Below, one piece after another: positions 1 to 64,000 of a stretch of DNA of 64,000 nt. The stretch is from Ascidiella aspersa. Its lineage: Eukaryota. The translations under genes were made by a program, and so were the position numbers. Position 1 is the stretch's first letter. Each line of letters opens with the position of its first letter. The notes beneath the pieces were generated by a model, which was not told the DNA's origin, did not search any database, and worked only from the letters and a program-made list of their open reading frames with translations. The stretch covers positions 7,998,001-8,062,000 of the forward strand of contig OZ004612.1 of assembly GCA_963924565.1 (NCBI GenBank). The letters are read 5' to 3'.

Positions 1-83
1 TAAAAGCCTTAATTAATAAAATGTGATTTTGCTAACGATCTCGATTATATTGACTTTGGATACTAAAAAAATATTATATGCAG

Positions 84-3000
84 ATTGATGGAAAAAGTAA
101 AACTGAAACTTTATGAACCAAATGAAATCCTGAAACCAGATTTATTGGAACGTTTTGACATCGTAAGCATATATAAATACAATTGAAAACGCTTAGCCGT
201 GTTTTCCTTATAAAAATTTTGCTTTTTAGTTTTATTTTTTAACTCTACTTGTGTTTGTTTTTGGAGAAAAGACTATTTTGTAGACAGATTTCAAGTGCAA
301 TGTATAGTACAAAAACATAACATCGCTAAACGAAACCATTCGGATGTGCAACAAAAGACACTTTGCATAACGTACAATTCTAACATGTTGTTATTCAGGA
401 TGCATCGATGACAAGAATGAATGTCGAATATTTTAAACAACTTATCGTCATGGAAAAATGGTTCGAAAAAATGATGAAAGTTGAAGTGCTATTACTGATA
501 ACAGGTATTGCGTTCAAAACCGACTTAATTAAAATAAAACATTAAACATTTGTGATAATTTGACAATTATCTAGTGGTTACATTATGTTATATTATCAAC
601 TGTGTCTTTGTGACACATATATGTCTTTAAGTAGCTTGACAAAGTAATGGACAACCTTCACAACCTTCAAATAAAGCTATACGTTAGAAAATGTTCAGCA
701 GGCAAAGGTTCTAGGGTTGGTTCTAAACTTGGCCGCGGAGCCTGCGTTGCATATTTAGTAGAAGGACGTCGGGAATAATGACCTATATTCTCACCGCAAG
801 TTACTTGTTAACATGTTTGTAAACTCCTTGATACATAGACCTGGTTTCAAATGATCTGACAATGGTTTTCCAGTGTCCGTATAGAATCAACACTATAATT
901 TTTGGTGACAAGAAACGTTTGGCGTTTTGGGGTATTTTGATTCCGCTAAATCCGAAAATAACCTTCGTGTTTCTTATTAATTGGCTCTGATTGTGAATTT
1001 TTTTTACAGTTTTACTTCTAAAAAATGCTGAAAATATGCAAATTTTGATATTGGTATTCTCTTTAACCAATGAAATATAATGTAAAAAGATTAGTCGATG
1101 TTTCTCATTTTTCTTTTGGAAGACTTTCTGGAATGTTGCTGAGCAGATTCTAAATCCATAGGTATTTCCAATTATATATACTTTTTTTGTGGCGATTGAC
1201 CCCATTTTAGGTCTACCAAACAGAAGAGCAGACCTTGATATTGCTTTTTGGTTCTCTTTTGTATAACATACCGAAGATTTTAAAGGTACTTTTGGCCCCC
1301 TTTCTCAGGATTTCTACACATGCTTTGAAGATAGTATAAGGTGCCCATAGCTTGTCCTGGTTACCAAGTTTACTTAAAATTACGCAAGATACACCTTCCT
1401 CAGTACAAATTCATTAATAGATTTTCCTTCATTTTGTTAAGCAATGCAAAAAAATGTGGCTTATCAGAACGATAAACCTACAATGACACTCCCATCACCT
1501 TGTTTATTGTCTGACGGTGCACGGTTCACCAAAAGCTGAGTGTTGAATATTCTCTCTGCCAAAATTTGAAAAATATCGATACCTTAAAAACTGCAACTAG
1601 AAGATTTTTTGTGGAATCAGTGGCCCAAAATTCCCCCAAACAGTGAAAATATCTTTAGAACTGGGAATACAATTTTATTTTATTTTTTGACCGCACTGTA
1701 ATATTTAGTCTAATGTTTCAGTTTGTTGATAAGTCCATTATAATAATTAAATATAGCTATAGTATAGCAAAACCGTAATTTGTAAATAAAATACCATGGA
1801 TTTTTGAAAAACAGTTTTGTAAAACTAATGACATATTTCAGAAGAGGAAGAAAATTGCTTGATTGGGAATTTAAAAAAATTGATTCGCTGGGTTAACAAA
1901 GATCGCAAGAAATTCACACCACAAGAAATACAAGATTTCAATCAAGAATCGCAAAGAATCGAAATGGCTTTGGTTTATGGACAAACAGAAATATCTGTAA
2001 AATGTGTAAGGTAAAAGTATTCCTTTAATCGAAAAACGTTAAAGAAGTTTCAAAAAAACATGTTTCATCAATAACCGTTATCTTTGGTCAAAAAGCAGCT
2101 TAGATCTCAGTTGTAAGCACACATATATGTGTGTACATATGTTTCATTGTATAATGATAGGATACTGGCGATCCCCTTCATTATGAAGTTGCTTTTACTA
2201 ACAGATTGAGCAAGCATTGGCGTATGGTTGTTTCTCGACTCGTTCCCTTCTGAGCCACATAGCTCAGTTGGTAGAGCGACGGTCCCGGCTTGGCCGGAGG
2301 TCGTGAGTTCGAACCTCACTGCAGGGTAGTTATTTTTCTAGTCTGCTCTGCTTGCATCATTGATCGACAGATTCGGTGAGTCTGCAATGGCTTTTCGGTG
2401 TATCGGTACTAATAATACGTAAGCCGTTATCGTTGGTCAAAAAGCAGCTTCACAAGGGCTAGATCTCAGTTGTAAGCACACATATATGTGTGTACATATG
2501 TTTCATTCATTAATAACATGACAAATTCCAAACAAGTAATTGGGTTTTGCATTTTCGAAGAGTAATTATTTGTTTCAAGCAATATGATTATTGATTATTT
2601 AATACTTCTCATAGCTAGAGAGCGAATATTATTTTATATTTCTTTAAAAAGTCAAAATTTTGTAGTAAAACTTCACACGTTTGGCCAACGGTTGTCAAAA
2701 TAATTTCAAGTCAATCAGGTACAAAAAAACCTTCAACCGTATGGTTGAGGTTGTTCTTCTGCGTATGTGTTAGCTTTGTTGCTATAAAGAGTTCATAGTT
2801 TATCCCAGGGCAACTTTTTATATAACGTCGGAATATTGCAAAGACTAAAGCTTGTCGGATATAATTTTATGGCTATCCTTAACGAAGAAAATATGTATGG
2901 TTATAAACAAAAACTGTATTGATTTGAAAATTGTTGTTTAGTTCAACATTTTTTAATGTTTAGCTTATGTATCAACTAATCTGTTTATTCAATATTTTAA

Positions 3001-5571
3001 AATAGTCACAGCCACCTGTTTTTCTTATAAGTCATTTTTGAATGGTTGTTTGTCTTTTCCGTGTGCCCAAAATATTAAATAAGCATTGTAAAGAGTTCTT
3101 TTTTTCATTTCCTCGAAAAACAACTGCTGGGTAACATTCCAAAGGTCGTTGAGCCATCAAAAATGCTCTAAACAAGTGCTTAATTGTCCCTTTAATGATC
3201 TTCGGGCATTTTACTGCCCACGCTAATATCATTTTATTTCATATTACCATATATCCAGTAGCAGTTTTGCCTCGTAATACCAACGAATAAATAAACACAA
3301 CTTTCGTTCCCAGTTCTGAATGCCGGGAAGAAATCGCACCAATGCTCGGAAAAATGCGTAATCTCATCTTCGACAAATGCTTCCCCTTTACTGCTGAAAG
3401 ACAATGTGAAGTTGTAGAATTGCAAAAGCAAATTAAAATGAAGGTGAAAATAGATTATTCAGTTTCTATTGCATAAAACCTACATATTTCTGGTTGCTCC
3501 AAAGTTTGTTGTTTTTAGTCAAATATATTTTGCCAGGTTCCCAATCTGCCTGGCCTTGGAATCACTGAGGTAGAGCGCCAATCGATCATAAAGGCGATGG
3601 ATTTCGGTCAGAAGGGCCACTGGTACAAGTGCAAGAACGGGCACGTGTATTGCATCACTGAGTGTGGAGGCGCCATGCAAACGAGCAACTGCCCTGAATG
3701 CGGGGAGGCTATAGGTAAGTGTGTTGTGACATTTCTTAGTTACTGCTTGACGGCCTGTCACTGACCGGATGCCGCACTTAAGTTAAACATTATTTATTAT
3801 CCAGTATGGCCCATTATTTATTATCCAGTATGGCCGTGCGGCGCGAAGGCCAACACTAAGCTCGAACTGTAGCTCAACGGCTAGCGCGTACGCTAGCCCG
3901 CATACTCATTTAAAACCAATACAGTATACCACACCACGCTCCAAAACCAGACTGCCCGGGTTCTTTAGTTTCAGCAACTGCTGAACATTAGAAATTGTCC
4001 TTTAGCAATAAAATAAAGGTGGAAAATAATTAGTGGTCATGCGTGAAAAACGCAAAAGTAGAAAACAAAACATACCAAGTGAGGTGAAGTGAATTAACAA
4101 AAACAAGACAAAGTTAAATAAAGCAAATGAAAATATAATTTGGTATTACAATTGTGCAATTCAACATTTTGAAATCGAATCTATAAGTTCGCGTTTTCAT
4201 TGCAACTGGAAAGTTAGTTACGTAACTATAGGTTCAGTCGGAACTTCGTTTGGACAAAAATGATGAACCGTATTTTCTGTCTTTTTTCGCTTGTGATTTG
4301 CAGTTAACTCATTTGATATTTTGTTAATATGCTCGGTCTTTTTGTATTTTCTGCAATTACGTTGTATTTCAGCTGTTTACATGACATTTTTCTAAAATAA
4401 CCAGCTTCCTGTTTTTCTTTGGCATTTTTATAGTGGTTTGTCTTTCTAAAATATCAAAAATATCAACTAAGCATTTTCATTGGTTTTGCATAAACCCGAT
4501 AAATAATTGATTTGTGTTCGAACGGTAATCAGTAAAACATCATAAACGTGTGGTTGACGACAGAGAGACACTAATGTAGTAATTCAAACGACAATGTGGT
4601 GTTTAAATCAATGTATAGGTCAAAATTTAATCAAAAACATATATTTTTAGGTTAAAAATTGTCAAAATTTTAACTATTAGGTCAAAATTTATCATTTTTT
4701 CGGTCAAAAAATAATTGCTCTTCTGATAATATTCGAAATTATTCCGTCATTGTTTAATATTATATTTGTGTTTGAATTTGAATAAAAATAAAACCTTGCT
4801 GTTCGAATGGAATATATAAGATCGTAATGAACCTCGAAGTATTTTAACCTTGAACCGGTTTGGATGTTCGTTGTTGACCATGCCGATATTTTTGTGGCCT
4901 TTAAATGACGCTTGTTGAAATTTATATTCGTGTTAGGGTCTTGCTTAACGGGTTTACATTAGGGCTTAAAATTTGTTACTTTTGTAGTATTTCAGTAATC
5001 CTTTACCCCACATACAAATAAAACTCAATGACAAACATGTGGCTAAAGAACAATAATTCACCTCTAACCCAGGGCAATAATTCACCTCTAACCCAGGGAC
5101 CTTTTCAGGCGTTGAATCTGGGCCTTTTTTTCTCAGTATTTATTTGGCAATGCGATTTGATAAGCTTTTTCTTGGCAAACAATTTCTGCTGTTCATTAAA
5201 GCCCCTTTCTAGTAACGAACATTACAGAATCCTCAGTTGAAGCGAAGGACATAAGTAAATAATACTGTATTACATTTTGTATGACTGTAGTTTTTTCAAG
5301 AGAGTTTTAACGGACCTAAGTACTTTTGTAACTGGACCTTTGCTAAAAATAGTTGAATAGCCCTGCTCTAACCCCTTAAAATGCTTAAACAATCCCGTGT
5401 TAAATGCATTGCTATCGTTTTATAAAAGTGTTGTTGTTTTTGGTCGTCTCCACAGGTGGTCAGTCTCACAGATTGGAAGATAGCAATGCGATGGCTACAG
5501 TAATGGATGGAGGAACAAGACCAGCGTATGACCCAGCCAACACTTATATTCCACCAGAGGCGTTTCTGTAG
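84..5571 (+). CDS. ZNFX1: ZNFX1-like (NFX1-type zinc finger helicase/E3 ligase), 3' part only; exons 84-162, 399-504, 1842-2010, 3314-3443, 3537-3714, 5456-5571
   Basis: GT-AG exons join in frame to ...FTPQEIQDFNQESQRI...LPGLGITEVERQSIIKAMDFGQKGHWYKCKNGHVYCITECGGAMQTSNCPECGEAIGGQSHRLEDSNAMATVMDGGTRPAYDPANTYIPPEAFL*. This is an RZ-type zinc finger at the extreme C-terminus, as in ZNFX1; in RNF213 the RZ finger is internal. The 5' part lies outside the window. Confidence 0.9.
891..1698 (-). mobile_element. Degenerate, internally deleted Chapaev3-like (CMC superfamily) DNA transposon in a ZNFX1 intron
   Basis: Minus strand reads, with stops and frameshifts, KLGNQDKLWAPYTIFKACVEILRK...REPKSN...C.FCLVDLK...WKY.DLESA, resembling the Chapaev3 N-terminal zinc-finger region (KLGDQDKSWAPH..C..C...WREP..H..DCYFC). 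Inverted subterminal motifs ttggggtattttgattccgctaaatccg (~927-954) and ggaatcagtggcccaaaattcccccaaa (~1613-1640). Boundaries approximate. Confidence 0.7.
2253..2511 (+). mobile_element. tRNA-derived SINE, with a second copy of its 3' tail upstream at ~2072-2148
   Basis: Pol III A box TAGCTCAGTTGG (2260-2271) and B box GTTCGAACC (2307-2315). No pairing acceptor stem. Body ends in a ttcattcatt tail; 2421-2507 nearly repeats 2072-2148. Confidence 0.7.
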
Positions 5572-8438
5572 AGAATGAAAATATGTTTTAATGAGACGAT
5601 TTTGCTTGCTCAATCAAAATTTATTTTTTTATGTAGCGTTAACTGCTTTTACGAGTTGTTTTACAAAAATAAATACTCTTTAAAAACTTCCCAAAGCAAA
5701 CGATTTCAAATGGGATCATAAAATATTGGCGTATTGCGATTTTGTGGCAGTTAAACACCATGGGCCAAATTCACGGTACTAACTTAAAGATATCCTAATC
5801 AAAATAGCCTTTGGGAAATTATTTTAATCTCCAGCTTTTGTACGCCATAGAAGTGTTCTTCAGTGTGAAGACACCAAACACTCGTACGATATATCTTTCT
5901 TGTATAGTCGGATTAAAATCGAAATGGGGTTTGTGCCATTTTGGTGGGAAACATATTTATAACGTTTTGTTTTGAAATGCATCTTATTTATACCCGCGGC
6001 GTATTTGATAGGAAACGTATTTATAACGTGTTGTGTTGAAATATATCTTGTTCATACCCGCGACGTATAAAAATAAATTGTATAGTGTAGACTGTACAGT
6101 ATGTCTGTTGTACCCTTTTAAAGCTGTATATAAAAAGCTAGTAGCGCTTATTTGTGTATTGAAACCGATTAATAGCTTTATAACGCATTTGACCATATTA
6201 CAAACCTCAAGTCCAACTCTGATTCCGTCCAGTCCTTGGCTCCTACTCTCCAGCCTGTATTCCAAAGCCTGGAGTGCCTGTTGTCGAACTTAACCATAAT
6301 TAACCTCTAAATTCTAAAATAATTAAGTATATTGAAAACAGTATAAGCCAAATGCGCCCAAATGTAACCAAAAATACAAAATATTCTAGTTTCAGTTTCC
6401 AAACTACCAATATAGAAAGAGTTGCGACACGTTGGCGACACATGAAATATCGCCTAGACATCTATAGTGTTTAGAAGTCTTCTTGGCAACACAGTCAATA
6501 AATTTGGACCTATCTGCTTGCACAAAATAACGTAAAATTTAGGTACAAAATCAACCTTAATATGCCTATATCAATGAGAAAATTTGTCTAGTATTCTCTA
6601 AAAGCAGGATAAATAATATCTTTGTCTATAGCTAGTGTTGCAAACCTATAGGAATTTTAAATATAGGTGTTTTACTTCCTGATACACTTGTTTGAATTAA
6701 GTTTGCATTGCTACCATTTTAAGACGTCGGGTTTTTATTTATAGTCACGGGCCAAAACCAACCTCAGAAGGTCTCTGCGGGCCGTAATAAATTTTAACTG
6801 GCAATTATGCGTTCAGATACAATTAGCTGCCGAATCTTTCAATGTTAAAAATTTCATTCTAGACTTCTAGAGGGTAAGCATTACGCCTTTAAGCTGAAAA
6901 TTTTTCGCATTTAGGCCTACCTATATTTGAAATAGTTAAAAAATAGGAAAAAGGGCCTCTTACCCATTTTGTGAAACGGTGTCGGGTAGGATTTGGCCAA
7001 CCGTCCGTAGGTTGCCCATTCCTGATTTGAGGAGTTACGTTACTCAGTTTCCACGGCGATGTGCGACAAATTAATGATTAACGTTTTGCGCGCTTATGTC
7101 AACAAGTTTTACATTGTTCAAGAGGCCTTTAGGAAAAGCAAGCGCCATTCGCACAACATGAATGTTGCTGGTCCTTCTGTTAGCGGTGGCATTACTTTTA
7201 ACAAAGAATCAGCCTCGGTACAGTTAGTACGTGGCGAAGTGCTGCATATCATAGGTCCTTAAACTGTGCGTCGTTTTATTTTTTCTAAGACGTCTCGCTA
7301 TGCGTCCGTTTCGCATCCAAACTAGTGCATCCAGATGCTATCGTTCGCCGAGGTGTGTAGCTGGTCTCACTTTTACAAAACTATATTATTATGTTTTAAC
7401 AATCACATTACTCAATTTTAATGTACTTCGGCGTGCTATATGCAACAAGATATTGGCCAGAAAAATCATGAAACCCATTAAGCTTAGAGGTCAATTAAGA
7501 TTATTTTAGAACTTTCGCAACTAGTGAAAAAATCCACAGTTTTTTGTTTTGAAAGTTGAATGGTCTACGTACAATAAATTAAAACAGTTTGCGTTTTGCT
7601 TGTTATTTCTTGTGTGTTTTTTTATAAACAAATAAACTAAAAACTAGGAAAAAAAATCAATAACCTTTTTCAAAGGAGTCGAGAGAAAATGTTTGGAACA
7701 ACTGGCGTATATTATGACTTCAGACGAAAGGGCAGATGACTGACTGCCAGATAGTCCAAACCAAACGAACAGAGAAACTAACATTTCCATTCAGTTTATA
7801 ACATTCCGCTTATTATTTATAGTAATACAAAGTAAGAAATAAGGTCCTGTACGTTTACGACAGCCCGATCTCTGTTGTAAGTCAGACTAAATCTCGGACT
7901 AATAGATCATCAAATCACCAGGTAATTTTCTGCTTAATTTTACATTGACATATTGTAAAAAGCTGTTCGTCAACACATATGAAAAAAGCAACAAGAGGAA
8001 AAAGAAATGGCTGATTAGGTAACGTTATCTAATGTGCCTTGCATTAAAAATTTATACGCTTTGGAAAATTAATTTTAGTATTTTGAATAAATTTACATAT
8101 CATTAACGTCTGATTTTAACTTTTTTTAACATTTTTAATTATAATGTTTTATTTTCGAACTTGAAGTTTGTTTTGAAACATTATATATATATTTTTTTTT
8201 TGTTATCTTTTAGGAAAAAAACTCACCATAATTTTTTTAAAGTCCATCACAGACAACCTACCTCCAACTAGGGAGCAGGTGCCAATAATGGCTTAAAACC
8301 CTATGTGACTGGGTATCCGCGAGAAATTGCAGAGATAAGCATCATAATTAGCTGCTCACATTTACATAGGGGCTCATTGTCAAAACTGTTATGGTAAATT
8401 CAAGCAAGCAAACAGTTGTTTATGTCTTCCCGTGCTTC

Positions 8439-11400
8439 TTACAATCCTAGCTTTCTCATCTTGACGTAAATCCCGTCCCTACTCTGCAAAACCACTCTTG
8501 GTTGAAGCACGGGAGTAGGCGTCTCCTCGTCCAGATACAGCTCGTATCTTCTCAGCGTTTGCGCCAAGCATATTCTCATCTCGTTCATGGCGAAGTTTTG
8601 TCCAATGCAGTTCCTGCAAAAGCGACTTTTCAGCTCTGGGAATGGCGAGCAAGTATTACCACGGGCTAACGATTGCTTGGAAATCCCTTATAGGCCAATT
8701 GATTTGGCCAGGATTTAGAACTGTTCGTCATAATTAATTAGATTCTACATTAACCATGTATGGAAGCTGTAACCAGGGCTGCGGAGTCGAAGTCGGACTC
8801 GGGACTCTACGGAGTCGGTTTGTTTTGCTGGAGTCGAACTCAGGACTCGAGTAAGACCACGTAAAACTATCAGAGTCCCGAGTCCGGCGTGCGCATGCAC
8901 AGTACCAAATGTTAAAACTCATCCCTGCTGCCAACTGTAAATTGCCAAAGCGGAATAGCATATGGTACATATTATTCTCCAAGCATGTCTTGTGGTTGAA
9001 TGAGTTATGACACCCCTATAATTGGATGGCTGAAAATCAACCTTAATCTAGTTACATAAATTGATGAAATACAGGCTGTATACGTATAGTTGTAGCCGGA
9101 CTCGAGTCTCACATTTAGTCCGACTCGGTACTCGGAAGTTGGACTCGGGTAATTTTGAACCGACTCCGCATCCCCGGTTGTAAAATACACGAGCACAATT
9201 CTAAAGGTGAAAATAGTTTCAGGTATTCTAAATAAGGTATTTTTTTGTTCAAAAAAATAGTATGCATAACAAATAAGTCATTTACCACTTTGACAAAAGC
9301 CAGTCGGAAACTCGGTGTTATTTTTGTTTTTACAGCTAATGCGTTAAACAAAAAATATAATGTCTTGCTAGATGGTACCTTGAACCAGCTGAAAATGGCA
9401 AATAAGCGTGAGGGGGTCTTTTGGCGATGTTGTCTTTGGTGAATCTTTCTGGATCAAAGACCTAAATAAAAGCTTATTCTGAAGAATAAGAAAGGCTAAC
9501 ATTTCCTTTTGATATGACAGAGAATGGCTGGAATTTGTATGTGCGGGCTACTTGCATACAGCGGTATTCGCTTGTTTGCGAATTTGTTAAACATGACGTT
9601 TAAATGTTACATACCTGATTTGATTTATATTCGTTTCTGTGCAACATTATACCTTCCTATTAAGAATGTATTTATAGTAGTTTTTGTTAAATGTAGCTGT
9701 AAAATCTACATGATAATTATAAAATTTAAATTATTTATGTATTTATAATGTACAATACAATAGAACATTATTTTCACTTCCCTCTTTTTTAAAACGAGCG
9801 CTAACAATAAGACAATTTAAAACTAATCATTCGCAATTTAAGGCAATCCATGGTCGCTAGAGGCGACATCACAGGACAATTTACCGTAGGATTTTCCCAC
9901 TCCAATTCATTTCTGTGAAGACTGAAAATGTGCACGGATACAGCGTTTCCTTTGGCAACAATCGACTCATAAGCTTTGTTAAACCTGCTTCTCAGAGTCA
10001 ATGGTTCCTCCAATTCCCTGCCGATGGTGACTACAGGCGGACAGAGTCTCATACTTTCTTTGATAAACTTTGTAAGCTCCGGAAGCGGTTGATTTCTGCA
10101 AGGGAAGCAAGGTATCCAGTGTTAAGTCAATGACTTGACTAAAAGTGCACTTAAGTCACAGTTTTCAAATGGCTTAACTTGACTTAAGTCGCTTTGGTAA
10201 AATAACTTGACTTGACTTAAGTGTTTTTGAACAAACGACTTGACTTGGACTTAAGTTATTGAGTTAAATAAATTGTTTTGAAATTAAGTGTTAACATTTG
10301 GTTATAAAATTAACTTATTTATCTCAATTGTTGCAAGTGAAACGATCAGGTTGCCACATGTTGTTTAATCTTATTTTTGAGTTGACTTTTGCTCTTAATC
10401 GTTCGAGTTTGCCAGTTTTAAAGTTGATCTTTTTATTCAAATATTAGTGATTTGATTTAAAGATGACTTGCTCTAATAATGACTTGACTGGGACCTGACA
10501 AGATTTAGGTCATTTAAAAATGACTTGTTTACAACACTGATAGCACCCGAGCTAGACAATAGTACAAACAGTTTATTTTACATTTTTCGAAAACCTACAT
10601 TTCGATAGTTTCCTTATCCCCAATAATAGTTCTTATTTCTTCTCTGCACTTTTCCTGAAGCTGGGGATACTTGGCCAGATGGTAGAAAGCCCAAGAGATA
10701 CCTCCAAAAAATATTAAACCATAAATTCTATAGGGAAAACCTCCTCAAGTATTGGGAGAGAAAAAAATGAGATATACTATAACAATTCACCACATAAAAA
10801 CTAACAAATAATTTTGTTAAAAACTAAAACAGTTGAACAATATTGTAGCAATTCTGTATAGAGAGGTAAGTGAAAGTTGCTAAAGTTATATTATATTGAC
10901 CAACAAAAATGTTGTGCTAAGCACTAAGGTTGGTGCAAATTTAAAAGGTTTATTGTTTTTGGAAAGGGGTTCTTAAGTTTACCGCTTGCAGTAGTATCAT
11001 GTCCCTCGAAGAGAAACGTGTCGACTTCGTCTCTTATCTCGCTATCACTTAAACCTTTGCCGTCTTCGTCCTGAAAGAAAAAGTGTGTTTTGAAACTTAT
11101 GATAGACAGGTGCAGGTCATACTTTGCAATGAATAAAAAAAATATTTGTTTTATAAACCTAAAATAAACTTTACTGGAACAACACAGACTAGTTCCTTAC
11201 AGCATTCAACTGATAGTAATATGCACTTATACAGCTATTTCCTATTTATTCTTAGTTACATTTTCTCATTTATCCATAAGTCGCAACAACAAAACCGTTC
11301 AGATATCAATTGTAAGTTCTTCATTAATGTTGCCCTTTACAATCTATTTTTTTACGATTGTGTGCATAGAGGTTTGGAGACAACAAAGGCTAATGGAGTT

Positions 11401-14400
11401 ACTGTACGGGCAAGTAAGGCGGTTTCCTTTATAGGCGTGGACCACATTCCTTGTATATGTCTGACTCCATACGAACGGGGGCTAAAAAACCCGTCCTTAC
11501 ACAACTTTTTGAACATTATACAACTTTGTGGACAGAGTAACTTCACTTAGCTGATATTGTGCGTTGTGTTTATATCATCACATACGAAAACGTAACGTGG
11601 CGATTAGGGCCGCTCGTATGAAGCCGAATAAAGTACAATTAATAACGTAACACAAAGATCGCTCGCTTTGGGAGTTGTTCACACCTAAGTGACCACTAAT
11701 GACGCAAATGACTCCACTAAATTTAGTTTTACATGCGAATGCTACAAGTTTACCTGTGTTTGTAATAGAATGTCCAGAAAATCAAGTAATTTTTTGTTTC
11801 CTTTTGACATTCCCAATTTTTCATTAGTGACTTGGCTCAGTCCACTTAAATATTCACGTCTTTCAGCAATCACCTGATAGATAAACTTCATTGAGCATTT
11901 TATTTGTAGAATTTTTTTTTTTTATGAACAAATGTAATTGTGTGGTTTACACTGGTCCCCCTGTTTTAAACTTGTGGTTTTTAAATTCATTTTTCACCTT
12001 CTCAGCGTGGTAATGCACAATGTCTGCAGCTCGCTTAAACGCTTTCCCGTGCTTTGTTCTCCAGAAAATGAAATCAGGAATAAGGTAAGCAGTCGAGAGG
12101 CGTTTTATCACAAGGTCACTAAGGTCCTGAACTGCTTTTATATAAGGATGCGCTCCTCTGAAAAATCAAATAAGTTAGGCCAAATGTTCACCGAAAGGTA
12201 ACCTAAGTCCTGAACTGCTTTTACATAAGGATGCGCTCCCCTGAAAAATAAGATAAGTTAGGTCAAATTTTGTCGCATGCCAAAAGGAGTAGCAGCTGTT
12301 ATTTGGGTTACACAAAAATAAGATAAGTTAGGTCAAGTTTTGTTGCATGCCAAAAGAAATAACAGCTGTTGTTGGGGTTACACGGCATAAAAATGTGCTC
12401 ACTTAAGGTGATGTATTTGTTATTGTTTTTTTGCTTAAAACAAAGATTGTTCGTTTTATTTTCAAGGATTTTTCTAACAAATATTACTTTTGTTCGAAAA
12501 AATTATATTAGGTGGAATATTGGTAGTGGAATTTAAAATTAATCAAAAAAATCTAGGGTTTTGGAATATGAACCTGTGTATAACTTACCTAAGGTGCTGG
12601 CAATTGGTGTTCATGGACATTGCACACTGCAACATTGTGTCCAGTGTCATCAGACTTACATCTCCGGAAACTTCAATCCGGACTCCATTTAAATCTGACC
12701 ATTTATCTAACATCACCTTGCTGTTCTTGTTAAAAATCTCAGCGTAACTGAACATCATAAAACAGCCGTATTAATACACTTAGAGTTAAATTTAATGCTT
12801 TTTGTTTATAATTTGATTTTACTTTTAAGCCATATTTGCTTTTCTTGCATAATTTTTTTAAAAATGATCTACACCTTAAATCAGGGCTTCATATTGTTTT
12901 TTTCTTCGCGTGGATTACGATAGACAAGAAATTTTCATGACGTCATTGATTGACGTCAAAATACAAATAGACTTTAAAAATCTGCTGATTTCGGCCCAAA
13001 ACTGTAAACGTTAGATGGATTATAAAACTATTCAGTGAAAAACCGATTTATTTTTTATTAAACTCCTTTCTTTGACAAAAATGATTACTTTTATACAAAC
13101 TAACAATTCCTTTAGGCCTCCATGGACCCCTTAAACCAGTTCACGGACCCCAGTTTAGGAACGCCTGCCTTAAATATTGCGGGCAAAATTAAAAGTAGCC
13201 TAATATCAAATAAACACAACACCAAAAAATACCCTTTAAGAATGTTGAAATGAAAAGCTGGTGTGAGCAAATGACGATTTCGCTGCCATTTCTTTCCCTT
13301 GCTCGTCAACAAACCATCGCCAATCCAAGGACGCATAAAGTTGTAGACAAAACTATTCTTTGGAGCTGTTCAAATATACAAGTACTGTTTTTTTATTATT
13401 TAAAACAATGTTCGGTTCTTCGACAAGTTTTTAAATCCACATTAAGGGGCGTATCCAGGTTAGGGGTTCGGACCCCTCTTTTTTGGATCATTTTGGATAA
13501 GATCCCCACTCCCTGGCCAAAGCGGCAACGTGCAGTCTCCCTTTTTTCTCATTAAAAACCTTCAGTTAGGCGCAGTTAGCGCTGTTAATGTTCCTGGCTG
13601 TTCGCTGTATGCTCTTATATCCGGTGTTGGTGTAAAAACAGCATTTTTTTAATATAGCGTTATTGAAAGGTGGTATAACTGCGACGATTTAGAGTACCTA
13701 GTTACCGCAAAATGATTCTCTATAAGCATATTTTAAGACCACTTGGTTAGTGTGCAATTGACACAATCTATTTTCTCTCAACCGCAGCTTGTATTTTAGA
13801 AGAATTGCCTCACAGGTTTGTTTGCGCAGATGTTGCGATAATCGTGACATAGTAACACCCGGAAAAATATATTTGTGTTTGTATTGCAGGTGGCGAAAGG
13901 CCTGCTTGAAATTTAGCGTTGTCCTAATAGTAAAACTATAAATCTACCAAAATCAATCACACATTTTGGAGCATAAGGGTTGGAGGTTGTAGTGAGACGT
14001 GATAAGAATATCAAAGCCCATACAAAAGGAGGTATCATTTTGGTTAGATTGTAGCGTAAGCAGGTACGTAAAAATCACACAATCACACATGTTTCACGAT
14101 CTTGGTTTGGTTTCCAACTTAAACTAACTATTGCAAACTAAGCGATTTTCAGCTGGCGCCTTTCAGGAGTGTCGACGGCGCACGTGTTTGCTTTGCCTCT
14201 ATCTAAAGGTTCGCTTTCGCGGGACGGCAATTGCCTTTTTCTGATTAAGTTTTTTATTTTTATGACGTCATTATCATCACTCTTTTACGACTTCATACAC
14301 GTCACTATTTTATTACGCCACTAAACTATTATTATTAACGGCAGACGGAAAGTGGGGGAATTCCCTAAGTTACAAATTCGGGAGCCCTTTTTTTGGATTT

Positions 14401-15415
14401 CTGGATACGCCTGCCCTCTGCCTACAGTAGGCTCATTGTGGTAGTTGTCCATAGATTATTATAATTTATACGGCCCACTTAACATTAGTTAAACTGGTTT
14501 GATCTTAATATTAGCTGAGTTGTGCTCAATATAGTTACCTCCACTGGCTAACAGGGATATGGCTGTATCTGAATGGTGGAGTTGAAGCATACTGCTGTTT
14601 ATCGTCACCCATGAATTGAACATAGCTGGATGCGTTTTGAGCCGTTCTGTAGTTCCCATTAACCCTTCTCCTGTTGGCGGGTACTAAAATGAAAATCAGA
14701 TAAAATTGTTTACCGATTCATAATAGTATTGTTCTATCTGAAAATATATTGTTTCAGATCTGTTATTGCTAAAAAAAAAGTCATAACATTAGGCCTACCT
14801 ACGCAAGTTTCATTTTAACTATTTATTTGTTTCAATTTTACCCAAATGATGAAATAATTTTTGTTTTGTTAACCTCAGCAATGAAATAACTGATTTTAAA
14901 CCCAACAATATTAAGCAATCCAACCTACTAAATATGAACCAGTAGAAGTACAAGCTACTTAGACTTTGTCAATGATCTATACGGTTACAACAAATATGTA
15001 TTTTTTTAACCCAATACCCTGGGATCAATGAGTTCAAAAGCTAAAAAAAAAATACCTGGGCAACATTCAGATTCTTGTGTGCAAAGCAAAAGAGAAAAAA
15101 ATTCATACAGAAAAATAGTATACGGAAGTCATTTGCCTATAGGTTTTGCAAGCCTATTTATGTGGCCCCTTCGGTAAGTCTATAAAATCACTATACACGT
15201 GGTATTAAAAGGTTCACCTTTCTCATGTGACCGAAAAACCAATGCCTCGGCGATGCTCCGGAAATGTTGTCCAGCTCTTTTGTCATTTTGTATCTTTTTA
15301 TCATCGGCACCACCAGCGTCCATGTAATGTAAACGATTGCAAGCAACGCAGCGATGTCAAACACCAAAATGGGGCTAACAAATCCAGCAGTTGTCAGCTG
15401 ACTCAAAACTGCCAT
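8439..15415 (-). CDS. CYP4: Cytochrome P450 family 4 (CYP4F/4B-like), 11 exons: 15218-15415, 14539-14683, 13233-13365, 12589-12747, 11997-12157, 11754-11873, 10984-11071, 10599-10701, 9885-10095, 9379-9461, 8439-8614 (boundaries +/- a few nt)
   Basis: N-terminal membrane anchor; [31 protein letters not shown]; I-helix [16 protein letters not shown]; K-helix [10 protein letters not shown]; FDPERF; heme motif [18 protein letters not shown]; TAA at 8439-8441. Confidence 0.95.
8774..9176. mobile_element. hAT-type MITE (CAGGGCTGCGGAGTCG family) in the last CYP4 intron
   Basis: Ends cagggctgcggagtcg / cgactccgcatccccg, subterminal GAGTC/GACTC repeats, degenerate 8-bp flanks gctgtaac/gttgtaaa; inverted homologue of 18614-19004. 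Confidence 0.8.
10118..10538. mobile_element. hAT-type MITE rich in GACTT/AAGTC subterminal repeats (family also at ~23440-23870, ~31645-32060, 47193-47587, 59437-59824)
   Basis: CAGTGTT...AACACTG ends and many gacttgacttaagtc motifs. The 47193-47587 copy has 8-bp flanks ccaaacat/ccaaatat. Confidence 0.75.
12882..13167. mobile_element. hAT (Charlie-like) MITE in a CYP4 intron
   Basis: CAGG...CCTG ends, perfect 8-bp TSD ccttaaat; inverted homologue of 53318-53658. Confidence 0.8.
13446..14413. mobile_element. Non-autonomous TIR element in a CYP4 intron
   Basis: Inverted ends ggggcgtatccag / ctggatacgcc; no clear TSD and no ORF. Confidence 0.5.
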
Positions 15416-17658
15416 TTTGGTACTATTACAGCCTTGTAAATATTACTAATTGCAACAAAATATGGTTTTCAAAGCATTGTCTGTAGCCTTTTTTTGATTG
15501 AATCGTGCTTTGAAATCGTGAAACATTTTATATAATTTAACGATCGTGTATTTACATGATTGTATTATTTGAACCAATCTACGATTATTATTGCTGTTTT
15601 CAAAAGCTTTTTAGTTAAAATAACTAAATATCTGCATGCTGAACTAATTCTAATTGTTTAAAAATTCATAAAATATTGTTTACAGAATAATATAACAATA
15701 TAAGTTTTATACTAGACTTTTGCTTTCTTCATATTGCTTCCTTTTGGACACTAGTAGTGCAGCAATTCCTGCAATCCTTAAGGTAAAGAAAATGCAAATC
15801 ATTAACAGAACTTCGACGAGCTCGGCAACACATGAAAGCAAATATTTAATATTTACAGATGAATTATTGCGTATGGTTTAAGGAGCCGAACTGACTTCTT
15901 TTTTTCTATTCAAGTTTGGCTTGTATTTTTTTAATCTATCTTAACGTGGGCTATGAAATTTGAAACGAAACCCATGTTTTGAAAATCCGTTATGGTTCAT
16001 TCAAAATGATGATAGTGCAATCAAACTTGTAGATGTCCAAATGTTTGTTTGATGTTGCTAAAAAAATAAAAACCACCTGAATAGTGGACATGTCGACAAG
16101 TCTAATCTCGGGTTTGTCTCGATTAAAAGTATATATACATAGAATCAATTCACTCAAACATCAAATTAACGAATGACGCATCTAAAATAAATCTTTACGT
16201 TGTACAGTGCTAATCCCTGACAAGCAACCTGTTTGGGATAGCCCAGAGTGATAAGTCATTTATTTGTGTTATTTTTTTAAACGGTGTATTCTCGATATCA
16301 AGTGTGAGTGAAAAGTAAAAGATTGTAGATCCACAACAAAAAGCAAAGATAATGTGTTTACCAACACACTTGAGACAATAATCAATGTTGTAGCATGACT
16401 TAAATGAAATGCGTTGTGAATTAACTTCTCTTCAAGTACACATTTTAGTAGATTTGGGTTATTTATTAAACAAAATAAAAGTTAACATATTTCCGGAGCG
16501 AGTGCTGATCGACACTCACTCGTACAACTGGCGAGTACCCTTATGTAAAAATCTGAAGGTCTCAATTGGACCAAACGCATTTTTTGAAAAAGTTCTATGC
16601 CCATGCAATATTTCGATGAACAATAGAAACGGTCTCGTAGAGTATCTGATTTGTTTAACGTTTTTTTCTCTGGATAAATTTTGCGCTGTGGAAATCACTT
16701 AGAAAAACTCCCTGAATAACAATGGTTTACCTATTAAAGTTGCTATAAAAACTTACCAAAAATATGCAGTCGCACAGCCTCATTATGGCCCAATTATTAT
16801 TAGAAAGAACGCTCTGTTTAACTGTCCGTTTTTAGCCCTTTTGGTTTTCAAAATCAAAATATATTTTGCTTGCTGCATAGAGAGTTGTTTTATTCATTGT
16901 ATGCGCCATTGAAATTTGCTTAAAGAGAGCTTGGAATACAAATCTTGGTTAGTTATATATGAATGTTTTTTTTGGCTCTGCAAATCGGAAGAAAAGGTTA
17001 TTTCCATATTTCATATCGTTTTTGAGTATTATCAAATTAACAAATCGGGACGGACTATACCTACTCGACATCTAGTTCTCTGTATTACACAAAGAGTAAA
17101 TTCTGTGATTTTCTTAATATTTGCATCATAACACAAAAAACATGTAGAATGATGAATTTAAAATGTACATAATGTTGATCATACAACTTCAAATAATGAA
17201 ACTTTTACCATATCCTACCTTATTAGTGTACAGTATTATGGGTTTTAAAAGTTAACATTTAAAAGACAGAAAATAATCTCTACGCATTTCTATTATAAAC
17301 AAGTATACCTTCAAATTGTTAGCCATGCACGGGTTTAGCAGGATATCAAGTCACAGACGACCAGTTGACCATATACTAGTAGTTGAACGGCTCAAAAATA
17401 CATAACAAATGCCAGAAGATCATGGCTCATAGGGGGCGTCTAACGCCTAAATGAATTTACGTGAAAACTACAGTGGAAGCTTTTCGAAGAGCTTTTGGCA
17501 AAATTAAAAAAGGGAAAAATAAAAAAGGTCAAAGAAATAAAACGCACGATGCGACATTAAAACACTTGCAAAAACTTGTGGCAGTGGTTAGGTGGTTAAA
17601 AAACAGTTACGCCAATCGGTGTAAATACTCAACGTGCCCAACCCTCACTTTTCTGTTG

Positions 17659-20600
17659 TCACTTGTAGTTGGCGTATGTGTCAAACGTTGACAGGTACTC
17701 CAGTATCACAGAATAGATGAACATATAGGAGTTCTAAATGTATTTGTTAGAGTCATGCTGATGAGCTAGGACAGGATGAAGTAAATATAATATTTTACAC
17801 ATACCATATCGCCAACCATGTTAGGTCTCATTTCCCGCAGATCCTTCACGGTCCTGAAGACATCCACTTTGTTCTGAGCTTTCAGACGTTCCAGGATGTT
17901 CACCAGGGCGATGAATGCTCCAGTTCTTTGGCATCCATCGCTGTATTTATTTCGATTAAAAAATCGTATTAGCAAAGAGTGAACAGATTTCCGGTGGTTT
18001 GCAAACAAATTTGACCAAACTTATGCTCGCCGGAGATGTATATATTTAAAATTCAAATAAGTAGATTAGTGGCCGGACATTTTACCTGACACATATAGTA
18101 CATGAATTGACTAAGAAAATAAAAAAAATTAGGGAGATAGACGATTTAGAAGCGTTCAGAGCTGTTGAATTACTTCTAGGCAATTTAAGTGAGTGAATGT
18201 TTTACCTGCAACACACTAACACTCTTCCTTTTTCACGTTTGTTTTGCTGCAGATCTTCCAAAATCTGGATTGCTTTTATCACAGTTCTAGCGCTTGGTGG
18301 CGCTTCAGAGCTTTTCCAGTTCTTTACAAGAACGTAGTTGATCGCTCTTTCCATCTGCAAAAGTTCACCGCGGTTAAGGTGAACGTTTTTGTGTTACTAA
18401 AATTATATGACCGTTGGATCAAATGGCTCATGGTATGAAACTTTGGTAAAGCGCAGTTACCTTAGTAGGAACATTAATAAATTAAATTAAAACGCGGAAT
18501 TTTAGCAACTATAAACAACCGACGCTCGATATTCAACAACAAAAAAATAATACTCCTCTTAAAAAGTGTTTAAAAAAACGTTCCTTTATGCAACGATATG
18601 ATATGCACAGGGCCAGGGCTGCGGAGTCGGTTAAAAATACCCCGAGTCCGACCCCGGTCAAATGTGTGATTTCGTGGTCACAAGTCCCGATTCCGGCCCA
18701 GACTCTACAGCCGGTATTCTGCCAATTTACGTAACTGAAATATTGGGAATATTTAGCAACCAATTTCTAGGCGTGTCGTATAATTCATCCACTCAAAACA
18801 CATAGTTGGAAAATATTCCACCATGTGCTATTCCGCCATTGCAATTTCCAGTTAGCCGTCATATCAGCTTTGAAATTTGGTACTGCGCGTGTGCATGTCG
18901 GACTTGGCACTCGGGTAGTTTTACGTGATCTTACTCGATTCCCGAGTTCGACTCCAGCAAAACAAACCAACTCATTGAGTCCCGAGTCCGACTCCGCAGG
19001 CCTGCACAGGGCCCGCAATCACCAAATTCAAACGTGAAAAAATAAAACGTCGATAAAGGGGGTGTAACAAAAAAAACTTCATAAACTACGAAAACAACAT
19101 ATGACCTTGATTGCCCCTTTGACCTCTACTCGCAGAATCTTGTGCGACATGTCCTCGTTATCGATGCGTGATGTCGCTTGGATAGTGATGCTTCCAAGTT
19201 GAACAGAAGCGTTTTGCATCATTCGAGCTAACCCGTCTTGAAGATTTTCCTAAATTGTTTGATCCAGAAAAATTAAAAGTATGCTTTCAGTTGTTACAAC
19301 AGACAGGTTGATTCTGGCAATTACCTGCAGACCTACGATTACGTCGACTTGTTGCTCGACTGCAACTTTCCAAAACTGCTGTACCCCATCACGGGTTGGC
19401 TGCCGAGACGCTATAAAATCCGTTGAGCAGCCAAAGTCCTACAATAAGGGTTTTTATATAATTTGTTTAACTAGTCTTAACATTAGATTGATTTGAAATG
19501 TTGCATGATTTAACGTTTCTTGAAGTCGAACTTACACAAGATAGCGACACACACACATTCCTGTAGCATTATAAAATACCTACTGCATTCAGATCGATGG
19601 TCTTAAGTTAAATCAGCTGCCTACAATCAGGGTTATTATGCAAGCATGACAAGGGTAAGCAACTCTTTACCTGTATGAATGAAGCATCGATCTTTTTGGC
19701 AGCTTGGTCTTTATCCGACCAGGTTGAAACTCGAAGAATATCGCCTAAAATTACCAAACAACTTTTTGTTTAGCTAAACATACAATTTGAAAGGTCGCGT
19801 ACGAATCGTCGAGGTATTGGCTTACATTTTTTTTGGTCGACAACTAGAGCTTCTGAGAGAAGATTGAATTCTTCAGATTCAGTTTCTTGTCTACGCAGAA
19901 ACATATGTTTTAAAGTTACACGACCAGTAATTATTAATAAGGCTAGAAACGTACAACTCATCTTCATTCATTGCTTGAATGTCGGCGGGTGCCCGATCGA
20001 AGTCGGCAAACAATTCATGCTCAGTAAGTATCCTCTGAATGAACATGAACTGGTCCTACGGAAACGAGCGCGATTCTGTTACGTTATGCTTTTTAGACTG
20101 TTTATACCGAACACCAAACTAATAACCTACCACATTCTGAACCATGTCAGTTCGGTTTTCTCTCATCCTGGACACTACAGCAGAAACGTCGATGTTCTCT
20201 TTAGCATTCAGTTGGTCTATTAGAGTATCTATTGCGATATAGGTTCCTGTGCGTCCAACTCCAGCACTGTAAAACACAGCACATTACGTTTGACTTAATA
20301 AACGACCTACAGGGCGGTGCAAACTTGGTCAAAGCACCTGCAATGAATAACTAGTGGCTTTGACTGGTCTTCAACTTCCTTTACCATTTTTCTCAGATAA
20401 ACCATTTTTGTTGTTGTCACTGGTATCCCGTGGTCAGGCCAGGTGGTGTATTGGAAGTGAACCACACTTAAGCAACTCTAGAAATTCCGGGAACCAATTT
20501 AATTGTAAAAAATATGTTATTTTAGCAAAGCCCGCTGTTGTAGTTCAATTGAAAACTGAAAACAAACATAGAACATCTAACATCAAAACCGGCACCTGTT

Positions 20601-23600
20601 CCATTTTTAAGTCAAATGTTCTCAGAATTATTCCTCCAACGTCAGTTTCTTGCTTCAAACTAACAAGTACCATTCCGTAGGCTTCTTCTTTTCCCAAATC
20701 GGGCCAGTATTGGTCGCACTTTACCTGCATAATAAACGTAAATTAACTGAACATAATTCTGAAGGAAGACAAACTTTTATTCAATTGCTGCTCGTATAAA
20801 ATGTATACTTGAATGCATAGAGAAGCTTGGAAATCTATTGATGCAATGCTACATATATTTTCCCTTCGCTTATCGGTATGCTTTTATAGTCATGCAAAGC
20901 AGTTTTTCCTTGTGGTGTTTTGCGTTGCGAGAACAAACAAAAATAAAATTGGAGTTGAAAATCCGTAATTGTTACGTAGGCGGTTTAAGTATAGCTTTGT
21001 AAATGGCAACAGTCGATACACAACAATTATTAAAAAAGGCCAGGCAAGTTCAATAGGTGGTTACCCTGATCGACATTTGGTGCAATTACTCAATCCTACC
21101 TTTCCATTCTCCTTTAGTTTAGTCAGCATGACAATCACCGAAGCTTGTTGCTGCCAAACCATTAACCAAAAGTCGCCAAATGTGTTTGGTTTTGGGCCTT
21201 GGGTGGCAATGAACTTTTTTTCGTTGCTGTACCCCTGGAAAATTAAAAAAACGCACACATAACAAGAACAATATAATTTGCCACAGCCATGTTTTGACTT
21301 TAATCAATGGCTCAACTGGAGCTCCGGTTCTTATGTTTTGTACAAACCTCGTTGTCCCTAAATTTACAAGCACGTCACTGTCGCTATACAGAAGGATTTC
21401 TTACCGGCATGTATGATGCATTGATGTAGTCGTCTTTGTCTTTTCCAGACAAAATAACTCGGGAATGATCATCTGAAAGAGCAATATGGACTAAGGCAGT
21501 GCTCTTCAACCTTTTTGGTTTAGTGAACCCTTAAAGTTTTTGTGAAAAACTCATGCACCTTATACACTTAAAAGTTAAACTGAGGTAAAAAGTAATCTAA
21601 ATAATCATTATGCTTAACAATTATCATGTTAATTAAACCGACGGAGCGGCCGTTTTTTACACACTGTCGGTGAGGGTTCGATTATGGCTGCAAGCTGCTT
21701 GCGAGTACTATTGCATGCCATAAAACCGCATTCGGTGTTAAATATTAATATTTCATTAAAAGTTTGTGATGCACCCTTGTATGCCTTTTCGTACTAGTGC
21801 ACCCCATGCATATTTTGGTTACCCTAGGGTGCACTGTGCACACCGGTTGAAGAGCACTGGACCAAGATATTGTAAACTACACACTTAAACGACTTTGATG
21901 TCTTCCTTACATGTGATGATGTTTTTGTATCTGTTTCTTGGTGCATTATGGTCCGACGCAGCTTGTTTGCAACTCTTTGGTGTGCTTTTATCAATTCGAA
22001 CTATTTCCTGCGATGTTTAAAACACAATAAATAACCGCTATAAATAAGTTAATGGTCTGTAATGCTACGTATACGTCAGTCGAAAATATAGATATTGCAG
22101 TGTAATATCAAAAATGTACATTTGAGGTTTAAATGCTTTAAGCTACCTGGAATTCCTTACGAAATATTGATCCATTGGCTGCTGATTTATTTTCGAATAT
22201 ACTCTTGAGTGTCTTTGGATTCTTCAAAACATTTAGGTTTTCATACAGTACTTGATTCCCACCGAGAACACCTTTTCGAGAAGATATACACAAGTTACAT
22301 TTGCAGTGTATTTGCTTTCAATTAAGCTATTTAAATCGCACCTTTGCTTGTTGAAGTGACATTCCTGACATTTACATACACTTTTTCCTCCTGGTTTATA
22401 GCAATCTATTATTATAAAGACAAAAGCGCACGGAAAATGAATGCATTACGGTTGTATATATGAGCAAATGCAAAACTATCTACTCAAAGTTTTTTTTTAA
22501 GCTATATTCAAGCTCGTGTATGTGCGAACAATCCACTAGTTATACCTTGGATTTCGTATTCATTGCCTGAAGATTATTGCTTCCTGCTTCTGTCTGGCTG
22601 GAATTGCCATTTACCTCAATAATGTCTGTTTAAAACGAAAAACAAAATTACATTATAAAGTTTCGAAAATTACATTTTAAGTTTCACTTGTAAGAAAATC
22701 ACAACGCTTACTGTCATTGTTTTCCTTTTTTCCTTCCTGAAGTCTATATAAATGGTTATAGAGAAAAGGCAGGTTAAAAGAGGCTAGCACATGTGTGTTT
22801 GAGTTATATATATATTCCATAAATATAGGCCTACCTTTTGCGTAGTACGATTCCAAGAACAATCAAAAGTAAAAGGCTTAACAACGCTCCAACTAATCCA
22901 CCTGTAAATGACACATGGACTTGTATTATTTCTTTAAAAGTCACGAGGCAAATTTGCAACCGGAAACAAGCAATGATGTTTTTGTTAGATCGTTTGTTTT
23001 ACTACACGGGATACTATTTTTCAGTATTTAATATGAAATACGGTGTTTGAGTGAAGGGTAACGTACCAACGATTCTACCAGTCGAAGTGTCAGTACTTTT
23101 TAAAGGAAGAGGCTTGAAACAAAATCCAGCGACTTGCGTTTGTTGACTTCCGCCCTCGCAAGAAAACGCCTGGATCTAAAAGGACAAATGCAGCATACAA
23201 AATAGTGCCTTAATAACGGTTGACCCTAATAAGAACTAACTGTTAGGCTTATGTTTTTTCCAGTTGAATGATTTGAAACATCGATCATATAGCTATCCGC
23301 AAAGGAAAATTCCTTGTGTACGTCCACAACTTTTCCACTTGCTGCTGTAATCTGTATTTAAAGAATAGTAATTATCATAGTGGATCGCAGTTCAGTAAAC
23401 ACGTCATTTTGAAATTCCTTACGTATTAGTCTCATCATTTGTAGAACTTATTAAGTCAAATTCAAGTCTTTTCAAAACTTAGTTCAAGTCATCAGTTGCC
23501 CAAGTCAAGTCATTTTGAGAGCAAGTTAATTTCAAGTCAAGTCATTGGTATTAAAATAAAACTTTACACTATTAAAATTGGTAAACAGGTCCGAAAATAA

Positions 23601-26600
23601 GAGATATATCAACTAATCAAATAACAAAATCTCATATAACAAAGTGATTGCTTCACGTACGCAAATTGGGATGAATAATGCAATTTTATTAAAACAAATT
23701 TAAAGAAAACTCTTAATTTAAACCCGAAGTTATTTGGCACAATGAAAGTCCAAATCAATTCATATTTCGAAAAGACTTAGGCTAAGTCAAGGTATGTCAA
23801 GTCATTTGAAAACATCGACTTAAGTGCACTTAAGTCGAGTGAGTAAATGAATTAAGTCATTGCAACACTGGTGGAGCGTCATAACTTGAAAACGCACATC
23901 ATAAAACGCACTTTTGGCTATCACATTAGATTACCGCGTATGAAGTGATGTTCTTGTTTGTCGATGATTTATTAAAAGCCACAACACAGGGCTGCTGTGA
24001 CTTGACGTAGGCGTTAGTGACTGGATCAGGTTTCCCGTATCCTGTTGTGACTTTGTTGCTTGAAGTAAAGGAAAAGGAGCCGCAGCCGGTTAAAGAAGCG
24101 TTGATCTGACAAAACAAGTAACGCTTAAAAGAAAATCCCACCTGGCGAGTTAAAGCGAAATCACCTGTATTTCATATACGGTACGTTTCTTCAATCCGCC
24201 AACCGTCAAACTCGAAACTGTTTGATTAAAAGTTTTTACTAGAATGCTCTGACCATTTTGCGAAACCGAAACCTAAAAACAAATCATGTCACAGTGTGAT
24301 GTGCTATGCTTGAGGTTTTGCTTTACGCTGTACGTCATTTAAATTTTCTAAACTCTAGCAAATAGCTATAATAATGTGTGTTAGCAAATACAGTGAGAGG
24401 ACTATGCAGAAACTATAACAAAGAAAAAGTTAATATGACAGTGTAAGATACAACGTCACAATGATAAATTCTTTGGAGTCATTACACTTATGGACAGTGA
24501 TTTACTTTTATTTACACCTCTATAATACACTATAATATTTTCGCCCTGTATAGTTTTTTATCAAAAGGGTGCTTTACAATTCGAATTACAAGCTTCAAAA
24601 CGAAGTGAAACTAAATGAAAATAAAAAGCAACTATGCACGCATAATATTTTAAAATACGAAAATTTGTCATGGGCCTTACTTTTAACTGATAAATAGATC
24701 CTGTTTTCTTGGCTAGTGTAGAAATGTCGTTTGACCAGGTGACGTTAATCACAGTGGAATTACAGTCCTTCAGTATAATCCGTGTAGACACTAAACAAAA
24801 GTCAGAAAAAGCGCAGGTAGTTAACATTTGAGCCAAGTTTGTAAATACAGAGTGTATAAAAAATTGGCGCTAACAGTTCCAAATTGACCCCTATTTGTTA
24901 AACGGATCTTTTTCACTGATGAAAATGCCATCGCGGTGTGGCAAATAACAAGTTAGCAAATATAAAAATCTATCAAGCATCACCTGAAATATGATAACAT
25001 TTTACTTTTTATTTCTTCGAATTTAAAAAATGTAACATTACAGCTCTCAGATAAATTTAATCCAGTGATTCTTAACCTTTTATCGCTTATGACACCCCTT
25101 AAAAAATAAAAACTATGATTTTCAGCATCCCCACTGAAATTTTCTTTGAGTATTTTAGTAATATACTCTGAATGAAACTTTAACAGCACAAATCAACTTA
25201 TTAAATAAACACACCATGCCTTCTAAATGCGATATAACAACAAACCTAAATATCTGAGGTCATTTGTGGATTGCTTATCTCAATTTTCGCGAATGCCTAA
25301 TGTTCGGGGTCCATTGGAACACGAGGAGATGCACAAAATTACACCACTGTATGTAAACGTATTGCAATTTTATAAGGTATATAGCCTATACTTACGTGTT
25401 GGTCTTATTTCACACGAATAGTAGGCGAGTTGCCCCGAGCAATTTCTATCTTCTAGATCTTTCATTCCATACGAGAATGCTTTCTGTTTGCATTTGAAAG
25501 GGTTATTGGCAAAGTTAGCATTTTGACCATCGCTCCAAAGCCACTGTTTGGAATTGGTGTTGTATCGCGCTCCCACAAATACGCTCCTCACTATTTTAAA
25601 CGTTAACGTATTAAATGTAAAGGGTTCTGGATGCAGAAAAAAATAGTTCACTGGACGGTTGACTGAATTTCTGGGAAAATCCTTTTCCAAATCCCTATAT
25701 TATAGGCGAGAATAAAGTGCATGAATTGAAATGCGTACCTGGAACGTTAAAATTGCCACTTGATGTATTAAACCCATCGAAAAAGCGATTTACATCAGTC
25801 AATCTGCTTGAATGTGGATGGAAGCTTCTAAAGAAATTGTAAATCGTTTGGTTATCAGCAGCTTGTGATTTCCATGCAAACAAACCAAAGTCGTTAGACC
25901 ATGCTGAAAAAATATAAAATTTTGCGATGAAATTTGTTCTTAACTTTAAAAGTCGAGGTTTCTAATCATTTAATCATATAACCATAGTTGGCCGTGACGC
26001 ATTAGGTACGATTCTGGGGAAAACTGTTTCCAGTTGCACTAAACGAAACATACGATTAATCAGTAAATTACGTCACGGTTGTAAATCTCAGCAACATCTG
26101 ATAAGCAGGTTCCGAAAAGGCTTTTAAGAAAGCTTATGCAAATAAAATGGTTACATTTTAATTAGAGATATTTGCTTTTTAGACGTTCAGATTCTAAATA
26201 CAAAATTACTAATGGAAATATATTTTTTTTGCGTTAAAGTGGTGACATCAAATTCAATATAAATCGTAACTAAAGATCGATATAGGACCATAAAATAAAT
26301 TATTTGACTATAATTTCCTGTGGAGTTGTCGTAGGCCTACACTAAAGACAATTTGTGCACATGGAAAATCACGCACAATTATAGAGTAATATACGCAAAC
26401 ACTTACATTCGGAAGTTGGGCAACCGTTCTTTATTATTCCGCTTTGTGATTTTTCTCCTTGTGTCACAACCCTCCATCTTTCGCTATGATATTGGCAAAA
26501 GTAAACTGCTATCCTCTGTGCATTATCACTGAAAATTAGTTATATATCGTAGTGTTGATTATGGTGTTTTGTAATAGGAGTTAATCAGCAAAAGATACCG

Positions 26601-29399
26601 TTTTTTGACGAAAATGTTTGACATATATACAAAAGTGCAATTATGCACGTTTATTGGGAAAGATATTTAATGTAGCAGGGCAGCTCTGCTGTGCGCATGT
26701 CTGTATATGAGCAATGAACTATAGTAGATTTAAACGCACCTCAGATGCGTATAGCTTAGGATTGTTGGATCTAAAACATTTTCTCTCGCCTTATAGCCTA
26801 TTAGCCATGATTCCGTTAAGAACTACAGCCCGTCGTTTATCAACTGAATGTAACATTATAAACCAATGTATCATCGTGTTACTATACTTAACATTACGAC
26901 CGCTTCAACTTGTGACAGAAAATATGACATTCTCGTACGCTGTTTTAAATATTGTATTCTCGTACACTGTTTTGTATAGGCCTAAGACATTCTCGTACGC
27001 TGTTTGCCAATAGATGAGTGACACTCCCACCCAGGTTTTCTTAAGGTTTGGTTTGGGTGACCGCTAAGTAGTTTTAAGAGAGCGCAAGTGTTTCATTTAA
27101 ATACCAAAAAGTTGCAAGTTCGTTTAGGTCCCCCAAAACACCTTAAAAAAACACTGCTCCCACCAACTACAGTTTTACACCATGTTTAATATCCAGGTTG
27201 TTTCCTGATGTAATTTTATTGCGAGAAGGCTACCACCTTATTTTTCCGCCAAAGATTACCACGATGCAATCCGATACCAAATAAGGTCATGACTAAGCTC
27301 AAACAAGCAAAACACATAAAATAGAAACGTCATCTATTTTTCCAGATTATAAGACATTTGATTTAGCGCTACGAAATTTAGTTGACTAACGTTAATATTG
27401 CTGGTTTTTGAAAAATATAGTCTTCAAGTTATAGAAATCGCTGGCTTGGATCGCAAATCATTATGACTGGAACTCCTATATTATTTGGTATCGGGTCGGC
27501 ACCGATATGAAACTATCGAGCGAGTACCGATACCACCCCTTGGTAGCGGCTATCGGCCCCGATACGATAATATCGGACATATTCGATTATGTTGACCATT
27601 TGTTGGGTGTTTAAAAAACAGCTACGTGACCAGTTAAATGATAGATGAAGTATTTTTAATAAACTCTCACGTTTTGTACAGGTCCAAGTACCAGATTTGA
27701 TGAAGTTCTTTCGCACTCTTCCAATTGCCAGTTATCGCTGAATCCTTCGAGAATTTGTAAACTATTCTCTGTTGGGGAGGTGTGCTCTTATCAGGAAGAT
27801 AATCGTAGAAGATGTAAACTCTTTGTAGATCTTGGCAAAATCAAGCATGTACTATTTTTTATTTTAATAAAACATCTAAAACCGCATGAAAAAGTTTTTT
27901 ATTTAAAAAAGACATACTCATTTAAAATATCAGTTTTATTGGTTATTAACTTCGACAACTATGGTTTTAAAACGAAATATTAATAATGTAACGTTTTTGC
28001 ACACTTTGGACTACAGATAGACTTTATAAATAACCATTTAGCGTTGTAACGAGTGGAAGATATTATTGCATACAACATTGTACCAGTAGTAGGTCTATAA
28101 GACTCTATATCAGTGATTCTCAACCGCGGCTCTCAACTGTACATTTTTCGGCTCTCACTAACGGAGTGAAAAATTAGTTAGCAGTAGCAGAATTGCAACA
28201 AAGGAAGTAAAAGAAATTAAAAGTGAATGAATTTGATCAGCAAGGATCCCGAGTACGAAGTACTAATGTTCCCGGGTACTTCCGTCCGGCTCTTTAAAAT
28301 AATTTTGTGGTTTGTGACGTCATAATATATTTAGTCTTGATCGACAAGCTATGGCAATAAGAAACAATTATATGCCTACTGTTGTTTTTATGCGGCTCCT
28401 TGCAAACTTTATAGGTTTGAAATGCGGCTTAGGCTCTAAAAAAGGTTGAGAATCACTGATCTATGTGCTACAAATACTTACCGCCAAAAAGAGAAAGGTT
28501 ATGCGTTTCGCTTCAATTCCGTTGCCGGATCTTACCTGTATTATTGTACTTCCGCAAAATCTCCTGGTAAAACTTATCTTTGACAGCTTGATCTTTGACA
28601 ACAGCAAGTTGCCCGCCCAACAACTTGCACTCATTACTTGCCGTGTTCGCATCCACGATCGTATCAGATAAAGTGTAAATGGTATTTCCCACTGCGAACA
28701 TCGTAGGACTGCAAGCTGTAAAGTCATACAAGTGTGGTAAGAAAAAACACCTTTTAAAAAGTTGGACATATGTGAAGCTAAGTGGCTAAAGGTAGTCAAC
28801 GCAACCATTAACATCCAAAAAATGATTCTACCGCGAATAAGAAAAACCGCTATCTTATCGCTACCCATTCGAGCCGCATTTTACCGTTTAGCATCTCGTA
28901 CTGCTCATATGTATTTTTTTCCCTTCCTCCACTTATTTGCGCCGCCTACTCATTTATCCCAGTCGTGTTGCCTGCGAGGCTGTAGTGCTTTTCATTGCGT
29001 TTTTCAGTCTATTATCATGTTTTAATATTTTATTGTTTACTTTTATTGGTTGGTTGATGCCTGCGCTCTGATTTTATTCATTTGATTTATTTATTTGTAC
29101 TCTTACAGGAACTGATGATGCCACTTGGCGAAATATATTTTCCTTTAAACAAAACGTCTGATCCTGTTTTTACTCATGTTTATAACTATGAGTTTTACTT
29201 TTTAATGTGGTAAGAAGTTTGGTAAACTGTTACTTTAGGCGCCTTATAGACCTTAGTAAAAAGCTGTAACTAACTATACTTTTTTCAAACAATTTTATAT
29301 CTATGTTTATATAATGATTGTCATTAGTTGCTACTAACCTGTAGCTTGGCAAAAGCCACATAAACATATTAACGCCTCCAGAAGAATCGTAAATTGCAT
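17659..29399 (-). CDS. Receptor-type protein tyrosine phosphatase (copy A): signal peptide, 2 C-type-lectin-like domains, 2 FN3-like domains, TM, D1 (active) and D2 (degenerate) PTP domains; about 30 exons
   Basis: Exon 1 [20 protein letters not shown] (29339-29399). CTLD-like exons [15 protein letters not shown] and [35 protein letters not shown]3-like INVTWS and [43 protein letters not shown] (~22834-22901). D1 has [66 protein letters not shown]2 has [11 protein letters not shown] and [18 protein letters not shown]. Ends FDTYANYK* (TGA 17659-17661). A few D1-D2 linker exon boundaries are uncertain. Confidence 0.9.
18614..19004. mobile_element. hAT-type MITE (CAGGGCTGCGGAGTCG family) in a D2 intron of copy A
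   Basis: Ends cagggctgcggagtcgg / ccgactccgcaggcctg; perfect 8-bp TSD cacagggc (18606-18613, 19005-19012). Confidence 0.9.
21497..21859. mobile_element. hAT (Charlie-like) MITE
   Basis: TIR cagtgctcttcaacc / ggttgaagagcactg; 8-bp flanks gactaagg/gaccaaga. Confidence 0.8.
28111..28458. mobile_element. hAT (Charlie-like) MITE
   Basis: TIR cagtgattctcaacc / ggttgagaatcactg; 8-bp flanks ctctatat/atctatgt. Confidence 0.8.
29107..29144 (+). ncRNA. Minimal type I hammerhead ribozyme motif, probably in a Penelope-like LTR remnant (~28860-29200)
   Basis: aggaa-CTGATGA-t-gcca.ct.tggc-GAAA-tatatt-ttcct: stem I aggaa/ttcct, short stem II, palindromic aatatatt stem III region. Confidence 0.6.
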
Positions 29400-32300
29400 T
29401 TTGTTCCAATACTAAATATAGGCATCTAATTACTCAAACCCTATCTTTCACTACAACGTACTTTGGTTTATTAACCATTTGTCTAAACTTCTTGAACATA
29501 CAAATGGCCTTATTAAAACTTTGTGAAACATTCACTGTTGAGCTTATACGACTTGCGAACAAAGAGCAAACGTTTTAGCTTCGCTTATAGAAGTACCACT
29601 TTCCATTCCTAAGCCAAACCAAATATTTTCAGATTTGTTCCGCATTGAAATATCACAAACAGCAGTTCTGGTTACGTTCGATACATGTTAGTATGCCTAA
29701 GTTCCATCAAATACCGACAAAGAAAAACAATTGTTAACAAACTTCCTCTTAAACATAAGAAATAGTTGGTAGCCGTTAAGTTTGAAAGCCCTATGACGCT
29801 TTTAATGCATTAGAGGGAAATAGGAAGTCGCATTAATCATACAAATTCCATTACAGAATCGCACACCAGGAAGTTTTTTATACCTGACGTTTAGCAACCT
29901 TTTTCGCATGCGTCATTCTAATAGAAAGTTCTCACTGTTCAGCGATAGGCCTAGGTTAAAATTAGCCATGAAACTGTGAAAAGAATTGTGGTTGACAGTG
30001 TGCCCCAAGATTTCCTCTTAGATTTTGTCAAACAGCTACAAAGCACCTCACTTAACCGTTTAAAACTACTGGCTTATCAGACTGAACCGTGGTCGTTGTA
30101 ATCGTTATACGGGTTTGATGTTATGCCCCCCTAATATTTAGGGATTTTGTGAAGCCGTACATCAGCCAGGCTTCTGTTTTCCCAAATCTTACACTATTGT
30201 CATGAATATAAACTCTGTACTTCTGAACACAAATCAAATGGTTTACTTTAAAAATAAATTTCCAACAGTACAATCTTCTGCTTGTTCATTATCTGTCAAT
30301 TACCGCCAATTTCAAACAGGTGCACTTTTTTAAGGTTAAATGTATATTCAGTAAAGACAGAGCGGCAAAGAAGAAGATATGATTTATATATGCGAATGTA
30401 GCTCAATAGTGAATTGTTTGTGTTCTCTAAATACCTGTAAATTTTATACACACCGCTTCTAACTAATACTTTGCTATCATTACATCGAAATCCAACTTAA
30501 ACAAAACAAAGTTATTTATTCTGCTCACTTGTCGTATTAATCGGGCGAGATCGAAAAATGCAAAAGTCCACGGTCGTAGTTGTAACCCTGGGTTGTTGTT
30601 TACGCGCAATATTTACCTCTTATAACCGAGTGTTGCTTATCCAGCAGTTTATTATAATGAATCGACGTTTCGACGTCCTATACAAGAATCCAGGATAACA
30701 ACGTATCATGCAAGACAGATTCCTTACAAAGCGACAAATTGCAACAAACCACAAATTTAAACAGCAATAACGAATCGTGCGATTGCAAACTAGCACCAAC
30801 GTAGTGATAAAACAAGCTCAGTGGTGTAAAAGTGCCCGATAACTTATCGGCATTACAACATTTACCTCTTATGTTCTTAAATTATTTTAGAGCTTGGTAT
30901 GGAAAGCATGCCCGTGTGTTGGCTGCCTATTTGTTGAGCAAAACCTCTTGTTGCACAGTTCTTATCTATTATTAGCCAACACTAAACCAAAAGTTTCGAA
31001 ACCGTGGAAAGAACCTAATTATAGGAACAAAAGTAAAAGTCACTAAATATGATTGATGCCTAACTAGGGATCCTATAATGTATGGAAAACTACTTTTCAT
31101 CTTGCGAACCATAATAATCAAGTATAAATAAAGGTAAGTCTTCGAATAAAAGAAATCGTGAAATAAAGTCAAGGAAAGGGTAATTTGTTCAAAGACAAAA
31201 TACGAACAGAAAATACAAACTTAGGTTTTTGTATTCAGGCTCCAGTATTAATATATCCTTTGTACGCACTTTGGGAATGTATTGTTTTATTCTCGCTCCG
31301 AACCTAAGTCACGGATCGTTTGAAATAGACAAGGAATCAGTCGAATTATGTTAGTTTCGCGTCTTTAACTTGCTCATGAGTAAGACTCACATGCATTTTT
31401 GCATTTTCTTTATTAAATCATTCTTGGATTTTGTAGTTTCATTTCTAGTTTTTCATGGAAATATATACCCGTCTCAATAGACGGGTAAAAAATTGAAACA
31501 ATATATATTTTTTTCAATAAGGAACGCTTCACGATTTTGCGTGTCATCTTTGCGCAGTATATATGACAATCGTGGTCCGTAAATAACTGCGGCCTCTTGT
31601 GAGTCACAATAATTAAAAAGACATACTGCATTAAATTGAAATGCAGTGTTGTAAACAAGTCCTTAAGTCCAATTCAAAGGACTTAAGTCCAATTCAAGTC
31701 ATTTTGAATCTATAACAAGTCAAGTCCCAGTCAAGTCATAGTTAAAGCAAGTAAATTCCAAGTCAACTCCTTGTTATAAAAAATACACGTTAAGCAATCA
31801 AAATTAGTAAGCACGTCCTATTATGAGAAATGCATCAACTAAAAAATACCAAAAATGCTATAAACAGCAAGCAAATTGTTTTCTGTGTCAAAAATTTGAA
31901 TAAAGGTTCCAATTTTATAAAAAAAAATCTTATTGAAAACACTTCACTTCAAACCAAGTCATTTGTCTAAAAGACTTGTCAAGTCAGGTCATTTGGAAAC
32001 AATGATTTAAGTGCACTTAAGTCCATTTATTCATTAAGTCCATTCAGTGACCTAAGACATTGGAAGGGAAGTTAATTTTAAAAGCTAACCCCATTGACAT
32101 ACACGTGCGTTGTACAAAAGAGCCGCGTTAAAGCCGAACTCACAAAATGCCATTGTGGACAGCTACACAATTCGAATCGTGATATTCGAAACACCAGAGT
32201 TTGATGAGAACAAACGGGCCGAAAAACTTTCCCACTAAAGCACAATGTACTTTCTATAGACGAAACTACACAAGGCAAAATGATTAATTTCATTATACCT

Positions 32301-33641
32301 TTAAATTTACTATGCAAAAGTACACCAAACGAACAATTTCCAAGAACGATTGCCAAAAATAATTTTATAAAATTCTGAATTTTGATGTTTGTAAAAAGCC
32401 CAAGCAAAAGTAATCATCCGCGTTTGGAGTCAGTCAGCTTTTAACAATCGAAAATTTGAGTGTCGCTGATTCAAATGTTAAATATTAGCGTTTTATAGAT
32501 TGACGTATATGGTATAGATTGTGAGTTTGTGGTTACTACAGACTGGAGAGCATTGACGTGAGGTTTGCCAATTTGTTTTTTCTTTTTTGGAGAGAACATG
32601 TCCTCGTGGCCCCCTAATGCCAACCCTAAATATCACTAAGGTGTATCTCTTGAAAGTATAATAATACCCATTCAGGGGCCAACTTTCAGGATGTTTACCG
32701 CTAAAACTAACTGATAATGTATGGCTATGGCCACGTTGTGTGTGTATAGCGACGTCAAATGATGTGTTGTTTGCATTTTTTAGCCCACACATGAACTGGT
32801 GTAATAGATATTAGACTATCTGCTTGCGATCTCTATGCGATTACGGCGAGTAAGGTTTTAAATTTGTAGTTTGCCACAACGCCAATAATACGCCATTGTA
32901 TATATTTTCGCAGAATCACGATTTTCGCTCTTGATTAGTTCCGCTATTTCAGTTCAGGAAAGCGCGCACGGCTTACTATTAAATTCTCCCCTCTTAACAT
33001 TCGATATACGTTTAGGATTGAAAGGGATAAATTTTGACTTTCGTTTGGAAAACACTAAAAACGCACTCAATTGATAAAAAAACAAAATAAACTATCGATA
33101 CGGTCATGAGTAGCGCAGTTGTTTCCATGCTCACCACCTACACAAGCGACGTTTAAAATGCATGTGTATTTAAGGCGCAAACTATACTCGAGCAGTAATG
33201 CTATACCTTATGCTTAAAAGCAATAAAAAAAGGCTTGCTTCAATTTATCTTATTTAAAAAAACATTTTGGGGAGACCGTGAATACGTAAACTTACCGCAA
33301 ATACGGTCGCGGCGAATCGGTTGTTTTTACCTTCTTATTTCAACGCCGTGTTTCTTGCGACATTAACGATCCGCGTGAAACAGTTCAACTTAATCAACAT
33401 GCATTTTATGTCGCAATTATAGCAATACTTTTTAAACACAAGGTGCCGAAAAACGTCCAGAAGCAGCAGAATAACACTCGCCCCGGTAGGATCACCTGAA
33501 AGCACCGTAAAAATAGAGAAAAATGTGACATGTATACTCTCAACTTACGCTAGTCTATATGGGCAATAAAATACGGCGCACCCAGACGTGTTATTTAACA
33601 AAGTCAAATTTTAAATTAAACAGCCTATATTTATTGCCTAC

Positions 33642-34262
33642 CTGCGGAGTATATTCTTTTGTTAATGGCATTATAAACGGTTTCAGTAGGATTACCAATT
33701 TCAGAGCTATCTGTTAAGCATAAAGTATCATAGACATGGGTTGTTACAAGAGTACCATTTGAGCTAATATCTGGAAATTGAGTTGTATCTGGCGTTGTAG
33801 TGACAAGGAGGAAACAGAATCCCTTAACATGTATATTTCAACAGGTGAGACATGACCACCGTGCTATCTGACTCCACTAATTCGAAACTAAAACAAACTT
33901 TCATGTTGTTTAAAGAGCATACTGCACAAGAGCACAAGAGCGACTGCGATGGGGATTAATTGAGTCGAAATGCTGACTGGATTTGCCAGAACGGCCAGGA
34001 AAGGAAATGAGTATCGAGGTGAAATATTTAACACTTTACCAGGCGAACATGTTATAATTCCAAGCACAAACAGACATGCATCGTTCCTCTACAAACATCT
34101 GTAGAGTTTAACTTGCATCCTTGCAATTATGCGCTTGGGTCTAAAGTTGAACATATAGAACCAATAAAATTATATTAGGAATGATGATGCAACAGGTAAC
34201 ACTTGAAGTTTTTCGTCGTGGATGATCTCTAACATCGATTGCAAAACCATCGGCATAAGTAT
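33642..34262 (-). pseudogene. Decayed exons 10 and 11 of a fourth receptor paralog (relic D); duplicate at ~62530-62878 (+)
   Basis: The 62.5-kb copy reads YADGFAIDVRDHSQRE (copy A exon 10: [16 protein letters not shown]) and ag|TQAHNCEDAS*STDVKGFCILLVTT (copy A exon 11: [22 protein letters not shown]), with splice sites retained and an in-frame stop. Confidence 0.7.
33830..34093. mobile_element. Candidate solo LTR (264 bp)
   Basis: Begins TGTA, ends TACA, flanked by 4-bp duplication AACA (33826-33829, 34094-34097). Precisely absent from the duplicate at ~62690. Confidence 0.7.
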
Positions 34263-34752
34263 GTCTCAGAAAAGTGTAAATATAAATTGTGAAATAGTCC
34301 GAACAGCTATGGCGTAACTCATTAGCCTAATGTTCCACAGGGTTGCTTGTTTTAGACGCTCCACTATCACTATGAAGTGACTTTGACGTCATCTCTAAAA
34401 ATTTCATGCGTTTGGTGTTTTTTTTTGCGGGCGGACATGGTCACATTTTCCTTTTTAAAACATTCGAGATAGCAAGCCTGACAATGACGAGTATAGATAC
34501 TATTGTTCCAAAAAGTTGTCTGGCAGATTGAAACGCCTACAAGGTAACCTCAGCTACCTCCGTATCACATGGTGGCCCTTTATGATAACAATATTAATCA
34601 TACAGTGACATCAGCGTCAAAGGTAAAATGTAGAGTTGAGCTTCTTACTCTACTGATTGTACATATTATTGCTTGACTGCAACTGATAAGTGCTGCCGTG
34701 GTATACTACTGAAGCCATTTACCAGTTCGACGTTTATCTGTTTTAAGGAAAA

Positions 34753-37700
34753 ATGAAATTTGTTATTGGCTTTGTGGCAGTGCTTTGTTTATCATCATTT
34801 TGCGAAGTTACAGGTTAGTAAACATAGAATAAGATGTATTATTGAAATAAAGAGGTCTTAAGCGATACCCTTACAACGCATTGTATTTTCGATACAATCA
34901 AAGAGTAATTATGCTAGATTAGGAATTGTATATTTTGTTACAGAAAATGTTTCTAAACAAAAAAAAAGTTATTTGTTAAATATGCCATTTTTTATTCTTA
35001 TTTAGTCGATTTTTTTTCTGACATTTTTTTAAGAGACTATAGACTGCCAAATGAGCGTGCACTGTGCAGCCAATATTAAATAAAAGGGTTAATCGATTAT
35101 TCCCTATAATTTAAACAGATGGTACTGATCATGTTGACAATTAATTTACCAACCACCAAATTACACCTATGCCCTAAATGTGAAATATCTATACAGCATG
35201 CAACACTACATTGTTCAATGTTGGGACCACGATTTACACCTTATCCAATACACTCGTGGACGCGAACACGGCAAATAATGAATGTAAGTCGTTGGGCGGA
35301 CAACTTGCTGTTGTCAAAGATGCAGCTGTGATGAACAAGTTCTACCAGGAGATATTACACAAATACAATCAGCCAGGTAAGATTCACTAGCACATTTTCC
35401 CTGAAAAATGATGACTCATACCTGATAATGACTCATTACTCATGCTGTTGCGGCGTAAAATCTTAGTGCAGCGACTGCTAACCAAATACCTAAGTTAGGC
35501 TATAACAGGGCCACAAGAAGAAGAATGGTATCATAAAGAAAACTATAAATTATTTAATCACGTAACTTCCCAACCAGCAATCAAATGTTACTCCTATATG
35601 TTTTAATAGTTGTTCTAATTACAGCACCTATATGATTAATACGAAGTAAGGTATCTCGTGTGGCAATATTTAATTTATAGTTTTAACTATATGTCCTACA
35701 ACGTCTAACTTGACCGTTTTTTTTTAGTTTTTACCGTTTAACGAAAATAAGTCAATAAAGCTCTACGAAAAATGTTGTATCCGGATCGAAAATTTGGTGA
35801 CACCTAGTTTACAGAACGGTAAACAATAGCGGTTATAGCTACTGGAGTGAACAATAGGCCAATGTAAATACACATTTTGGTGTTCTTCAACAATGAACTT
35901 ACAAATGTTTAAATGGCTAGAAAATTAAAATTTAGGGAAATTATTTTGGCATTTTTCTGACCGCCGACCATCCAATGGCTTTCATTATTTTGCTACCAAC
36001 CATCCTGTAGAGAAAACATATTTTACTTAATTTTGTCACCCGATTCGATTTGTTTTCAACGCTTGTAGCGTTCGTATTAGGATAATTCGGGGCTTTGAAG
36101 CGTCTGTGTTAGAACATGTGTTAGAAATTAGACGCTTTAAGCGGACCGTATAAGAACAGGAAACAGGCGAACAGCGAATACGCAGACTAATCATGCATAA
36201 CGAAACGTTGCCAAGCGATGCAGACTATAGATTTTTTGTCTTGTACAGTTTTGGATATTAGAAATGCAGAAAAGTTTATAGCTGTACCAAGTTAATGCGA
36301 TGTTTGTAATTTTACCCAGTAAATAGAAGGTTAAAAGCTTTTATTGTTGCTAAAGCCTACCTTATTAGCGAACATTATTTGGTTTAGGGTGCGGGTTTGT
36401 GTATAAGTTAAGCAATACTAATTAATAATAATACTTGAACCACCCTTACCCCAGCCTGGAAAGTATAACAGAACACGCGGGTGCACTGCCGAAAAAAATC
36501 GCGTGACTAGGTGCAACAAAGTTAAAAAAGGGCGCTGGTCTAGAATCCTACCACATTTTAAATCAACGCACAATATTAGGGTTAGGGATGGCGAGAGTTA
36601 GTGTTTGGGTGTGGGTGGGTCAAGTATTCTTATGTTTATTTTTAACCCTAACCAAAATAATATGCGTTGTGGTAGGAATTTAGACCAGCACGAAAAAAGT
36701 GCATCTCTGGTCTGCTTTCAAATTTTCAGACTTCCATGTTATGATTTTCTCAGGCACTCTGTATTGCATACATTGCACTGTAAACATAATAGGGTGCACA
36801 AACGTTTTACATGTTTAGGGTGCAGTTTAGATTTTTTTCTCGGTGCACTTGCCATACTTTCCACAGTGGCCCCCACCCAAACAGTCCAGCGCCAATACTT
36901 TTATTGTTGCTAAAGCTAATAATGCTGTTTCTGGCTATTGACTTTCATTCCGAAGTTTTAGTAGTTAAAAGACAATGTTATTTACAATGCTAGAAAATAT
37001 TAGTTGTAGATAATTTACTTCATTATAATAAACTTAGTTAGCAAATAGAGGAATCAGGTGGCACTGTATAAAGACAAATTGTATTTGATTCTCGACAAGC
37101 TTTTGCACAACCGTGCTTCATCAGGTCAAATTGATTCTCGACAAGCTTTCGCACAACCGTGCTTTATCAGGTCAAAATGATATACAATTTGTCTTTATAC
37201 AGTGCCACCTGATTCCTCTATTTAGAATTAGACAAATACGGCCATATACAAAGATTAGTTAGCAAAATATATGCCAAGGAATATTAAATTAGATAAGAAG
37301 ACCTTTGTTTTGCAACTCATTTTCTAAAATTTGGTCACCATTATAATGTAAAGTAAGTCCTAGGTAGTATACATGTTTTAAATATTATAAATTGAAGCCA
37401 ATATTTTGGTGTTAAATTTAACTGTAACAATTGGCTATTGTTATGGTGCATATTGCATCTAGTTTGCATTCTGTGGCAGATGCATACCAAATATTTTTAA
37501 AGCAATTTGTCTGTACACCTCAATAACTAAATTGCACACTTCAGAAAAGGTTGTGTTGCAGTAGGATTTCAAACTTCAGTTATGCCAAAATATGTCTGCA
37601 CATCTGGAAAGTTGGTGATGTACGTCAGATATCTGTGCATCGCACATTCTTTGAATCACATTTTAGTGTAAATTTCAAATTTGTGGCATAAAAATCTTAA

Positions 37701-40700
37701 GGTCCGAAAATATGTTACTTCCTTCTGTTCATGGTGGTCTGAAGGCATACAACCAAACTAATAAAAACTCATGAATATTATTAGCTGTAAAAGTGTTGTA
37801 GTGATCTCAAGTTGACAAAAAATAGCTGCTGCATAAGGTTGCGAAGTTATAGCGAATAGTGCCCAATAAATTTAAATTTCATGTTTCACTACCTTAATTG
37901 ACCTTACTTTTTAACATTTTTGCATTCTTAACTTTTTCCATTAAGGTCATATACAAGTCATGATTTTTAATAAAATTTTGAACTTAAGTTGTTTATTATC
38001 TATAAGCTGCTTTAAGTTTAATATTACAGAATGTAATTAAATATTATCATGCCTGGCCAAATTAATTTATATTTTGTTTTTCATTATTAAAAATGTTTTT
38101 ATTTCCTGAAATAGCATTTTATATAATTCCTAGATGTAATATTTCAGTCAACCCCCAAAATTAAGGACTTTGTAAGGTGAAAGTGCAAGTAAAAAGATGT
38201 CTCTGAAAGTGTTATGTAACCTTTAAATCATTGGAAAAGCTCTCTGCATCAAGTCTACACCCATTTGACAAAGAAACAGCTTCAGTTTCCATCCCAACTA
38301 ACAAACCTTTGTGCATGGAAGTTAGAGAAAAGGTAATTTCCATTCTGTGTGTTGTACATTCCAAAACATTAATGTTTACCAACACTTCCCAACCTGTGGC
38401 CGATGGTTTCCAGGTACCAAACTCGAAAATGTTTTCATAATAATCTTTTATAACAGCGTGGCTAATTTAGTCCACAGTTATTGAAATATGTAACCAATAT
38501 ACAAGGCCTATTTAATAAAAACATGCAAGTAGTTCAGGAGAAATATATGTATATCTAACATATTTAGTATTGTCTAGTGTCGACAAGGGAGTCCAATCAT
38601 CTAACAAGGAGAAACAACTAGCGATGAACTCGTGGCGCCTATGTGCAAAAAATCATACAGTGATGAAGAAAAGGACAAACAATTAAATGTGTAATTATTC
38701 TATACCGGTGGTTACTGTATATTTACCCCCCATCATTTCACACAATCGTTCGTGTTTGGCGCTTAAAACTCCACATGGTAAAATAAACAGATTTGGAAAA
38801 TCATAAATGGCCCATTGATTTGAGTTATAGTTCCTAACAGGCCGTTTAAAATACCCGGAATGCGATAGTTTATTGAACGATTTTATGGACTACGTATGCT
38901 ACATTTATTACGCACCACATTGTGAAATTTTGGAAAAACATATAAATAGTTTCCTGCTTTAGTACATTCTGATTATGTTTTTGTGCCTTGTTTTTAGCTA
39001 TTAGTGCTTTGAATGTGAGTTTAATAAAACAAAAAACAACGGTTATGTGTTCCAGTGTTGGTTGACTCCAAATACTAAGTCCACTTACAAATAACAGTAT
39101 TTTTGTTAGCTGAATTTTACGCATTTTGCGTTTCGCCCTTAGTATCAAAAAAGAGGCCGAACAGTGTATTAAAATAAATAATTTTATTAATTACTACATT
39201 AAAATTATGTCCGTGTTGGGTCGTTCCTTGTTCTACAATTGACGATTAAAAATCAAGCAATATATCCACCGCACAACGCAGTAAATCAAAACGTGAATTG
39301 AGCACACATTTTTGTAGTGGTTTATCGTGATATTTATTGATTCGACCTATATTTGCCCCTATGATTTCGTTGTATCTGGTAGGACTCCAAAGGTCCAGCC
39401 ACAAGATCGAAATATATATTTCGGAATAAAACAAAAATCGCACTAGGACTTAATAATCGTAATAACGTATAAACGGAATATGTCCTAAATACGTCGGAAT
39501 AAGACTTAGCCTAAAATCGATGCCAAAACAGCGGAGCCTTAACAGCGCTGTTCCATCTAGGGTGCCCAAGCGTCGATCCCAAAACAGCCGACGGCCCCTG
39601 ATCGTCCCATACCCTCTCCCTACAGTTTCAGACGTTATTTTGGCCATCAAACGCCCTGTTTTAATGAATTTAGGACTTTCCGGCGGGTATGTGTCTTATT
39701 CAGGCGATTTAGATCTTATTCTGTCGTGGGAATTAGGCCTACTGCGTATTTGGCTTTATTATGTCGTTGGTCTTCTAACTATGGTATTATAGATTTTTGT
39801 GCTTAATGTATTTTTGATTTATAGTAATTATTGTATGTTCCCATCTGATTCCTATAAATCTTTCTTAAATGGTGCCAAGGTGTAATGACTGCTAGCGATG
39901 GATACAATCGTGTTTATACTTTTAATAGCTTACGTTACAACATGTTGGTCACCTCGGACAAACTTCCGACGTCAACCTGGTTATAAAATGGCCATATTTC
40001 TGAAAAAATCCATCTCTTTAGGTTTTAATACTGTTAGCACTGCTGTTTTGAGGCATTGTTTTAACTACGTGTGACGAAACGAAACTAAACAATTATGGTT
40101 TGTTCAATGAGAACATATTTTTGCCTTGCGTCTAAAAGTTCCTCACAATATTTGTCAAAAGTTAAAAAGCTTAGTATTAATGCACATTTCAACATACTAA
40201 ACCATGCCTATTAACGATTTTTATCCTGGCAGCTGCACAGCCGACAATTGTCTGCGAGAGCCTGTGGCTGTTTTAATTCTCATAAACACGTCTTGATTAT
40301 ACCAGTACCCAAAGTGTACTTCGGTTAAAAATGAGTAACTTTTACAATTGTAGAAAATATAAACACAATGATTCTTGTGCGAAAACTGTTTGTTTACATT
40401 TCGTACCTTGTCCGTAATTTTAATTTTGCGCTGACTGTTGCAAAGCTAACTTTCCCACGGTTGAACCTTTTAAATGCCTTTGATCCGAGCTAAGTACAGA
40501 AAAGTTTTTCAAGTTGGAAAATTAAAACTAACACATTTGTGGGAGAAATATAAACTGAGATGTTTGGTAAAACAACAGTTCGTTCAACTCTTTTCGTTTG
40601 GCAGTAATTTGACTGCGCGTTAAAGTTCGCAAAGCTGACTTTTCGCAAAGGGTCGTGCCTTATAAATGCTTATGAAGCGCGCTTAGTACAGAAGCATTTT

Positions 40701-43700
40701 TCAAGTTGGAAAATTAAAAATTACACATTTGTAAAAGACGTCTAAACTGAGATGTTTCGTAAAACAACTGTTCGTTCAACTCTTTTCGTTTGACAGTAAT
40801 TTGACTTCGCGTTAAAGTTTGCTAGGCTGACTTTTCGCACAGGGTTGTGCGTTATAAATGCTTATGAAGCGCGCTTAGTACAGAAGCATTTTTCAAGTTG
40901 GAAAATTAAAAATTACACAATTGTAAAAGACGTCTAAACTGAGATGTTTCGTAAAACAACTGTTCGTTCAACTCTTTTCGTTTGGAAGAAATTTGATTGC
41001 GCGTTGAAGGTCACAAAGCTGACTTTTCGCACATAGTAGTGCATTATAAATGCTTATGATGCGCGCTTAGTACAGGAGAATTTTTCAAGTTGGAATATCA
41101 AAACTTACACATTTGTGGGAGACATATCAAATGAGATGTTTCGTAAAACAACTGTTCGTTCAACTCTTTTCGTTTGGCAGTAATTTGATTGCGCGTTGAA
41201 GGTCGCAAAGCTGACTTTTCGCACATAGTAGTGCGTTACAAATGCTTATGAAGCGCGCTTAGTACAGAAGCATTTTTCAAGTTGGAAAATTAAAAATTAC
41301 ACATTTGTAAAAGACGTATAAACTGAGATGTTTCGTAAAACAACTGTTCGTTTAACTCTTTTCGTTTGGCAGTAATTTGATTGCGCGTTGAAAGAGTACA
41401 CTTTGGGTACTGGTATACTCAAGACGTGTACATGAGAATTAAAACAGCCACAGGCTCTCGCAGACAATTGTCGGCTGTGCAGCTGCCAGGATGAAAATAT
41501 TTAACAGGCATGGTTTAGTATGTTGAAATGTGCATTAATACTAAGCTTTTTACCTTTTGACAAATCTTGTGAACAACAATATTTTTAGACGCAAGTCAAA
41601 AATATGTTCTCATTGAACAAACCATAATTGTTTCGTTTCGTTTCGTCACACTTAGTTAAAACAATGCCTCAATACAGCAGTGCTAACAGTATTAAAACCT
41701 TAAAAGATGGATTTTTTTCAGAAATATGGCCATTTTATAACCAGGTTGACGTCGGAAGTTTGTCCGAGGTGACCAACATGTTGTAACGTAAGCTATTAAG
41801 AGTATAAACACGATTGTATCCATCGCTAACAGTCATTACACCTTGGCACTATTTAAGACAGTTTTACAGGAATCAGATTGGAACATACAATAATAACTAC
41901 AAAGCAAAACCAACGACATAATAAAGCCAAATACCCACGACAGAATAAGATCTAAACCGCCTGAATAAGACACATACCCGCCGGAAAGTCCTAAATTCAT
42001 CGAAACAGGGCGTTTGAAGGCCAAAATAACGTCTGAAACTGGAAGGAGAGGGTATGGGACGATCAGGGCCATCGGCTGTTTTGGTATCGACGCTTGGGCA
42101 CCCTAGATGGAACAGCGCCGTTAAGGATCCGCTGTTTTAGCATCGATTTTAGGCCCTGTTTAGGGTTAGAAAATTGTTTTCAGAGTTGAAATTATTAGAA
42201 GGGTTTGTGATGTACCTACAGGCGGGGTTAGATGAAATTTTGTATAGGCTTGGTTCTTTCATGCAAGTTAAGTCTTATTCCGGACATATTCCGTTGATAC
42301 GTATAGGACATATTGCGTTTATACGTTATTATTACGAGTATTAGGTCCTAGTCCGATTTTTGTTTTTTTCCGAAATATATATTTCGATCTTGTGGCTGGA
42401 CCATTGGAGTCCTACCAGATACAACGAAGTCATAGGGGCAAATATAGGTCGAATCAATAAATATCACGATAAACCACTACAAAAATGTGTGCTCAATTCA
42501 CGTTTTGATTTACTGCGTTGTGCGGTGGATATATTGCTTGATTTTTAATCGTCAATTGTAGAACAAGGAACGACCCAACACGGACATAATTTTAATGTAG
42601 TAATTAATAAAATTATTTATTTTAATACACTGTTCGGCCTCTTTTTTTAATAAGGACGCAACGCAAAATGCGTAAAAATCAGCTAACAAAAATACTGTTT
42701 GTAAGTGGACTTAGTTTTTGGAGTCAACCAACACTGAAACACATAACCGTTGTTTTTTATTTTTATTAAACTCACATTTAAAGCACTAATAGCTAAAAAC
42801 AAGGCTCAAAAACATAATCAGAATGTACTAAAGCAGGAAACTATTTATATGTTTTTCCAAAATTGCACAATGTGGTGCGTAATAAATGTACCATACGTAG
42901 TCCATAAAATCGTTCAATAAACTATCGCGTTCCGGGTATTTTAAACAGCCTGTTAGGAACTATAACTCAAATCAATGGGCCATTTATGATTTTCCAAATC
43001 TGTTTATTTTACCATGTGGAGTTTTAAGCGCCAAACACGAACGATTGTGTGAAATGATGGGGGGTAAATATACAGTAACCACCGGTATAGAATAATTACA
43101 CATTTAATTGTTTGTCCTTTTCTTCATCACTGTATGATTTTTTGCACATAGGTGCCAAGAGTTCATCGATAGTTGTTTCTCCTTGTTAGATGATTGGACT
43201 CCCTTGTCGACACTAGACAATACTAAATATGTTAGATATACATATATTTCTCCTGAACTACTTTGCATGTTTTTATTAAATAGGCCTTGTATATTGGTTA
43301 CATATTTCAATAACTGTGGACTAAATTAGCCACGCTGTTATAAAAGATTATTATAAAAACATTTTCGAGTTTGGTACCTGGAAACCATCGGCCACAGGTT
43401 GGGAAGTGCTGGTAAACATTGATGTTTTGGAATGTACAACACACAAAATGGAAATTACCTTTTCTCTAACTTCCGTGCACAAAGGTTTGTTAGTGGGGAT
43501 GGAAACTGAAGCTGTTTCTTTGTCAAATGCGTGTAGACTTGATGCAGAGAGCTTTTCCAATAATTTAAAGGTTACTTAACACTTTCAGAGACATCTTTTT
43601 ACTTGCACTTTCACCTTACAAAGTCCTTAATTTTGGGGGTTGACTGAAATATTACATCTAGGAATTATATAAAATGCTATTTCAGGAAATAAAAACATTT

Positions 43701-46700
43701 TTAATAATGAAAAACAAAAATATAAATTAATTTGGCCAGGCATGATAATATTTAATTACATTCTGTAATATTAAACTTAAAGCAGCTTATAGATAATAAA
43801 CAACTTAAGTTCAAAATTTTATTAAAAATCATGACTTGTATATGACCTTAATGGAAAAATTAAGAATGCAAAAATGTTAAAAACTAAGGTCAATTAAGGT
43901 AGTGACACATGAAATTAAAATTTATCGGGCACTATTTCCTACAACTTCGCAACCTTATGCAGCAGAGCCTATTTTTTATCAACTTGAGATCACTACAACA
44001 CTTTTTCAACTAATAATATTCATGATTTTTTATTAGTTTGGTTGTATGCCTTCAGACCACCATGAACAGAAGGAAGTAACATATTTTCGGACCTTAAGAT
44101 TTATATGCCACAAATTTAAAATTTACACTAAAATATGGTTCAAAGAATGTACCATGGACAAATATCTGACGTACATCACCAAATTTCCAGATGTGCAGAC
44201 ATATTTCGACATAACTGAAGTTTGAAATCCTACTGCAACCCAACCTTTTCTGAAGTGTGCAATTTATTTATTGAGGTGTGCACACAAATTGCTTTAAAAA
44301 TATTTGGTATGCATCTGCCACAGAATGCAAACTAGATGCAATATGCACCATAAAATTAGCCAATTGTTAAAGTTAAATTTAACACCAAAATATTGGCTTC
44401 AATTTATAATATTTGAAACATGTATACTACCTAGGACTTACTTTACATTATAATGGTGACCAAATTTTAGAAAATAAGTTGCAAAACAAAGGTCTTCTTA
44501 TCTAATTTAATATTCCTTGGCATATATTTTGCTAACTAATCTTTGTATATGGCCGTATTTGTCTAATTCTAAATAGAGGAATCAGGTGGCACTGTATAAA
44601 GACAAATTGTATATCATTTTGACCTGATAAAGCACGGTTGTGCGAAGGCTTGTCGAGAATCAATTAGATCTGATGAAGCACAGTTGTGCGAAAGCTTGTC
44701 GAGAATCAAATACAATTTGTCTTTATACAGTGCCACCTGATTCCTCTATTTGCTAACTAAGTTTATTATAATGAAGTAAATTATCTACAACTAATATTTT
44801 CTAGCATTGTAAATAACATTGTCTTTTAACTAATAAAACTTCGGAATGAAAGTCAATAGCCAGAAACAGCATTATTAGCTGTAGCAATAATAAAAGTATT
44901 GGCGCTGGACTGTTTGGGTGGGGGCCACTGTGGAAAGTATGGCAAGTGCACCGAGAAAAAAATCTAAACTGCACCCTAAACATGTAAAACGTTCGTGCAC
45001 CCTATTATGTTTACAGTGCAATGTATGCAATACAGAGTGCCTGAGAAAATCATAACGTGGAAGTCTGAAAATTTGAAAGCAGACCAGAGATGCACTTTTT
45101 TCGTGCTGGTCTAAATTCCTACCACAACGCACATTATTTTGGTTAGGGTTAAAAATAAATATAAAAATACTTGACCCACCCACACCCCAGATTGGAAACT
45201 TTGGATATTGCGCGGGGGAGATGTTTTGCAGCTGAAAAAATGCGCGGCTGAAAATAAACCACCAGGCTACCGAACGTTGTAAGTTGCGACATTATAATAA
45301 ACTTACAGGTTTACAGCGTTCATAGAATACTTGAAGCACTGAGCAATTTTTGTTTGGTATGCGGGCGCAGCTAAATATTTAAAAAGTTTGACAGTTTAGC
45401 ATTTAATATGCAATATTACTCGTTATTGCCTAATTTGACGTCACTATTCACGTGACCGTTGTCCACTGATGCGTGACCAAAACGCAGAACTGTGCGTTTT
45501 CAGAGTTTCGCAGGGGATTTTATAGGATGCATTATATTATATAGGTCTTATAAACTAGCGTTAAAAAATGTTGTGCAACTTCAGTATGCGGCCCGCCAAT
45601 TTTTTTTGTGCTTGTTGTGTCCCTTGTACCATTTTAGTTGTGCAGGTCTGATTTAAGGTGACACTTTTTCGGTCGTTAATATACTATAGTCGTACACGAG
45701 TGATGAGTGAATAAATGTGACGTCAGTTTTACAGGAGCCATACTAACGTTTCTATTATGTTAATATACTTCTCGTAAATAGTAAAGGTTGTTAAAGTCCA
45801 TATTTATATTTTAGCAGTATTACTCATTTTTAGGTCATTTAGTTTCATACAGAAGTTTGCGCGGCTGAAGTTTTGCGCGTTTGCTCGAGTCAGATTTGCG
45901 CGGCTGAATACATTTTCTATAAAATGCGCGGCTGTGACCGCGGCTGAAGGTGCTACGGCCAAACTTTCCAACCTGGCCCACATCCAAACACTAACTCTCG
46001 CCGCCCCTAACCCTAATGTTGTTCGTTGATTTAAAATGTGGTAGGATTCTAGACCAGCGCCCTTTTTTAACTTTGTTGCACCTAGTCACGCGATTTTTTT
46101 CGGCAGTGCACCCGCGTGTTCTGTTATACTTTCCAGGCTGGGGTAAGGGTGGTTCAAGTATTATTATTAATTAGTATTGCATCGCTTGGCAACGTTTCGT
46201 TATGCATGATTACTCTGCGCATTCGCAGTTCGCCTGTTTCCTGTTCTTATACGGTCCGCTTAAAGCGTCTAATTTCTAACACATGTTCTAACACAGACGC
46301 TTCAAAGCCCCGAATTATCCTAATACGAACGCTACAAGCGTTGAAAACAAATCGAATCGGGTGATTTTGTTCATGCCTATCGAAACCTAAAACTGGATCA
46401 AAAATGACATATTTAGACCTGAAAACTGCAAAACAAGTAATCCTGCTGATATAGGGCCTGGTCATAGAGAAACCTATACCAATTAAGATATTTTTTTCAT
46501 TAAGATCTACAAAGAGTTTACATCTTCTACGATCATCTTCCTGATCGGAGCACACCTCCCCAACAGAGAATAGTTTACAAATTCTCGAAGGATCCAGCGA
46601 TAACTGGCAATTGGAAGAGTACAAAGGAACTTGGGCAACTTTGGTATTTAGACCTGTACAAAACGTAAGTTTAACCTAATTTAAACGAGAGCTGCGGAGT

Positions 46701-49700
46701 CTTTTAAAAATAACCATAGCTCGACTACGGCCAAAAGTGTGATTACGTAAAGTCTGGATCCGATTCTACAGCCTGTATTGTAAACACGTTATAAGAAATC
46801 TATTAATGTGCATATATTTGGTGTGTATCACTCATCCAACCATAATATGGTTGTAAAATATTCCACCATTTGCTATTGTAATTTTATCATTAACCTTATT
46901 TGTTTCGTAATCGGAGCAATACTCGAATCCAGATTCCGCTGTCCATTTTGCGACCAGTAAACAGGCCATGAACACGCTAATGCCAGAATTATATAATTCA
47001 AAACGCCAAAATTCTTTACGCAACATTCACTAGAAAATTTGCGTTAGCAAGCCATGGATATCAACGTGAGAAAAAACAGCTCCACTTTACGTCTTTACAT
47101 TACATTTTATTTATTTTTTGTTTAGTAAGACGCGAAGAGCTAAAAGCATTAGAAATGTCGGTTATCTGTTGCGCGGCAAATATACCAAACATCAGTCTTG
47201 TAAAGATGTCATTTTGAAATGACTTAAGTCCCAGTCAAGTCATTTGTAAAATAATCTAAGTCTAAGTCAGGTCATATGTAAAATAACGTAAGTCCAAGTC
47301 AAGTCTGTTTGAATGAATAACAACTCAAGTTCCAAGTCATAATTAAAGCAAGTCAATTCCAAGGCAGGTCCTCGTCATAAGAATTACACGTTATAAGCTA
47401 TTAAAATTGGGTAAATTCGATTATGAACAATATTTTAACTAAAAATACATAAGAGGCAAGAGGGCAAGAAAATTATTTTATGTGCAAAAATTAAAATAAA
47501 TAATCTAAATTTACGAAAACACTTAATTTAAGTCAATTTTTTTAAAAACGGCTACCTTAGTTATTGACATAAGTCATTACAATACTGCCAAATATCCACA
47601 CTTATTGTGTTTTCGCAACCTGTAACTTAGGCAAACTTGTACACAGATACTATATTATGCATATTCTGTGTGAACCTTTCTAAAATCAAATGCTTCAACA
47701 CGTAACCATAGATTGCCCAACCATAATGCATTGTTCGTAACTCAATCGCAGACAAGGCACTCAGAGAGAAGCCGTTTACTTTTGCCAACATAAACATCAA
47801 AGGTGGAGAGTGGTGACGCCTGGAGAATCATCGGAAAAAGGACAAATTACAAACAGTTGCCCGATTGCCGAAGGTTAGCTTTAAATATGGCGTCTATGTC
47901 CACTTGTAATTATTCTCTACATATCAAACAAACCTCTGGTAAATGAGAAAGTAAGATAATCGTTTAAGTTTATAATAGAAAACTCCCGAGAAATTTGACT
48001 ACTTGTCTCACTGTGACCAGTTTAGTCGCCTACAGTCATTTGCGAAAACTTGTCATGTGTTTTTTTATACTCTAGAACAAGAGTGGGCAAACTGCGGCAC
48101 GCGAGCAGTTAAGGCCACTAAGAGTACCGTTTATGAACGTTTCTCTCTTTTTAATTTCTTTATTTAGGCCAAATTTGACAAAGAAATAGAAATAGAAGAG
48201 TGAGTTGCAAGTCAACGTAATTTCATTGCTAAGGTTTCTGAGATTAGCAAATCAAACAAAGACCGATATTGATAAATAATGTGCGTGTTGTTTTGGTATT
48301 ACCGTTTTGTTATATTCCAATTCTGTTATTATTGCTGAACTTATATTATTTAGGCCTACCGTTTTTGTATTGGAATAATTTTGAGGCTCTGTGGTACTTA
48401 AATTTTCTGCAAATGGCTCTTCGATTAAATACATTTGCCTACCCCTGCTCTAAAATCTAGATAATTTATGGTATAAGAATGTTTTTATTTTAAATAAGAA
48501 ACAAACCGCCCAAACTAAAATAAAACGTTACTCGGTTAAATGAAAGTTTACCGGAAGTCTTGCTCTACCAGTTTATAGCGGGTGATTTTACAGCCATTAA
48601 ACCACCATTAACAAGGAAGTATAGCTTGATCGGCAAATATGCTGCTAATAAAAAGTGGTTGATAAATGAAAATCGGTCGCATATAATGCTGGTTTTGTTT
48701 TACTGCATTTTACAGGAATAAAACCGTTTACGCCCTTGTAAAAGGACAAAGCCTAATAAAGGATATTTGTAGTAATTGTGATCTTTATAATGGCCTAATG
48801 TCGTTGACCTGGCGTCCATGTCATATTTTGTTTTACGAAATTTCACACTTTATTGACACAAAACAAAGAATGGTTACTAAAATAAAACGCCACAGAATAT
48901 CAGTGTAATGCGCCTTGTTAAAATTGTGCAAACCAAACACTTTGCAACCGATTTGTGATAGTTAAGAGTTATAGCACTAAAAAATTGACTTAAGCATGAA
49001 GATTGGTGCGCTAGTGCGTGTTATTCAATAAACCAACAAGTCACCAAATATAGAGTTAGCTCCACCAGGCAACATATCAATAAATATAAATCGCTCTTCT
49101 GGTGTAAACGAAGTATAAACCGACGTTTCGGCAGCAGGCTAACGCACTCTCGTTTTAATTATTAACCCTGATGAGGTCAGCTGGTATCTGCTGCCGAAAC
49201 GTCGGTTTATACTTCGTTTACACCAGAAGAGCGATTTATAAGTCACCAAATATGTTTAACAAAGTGATCACACATAAAAAACACGACTAAAATTTAAGCA
49301 ACAGTTTTGAATACGTTGTCCTGTTGCCGTCAGGTATTGATTAAATTGTCAAACTATTTTCCCGGTAAAGTTTCATTCAAATGCCAACGTTTCGACCATC
49401 CATTCAAACAAATTGTTTCCCTGGTATATATATTTTTTCGCCAATTTGCAATTAAATTGCCATGGTGAAGATTGCTCCAATAAGTGGTCGAAACGTTGGT
49501 ATTTATCATATTGCCGGAAGAACATTTTTTTAAAACAATTTTCTTATTTCTGCAGAATGGTACAACGACTTTCACCTATATGCACGGAAATTACCGGCTG
49601 CGGGATACGAACCAATTTATAACTTCCTCAGAAAGTTATATCCACGATCTAGCTTGTTGACTGATGTGGATAATTCATTTTTGGGATTTGTTACCTTAAA

Positions 49701-52199
49701 GAAAGCATTCTATTTGCCAGGTTTTGTATTATTTATTTAAGTTTTATTACTACACACTCATAAATTTCTTTAACGTATTTTGACGTATTTTAGTTACAGA
49801 TTTATTCGTCTATTTACATGTTATTGCCTGGACACTAGTTTAGGTAACGATAATTGTGACTATTGCAGTAAATTATTTGCTTAACATATTATTCTATTTA
49901 AGCAGTAACACAATTTCTGATGTTTTTGAATTTCATCCCTATTTATTGACCCAGAAATGCCTAACAAATGAGTAAGTTATTTGATAAGAATATATGCTTG
50001 TGGTAGTAGTGAGAAGTGTATTTGTGGGAGCTCGTTACAATTCAACCACCAAGCAGTGGAATTGGAGCGATGGAACCAGCGCAAACTTTACCACAACACC
50101 TACAACATGCAAACAGAAAGCATTCTCGTATAAATTGAAAGACTTGGAAGATAGAAACTGTTCGGGGCAACTCGCCTACTATTCCTGTGAAGTGAGGCCA
50201 AAGCGTAGGTGTATACTATCGCTGTTCGTAACTAAATTCACTACAATGAAGTACACACAGGCCGGGCGGATCCAGGTTGGGGGCACGCGGCCATGTTCCC
50301 CTTAATCTCCATTTTTTCCATTCGAATTGATAACATTTTTGTGATGTAGCTATTGTATTGAAACTAATACCTCTCCAACCTAAACCTAAACCAAAACAAA
50401 CGAAAATGTTTGATGCTCTTAATGTTATTTCTTTATAACGTTTATTTAGATGTAACGTTATGACGTCACCATTAGACGTAGCGTTTTGACGTAATTTATG
50501 AAAACAATTAAGCTCTATGGCACTTGACAGCTTTCATTCTTATACTAAAATTGTACTATAGTAACAACTTGGATCGCAATGGAGAATTGTACCTCTACAA
50601 TGATCCATATAAACTGGTCGAACGACATTCACAAACTAGCCAATAACACAGGATATGGTTATCACATCAAGGTAAGATGTTGTAAAAATGTCTATATTTT
50701 ATTAAATGGCAAAAGGCAATGGCTAAATAGCGAAAAAGATACATAAATCACCTATGCAATTCTTCCAGAGCAAAACATTTAAGTAACATATGGTTAATTG
50801 GTTATGTGTCTCAGGTAGTGTTTTTAAATGTGTTTTGAGGAACTGAAGTTGGTCTCTTAAAAGTAAATATAATAAAAAAATCGAAACAGGTTATTTAAAA
50901 TCAAAGTCTCTATTGCACCCATTGAGCACTTGGATATACCGAAAAAAATTGACATACACGTTTTATTCTCCAGATAAAAGTTTTGAAAAACGACAACAAC
51001 ATAATGGTTAAAATATTTACCGGAACAGTTTCAAGTTTCACGGTTGTCGGGTTAAAGAAACGTACCGTGTATGATATACAGGTGATTGCAGCTCAACTCA
51101 GGAGTTGTGATTTTTTTTTAATTGTTATTTATTTCGTTAGATCAACGCTTCAATCACTGGTTGTAGCTCGTATAACGTTGTTTTAAATAGCAAAGTGACA
51201 ACAGGATATGGGAAACCTGATCCAGTCACTAACGCCTACGTCAAGTCACCAATGCCCTGTGTTGTGGCTTTAAATAAATCATCAACCGACAGCAATATCG
51301 TCGCATATGAGGTATTCGTTTTCTTACATAGCATAGTTTTCGTTCATTGGTGTAATCATTGGACCCCAAATAATTTTGATGTCCCTTTTAGAATATTAGA
51401 TGAACAAAAACTGATATGCTATAGAACCAACGGCAAACTTTACTGTTTTATTAACAGATTGCAGCAAACAGTGCGAAACATGAGAGCGTTCACAATTTTT
51501 TGGCCAATGCTGATAGATTCCGCGTCGATATCAATAATTATCCAAGTGGAGAAAACATAAGCCTTACGGTAAGTATATTGAATAAAACAAATGATTAAAA
51601 TGATTATATTAATGTTAAAAAATATAATAAAATATCAAATATTCGAATTTGACATGTTTAACAGATCAAGGCATTCTCTTGCGAGGGCGGCAGTTACACA
51701 ATGAAAGTCAGCGGTTTTTGTTTTACGCCTGTCAATACAACCACCACGGCCACTGGCGTTAGTTCGACTGAAAGTGCAATTGGCAAGCTCAGCAATAACA
51801 CCGGTAGTAAACTTAAGAAATCAGGGTTTGGGGGAAACATTACAATAGCGTCTATATTACACCTTTTCCTAAATGTACATTAAGACGAATTATGACATTT
51901 CACTAAATGAAATAAAAGAAAATTACAATTACACAACGACCGAACTTATAACGTTATGAGCTGATTAAATTGCATTCACAAAAATAAGTTAGTTCGGTTA
52001 CATTATAATCGGTTACCAATGCTCGGTGGGTCAGATTCTTATAAACTATAAACACCTGCACCTAAAATCTTAGAACCAGTGTTGTCTTACTTAGTTTTCA
52101 ACGTAACGGTTTGATTTTAGATCTTGGATTAATCTTTGGCATCATCTCCACTTCGATTTTAATCCTAATGGTTAGTGTTTTAGTCGGACTGAAAATACG
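34753..52199 (+). CDS. C-type-lectin-like/FN3 type I membrane receptor without PTP domains (copy B); exons 34753-34813, 35197-35376, 46505-46664, 47752-47873, 49556-49720, 50010-50204, 50562-50671, 50974-51081, 51141-51311, 51458-51568, 51665-51782, 52121-52199; terminal exon uncertain
   Basis: Exon-for-exon paralog of copy A exons 1-12 with compatible phases and no stops: MKFVIGFVAVLCLSSFCEVT...DLGLIFGIISTSILILMVSVLVGLKIR. No PTP motifs are seen downstream. Possible short tails are read-through WVTVIQRQNNYFSASYV* or an exon at ~52509 (KTKIEKSSRRL*). Confidence 0.82.
37043..37222. repeat. Small hairpin/MITE nested in the foldback arm (mirror copy 44571-44750)
   Basis: ~40-bp inverted repeat aaatagaggaatcaggtggcactgtataaagacaaattgta around a twice-repeated ~46-bp unit (ttgattctcgacaagc...tcaggtcaaa). 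Confidence 0.85.
40425..41394 (+). repeat. Tandem array of about five 192-bp units at the centre of the foldback element
   Basis: Marker (g/t)cgcgtt recurs at 40615, 40807, 40999, 41191, 41383, spaced exactly 192 bp; the first unit is more diverged. Confidence 0.95.
45187..45976. mobile_element. 790-bp non-autonomous TIR element inserted in the right foldback arm only
   Basis: Ends ccagattggaaactttgg / ccaaactttccaacctgg; 8-bp TSD cccacacc/cccacatc; repeated subterminal gcgcggctg motifs; empty site in the left arm at ~36606-36616. Confidence 0.85.
49052..49240 (+). mobile_element. Penelope-like element remnant with inverted segment
   Basis: 13-bp flanking duplication agtcaccaaatat (49039-49051, 49241-49253); ~53-bp inverted repeat 49085-49138 / 49188-49240; contains a hammerhead core. 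Not seen in copy C. Confidence 0.7.
49161..49210 (+). ncRNA. Minimal type I hammerhead ribozyme motif
   Basis: attaacc-CTGATGA-ggtcagc.tggtatct.gctgcc-GAAA-c-GTC-ggtttat: conserved core, stem I and stem II pairing, GUC cleavage triplet, palindromic ACGT stem III. Confidence 0.75.
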
Positions 52200-53317
52200 G
52201 TGGGTAACAGTAATTCAGAGGCAAAACAATTACTTTTCTGCTTCATATGTATAGCCATGCAGTGCGGCGTCAGCGTTTTTTAGGCGGCTAAATATTACAT
52301 GAGTGTCCGACAAAGGCAGTTAGGCGAGCAACAAGTGTACAATGTCAGGTGCAACGGTTTTAGCAATTAAGGGCGTTCAGTTGCAAAAGAAACATTCCAT
52401 CGTAAAACGTCTTAAGGGTTGTTCAAATATTCAAGGCCATTTTTTAGGCCAACATTCAGCGGTTCATGCACAGCTTATTTGTCAAGTAGGCTAATAGTAA
52501 CCCATTAGTAAAACGAAAATCGAGAAATCATCTCGACGATTGTAGTAACATCGATCGGCCTAGTACAAAACAGAGCCTAACATAAAAAATACCTTGGCGG
52601 CGTCGAAGAACAAGATTTGTAATGACTGTATAAGCTAATTTAAATTGAAATGACTTAATTATACAATTTTTAAAATTAAGCGCTTTTGTTCTTTTATTAA
52701 TGGCTGTATTTGTTATTAGTGAAGAAGTGAAACAAGTAAAATATGTTAAACACAATTCTTGGTATTTTCATAAGAGGGTCGAGAGCCTTTCAAAGGGGGC
52801 CACGAAGCATAAAAGGTTGAGAACCACTGGCATAGACCAAAGCAAAACATTTTTATACAAAATCCACGTTACAATGGGGTCACTTTTATATTAACAGGTT
52901 CTTGTCACAACACTATACTTTACGTCGTAACAATTAAGTCACAAAATTTAGAAACACCTGTACTTTGTCCCACGTTTATAAGTGCTATGGTGGCAGAACT
53001 ATTTGTCAACATTTTATAAATTATAAACCAGTTAAGGCAAGTGTTGCTCGTTTAAAGCAGGTGGGCATAAAGTCTGCAAGCCTCAGAAAGCAACACGTTT
53101 TATAAATAACTATATATATATATATATATTAGACGTTAACTAGCATTAAAAATGTATTTCAGATCGCTGTTATAATATGTATATAAGGCAATTGAAAGGC
53201 CATTTAAATTTACTGCATATTTCAGTTAAAACGTGAAATATCAAGATTGAATTTCTACTAGGATAGAAAACCTGGTGCGCTAATAGGTATCGACTAGGGC
53301 AGGCTATCATGCTATAC

Positions 53318-53658
53318 CAGGGGTTCTTAAACTGGGGTCCATGGACCCCTTGTGGGTTCGTGAACTAGTTTTAGGGGGTCCACAAAGGTCTAATTGAAAT
53401 ATTAGTGTTTATTTAAGAAGTAATCAATTTATTAAAGAAATCAATTTAGTTAAAATAAAACGGTTTTGCACTGAATGTATTTGGACTCCATTTCACTTTT
53501 ACGATTTTGGACCAAAATCAGCAAATTTATGAAGTCTATTTGTACTGTGACGTCAATTTATGACGTCATTTTTTTAATTTTTGTTTTTGCCTACAGTGGT
53601 CCACGCGAGATGAAAGTAAATTTTAGGGGTCCGCGGTAAAAAAGTTTAAGAACCCCTG
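53318..53658. mobile_element. hAT (Charlie-like) MITE in the spacer between copies B and C
   Basis: TIR caggggttcttaaact / agtttaagaacccctg; TSD tgctatac/tgctgtac. Confidence 0.85.
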
Positions 53659-54756
53659 TGCTGTACTAATTATCCTGGTTACAGAAAATGGTTTGAAATC
53701 CCAAAAAGGCTTGTCAATGTTTTTTATTCAACTTTTGAAATCAAGGTTGAACGACGGTTAAGCCGTTTGTTTACTTCGGTTGGATGAGTTGCTGTTGGTT
53801 TGGAGTTTAAACGTATTCATTGAAATGAAATTACGAGTTTCGCCAGTAGGATTTTTGTTGAAAAGGCAAAGTATATTCAGTTGAACAGTGTGTTGATTGA
53901 TTGTGTCAAATAAGATGAAATGAAATTATAATGTAAGTTTGTTGTAGCCTTGTAGAAATTTATCTATGCATTACCTTGGGGAAGCATGTAAGATCCGTCG
54001 TCTTGTTTCTGGAAAGTTTGAATTGCTAAAAAACATAAGGCTGACCTTAAACGAAGTTACAGCGAATCCGGTGGTGGTACAAAGCTTAACCCCAGAATTA
54101 TTTTTTTGCATTTCTTACATAAATTTAACTTTATCTATGTTACGCAATTTCTTTTACACTCAACACTAAAATTTTTACAACCTGGTTGTACAACCTTAGC
54201 TAAAAGGACGTTTGTTAAATTAATTGCTTTATAACAGTGTTTCTTAACCTTATTTGGCGACTACCCAAATAGTAATAACAGCAAAGTTTTGGCAACCTAA
54301 TTTTCTTCACCGAACTAATTTTAAGCTTAACGCAAACAAAGCTCAAATAAGAGATTATTAATAATAACTTCAAATTTATTCATTATGAGCGATGTCGCAA
54401 TTGTTGCAATTTCAGAGAAATCTTGCTCAGAACGAATGTCAATAAATCTAACCAGGTGAAATACTCCAGTCAGCTACCGACCCAAACCGATTGGCGATTT
54501 AAATGTTAAGAAAACACTGCTTTATGATCTAGTTGTTTTACGTCATATATTAACGGCTGCTAAAAAAAGCATAGAGGAATTAAGCATAACGTAAGATATT
54601 TTAACCAAGCTGAAATCATTACCAATGCCAGACGTTGGTTGATTGTTTTCTGGTCTTTGTTGGTCGGTATTTCGTTCATGAATCCAAGCATGAAATTTAA
54701 TCAAAAACATTTTTGCAGCTCACGAAATGTTCACGTGTTTAATTACTGTTACCCAC

Positions 54757-57700
54757 CGTATTTTCTGTCCGACTAAAACACTAACCAATAGGATTAAAAT
54801 CGAAGTGGAGATGATGCCAAAGATTAATCCAAGATCTAAAATCAAACCGTTACGTTGAAAACTAAGTAAGACAACACTGGTTCTAAGATTTTAGGTGCAG
54901 ATGTTTATAGTTTATAAGAATCTGACCCACCGAGCAGTGGTAACCGATTATAATGTAACCGAACTAACTTATTTTTGTGAATGCAATTTAATCAGCTCAT
55001 AACGTTATAAGTTCGGTCGTTGTGTAATTGTAATTTTCTTTTATTTCATTTAGTGAAATTTCATAATTCGTCTTAATGTACATTTAGGAAAAGGTGTAAT
55101 ATAGACGCTATTGTAATGTTTCCCCCAAACCCTGATTTCTTAAGTTTACTACCGGTGTTATTGCTGAGCTTGCCAATTGCACTTTCAGTCGAACTAACGC
55201 CAGTGGCCGTGGTGGTTGTATTGACAGGCGTAAAACAAAAACCGCTGACTTTCATTATGTGACTGCCGCCCTCGCAAGAGAATGCCTTGATCTGTTAAGC
55301 ATGTCAAATGTGAACATTTGATATTTTATTATATTTTTTAACATTAATATAATCATTTTAATCATTTGTTTTATTCAATATGCTTACCGTAAAGCTTATG
55401 TTTTCTCCACTTGGATAATTATTGATATCGACGCGGAATCTATCAGCATTGGCCAAAAAATTGTGAACGCTCTCGTGTTTCGCACTGTTTGCTGTAATCT
55501 ATTAATAAAACAGTAAAGTTTGCCGTTGGTTCTATAGCATATCAGTTTTTGTTCATCTAATATTCTAAAAGGGACATCAAAATTATTTGGGGTCCAATGA
55601 TTACACCAATGAACGAAAACTATGCCATGTAAGAAAACGAATACCTCATATGCGACGATATTGCTGTTGGTTGATGATTTATTAAAAGCCACAACACAGG
55701 GCTGCGGTGACTTGACGTAGGCGTCATTGACTGGATCAGGTTTCCCATATCCTGTTGTCACTTTGCTATTTAAAACAACGTTATACGAGCTACAACCAGT
55801 GATTGAAGCGTTGATCTAACGAAATAAATAACAGTTAAAACAAAATCAAAACACGTGAGTTGAGCTGCAATCACCTGTATATCATACACGGTACGTTTCT
55901 TCAACCCGACAACCGTGAAACTTGAAACTGTTCCGGTAAATATTTTAACCATTATGTTGTGGTCGTTAATGTTGTGGTCAAAACGTTTATCTGAAGAATA
56001 AAACGTGTATGTCAATTTTTTTCGGTATATCCAAGTGCTCAATGGGTGCAATAGAGACTTTGAGTTTAAATAACCTGTCTCGATTTTTCTATTATTTGCT
56101 TTTAAGAGACCAACTTCAGTTTCTTAAAACACCTTTGAAAACACTATACTTGAGACATATAACCAATTAACCATATGTTACTTAAATATTCTTCTCTGGA
56201 AGAATTGCATAGGTGATTTATGTATCTTTTTTGTTATTTAGCCATTGCCTTTTTGCAATAAAATATAGACATTTTTACAACGTATTACCTTGATGTGATA
56301 ACCATATCCCGCGTTCTCGGCTAATTTGTAAATGTCGTTCGACCAGTTTAGATGGATCATTGTAGAGTTACAATTCTCCATTGCGATCCAAGTTGTTACT
56401 ATAGTACAATTTTAGTATAAGAATGAAAGCTGTCAAGTGCCGTAGAGCTTAATTGTTTTTAGAAATTACGTCAAAACACTACGTCTAACGATGACGTCAT
56501 AACGTCACATTTAAATAAATGTTATAAAGAAATAACATTAAGAGCATCAAACATTTCGTTTGTTTTGGTTTAGGATTAGGTTGGAGAGGTATTAGTTTCA
56601 ATACAAAAGCTACATTACAAAGATGTTATCAATTCGAATAGTAAAAATGGAGATTAAGGGGAACATGGCCGCGTGCCCCCACCCTGGATCCGCCCGGCCC
56701 GTATGTACATAGTAGTGAATTTAGTTACGAACAGCGATAGCATAAACTTACGCTTTGGCCTCACTTCACAGGAATAGTAGGCGAGTTGCCCCGAACAGTT
56801 TCTAACTTCCATGTCTTTCATTCCATACGATAATGCTTTCTGTTTGCATGTTGTAGGTGTTGTGATAAAGTTTGCGCTCGTTCCATCGCTCCAATTCCAC
56901 TGCTTGGTGACTGAGTTGTAACGAGCTCCCACAAATACACTTCTCACTATTACCACAAGCATATATTCTTATCAAATAACTTACTCATTTGTTAGGCATT
57001 TCTGGGTCAATAAATAGGGATGAAATTCAAAAACATCAGAAATTGTGTTACTGCTTAAATAGAATAATGTGTTAAGCAAATAATTTACTGCAATAATCAC
57101 AATTATCGTTACCTAAACTAGTGTCCAGGTAATAACATGTAAATAGACGAATAAATCTGTAACTAAAATACGTCAAAATACTTAATGAAGACAAAACCGG
57201 TTTCTCTAAAATGCATTAATATCGGCGGCTTAAATATTACTGAACTGTTACTTTTCTGTCAGCTACAAAAGTTCTGTTGAAGACTGAATTTATTAGTCTG
57301 TAGTAATAAAACTTAAATAAATAATAGAAAACCTGGCAAATAGAATGTTTTCTTAAAGGTATCAAATCCAAGAAATAAGTTATCCACATCAGTCAACTAG
57401 CTAGATATTGGATAAATGTTTCTGATGAAGTTATAAATTGATTCGTATCCCGCAGCCGGAAATTTCCGTGAATATAGGTAAAAGTCGTTTAACCATCCTG
57501 CAAAAACAAGAAAATTGTTTTTCCAATTGTTCTTCCGGCAAAATTTTAAGTACCAACGTTTCGACCACCTATTCGGGTAATCTTCTTCATGGCAATTTTA
57601 TTGCAAATAGGCGAAAAAATAGATATACCGTTGGGCAGTGGTCGGCAACTGCCGGTCCGCGGACGGATGCCGGTCCGCGAGGAGTTCGTTACCGGTCCGT

Positions 57701-60700
57701 AGCAGGGTTGCCAGATTAAATTTTGATTTAAACCCGAACTGTACGTAAAAAGCCGGACAAAAGTCAATAACAATTAACTGTATTTTTATATTCCGAATAT
57801 ATTAACTTTCGTTTAAATATACTCCATGGTTGATTGGTATGATGAAAAATAACATTAGTATCAAGCTCGCGTGAGGTTCAAAATAACCAGTGTGCTGTGG
57901 CCATATGAGTTGCATAGCACGTTCACAACATCCAAAAATGTATATTTTTATTACAAAATCTCCTCGTGACGTACAATATATCGAAAAATGGGCTAAAATA
58001 TCATGTTTTTTGATGTTCAAGTGAAATAGGCTACAATAAATTCATGCAAACAATGTTTATAAACAATGTCACATAATGAAAGGATTTATTATTTTGAAAT
58101 TTAAGCAGAAAAGGTTACGAAATACATATGTAGTTTAATTAGCTTTAGCAAATATACAAAATGATGGAAAAAAGCCAAAATGATGAAAATGAGCCGCGTC
58201 TAGAGTTTAATTGCTTGACGGTCCGAAAAAAGGCCGCATGCGGGTTTCATTAACTTTAATAATTCCTAGATACGAGCATCATGTTGCGGCAAAACAAGCT
58301 TAAAGTTTGCATTGAAAAAAATTGTAATAAATTTCCTTTACTGAACAGTTGTTTATTTTAAAGGCCGGTCCGCGACAAAATTTCAGATTTATAACCGGTC
58401 CGAAGTGCAAAAAAGGTTGTCGACCCCGCCGTAGGGAGTTTGGTTTGTACAATTTTTAACAATACGCATTACAATTTTATTTTAATAAACATTCTTCGTT
58501 TTGTGTCAATCACAAAATAGACCACACCTTATACAGATTGTTCAACTTTCATTTTTAAGAATTTGAATTTTCATAGAACAAAATCGATGACCTGAGTACT
58601 ACAAATAAAAACACAATAGCTACAAAACTGCGTTGTTAGCAGTTGTTCTTTTACAAGGGCGTGAACGATTTTATTCCTGTGAAAGGCAGGTAAAGAAACC
58701 AGGCATTATATGCGACCGATTTTCGTATCACAACTGTTGTATCACTAGCAGTACATTTGGCGTTCCCGAAATATTTTCGTGTTAATGGTGATTCAATGGC
58801 TGTCACATTACCCGCCATAAATTTGTAGAGTCACGTTTTATTTGAGTCTTTGTGGTTTGTTTCTTATTTTGATTTAATAACAGTAAAACCATATTAATTA
58901 TAGTTAAATACCATATCGATTAATTAGTGTACAGAAATTATATTTTTTTAGAGCGTTAATAGTGCCGTGAGGTATAATTTAACGTTACAGTGATTAAAAG
59001 CCATTTAATTGGAAAAATGAATGACTGATCGTGAGCGACTATACGGGCCATGGTGAGACAAATCGTCAACTTGAACATGAGTTTTCTATTATAAACTTGA
59101 ACGATTTATCTCGTTTTATCGTTTGGAAGCAGTTTGTTTGTTATGTAGAGGATAATTGCAAGTGAACATCGGCGCTATATTACAAGCTTTTAAAACTCCA
59201 AGATTGTTTTTGCTGCTATACTTACCTTCGGTAATTGGACAACTGTTTGTAATTTGTCCTTTGTCCGATGACTCTCCTGGCGTCACCACTCTACACCTTT
59301 GATGTTTATATTGGCAAAAGTAAACGGCTTCTCTCTGAGTCCCTTTTCTGCAATTGAGTTACAAACAGAAGTAGAATTTCAGAAAGGTTTGGTTACAGAA
59401 CATATTGCGAAAACACAATAAGTGTGGATAGTTGGCAGTTTTGTAATGACTTAAGTCACTGTTTTTCAAAAAGACTTGAATTATCTAAAATCTTTTGGAT
59501 AAATGACTTTTTGAAATTAAGTGTTTTATTTAAGCATTTTTTTCGTAAAATTAGGTTAGTTATATTAATTTTTGCACATAAAGCAACTTACTCTATCTAT
59601 TTGCCTTTTTGGTATTTTTAGTAATGGGTAGTTCACCCAATTTTAATAGCTTAGCGTGTAACTTTTATGACGAAGACTTGACTTGGTATTGACTAGCATT
59701 AACTATGACTTGACTGGGACTCGACTTGTTATTTATTCAAAAAGACTTGACTTGGACTTAAGTTATTTTACATATGACTTGACTTAGACTTAAGTCATTT
59801 CAAAATGACTTGTTTACAACACTGATATTCGGCATATTCGGCGCGCAGATAACCGACATTTCTAATGCTGTTAGCCCTTTACGTCTTACTAAACAATAAC
59901 ACAGATAAAATGTAATGTAAAGTTATGGTTTTAAAAATATGCACACACAACCTACGTTGTTTATTCGAAGCTGATGCTGTTTTTTTCTCACGTCGATATA
60001 TAATGCTTGCTAACGCAAATTTTCTAGTATATGCTTGCGTTAGGAATTTCGGCGTTTTGAATTATGTAATTCTGGTATTAGCGTGTTCATTGCGTGTTTA
60101 CTGGCCGCACAGTCGACAACGGAATCTGGACCCGAGTAAGACTGCCCGAGACCCGAGTCCGACATGTGCATGCGCCATACCAAATTTCGAAACAGATAAG
60201 GCAGAAAACTGTAAATGATAAAAGTGTAAAAGCATATGATGGAATATTTTACAACCATACATTATGGTTGTATGGGTAAAATTACACTATGAGTATGCTG
60301 ATAGAGTCGTAGCCGGACTTGGACTTTATGTAACCACACATTTGGCCGAAGTCGAGCTATGATTATCTTTAACCGACTCCGCAGCCTCGTTTAAATTAGG
60401 TTAAACTTACGTTTTGTACATGTCCAAATACCAAAGTTGCCCAAGTTTTTTCGCACTCTTCCAATTGCCAGTTATCGCTGAATCGGTCGAGAATTTGTAA
60501 ACTATTCTCTGTTGGGGAGGTGTGCTTATATCAGGAAGATGGTCGTAGAAGATGTAAACTCTTTGTAGATCTTAAAGGAAAAAATATTTTAATTGTTAGA
60601 TTTCTGTATGATCAGGTCATATATCAGCAGGATAACTTGTTCTGCAGTTTTCAAGTATAAATATGCAATTTTTTAAACCATTTTTAGGTTTCGATAGGCA

Positions 60701-62036
60701 TGAACTAAATTAAGGAAAGACTGGATGGTTGGTAGCAAAATAATAAAAGCCATTGGATGGTCCGCTGTATGAAAATTGCCAGAATAATTTTCCTAATTTT
60801 TAATTTTCTAGCGTTTCAAACATTTATTAGTTCTTCATTTAATAAATAACAAAATATGTATTCAGATAGGCGTATTGGTAATCGAATTGATCTATGATTT
60901 TCTTAAACGGTAAAAACTAAAAAAAACTTTAACCAAAAAATGTAAGAAGTTTTATCAAATTGTCGTTCTGTATAATTTAATCAGTCAACATTCAAACTAT
61001 TTTATCTTAATTAGGGCAGTTTATCGCCGGCTGACAAAATTAGTTTTGTCACTAAACTGCTCTACGGCGGTTATTTTTCGTCAAGTTGGACGTTTTGTAC
61101 GACATATATAGTTAAAACCAGAAATTTAATACTACCAAACGAGGTACCTTACTTCTTATTGTTCGTATAGCTGTTGAAATAAAAACAACTTTTGCAACAT
61201 TTAGGAATAACATTTGATTTCTGGTTAGGAAAGTTCGAGTTAATCAAATACTTACAGAGTTTTCTTTACGACACTATTCTATTTCTTGTGGCCTTGTTAT
61301 AGCCTAGTTTAGCAATCGCTGCTCTACAGGATTTTGCACTGCAACAGTATAGTGTTGGGTCACCACTCATCAGATATCACCATTTGTCACAGAGAATTTG
61401 CTAGTGAATCTTACCTGGTTGATTGTGTTTGTGTAATATCTCCTGGTAGAACCTGTTAATGACAGCTTCATCTTTGACAACAGCAAGCTGCCCGCCCAAC
61501 GACTTACATTCATTATCAGCCGTGTTCGCGTCCACGAGTGTATTGGATAAGGTGTAAATCGTGGTCCCAATATTGAACAATGTAGTGTTGCATGCTGTAT
61601 AGATATTTCACATTTAGGGCATAGGTGTAATTTGGTGGTTGGTAAATTAATTGTCAACATGATCAGTACCATCTGTTTAAATTATAGGGAATAATCGATT
61701 AACCCTTTTATTTAATATTGGCTGCACAGTGCACGCTCATTTGCCAGTCTATAGTCTCTTAAAAAAATGTCAGAAAAAAAATCGACTAAATAAGAATAAA
61801 AAATGGCATATTTAACAAATAACTTTTTTTTTGTTTAGAAACATTTTCTGTAACAAAATATCCAATTCCTAATCTAGCATATACTCTTTGATTGTATCGA
61901 AAATACAATGTGTTGTAAGGGTATCGCTTAAGACCTCTTTATTTCAATAATACATCTTATTCTATTTTTACTAACCTGTAACTTCGCAAAATGATGATAA
62001 ACAAAGCACTGCCACAAAGCCAATAACAAATTTCAT
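54757..62036 (-). pseudogene. Copy C of the lectin-like/FN3 receptor, disabled or truncated
   Basis: Same 12 exons as B (ATG at 62036, TM exon 54757-54835). Exon 5 has an in-frame TAG at 57397-57399 (TTG in B). Exon 8 has a net +8-nt change from a duplicated gaccacaacat (~55954-55980), giving a frameshift and TAA. Confidence 0.8.
57636..58428. mobile_element. hAT (Charlie-like) non-autonomous element specific to copy C intron 4
   Basis: Ends cagtggtcggcaac / gttgtcgaccccg; ccggtccg subterminal motifs; TSD ccgttggg/ccgtaggg. Confidence 0.8.
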
Positions 62037-64000
62037 TTTTCCTTAAAACAGATAAACGTCGAACTGGTAAATGGCTTCAGTAGTATACCACGGCAGCAGT
62101 TATCAGTTGCAGTGAAGCCATAATATGTACAATCAGTAGAGTAAGAAGCTCAACTCTACATTTTACCTTTCACGCTGACGTCACTGTATGATTAATATTG
62201 TAATCTTAAAGGGCCACCATGTGATACGGAAATAGCTGAGGTTACCTTGTAGGCGTTTCAATCTGCCAGACAACTTTTTGGAACAATAGTATCTATACTC
62301 GTCATTGTCAGGCTTGCTATCTCGAGTGTTTTAAAAAGGAAAATGTGACCATGTTCGCCCGCAAAAAAAAAACACCAAACGCATGAAATTTTTAGAGATG
62401 ACGTCAAAGTCACTTCATAGTGATAGTGGAGCGTCTAAAACAAGCAACCCTGTGGAACATTAGGCTAATGAGTTACGCCATAGCTGTTCGGACTATTTCA
62501 CAATTTATATTTACACTTTTCTGAGACATACTTATGCCGATGGTTTTGCAATCGATGTTAGAGATCATTCACAACGAGAAACTTCAAGTGCTACCTGTAG
62601 GCATCATCATTCCTAATATAATTTTGGTGGTTCTATATGTTCAACTTTAGACCCAAGCGCATAATTGCGAGGATGCAAGTTAATCTACAGATGTTAAGGG
62701 ATTCTGTATCCTCCTTGTCACTACATCGCCAGATACAACTCAATTTCCAGATATTAGTTCAAATGGTACTCTTATAACAGCCCATGTCTATGATACTTTA
62801 TGCTTAACAGATAGCTCTGAAATTGGTAATCCTACTGATCCGTTGGTAATGCCATTAACGAAAGAATATACTCCGCAGGTAGGCAATAAATATAGGCTGT
62901 TTAATTTAAAATTTGACTTTGTTAAATAACACGTCTGGGTGCGCCGTATTTTATTGCCCATATAGACTAGCGTAAGTTGAGAGTATACATGTCACATTTT
63001 TCTCTATCTTTACGGTGCTTTCAGGTGATGCTATCGGGGCGAGTGTTATTCTGCTGCTTCTGGACGTTTTTCGGCACCTTGTGTTTAAAAAGTATTGCTA
63101 TAATTGCGACATAAAATGCATGTTGATTAAGTTGAACTGTTTCACGCGGATCGTTAATGTCGCAAGAAACACGGCGTTGAATTAAGAAGGTAAAAACAAC
63201 CGATTCGCCGCGACCGTATTAGCATTAAGTTTACGTATTCACGGTCTTCCCAAAATGTTTTTTTTAAATAAGATAAAATTGAAGCAAGCCTTTTTTTATT
63301 GCTTTTAAGCATAAGGTACAGCATTACTGCTCGAGTATAGTTTGCGCCTTAAATACACATGCATTTTAAACGTCGCTTCTGTAGGTGGTGAGCATGGAAA
63401 CAACTGCGCTACTCATGACCGTATCGATAGTTTATTTTTATTTTTTTATCAATTGAGTGCGTTTTTAGAGTTTTACAAACGGCAGTCAAAATTTATCCCT
63501 TTCCATCCTAAAAGTATATTGAATGATAAGAGGGGAGAATTTAATAGTAGGCCGTGCGCGCTTTCCTGAACTGAAATAGCGGAACTAATCAAGAGCGAAA
63601 ATCGTGATTCTGCGAAAATATATACAATGGCGTATTATTGGCGTTGTGGCAAACTACAAATTTAAAACCGTACTCGCCGTAATCGCATAGAGATCGCAAG
63701 CAGATAGTCTAATATCTATTACACCAGTTTATTTGCGGGCTAAAAAATGCCTTTGACGTCGCTATACACACACAACATGGCCATAGCCATACATTATCAG
63801 TTAGTTTTAGTGGCAAACATCCTGAAAGTTGGCCCCTGAATGGGTATTATTATACTCTCAAGAGATACACCTTAGTGATATTTAGGGTTGGCATTAGGGG
63901 ACCACGAGGACATTTCCTCTCCAAAAAAGAAAAAACAAATTGGCAAACCTCACGTCAATGCTCTCCAGTCTGTAGTAACCACAAACTCACAATCTATACC

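Follow-up and report, generated by a model that had tools for sequence, protein, structure and literature searches.

The window, i.e., the whole stretch of 64,000 nucleotides of Ascidiella aspersa DNA that was analyzed, contains a gene for a receptor protein tyrosine phosphatase (PTP) that, judged from its reading frame, is intact and unites an ectodomain of lectin-fold and FN3 domains with a D1/D2 phosphatase region. The fusion of a CTLD (C-type-lectin-like domain) with a PTP has already been annotated; the new part is the split layout of the CTLD, which is common to the window protein and the Clavelina proteins described below. Profile comparisons and fold models predict one lectin-fold domain interrupted by an insert of 149 residues, and standard Pfam calls do not recognize this split domain with its conserved insert, which is encoded by three exons.

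Gene structure and domains

The gene is located on the minus strand (17659..29399), to which the coordinates of all its exons refer. The exon chain assembled from the window DNA runs from an ATG at 29399 to a stop codon ending at 17659, and its 30 exons form a single unbroken open frame of 1140 aa with the C-terminus FDTYANYK. All 29 introns are of the GT-AG type, with lengths of 59-1142 nt. A signal peptide precedes the ectodomain, which is followed by a single transmembrane helix and then by D1 and D2; signal peptide, single helix, and phosphatase tandem are classical features of receptor-type PTPs. Exon 1 (29339..29399) encodes a predicted signal peptide (aa 1-20), indicated by the hydrophobic N-terminus and an exon of equal size in the neighboring paralog A.

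Exons 7-11 (23067..24790) encode a short stalk and two FN3 domains (aa 298-380 and 397-476). On an FN3 profile derived from other proteins, the two domains reached 21.2 and 17.0 bits, compared to a best score of 8.4 bits in a set of 200 shuffles (179 of them scored). Foldseek searches with a low-confidence ectodomain model of a Clavelina homolog returned mostly FN3 tandems. Profile and fold searches thus agree on two seven-stranded FN3 sandwich domains, as the sequence-only reading had proposed. Exon 12 (22835..22901) encodes the transmembrane helix (about aa 499-517, hydropathy peak 2.93), and exons 13-16 (22147..22743) the juxtamembrane region, in which two YxN motifs (Tyr567, Tyr588) are located. 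Juxtamembrane YxN motifs are present in 15 of the 16 ascidian-clade proteins checked.

D1 (exons 17-23, 19955..22007) has the complete catalytic set, i.e., Tyr647 of the pTyr loop, Asp778 of the WPD loop, Cys809 and Arg815 of the Cys-x5-Arg signature, and Gln853 of the Q-loop, and by these residues it is catalytically intact. The degenerate D2 (exons 24-30, 17659..19890) lacks the WPD motif and has an altered signature loop; an excerpt of PMC7959691 describes D2 domains as pseudophosphatases. Pfam Y_phosphatase matched seven of eight scanned D1/D2 exons, one below the curated cut-off, which together with the exon chain confirms the proposed D1/D2 region and its terminal sequence.

Phylogenetic position and PTP subtype

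The C-terminal YxN docking motif (Tyr1136) is of the R4 type, and the sequence-only reading had taken it as a marker of PTPalpha/epsilon. It is not diagnostic: a YxN near the C-terminus was found in 65 of the 124 PTP proteins compared, including proteins of a sponge, a coral, a crinoid, and amphioxus, and an excerpt of PMC5336234 predicts it also for R3 proteins. The PTPalpha-style tail is therefore no subtype marker, because it is found on many invertebrate phosphatases with large ectodomains.

Trees were calculated with rows picked from the 124 proteins after most isoforms had been dropped, and comprised no vertebrate PTPRA/E, R2B, R5, or CD45 sequences. In the careful run with 33 rows, the window protein grouped with Phallusia (100/99), then with Clavelina (100/100), and finally within a clade of 14 ascidian rows (100/100), the support of which might be inflated by long branches, according to a warning with the 59-row tree calculated in quick mode. 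The LAR clade (100/100) excluded the window gene, and no Ig domain was found in the window protein; the R2A subtype (LAR/PTPRS/PTPRD) combines Ig with many FN3 domains.

Among solved D1-D2 tandems, PTPalpha scored best with homologs of the window protein, namely, 395 bits versus 380 bits for PTPRS with Phallusia P0002, and 375 versus 336 bits with Clavelina P0048; the margin of R4 over R2A is small (15-50 bits). The terminal YxN is of the same style, and the tail of PTPalpha chain 6uzt matches. A different Phallusia protein, however, reached 881 bits with PTPalpha and 568 bits with PTPRS and grouped apart from the window gene, and the ectodomain of this separate ascidian alpha-type gene is rich in sushi domains. 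R4 proteins (PTPRA/PTPRE) have short, unstructured, glycosylated ectodomains without folded domains, in contrast to the ectodomain of about 480 aa with a CTLD and two FN3 domains found here. By PTP-domain similarity and by its place in an ascidian-only clade, apart from the separate alpha-type gene, the window gene is not an orthologue of PTPalpha/epsilon, and the family is likely ascidian-specific. With regard to a wider descent from the R4 lineage, as an out-paralogue, a union of its group and the ascidian alpha-type genes was not rejected by an AU test (p = 0.176, without vertebrate R4, R2B, R5, or CD45 rows). Of the suggested PTPalpha/epsilon-like cytoplasmic region, the likeness to PTPalpha as the best solved tandem holds, while the idea of a graft onto PTPalpha/epsilon itself is not supported.

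Proposed function and neighboring copies

We consider it fairly probable that the gene represents an ascidian family of receptor PTPs with a split CTLD and two FN3 domains that binds a ligand and signals via D1 and YxN-docked adaptors. The ectodomain would likely bind a cell-surface ligand, clustering by this ligand would tune D1, and D1 would dephosphorylate substrates of the Src pathway. The three YxN tyrosines would be phosphorylated and bound by SH2 domains of Grb2-type adaptors, like Y789 of PTPRA, which recruits Grb2, BCAR3/p130Cas, and Src (excerpt of PMC7959691). The family may have swapped ectodomain modules repeatedly. On the Phallusia/Clavelina side a phase-symmetric cassette of three exons would have entered the membrane-proximal CTLD, and subsequent local duplications would have generated two ectodomain copies without phosphatase.

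Both copies are present in the window. Paralog A (34753..52199, plus strand) has intact signal peptide, ectodomain, and transmembrane exons (533 aa), and its exons 1-10 have the same lengths as those of the PTP gene. Its cytoplasmic or PTP exons were not found in the window. Paralog B (54757..62036, minus strand), an inverted copy of A, is a pseudogene: its exon 5 contains a premature stop codon, and an insertion in exon 8 shifts the reading frame. A search for cytoplasmic exons of both paralogs between 52200 and 54760 gave no convincing chain, and tblastn revealed no PTP exon outside the gene in the window. Comparison of the ectodomain with paralog A yielded a pN of 0.22 and a pS of 0.52, indicative of purifying selection.

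It is quite possible that the protein is instead a phosphatase of the adhesion or spacer type, which binds homophilically or to matrix, and not a sensor of non-self or immune signals, and that the neighboring copies are inert duplication debris. The FN3 stalk and the YxN tail resemble adhesion-linked PTPs as described in an excerpt of PMC7959691, paralog B is broken, paralog A stops without cytoplasmic exons near the inversion junction at 52215, and replacement changes are not in excess, with pN below pS in all ten exons. However, the family is multi-copy and fast-evolving with varied ectodomains in three other ascidians, and in paralog A the frame is open and every splice site is preserved up to and including the transmembrane exon.

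The predicted split C-type-lectin-like domain

The two halves of the CTLD are encoded by exon 2 (28536..28715; first strands and both helices, Cys22 and Cys50) and exon 6 (25396..25590; Cys263, Cys280, and Cys289). With a profile of 21 canonical ascidian CTLDs (141 positions), the match of exon 2 was confined to the N-half (E 2e-9) and that of exon 6 to the C-half (E 7.6e-9), while both exons joined matched 122 columns (positions 9-138, E 5.6e-15). In addition, Atlas feature matches linked exon 2 with clusters of Lectin_C at 0.93 (family share 11-24%), and exon 6 matched positions 41-106 of Pfam Lectin_C (E 0.011). In an unguided MAFFT alignment, nine out of nine canonical CTLDs were divided between the two exons, with the N-half on exon 2 and, beyond a long gap, the C-half on exon 6. 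Twelve cysteines are invariant in all six ectodomains compared, among them the four canonical CTLD cysteines (Cys50, Cys263, Cys280, and Cys289) of this discontinuous domain. Exons 2 and 6 would fold together, with the putative bridges Cys50-Cys289 and Cys263-Cys280.

Folds were modeled on a Clavelina homolog of the window protein. In an AlphaFold model of Clavelina P0048 both CTLD halves have a pLDDT of about 75-95, and NKp80 can be superimposed on model residues 32-288 with 117 of its 123 residues aligned (Z 15.9, rmsd 2.4); this confident fold is partly circular, as the input alignment included seven canonical CTLDs already in split register. With the four Clavelina ectodomain sequences alone, the lectin region of the AlphaFold model was uninformative (mean pLDDT 36.5).

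The sequence-only reading had assumed two CTLDs. Two tandem, highly diverged CTLDs (exons 2-4 and 5-6), each without one canonical cysteine pair, are unlikely. Relaxed hhalign does draw two full-length alignments (E 3e-7 and 7e-7), in both of which a single strong half carries the match, the strand at the start of exon 3 fits the central CTLD strand, the Cys...Trp...Cys register of exons 3-4 resembles that of exon 6 (P 0.048), and all twelve cysteines could also be paired in a two-unit layout. But neither exons 3-4 nor exon 5 have a signal to their expected CTLD halves above shuffles, the canonical CTLDs align split, and the retained first and last canonical cysteines reside in exons 2 and 6. 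Per-sequence scores are 26-53 bits for the joined exons and 1 bit or less for the insert, versus 15-23 and 5-26 bits for the first and second unit of the two-unit layout.

Calcium-dependent sugar-binding C-type lectins contain an EPN or QPD motif plus a WND motif. Translation and alignment revealed none of these motifs in exon 6, and therefore a protein would be a more probable ligand than a sugar bound via calcium.

Longer proteins were sought with the exon 6 alignment in a word-index search, and none was found among 51 candidates. A full HMMER scan gave 19 matches and no full-length member; 17 were unnamed single-exon fragments (72-228 aa) resembling exon 6, and two long repeat proteins were judged chance matches and dropped.

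The 149-residue insert

The insert is encoded by exons 3-5 (27830-27671, 26528-26407, and 25903-25739; overall 25739..27830), a phase-1/phase-1 cassette with the invariant Cys145 and Cys170, which may form a bridge within the insert. On the CTLD profile, the scores of exons 3-4, of exon 5, and of the insert as a whole were 7-10 and thereby within the range of 30 column shuffles, the maxima of which were 14-15. In the fold model the region is strand-rich with one helix, at low confidence (pLDDT about 33-59), and Atlas gave only sub-threshold Lectin_C leads (0.82; all <0.9). DUF7023 (PF22894) matched three of the four Clavelina ectodomains at about positions 26-109 of 185 (best E 5.8e-5), below its curated cut-off of 27 bits, and did not match single window exons. 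A sequence-profile search of the PDB retrieved only weak antibody-loop matches, which were taken as chance.

One possibility for the insert is a second CTLD that has decayed, because exons 3 and 6 both open with a strand that fits the same CTLD profile positions, and exons 3-4 weakly resemble exon 6. A nested duplication, in which an internal tandem duplication produced the insert as a CTLD in circular permutation (C-half followed by N-half) and the ectodomain has two lectin-fold units in swapped topology, seems rather improbable. It would be in line with this weak resemblance and with the start of the insert at the structural position and intron phase of exon 6, and cysteines missing in the tandem arrangement would become partners. 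However, a permuted CTLD profile scored 8.5 on the insert, compared to a shuffle mean of 10.3 and a maximum of 14.5, the modeled region is strand-rich, and DUF7023 is the sole Pfam lead.

Comparison with other receptor PTPs

The closest counterparts are four uncharacterized receptor PTPs of Clavelina lepadiformis (CAK8679923.1, XP_076817985.1, CAK8674403.1, and CAK8674408.1) of similar size (1090-1155 aa). They are homologous over the whole length of the ectodomain (E 2e-40 to 3e-24) with the same twelve cysteines, have a degenerate D2 and juxtamembrane and terminal YxN motifs, belong to the same subfamily, and are 37-40% identical in the cytoplasmic region. In contrast, ectodomain identity is only 25-28%, and they are database models without a described function, the CTLD of which is below the Pfam cut-off. 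Ectodomain and phosphatase are therefore linked in both species, as the four proteins align over both parts. Together with the clean frame and the short introns, these models support the postulated join of lectin and PTP exons in one gene. Separate genes or an assembly error can hardly be the explanation, as the in-phase introns of 70-140 nt between the transmembrane exon and D1 and the four Clavelina proteins of this PTP clade that have the same ectodomain outweigh the presence of ectodomain-only copies in the window.

The nearest PTP domains (42-43% identity) are those of the "epsilon-like" Phallusia mammillata fragments CAB3265289.1, CAB3265291.1, and CAB3265296.1, the records of which contain no ectodomain. 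CTLD-bearing receptor PTPs of Styela clava and Ciona intestinalis (e.g., XP_077975279.1, XP_077969091.1, and XP_078481055.1) belong to the same ascidian PTP clade and share CTLD(s), an FN3 pair, D1/D2, and YxN. Their CTLDs, however, are contiguous and canonical, without insert, and mixed with Ig and EGF domains, the membrane-proximal ectodomain segment is longer, and D2 is less eroded. Combinations with CTLD, Ig, EGF, and sushi domains all occur on one PTP clade, and ectodomain shuffling is evident in this group, in agreement with the suggested lineage-specific exon shuffling.

The combination of CTLD and PTP is less unusual than had been thought. Pfam Lectin_C was present on nine among the 120 relatives listed (eight of Styela, one of Ciona). 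Lectin-domain receptor PTPs of the sea urchin ("PTPRLec") were reportedly described by Byrum et al. in 2006. The Fugu gene model PTP-GMC1, named among CTLD-containing proteins in an excerpt of PMC514892, is likewise listed as a combination of lectin domain and receptor PTP outside mammals. Because shuffled ectodomains are a frequent trait of invertebrate receptor phosphatases, and ascidian annotations already include some that bear CTLDs, the fusion alone is modest news. At the level of listings, no paper on a split lectin-fold domain with a three-exon insert was found in the open-licence literature.

Implications

A more far-reaching scenario, which we regard as improbable, is an ascidian receptor system of lectin-fold PTPs with a plug-in recognition module, in which the neighboring phosphatase-less copies serve as decoys and as sequence donors that rewrite the insert by exon-limited gene conversion. 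The module would either have a novel fold or represent a CTLD in circularly permuted form. The gene conversion leans on exon 3, which has a pS of 0.19 versus 0.52 elsewhere in the comparison with paralog A (P about 2e-4).

The predicted architecture would clearly exemplify the insertion of a domain into a CTLD, it offers the insert as a 149-aa module for structure determination, and it makes the group a candidate cell-recognition receptor family in tunicates. If the scenario with plug-in module and decoys were true, the sister group of vertebrates would possess a paired and diversifying family of self/non-self receptors.

Gene structure and conservation

The phosphatase gene lies on the minus strand (29399 to 17659) in intron-rich animal DNA of about 35% G+C. 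Read on that strand, it has 30 exons, all 29 introns (59-1142 nt) have GT-AG borders, and the exons form a single open frame of 1140 aa with the C-terminus [13 protein letters not shown]. The signal peptide is encoded by exon 1, the ectodomain by exons 2-11, a single hydrophobic helix by exon 12 (about aa 499-517), the juxtamembrane region by exons 13-16, and the tandem phosphatase domains D1 and D2 by exons 17-23 and 24-30, respectively. Pfam Y_phosphatase matched seven of eight phosphatase exons scanned. D1 has the catalytic residues Tyr647, Asp778 (WPD), Cys809, Arg815, and Gln853. D2 lacks the WPD motif and its signature loop is altered, and therefore it is likely inactive, judging from these residues. 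Three YxN motifs, candidate docking sites for Grb2-type adaptors, are present at Tyr567, Tyr588, and Tyr1136.

A search with one D2 exon retained five of 25 candidates, i.e., three fragments from Phallusia mammillata (79-83% identical across the exon), one Styela clava protein, and one further fragment, which points to an ascidian as the likely source of the DNA. The best Phallusia sequence was then the query of a search for longer proteins, which yielded 2867 matches among 8000 candidates, 120 of which were listed. Four proteins of Clavelina lepadiformis (1090-1155 aa) align to the window protein across the entire ectodomain (E 2e-40 to 3e-24), with 25-28% identity in the ectodomain and 37-40% in the cytoplasmic part. 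These alignments are the main outside evidence that the lectin and phosphatase exons belong to one gene. As far as sequence can tell, the gene and the lectin-phosphatase fusion are real, and the sequence-only reading, which had joined lectin-type and FN3 exons to D1/D2, is upheld on this point by the single frame and by the Clavelina proteins.

A probable split lectin domain with an insert

The same reading had counted two CTLD-like domains, which needs correcting. A profile of 21 canonical CTLDs from Styela and Ciona phosphatases was cut into halves and compared with six family sequences. Exon 2 matched only the N-terminal half (E 2e-9) and exon 6 only the C-terminal half (E 7.6e-9); the complete 149-aa insert encoded by exons 3-5 (aa 81-229) gave nothing above column shuffles with the profile or its halves, and neither did its parts, exons 3-4 and exon 5. 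Computational joining of exons 2 and 6 covered profile positions 9-138 of 141 (E 5.6e-15), and an unguided MAFFT alignment split all nine canonical CTLDs likewise, with the N-half on exon 2 and the C-half on exon 6. Phase-1 introns flank exons 3-5 at both borders, which thus form a frame-preserving cassette. The ectodomain has 12 cysteines, none of which varies among the six sequences.

An AlphaFold model of the Clavelina homologue P0048 has pLDDT values of about 75-95 in the CTLD halves and 33-59 in the insert. Complete CTLD chains align across its residues 32-288 (for NKp80 117 of 123 residues, Z 15.9, rmsd 2.4), a fold that is partly circular, because the input alignment included seven canonical CTLDs already in the split register; without canonical CTLDs in the alignment the lectin region failed to fold.

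The ectodomain can also be read as two tandem CTLDs. A relaxed profile alignment is able to draw them, the opening strand of exon 3 can be matched to the central strand of a CTLD, and a weak likeness links exons 3-4 to exon 6 (P 0.048); against this stands the shuffle-level result for exons 3-5, and one split CTLD is the reading that we follow. That the insert is a circularly permuted CTLD is less likely, as a permuted-CTLD profile gave no signal. For the insert, the one hint of a known family is a match to DUF7023, below the cut-off, in three of the four Clavelina ectodomains (best E 5.8e-5). Exon 6 has none of the canonical calcium and sugar motifs.

The two predicted FN3-like domains were recovered with a profile of 80 FN3 domains from other proteins, at aa 298-380 (21.2 bits) and aa 397-476 (17.0 bits), compared to 8.4 bits for the best of 200 shuffles. 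Foldseek matches of a first, low-confidence model were mostly FN3 tandems.

Subtype of the phosphatase

The cytoplasmic region had been regarded as PTPalpha/epsilon-like. PTPalpha is the best solved tandem for the Phallusia homologue (395 bits versus 380 for PTPRS), for P0048 (375 versus 336), and in a third comparison (422 versus 372 for LAR), but its lead over other solved tandems is small; CD45 and R5 score lower. In a PTP tree of 33 rows, which contains long branches and was built without vertebrate R4, R2B, R5, and CD45 sequences, the window protein falls into an ascidian clade of 14 rows (100/100), where it joins Phallusia first (100/99) and Clavelina next (100/100). The ascidian genes of alpha type are placed elsewhere, beside amphioxus proteins (98/99), and a separate clade unites the LAR orthologues. 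The phylogeny thus speaks against the assignment to PTPalpha/epsilon, although in this tree without vertebrate R4 an AU test does not reject a grouping of the alpha-type genes with this clade of ascidian proteins (p 0.176).

A YxN motif lies within the last 45 residues of 65 of the 124 PTP proteins compared, isoforms included, from sponge to amphioxus, and of the 16 ascidian-clade proteins checked, 15 have a YxN in the juxtamembrane region. Terminal YxN sites are predicted in R3 phosphatases (PMC5336234).

Phallusia P0064 scores 881 bits with PTPalpha versus 568 with PTPRS and is likely the alpha/epsilon orthologue of this species; together with P0090 (Ciona) and P0126 (Styela) it likely represents the ascidian PTPalpha/epsilon orthologues. 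In contrast to the short ectodomain of vertebrate PTPalpha/epsilon, the ectodomains of these three exceed 1000 aa. They contain sushi repeats, and two have PF00652, a ricin-type lectin domain.

Phosphatase-less paralogs

A large inverted duplication (32511-52215 versus 64000-54741, 72-96% identity) carries two ectodomain copies, and may be either a genuine duplication or two haplotypes that were wrongly joined. In paralog A (34753-52199, plus strand), 12 exons are intact, up to and including the one for the TM helix, and exons 1-10 equal their counterparts in the phosphatase gene in length. In paralog B (62036-54757, minus strand), exon 5 carries a stop and exon 8 a frameshift. Cytoplasmic or PTP exons of either paralog were not found within the window. 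The similarity of A and B ends 16 bases past the TM exon of A, so that a rearrangement that truncated the copies and a designed decoy are equally plausible.

Between the phosphatase gene and paralog A, pN is smaller than pS in all ten exons. In exon 3 (27671-27830, 46505-46664, 60410-60573), the phosphatase gene shares 91% identity with each paralog, versus 62-78% in the other exons. The low pS of exon 3 between the gene and paralog A (0.19 versus 0.52 elsewhere, P about 2e-4), next to dissimilar neighboring introns, suggests exon-limited gene conversion. Decayed fragments with stops at about 33400-34290 (minus) and 62500-63200 (plus) are similar to the last FN3 exons and a TM exon, and look like remnants of another member of the family.

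Intron 2 of paralog A contains a 10.3-kb foldback element (36037-46363), for which paralog B has a single empty site. It has arms of about 4 kb with 89-98% complementarity, a central 192-bp tandem array, termini CACCC...GGGTG, and a 7-bp target-site duplication. It resembles Galileo/P-type foldback elements; four ORFs from the element or its edge had no Pfam match. Short dispersed repeats of 200-340 bp in the introns of the phosphatase gene are probably small mobile elements; 18706-18996 recurs at 8788-9080, and 23395-23834 at 10173-10492, 31683-31965, and 59637-59817. Downstream of the phosphatase gene lies a multi-exon cytochrome P450 gene (about 8440-15440, minus; Pfam p450 in all three exons scanned), presumably CYP4-like. 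An RZ-type zinc finger exon (3519-3761, plus; Pfam E 2e-18) probably closes a ZNFX1/RNF213-like gene at its 3' end.

Relation to known receptors and possible function

Pfam Lectin_C together with a PTP domain was found in nine of the 120 matches listed (eight Styela, one Ciona), and these phosphatases also combine Ig, EGF, and FN3 domains. CTLD plus PTP is an architecture that recurs in ascidians. A sea urchin group of lectin-PTPs was reportedly described by Byrum et al. in 2006. In another paper, a Fugu PTP-GMC1 model occupies one table row among CTLD-containing proteins (PMC514892). Literature searches, which covered mostly papers outside subscription journals, brought up no paper on the family or on a split CTLD. 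Of 19 further matches (P0006-P0024), 17 are single-exon fragments related to exon 6, two of which continue into an FN3-like exon; this suggests that the subfamily of the window protein is multi-copy in other genomes, which lack annotation.

The window protein is most likely a type I receptor. Its predicted split lectin-fold head, insert included, would recognize a protein on the cell surface or in the matrix, and clustering would tune the access of D1 to Src-pathway substrates. D2 would serve as a regulatory pseudophosphatase, and Grb2-type SH2 adaptors would dock at the YxN sites once these are phosphorylated; these last steps are proposed by analogy to PTPRA, whose Y789 recruits Grb2, BCAR3/p130Cas, and Src (PMC7959691). 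The new features of the family are the split CTLD with its conserved insert and the phosphatase-less copies, and the role of the receptor may be in immune recognition or adhesion.

What the first reader, a model, noticed from the sequence alone, without database searches (positions are those of the whole stretch)
17659..62036. Paired-receptor-like cluster: same lectin/FN3 ectodomain with (A) and without (B, C) a phosphatase tail
Seen: three paralogs share exons 1-12 (signal, 2 CTLD-like, 2 FN3-like, TM) in the same phases; only A continues into tandem PTP domains; C is disabled; a fourth relic exists. Established: paired receptor families (Ly49, KIR, SIRP) combine similar ectodomains with different tails and evolve by birth-and-death and gene conversion. 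Inference: an invertebrate analogue in which the inhibitory member carries its own phosphatase and the tail-less member acts as decoy, competitor or heterodimer regulator, possibly in immunity or allorecognition. I know of no described family like this, but could not search.
Basis: partly seen in the sequence, partly recalled or inferred. Interest (0 to 1): 0.85.

Follow-up and report, generated by a model that had tools for sequence, protein, structure and literature searches.

The report
Phosphatase receptor with tail-less twin genes
One cell-surface tyrosine-phosphatase receptor gene sits beside near-copies that keep its outer, lectin-like part and membrane anchor but lack the phosphatase, and at least one of them is transcribed. 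This looks like an immune-type "paired receptor" system, but no function has been tested.

Summary
Gene A (minus strand, 29399-17659) encodes a signal peptide, two lectin-like domains, a stalk, a membrane anchor and tandem phosphatase domains.

Copies P (plus strand, 34753-52254) and M (minus strand, 62036-54720) have the same 12 exons in the same phases and stop just after the membrane exon. The extended 124 kb held no other phosphatase exon.
- **P** is intact and carries a 10.3-kb foldback transposon in intron 2. It is transcribed and correctly spliced in public runs.
- **M** is dead, with a stop in exon 5 and an 8-base insertion in exon 8.

Just outside the window lie two more intact tail-less copies. 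One of them, A', is a clean recombinant: A's head joined to an M-type tail end.

On this chromosome about 127 such lectin exons exist. Some 40-45% have no phosphatase exon downstream. Head-to-head pairs of a phosphatase receptor and a tail-less gene recur in tandem at 32.4 Mb.

So the paired architecture is real and family-wide. A decoy or regulator role is inference only. Selection tests on P were not significant. This scan had already noted related lectin-receptor and phosphatase arrays on other DNA of this genome.

The parts
17659..29399 (-). Gene A: complete receptor-type tyrosine phosphatase. ATG at 29399, stop TGA at 17661-17659.
   Evidence: Exon model. The last exon (17733-17662) and the stop were read. 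Phosphatase exons by Pfam.
23067..29399 (-). A exons 1-11, the ectodomain: 29399-29339, 28715-28536, 27830-27671, 26528-26407, 25903-25739, 25590-25396, 24790-24681, 24272-24165, 24105-23935, 23351-23241, 23175-23067.
   Evidence: AG/GT sites and phases are conserved in five paralogues. Exon-6 profile hits CTLD structures only. Exon-2 profile gives a weak CD93 CTLD hit.
22835..22901 (-). A exon 12: membrane-spanning segment, ending in a phase-2 donor.
   Evidence: The same type of membrane exon is found in the 7.2-Mb cluster genes.
20122..22016 (-). A phosphatase domain 1, with NRY, WPD and [10 protein letters not shown] motifs. The active site is split by an intron at about 20338/20266.
   Evidence: Motif scan. 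Pfam PF00102 profile positions 13-222 over five exons. Junction read. Best PDB matches are PTPsigma/LAR, then epsilon/alpha.
17659..19438 (-). A phosphatase domain 2. Cys-X5-Arg is kept and there is no WPD Asp. The C-terminal exon is included, and a repeat insert lies in an intron at about 18536-19018.
   Evidence: Pfam PF00102 on three exons. Junction. The repeat matches 8788-9080.
33781..34260 (-). Possible relic of exons 10-11 of a lost copy, upstream of A. Its mirror lies at about 62530-62707 on the plus strand.
   Evidence: Two collinear weak tblastn matches, E 0.001-0.003.
34753..52254 (+). Gene P: intact tail-less paralogue. Exons: 34753-34813, 35197-35376, 46505-46664, 47752-47873, 49556-49720, 50010-50204, 50562-50671, 50974-51081, 51141-51311, 51458-51568, 51665-51782, 52121-52199. 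If the last donor is not used, the frame reads on to the stop at 52252-52254.
   Evidence: Model. Run X3 contigs join exon 4 to exon 5 with 0 mismatches and exons 6-7-8 through GT..AG joints. Stranded RNA-seq run X4 covers the exons on one strand only.
36037..46363 (.). Foldback transposon, 10.3 kb, in P intron 2. Arms 36036-40320 and 46364-41395, about 97% alike.
   Evidence: Self-comparison. Absent from M at the homologous place. Many copies on other chromosomes, often as inverted pairs.
51783..52120 (+). P intron 11, with a GC donor (GC..AG). If it is retained, the frame stops at 51881-51883, before the membrane segment.
   Evidence: Sequence. One X3 contig runs unspliced across 51774-52149, and the intron-only bin has depth 5.5 against 12-15 in the flanking bins.
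52216..54740 (.). Spacer between the P and M arms. By orientation it is M's 3' flank, and the same 2.5 kb follows A' outside the window. It contains high-copy repeats at about 52226-52828.
54720..62036 (-). Pseudogene M: tail-less copy with exons 62036-61976, 61594-61415, 60570-60411, 59347-59226, 57497-57333, 56946-56752, 56398-56289, 55990-55875, 55815-55645, 55498-55388, 55291-55174, 54835-54757.
   Evidence: The polarised substitution count on M's branch is near neutral (N 31, S 9).
57397..57399 (-). In-frame TAG in M exon 5.
55971..55978 (-). 8-nt insertion in M exon 8 that shifts the frame (approximate placement).
   Evidence: Alignment. Exon length is 116 against 108 nt.
32511..36008 (.). 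Left part of the outer inverted repeat, matching 64000-60720 at 92-96%. With the flanks it extends to 23954-36008 against window-equivalent 72660-60720.

Best explanation
The window holds part of a young, recombining gene cluster. The cluster belongs to a large lineage-specific family of type I receptors with a C-type-lectin-like head.

Shown:
- Gene A is a complete receptor tyrosine phosphatase with a catalytically equipped first domain.
- P (in the window), A' and D (just outside) are intact paralogues that end after the membrane exon. M is a dead copy.
- The copies arose by inverted segmental duplication and homologous recombination. A' is A's head joined, inside exon 8, to an M-type tail end.
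- P is transcribed and spliced.
- Phosphatase-bearing and phosphatase-less genes with related heads are both common in the family. In one other cluster they sit as head-to-head pairs.

Inferred:
- The tail-less genes make a membrane-anchored head-and-stalk protein without enzymatic or motif-based signalling. If intron 11 is retained, the product would be secreted.
- This protein would bind the same or similar ligands as the neighbouring phosphatase receptor. It would thereby compete with or modulate that receptor, as a decoy or a non-signalling partner in cis.
- This would be a gene-encoded counterpart of the ectodomain-only isoforms of vertebrate receptor phosphatases, evolving like immune paired-receptor families.
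For: - Gene structures and intact frames.
- Phosphatase domains and active-site motifs only in A.
- No other phosphatase exon in the extended 124 kb.
- Transcription and splicing of P: X3 joins exon 4 to 5 with 0 mismatches and has a GT..AG joint 50204/50562. X4 reads lie on one strand only.
- A' has a single clean switch between window-equivalent 72391 and 72401, and its heads are 96-98% identical to A's.
- Deep paralogue pairs, including the two tail-less genes P and D, have dN/dS 0.28-0.32.
- D is open over 1.5 kb despite dS of 0.2 or more from P, even in the shared tail-less 3' part.
- Family census: 51-59 of 127 lectin exons have no phosphatase exon within 12-16 kb downstream.
- Intact phosphatase-less genes with a membrane exon occur at 27.9 Mb and 5.1 Mb.
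- Head-to-head phosphatase/tail-less units are repeated at 32.4 Mb, and the tail-less membrane exon is identical in two units.
- On a tree of the heads, the presence or absence of the phosphatase needs at least 3 changes, and heads group with their neighbours.
Against: - There is no functional, binding or protein-level evidence.
- P's own branch has N 20, S 10 (omega about 0.5). This is not significantly different from the dead copy M (Fisher p 0.42).
- RNA depth on P is low. Copied promoters can drive transcription of useless duplicates.
- P's intron-11 donor is GC, and a contig retains that intron. P has no AATAAA or ATTAAA within 900 nt of its stop.
- The low dS of the 3' part between P and D (0.21 against 0.47-1.4 elsewhere) shows that the tail-less end can spread by conversion. 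The age of tail loss in each gene is therefore uncertain.
- dN/dS in exons 9-10 is high (0.55-0.86).
- The tail-less membrane segment has no charged residue and the tails have no tyrosine signalling motif. A classical activating partner is therefore excluded.
- Expression of A, A' and D was not examined, because only one read-laying run was available.
Confidence: 0.55

Rival explanations
1. The tail-less copies are non-functional by-products. Palindromic segmental duplication and unequal recombination copied the 5' two-thirds of a receptor phosphatase gene together with its promoter. The copies are transcribed for that reason alone and are decaying.
For: - M is already dead.
- P's branch is not significantly more constrained than M's.
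- P has a GC donor, a retained intron 11, no polyadenylation signal near its stop and a 10-kb transposon in intron 2.
- The repeat boundary lies 16 nt after the membrane-exon donor and next to a high-copy repeat, as expected of a random breakpoint.
Against: - Three of four tail-less copies are open over about 1.5 kb, including the old copy D.
- Phosphatase-less genes with the same exon plan are numerous and intact in at least three other clusters.
- Those genes are conserved as part of a repeated head-to-head unit.
- dN/dS between the tail-less P and D is 0.28.
Confidence: 0.3
2. The tail-less genes are not tail-less. They have short, fast-evolving cytoplasmic exons further downstream, or they splice to remote exons. 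They would then be receptors with a different signalling tail, as earlier notes of this scan propose for other lectin-receptor families of this genome.
For: - All tail-less copies keep a plausible GT donor at the end of the membrane exon (GTGGGT).
- D has a candidate small exon about 260 nt downstream.
- Earlier notes describe tails with tyrosine motifs in related families (not tested here).
Against: - No conserved coding block was found downstream of D, A'/M, or the 27.9-Mb and 5.1-Mb genes in any pairwise translated comparison.
- P's downstream flank is M's flank in reverse orientation, so P at least cannot share a downstream exon with M.
- No RNA joint leaving exon 12 was listed, although five joints were not shown.
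Confidence: 0.1
3. Assembly artefact: the inverted arms are the two haplotypes of one locus, wrongly placed side by side.
For: Arm identities of 92-97% are in the range of allelic divergence in very heterozygous marine invertebrates (my own knowledge). Palindromes are a known assembler error.
Against: - There are no gaps in the extended 124 kb.
- The arms differ in structure: A has phosphatase exons and A' does not, only P has the foldback insert, and only M has lesions.
- P/M identity falls to 72-77% in the middle.
- Contigs of two DNA runs carry P-specific sequence, and an RNA contig matches P exactly where M differs.
- Depth rises about 2-4 fold where P, M and A' are at least 97% alike, as expected of several real copies.
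Confidence: 0.04

Closest known systems
Classical tandem-domain receptor tyrosine phosphatases (LAR/PTPsigma, PTPalpha/epsilon, CD45)
   Same: Type I membrane protein with two cytoplasmic PTP domains. Domain 1 has the NRY, WPD and HC(X5)R motifs. Domain 2 lacks the WPD aspartate. The best PDB matches of the domain-1 exons are PTPsigma, LAR, epsilon and alpha. The C-terminal ...YANYK ending recalls PTPalpha (from memory, not tested).
   Different: The ectodomain is built from C-type-lectin-like modules. To my knowledge no vertebrate subtype has these, and four full-text searches found no such description. The family is amplified to more than 50 phosphatase-bearing genes on one chromosome.
Phosphacan, the soluble ectodomain form of RPTPbeta/zeta (PTPRZ1)
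   Same: An ectodomain-only product of a receptor phosphatase that binds the receptor's ligands without catalysis (PMC4859157).
   Different: Phosphacan comes from the same gene as the receptor. Here the phosphatase-less form is encoded by separate, duplicated and recombining genes, and it mostly keeps the membrane anchor.
Vertebrate paired immune receptors (Ly49, CD94/NKG2, KIR, SIRP)
   Same: Clustered multigene families with very similar heads on different tails. They show birth-and-death evolution, pseudogenes and recombination that re-pairs heads and tails. The exon-6 profile's best structural relatives are CD94 and Ly49 lectin-like domains.
   Different: The genes here are type I, not type II. 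The 'inhibitory' side carries its own phosphatase instead of an ITIM. The other side has no charged membrane residue and no ITAM route. No immune expression or ligand is known.
Botryllus Fester family / Fester co-receptors
   Same: A tunicate multigene recognition system in which members without signalling domains are encoded and expressed as pairs with signalling partners, with copy-number variation of gene pairs (PMC12582321).
   Different: Those are immunoglobulin-superfamily proteins with ITIM/hemITAM co-receptors. There is no lectin-like head, no phosphatase domain and no sequence relationship to the genes here.

Membership tests
Classical receptor-type protein tyrosine phosphatase | PTP catalytic domain (PF00102) with the HC(X5)R, WPD and KNRY motifs | tested here: met
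   Gene A only. Pfam is over its cut-off on several exons. Motifs.
Classical receptor-type protein tyrosine phosphatase | Second, membrane-distal PTP domain | tested here: met
   PF00102 matches on three exons at 19438-17769. Cys-X5-Arg is kept.
Classical receptor-type protein tyrosine phosphatase | Signal peptide and a single membrane-spanning segment (type I) | tested here: met
   Read from the model: hydrophobic exon 1 and exon 12. No predictor was run.
Classical receptor-type protein tyrosine phosphatase | The same features in P, M, A' and D | tested here: not met
   No PTP exon follows their membrane exon. They are relatives of the family's ectodomain, not phosphatases.
C-type lectin-like domain (CTLD) | Match to Pfam Lectin_C above the gathering score | tested here: inconclusive
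Exon 6 alone scores 17.0 bits, E 0.01, against a cut-off of 22.6.
C-type lectin-like domain (CTLD) | Profile similarity to solved CTLD folds | tested here: met
   For the second domain, all 35 PDB matches of the exon-6 profile are CTLDs, with CD94 at E 6e-4. For the first domain there is only a weak CD93 CTLD match, E 0.024.
C-type lectin-like domain (CTLD) | Calcium/sugar-binding motifs (EPN or QPD, plus WND) | tested here: not met
   Neither motif occurs in the exon-6 alignment. The domain is lectin-like of the NK-receptor kind, so sugar binding is not implied.
Fibronectin type III | Match to Pfam fn3 or to solved FN3 domains | tested here: inconclusive
   Exon 8 gives fn3 at E 0.12. The exon-9 profile found no FN3.
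Paired immune receptors (activating/inhibitory) | Neighbouring genes with near-identical ectodomains and different cytoplasmic parts | tested here: met
   A and A' are 96-98% identical in exons 1-7. A and P are 47-89% identical by exon.
Paired immune receptors (activating/inhibitory) | Inhibitory member signals through an ITIM that recruits SHP phosphatases | tested here: not met
   A carries its own tandem PTP domains instead.
Paired immune receptors (activating/inhibitory) | Activating member has a charged membrane residue that pairs with an ITAM adaptor | tested here: not met
   The membrane segments of P, M, A' and D have no Lys, Arg, Asp or Glu in the core. The tails of 13-21 residues have no ITAM or ITIM.
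Paired immune receptors (activating/inhibitory) | Co-expression on the same cells and shared ligands | not testable with these tools
   Only bulk reads on P were laid.

The most novel reading that the evidence does not exclude
This invertebrate chordate (taken by earlier notes of this scan for a sea squirt) would have a recognition system convergent with KIR/Ly49/SIRP pairs but wired differently. One arm is a lectin-like receptor with a built-in tyrosine phosphatase. The other arm is a phosphatase-less twin. The two are kept as head-to-head gene pairs, and recombination repeatedly re-matches their heads, as in A and A'. Ligand engagement would be read as the ratio of catalytic to non-catalytic receptors, without ITIM/ITAM adaptors.
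Probability: 0.25. Interest if true: 0.8.

Novelty: new variant of a known kind. Interest (0 to 1): 0.62.

Why it matters
Receptor tyrosine phosphatases are mostly orphan receptors, and how their outer parts control the enzyme is a long-standing question.

This family offers natural experiments. There are dozens of phosphatase receptors with lectin-like heads. There are matched genes that keep the head but lack the enzyme. There is also a fresh recombinant (A') that puts one receptor's head on a tail-less stalk.

If the tail-less genes work as competitors or partners, this would be an adaptor-free route to the activating/inhibitory balance that vertebrate immune receptors reach with ITIM/ITAM pairs. 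It would occur in the closest invertebrate relatives of vertebrates.

Even if they do not work, the locus documents how paired receptor families are born: through palindromic duplication, exon-level crossover and transposon insertion.

Tried and rejected
- **Pfam on single ectodomain exons** gave only sub-threshold hits. The exon-9 profile against the PDB gave noise (Rab23).
- **Joined model left out.** So there is no InterPro run, no structure prediction of the whole ectodomain and no test of A-P binding.
- **Hidden cytoplasmic exons.** Translated comparisons were run between the flanks of D, A'/M, A, and of the 27.9-Mb and 5.1-Mb genes. They found nothing conserved.
- **Splicing of the tail-less genes to phosphatase exons elsewhere** is not supported. 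None lies on the right strand from 20 kb left of the window to 40 kb right of it.
- **Polarised substitution test of P against M:** the trend goes the expected way (omega about 0.5 against 0.9) but is not significant.
- **Foldback element as the disabling lesion of P** is rejected. It lies inside intron 2 and is a dispersed transposon. Splicing across it was not observed directly.
- **Four full-text searches** found no description of a receptor phosphatase with a C-type-lectin-like ectodomain, or of such pairs.
Full report
**Layout.** The window is C6:7998001-8062000 of a 308-Mb genome. Earlier notes of this scan take the genome for a sea squirt; I did not test that.

Self-comparison shows nested inverted repeats:
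- 32511-36008 matches 64000-60720 at 92-96%.
- 46364-52215 matches 60710-54741 with identity that varies from 72% to 95%.
- A separate 10.3-kb palindrome lies at 36036-46364.

I added 20 kb on the left and 40 kb on the right. With these flanks the outer repeat extends to 23954-36008 against window-equivalent 72660-60720.

**Gene A.** PTP motifs lie on the minus strand.
- Translated comparison of the three regions gave twelve shared coding blocks.
- Nucleotide alignments of each block with its flanks fixed the splice sites.
- A runs from ATG 29399 through 12 ectodomain and membrane exons into the cytoplasmic exons.
- Pfam PF00102 matches five exons of a first PTP domain (profile positions 13-222) and three exons of a second.
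- After splicing, the first active site reads [12 protein letters not shown] and the second [13 protein letters not shown]. The intron sits at the same place and phase in both.
- The domain-1 exons are closest to PTPsigma/LAR, then to epsilon/alpha and CD45.

**The copies in the window.** P (plus strand) and M (minus strand) have exons 1-10 of exactly A's lengths and phases. Their exons 11 and 12 keep the phases but differ slightly in length.
- P is open throughout.
- M has TAG at 57397-57399 in exon 5 and an 8-nt insertion in exon 8.
- Both end with a membrane exon. The P/M repeat stops 16 nt after that exon's donor.
- If the donor is not used, the frames close after 13-21 further residues.
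- No PTP exon other than A's exists anywhere in the extended 124 kb.
- The big palindrome in P's intron 2 is a dispersed foldback transposon, with copies on many chromosomes.
- Two weak, collinear matches to exons 10 and 11 upstream of A are the only trace of a 'fourth relic'.

**Two more tail-less copies outside the window**.
- D (78884-85315) is a diverged, intact copy. It lacks intron 11 and ends in the same way.
- A' (67108-73567) is 96-98% identical to A in exons 1-7.
- From the middle of exon 8 onwards, A' is 97.5% identical to M, including 2.5 kb of M's 3' flank.
- At the sites that distinguish A from M, A' switches once between 72391 and 72401, apart from a few isolated discordant sites.
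- A' is therefore a recombinant that puts A's head on a tail-less stalk and anchor.

**Domains.**
- A profile of exon 6 from the paralogues and from metagenome ORFs hits only C-type lectin-like structures. The best are CD94 and Ly49. The calcium and sugar-binding motifs are absent.
- Exon 2 gives a weak match to the CD93 CTLD.
- The FN3 label could not be confirmed exon by exon.
- The joined models were not searched or folded.

**Transcription.** Of the four runs found, X1 and X2 cover introns and behave as DNA. X3 covers exons only. X4 is stranded RNA-seq. Results:
- An X3 contig joins P exon 4 to exon 5 with no mismatch, at places where M differs by 7-10%.
- Another X3 contig joins exons 6, 7 and 8 through GT..AG joints.
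- X4 reads at 97% likeness or more lie on P's exons with the first mate on the minus strand only, as expected for a plus-strand gene.
- One X3 contig crosses intron 11 unspliced. That intron has a GC donor, and if retained it would end the protein before the membrane segment.
- Variants in these runs are a mix of M/A'-type and private bases. This points to alleles and conversion tracts.

**Selection.**
- Deep pairs, including P-D, have dN/dS 0.28-0.32. P-M has 0.62.
- Polarised with D and A, P's branch has N 20 and S 10, and M's has N 31 and S 9. This is omega of about 0.5 against 0.9, and the difference is not significant.
- D's open frame over 1.5 kb argues for constraint. Its dS from P is 0.2 or more even in the shared tail-less 3' part. 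The argument holds provided D has been tail-less for that long.
- That 3' part is much less diverged than the rest (0.21 against 0.47-1.4). The tail-less end has therefore moved between genes.

**Family.**
- Exon 6 has 129 matches in the genome, 127 of them on C6 in seven clusters.
- A's domain-1 exon has 93 matches, 56 of them on C6.
- 68-76 of the lectin exons have a PTP exon within 12-16 kb downstream on the same strand, and 51-59 do not.
- All seven genes at 7.2-7.3 Mb carry PTP tails. On a tree they are the sister group of the five local genes.
- Genes at 27.9 Mb and 5.1 Mb have the same exon plan and a membrane exon, but no PTP exon in the 7-8 kb that follow.
- At 32.41-32.47 Mb each tandem unit holds a minus-strand full receptor phosphatase and a plus-strand tail-less paralogue, head to head. 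The tail-less membrane exon is identical in two units. At least five such plus-strand genes exist. This is the arrangement of A and P.
- On a tree of the heads, the presence or absence of the phosphatase needs at least three changes, and tail-less genes group with their neighbours.

**Reading.** What the tail-less proteins do is not known.

They lack the features of classical activating partners. The most economical mechanism is competition with, or cis-modulation of, the neighbouring phosphatase receptor. The nearest precedent for an ectodomain-only form of a receptor phosphatase is phosphacan (PMC4859157). The nearest tunicate precedent for paired non-signalling and signalling receptor genes is the Fester/FcoR system (PMC12582321).

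I found no paper describing this family. The protein library holds no annotated relative.

Noticed in passing
window 36037-46363: Foldback transposon, 10.3 kb, with 4.3-kb arms and tandem repeats at its centre (40384-41392). Related copies, often as inverted pairs, lie on C2, C4, C5, C7, C8 and C9.
   Followed up: partly
window 9804-10121 (minus strand): An exon of a cytochrome P450 gene (PF00067, E 4e-9). It belongs to the next gene to the left of A's 3' end.
   Followed up: partly
window 47201-47401, 49010-49411, 52226-52828: Very high k-mer depth in the DNA runs (over 1,000 to about 228,000) and reads on both strands in RNA-seq. These are high-copy repeats inside P's introns and at the P/spacer junction. 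The junction at 52215/52216 abuts one of them.
   Followed up: no
L003 (window-equivalent 85113-85315): Copy D has lost intron 11: exon 11 and the membrane exon are one exon. A, P, M, A' and the 7.2-Mb genes all have an intron there. This may be an intron loss through a cDNA intermediate.
   Followed up: no
window 51782/51783, 55174/55173 and L001 (A'): The intron-11 donor is GC instead of GT in P, M and A'. A has GT at the same place.
   Followed up: partly
L020-L025 (C6:32412001-32472000): Tandem units of about 35 kb, each with a full receptor phosphatase and a head-to-head tail-less paralogue. The tail-less head sits on a much longer branch (0.70 against 0.11 changes per site).
   Followed up: partly
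window 18536-19018 and 8788-9080: Inverted copies of a repeat, 76% alike. One of them lies inside an intron of A's second phosphatase domain.
   Followed up: no
L005/L006 (window-equivalent -13100 to -4000): Open frames with an NFX1-type zinc-finger pattern and a helicase-like motif lie left of the window. They were read by eye only.
   Followed up: no

Follow-up and report, generated by a model that had tools for sequence, protein, structure and literature searches.

A TSD-bounded 10-kb foldback insertion in an intron of Ascidiella aspersa, built like the extended two-TIR copies of Galileo

A non-coding foldback element of 10,327 bp with CAC...GTG ends interrupts intron 2 (35377-46504) of a gene copy, here copy B, in Ascidiella aspersa. 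It occupies positions 36037-46363 (no strand assigned) of the window, the whole 64-kb stretch of DNA that was analysed, and is confirmed as a real insertion bounded by a target-site duplication (TSD). We consider it likely, with a probability of roughly 0.7, that the element is a cut-and-paste transposon of the non-autonomous kind, in which internal sequence of the first arm was copied to form the second.

Sequence comparison showed identical 7-mers, ATTTTGT, directly to the left (36030-36036, plus strand) and to the right (46364-46370, plus strand) of the element, and the chance of such an exact repeat is about 2e-4 at the base composition of the window. In the paralogous intron of gene copy C, a single ATTTAGT (60704-60710, minus strand) matches this 7-mer in 6 of 7 positions. 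Both flanks of the element are collinear with this empty site in the alignment, and the terminal inverted repeats (TIRs) stop exactly at the insertion boundary. The length, ends, duplication and empty site of the original prediction are thus all present in the sequence.

Because A is the first and T the last base of the 7-mer, the junction can formally also be read as TCAC...GTGA with a 5-bp TSD (TTTTG). This alternative had already been pointed out and is indeed allowed, as both lengths are compatible with the empty site in copy C; with only one copy visible, the TSD length rests on one junction. True ends of this kind, Transib-like or hAT5-like, are nevertheless improbable. According to the survey in PMC12730594, TSDs measure 5 bp in hAT5 and 2-5 bp in the CACTA-Mirage-Chapaev-Transib group, but the termini of this group are mostly CA..TG, whereas the 5-bp reading gives TC..GA and CA ends go together with 7 bp here. 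A single A/T coincidence would suffice for the extra base pair.

An origin without transposition, either by an inverted duplication of host DNA at a break or by two element copies lying head to head, appears even less probable. The arms are non-coding, AT-rich and laden with MITEs, thereby resembling host introns, no part of the element matches the rest of the window, where there is also no second copy, and a 12-bp B/C indel 10-25 bp left of the junction is the sole hint of imprecise repair. In contrast, the exact 7-bp duplication and the precise CA..TG ends speak against such an origin, and neither inner termini nor an inner TSD were found. The terminal 12-mer occurs in exact form only at the two ends of the element, and allowing up to 3 mismatches gave 27 matches compared to 23.0 expected, which is close to expectation and therefore indicates no inner terminus. 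The head-to-head double insertion was rejected for this reason. The terminal 25-mer had 0 exact matches in prokaryotic genome contigs, a scope that is uninformative for an animal element.

The left arm (36037-40320, plus strand) measures 4,284 bp and its inverted copy, the right arm (41395-46363, minus strand), 4,969 bp, so that the proposed arm length of 4.3 kb holds for the left arm but not for the right one. Between them lies a central spacer of 1,074 bp (40321-41394, plus strand), which consists of a short unique stretch and a 192-bp tandem array with 4.8 units (40466-41394), at the end of which the right arm sets in abruptly. The array is thus part of the spacer and not of the arms, in which the sole tandem subrepeat near the ends is a pair of 46-bp units belonging to a nested MITE. 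The description as almost entirely one palindrome fits the span of the arms, which is 90% of the element, while paired bases make up 78%.

Pairing of the arms resulted in 121 mismatches over 4,015 columns (97.0% identity) and in 55 perfect runs of at least 21 bp with a total of 3,203 bp. The terminal 186 bp (36037-36222, plus strand) are 98.4% identical to 46178-46363, with no difference in the outermost 136 bp; on the inner side they stop at an indel, and the TIR boundary there is putative. Further inward, identity is 97.9% for 36412-36606 versus 45977-46180, 97.4% for 36607-39494 versus 42299-45187 and 95.0% for 39509-40320 versus 41395-42154. Arm identity is uneven: the outer part has 83 mismatches over 3,261 columns and the inner part 38 over 754 (Fisher P = 0.0008), and mismatches are overdispersed over 16 bins (P = 0.002), which fits with conversion or layered extension. 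Copying of a divergent allele could instead have produced the same unevenness.

Assembly errors are frequent at long palindromes, and the range of allelic divergence in ascidians includes 3% plus indels. An artefact, arising from a foldback chimeric read or from two haplotypes joined in inverted orientation, would agree with both points. The divergence between the arms, which had been put forward against an assembly echo, is present at 3% plus indels, but it is a weak argument on its own since it falls within this allelic range. Strong evidence comes instead from the exact end of the palindrome at the TSD, after which the intron resumes collinear with the empty paralogue: an echo would be mirrored past the end of the element, whereas host intron sequence with a match in copy C carries on in the right flank. 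Together with an asymmetric centre formed by the spacer and an insertion with its own TSD in only one arm, this makes an artefact the least probable of the explanations considered.

The arms are composite, as predicted, with a nested hairpin and a TTAGGG-containing segment at matching positions in both of them. The latter is a small inverted-repeat element (36425-36633, unstranded) with 27-nt ends that are 85% complementary, and is followed by a related inverted piece at about 36646-36883. The MITE-like hairpin (37043-37223, unstranded) has 48-nt arms (96%) and a 46-bp unit repeated 2.1 times, and is mirrored in the right arm at 44571-44751. All three arm-specific indels were located as claimed. 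A segment of about 190 bp (36223-36411, plus strand) between 3-bp GCA repeats is present only in the left arm, has a 19-nt stretch in common with 36898-36916 and was probably lost from the right arm by deletion. Two unstranded segments are confined to the right arm: one of 114 bp at about 42155-42268 with no evident TSD, and one of 790 bp at 45187-45976, which is flanked by an 8-bp TSD (45179-45186 and 45977-45984, 7 of 8 positions identical) and has inverted ends that pair imperfectly over 18 bp as well as repeated motifs in its subterminal regions. The 790-bp insert can be called hAT-like by its TSD length, as 8 bp is usual for hAT elements (PMC12730594). Its empty site is present in the left arm, hence it postdates the copying of the arms, while the nested elements common to both arms are older.

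Coding capacity was analysed with a Pfam search of 114 stop-to-stop ORFs of at least 30 amino acids (25 for one short segment), which were among 135 query proteins and covered the left arm, the spacer and the right-only segments. No transposase family was detected among these ORFs, and the top E-value (0.0037) belonged to an unrelated family and stayed under the cut-off of that family. Six-frame read-through with stops replaced by X yielded no transposase family for 36037-37260, 37224-39500, 39480-41400 and 45187-45976 either; the weak matches in 39480-41400 were all under cut-off and mostly within the tandem array. The part of the right arm that is shared with the left was scanned separately at 42390-42850 only, likewise without a trace of a transposase. 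For one of the six frames of 37225-39500, there were 0 matches in PDB and 0 among 1.84 billion representatives. Within the scanned parts of the element, these results agree with the original prediction of no transposase; two-TIR copies normally lack one. A THAP-like candidate at 38950-39400 was rejected, as was a hAT CxxH-like stretch near 37625-37665 with 0 matches in Pfam and, for the single frame just mentioned, in PDB and among the representatives. In Rfam, the element matched no RNA family, and the sole match in the window was a weak tRNA at 2258-2321, which was not called by ARAGORN.

According to the origin that we favour, a transposase encoded elsewhere would have inserted the element into intron 2 of copy B via a staggered 7-bp cut, and the giant arms would be a secondary feature. 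The progenitor may have had ordinary ends and one internal region, with the nested small elements and the 192-bp tandem array already aboard. Either before or after the insertion into this intron, one end would have been rebuilt through repair or conversion with the other end as template, and copying would have proceeded about 4 kb inward until it halted at the tandem array, giving the order end-internal-spacer-internal-end. Later, the hAT-like MITE would have inserted into the right arm, each arm would have been trimmed by deletions, and patchy conversion between the arms may have held their identity high. Both the repair mechanism and the trans-mobilisation by a P-type enzyme are what we infer from this architecture. 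For the superfamily, P is the leading candidate at slightly less than even odds, a 7-bp hAT lineage and the remaining superfamilies are both doubtful to the same degree, and Mutator/foldback is less likely still.

Alternatively, the element could belong to a foldback family (Mutator/Phantom/FB or a 7-bp hAT lineage) in which multi-kb arms are native and represent the true TIRs, with all 10 kb moving as one unit. This is unlikely, even though the identity of the outermost 136 bp fits a recent use of the ends. TIRs of plant MULEs reach up to 1.5 kb, and among animal hAT lineages, hATw may have TSDs of 7 bp. Foldback structures are carried by unrelated transposases (PMC3169594), and TSDs of the fungal hAT7 are given as 7 bp (PMC12730594). 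On the other hand, the arms hold nested elements and resemble degenerate internal DNA, the near absence of terminal subrepeats noted above is not what native arms would suggest, and TSDs of the Tm1 type described in PMC3169594 are mostly 8-10 bp (45 of 53).

The host gene copy B (34753 to approximately 51900, plus strand) has a signal-peptide-like start followed by C-type-lectin-like and FN3-like exons. Matches to Lectin_C are weak (E = 0.16 for copy C and 0.01 for copy A), and the FN3-like label is our own reading of the sequence. For a phosphatase exon, 18 matches were obtained among 23 candidates, mostly from vertebrates with 51-72% identity and none from a tunicate. The insertion is bracketed by an island of high divergence between copies B and C (35300-49700, unstranded), with 16% intron divergence around the insertion versus 3% elsewhere, and this island is possibly a gene-conversion shadow. 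A TSD identical in 7 of 7 positions has a probability of 0.81 at 3% divergence and of 0.32 at 15%, which mildly points to a later date for the insertion than for the island. Of the twin copies, B seems to be the intact one.

A more far-reaching interpretation would be that the ends mark a Galileo-like family of the P superfamily, mobile as a 10-kb foldback, in an ascidian and hence chordate lineage, that the present copy has been a barrier to conversion between the arms of a larger gene palindrome and has thereby allowed a secreted receptor-phosphatase paralogue to drift apart from its twin in the N-terminal lectin-like exons 2-5, and that the intron gains a 4-kb RNA hairpin. As a whole, we regard this as distinctly unlikely. 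The locus itself, a palindrome within a palindrome with an empty twin site, may serve as a natural experiment in two respects: whether gene conversion between paralogues is stopped by a large insertion, and whether a gene can cope with an intron that forms about 4 kb of double-stranded RNA, as predicted from the pairing of the arms.

Among the systems for comparison, a smaller foldback element built of subrepeats was reportedly described by Simmen and Bird in 2000 from Ciona intestinalis, likewise an ascidian. Mutator/Foldback elements such as Tm1 and Phantom share long inverted arms, non-coding derivatives and nested inserts with our element, whereas Tm1 differs from it in both its TSDs, which usually have a length of 9 bp, and its TIRs, which are made up of tandem motifs of 13-15 bp (PMC3169594). 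The fungal hAT7 and Kyakuja have 7-bp TSDs, the latter together with CA..TG ends, but both encode proteins and Kyakuja is described without TIRs (PMC12730594).

With Galileo, and in the TSD also with 1360, the element has in common the 7-bp length (here from one junction, for which 5 bp is also allowed; for the Galileo family, 7 bp is usual according to PMC4168063), CA..TG ends under the 7-bp reading and, by analogy, TIRs that have grown by taking up internal sequence and nested TEs. The Galileo family is characterised by a conserved terminal 40 bp with 17 invariant bases and by the target consensus GTANTAC (also given as GTATTAC) within a 15-bp palindrome (PMC4168063). In contrast, ATTTTGT has just 2 of the 6 fixed bases of GTANTAC whichever strand is read, judged from one site only, and the 15-bp target read from the sequence is not palindromic (3 of 7 pairs). 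The repeats in Galileo TIRs carry secondary THAP sites, whereas the TIRs of our element contain no tandem array, and the scanned parts of this copy revealed no THAP or P-type transposase remnant that would link it to any superfamily. Membership in P/Galileo is unsupported, given the missing remnant, the poor target match and the 7-bp TSDs of fungal hAT7 and Kyakuja; of the proposed Galileo-like family, the structural likeness to extended two-TIR copies stands. TIR length is an unreliable classifier (PMC3573991).

Galileo 2RT copies of D. mojavensis are non-autonomous two-TIR elements that grew their TIRs by recruiting internal sequence, the longest ones (1,260/1,241 bp, 95% arm identity) having about a quarter of the present arm length, and the same copying mechanism was proposed for them, with TIR1-F1-F1-TIR2 as product (PMC3573991). 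A literature search covering few subscription journals returned no report of Galileo-style TIR extension outside flies, which would be demonstrated if the ends of our element led to a P-type transposase. The product is exemplified by Galileo copy 112 of D. willistoni, which has 9,021 bp, TIRs of 4,246 and 4,680 bp, nested TEs and no transposase (PMC4168063). Copy 112 belongs to a known transposase family, a tie that the present element lacks, and has its repeats of about 140 bp inside the TIRs instead of a 192-bp array in the spacer. As described in PMC4168063, it otherwise corresponds to our element: both measure about 9-10 kb, lack a transposase, have tandem repeats and identical TSDs, and consist of two arms 4.2-5.0 kb in length, each with fragments of nested TEs. 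This match is closer than the original prediction had recognised, and the novelty is lowered accordingly: the architecture is already known from Drosophila, and the element, which is built like Galileo, is a large and clean example in a new lineage.

Both ends of the foldback element, a 10,327-bp insertion (36037-46363) that starts with CAC, ends with GTG and lies in intron 2 (35377-46504) of gene copy B, are abutted by the 7-mer ATTTTGT, for which the probability of chance recurrence is ~2e-4. The flanks are collinear, in inverted orientation, with a single site in the paralogous copy C, where ATTTAGT occurs once (60704-60710), and no part of the element is similar to the remainder of the window. 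This confirms the original prediction of a palindromic insertion with CAC...GTG ends, a 7-bp target-site duplication (TSD) and an empty site in copy C. Its alternative, a 5-bp duplication with TCAC...GTGA as the element ends, is permitted because the 7-mer begins with A and ends with T, and the empty site is compatible with both lengths. However, CA..TG ends, which are reported for most of the groups making 2-5 bp TSDs, Transib among them (PMC12730594), are present only under the 7-bp reading. We favour the 7-bp TSD, a length reported for Galileo and 1360 (PMC3698922) and likewise for fungal hAT7 and Kyakuja (PMC12730594).

The left arm (36037-40320) and the right arm (41395-46363) are separated by a spacer (40321-41394) consisting mostly of a 192-bp unit repeated 4.8 times in tandem, and the right arm joins this array abruptly, within a unit. 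Arm-to-arm identity of the four paired segments is 98.4, 97.9, 97.4 and 95.0% (in total 121 mismatches in 4,015 columns), and the outermost 136 bp do not differ between the arms. The mismatches are unevenly distributed, with 83 in 3,261 outer versus 38 in 754 inner columns (P 0.0008), and are overdispersed among bins (P 0.002). Three arm-specific indels had been predicted and were found in place (36223-36410, ~42153-42267 and 45187-45976), as were the proposed composite arms: two nested elements, a hairpin of 181 bp (37043-37223) and a small inverted-repeat element with TTAGGG (36425-36633), occupy the same places in both arms and are therefore older than the duplication creating the second arm. 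The 790-bp insert at 45187-45976 is confined to the right arm, while the left arm has the empty site; hence it is younger than the arm duplication. Its inverted ends are imperfect and 18 bp long, its subterminal motifs are repeated, and its TSD measures 8 bp. Two elements arranged head to head were ruled out, since the terminal 12-mer matches exactly at the two element ends only, with no exact match further inside, and relaxed matching gives 27 hits, about as many as chance would produce (23.0 expected).

Ascidian alleles can diverge as much as these arms, so the arm divergence, part of the earlier case against an assembly echo, is by itself compatible with a haplotype mis-join as the source of the palindrome. 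What weighs decisively against a mis-join is that the mirror symmetry ends exactly at the TSD, beyond which the host intron continues in register with copy C, and that one arm carries its own TSD-bounded insert.

No coding capacity was found, in line with the predicted lack of a transposase: neither stop-to-stop frames from the left arm, the spacer and the right-only segments nor six-frame translations continued through stops (entered as X) matched a transposase, THAP or kindred family in Pfam. The arm core (37225-39500), searched in one frame, yielded 0 matches in the PDB and 0 among 1.84 billion representatives. THAP-like and hAT CxxH-like resemblances seen by eye were not borne out by these searches. 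For a TSD-bounded insertion with precise inverted ends but no gene, established cut-and-paste biology implies that the transposase was supplied from another source. Our main reading, with a probability of roughly 0.7, combines this cut-and-paste arrival by an outside transposase with giant arms that arose when one end was rebuilt on the other and that were later altered. One end would have been rebuilt with the opposite end as template, the copying would have run ~4 kb inward to give the giant arms, and insertion, deletion and patchy conversion would afterwards have produced the present arm differences. Copying of a divergent allele instead of patchy conversion would also give the uneven arm identity; with either process added to later insertion and deletion, arm identity provides no date for the insertion.

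The surrounding window (G+C ~35%) is animal DNA with three paralogous sets of exons. Copy A (17700-28800, minus) contains lectin-like and FN3-like ectodomain exons, the FN3 label being assigned by eye, followed by transmembrane-like and tyrosine-phosphatase exons, and by its exon content looks like a receptor tyrosine phosphatase. Copies B (34753-51900, plus) and C (55000-62030, minus) have extracellular exons only, which suggests secreted or decoy forms. Copy B looks intact among the exons compared, and its exon 8 has the 13-codon spacing of copy A. Exon 8 of copy C (55960-56000) has 8 bases more than in B and A, a probable frameshift, so that of the two twins the one lacking the element, copy C, may be a pseudogene.

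B and C form a larger inverted duplication (32511-52215 versus 54741-64000), tail to tail with a 2.5-kb spacer, which encloses the element, runs past the window end and is 95-99% identical in its distal parts. In BLAST-aligned columns only, with 5 columns around gaps masked and sites being non-independent, introns 2-4, which lie around the element, differ between B and C at 252 of 1,560 sites (16.2%); for the remaining sequence outside exons the count is 125 of 3,819 (3.3%). This island of divergence (35300-49700 in B, 57400-61500 in C) spans exons 2-5 and has step-like edges near 35300 and 49700, as expected of conversion-tract ends. The 10-kb heterology could have shielded its neighbourhood from B-C conversion. 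However, the island is lopsided (0.7 kb left versus 3.3 kb right), its left edge is separated from the element by 740 bp, divergence peaks in intron 4 (19.5%), which itself has large indels, and the full identity of the two TSD copies, which has a probability of 0.81 at 3% divergence and 0.32 at 15%, slightly favours the island having been there before the insertion. B and C are possibly in part allelic; the empty site would then be an empty allele, leaving the argument for insertion unaffected.

Further repeats were observed in the window. The B/C spacer contains a MITE-like element (53318-53658) with CAG..CTG ends, an apparent 8-bp TSD (7/8 identical) and kin at 12937-13150. Intron 4 of copy C has a C-specific insert with imperfect inverted ends (57630-58440), and copy B has a separate insert (~48850-49420) with a hairpin at 49085-49240. 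A dispersed ~300-bp family with short internal tandem units has at least five copies of 68-74% identity (10173-10492, 23395-23834, 31681-32012, 47286-47519 and 59449-59817), and a second family three of ~75% (8788-9080, 18706-18996 and 60136-60258). A weak tRNA-like Rfam match (2258-2321, plus, 34 bits), without ARAGORN prediction, is possibly a SINE head. Among neighbouring genes, an RZ-type zinc finger exon (3519-3761, plus, E 2e-18) presumably belongs to a ZNFX1- or RNF213-like gene, and exons of a cytochrome P450 gene lie at 8442-13369 (minus). One P450 exon gave four matches among 33 candidates, all from Ciona savignyi with 48-52% identity, which makes an ascidian host probable; a phosphatase exon contributed nothing further on this point.

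A foldback element was earlier known from Ciona, and an animal hAT lineage probably has 7-bp TSDs. The architecture of our element resembles that of an extended two-TIR Galileo, and to this extent the original Galileo-like label stands. Galileo copy 112 of D. willistoni is described as 9,021 bp long with TIRs of 4,246 and 4,680 bp, without transposase, and with nested TE fragments, tandem repeats and identical flanking TSDs (PMC4168063); in the D. mojavensis account, the longest TIRs (1,260/1,241 bp) are carried by non-autonomous copies (PMC3573991). Membership in Galileo was not supported, as the target matches the reported consensus GTANTAC (PMC4168063) at 2 of 6 fixed positions and the tandem array, unlike that of Galileo, lies in the spacer, outside the arms. 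Moreover, the Galileo authors regard TIR length as unreliable for classification (PMC3573991), and unrelated transposases are reported to have the foldback shape in common (PMC3169594). The P superfamily is the single likeliest assignment, tentatively and at somewhat below even odds. The boldest reading, a Galileo-like family in a chordate with the present copy acting as a block to conversion between the paralogues, is improbable. The element is a giant non-autonomous foldback with extended TIRs, a kind already known, and the route proposed here for its arms is the one proposed for Galileo, with TIR1-F1-F1-TIR2 as the product (PMC3573991).
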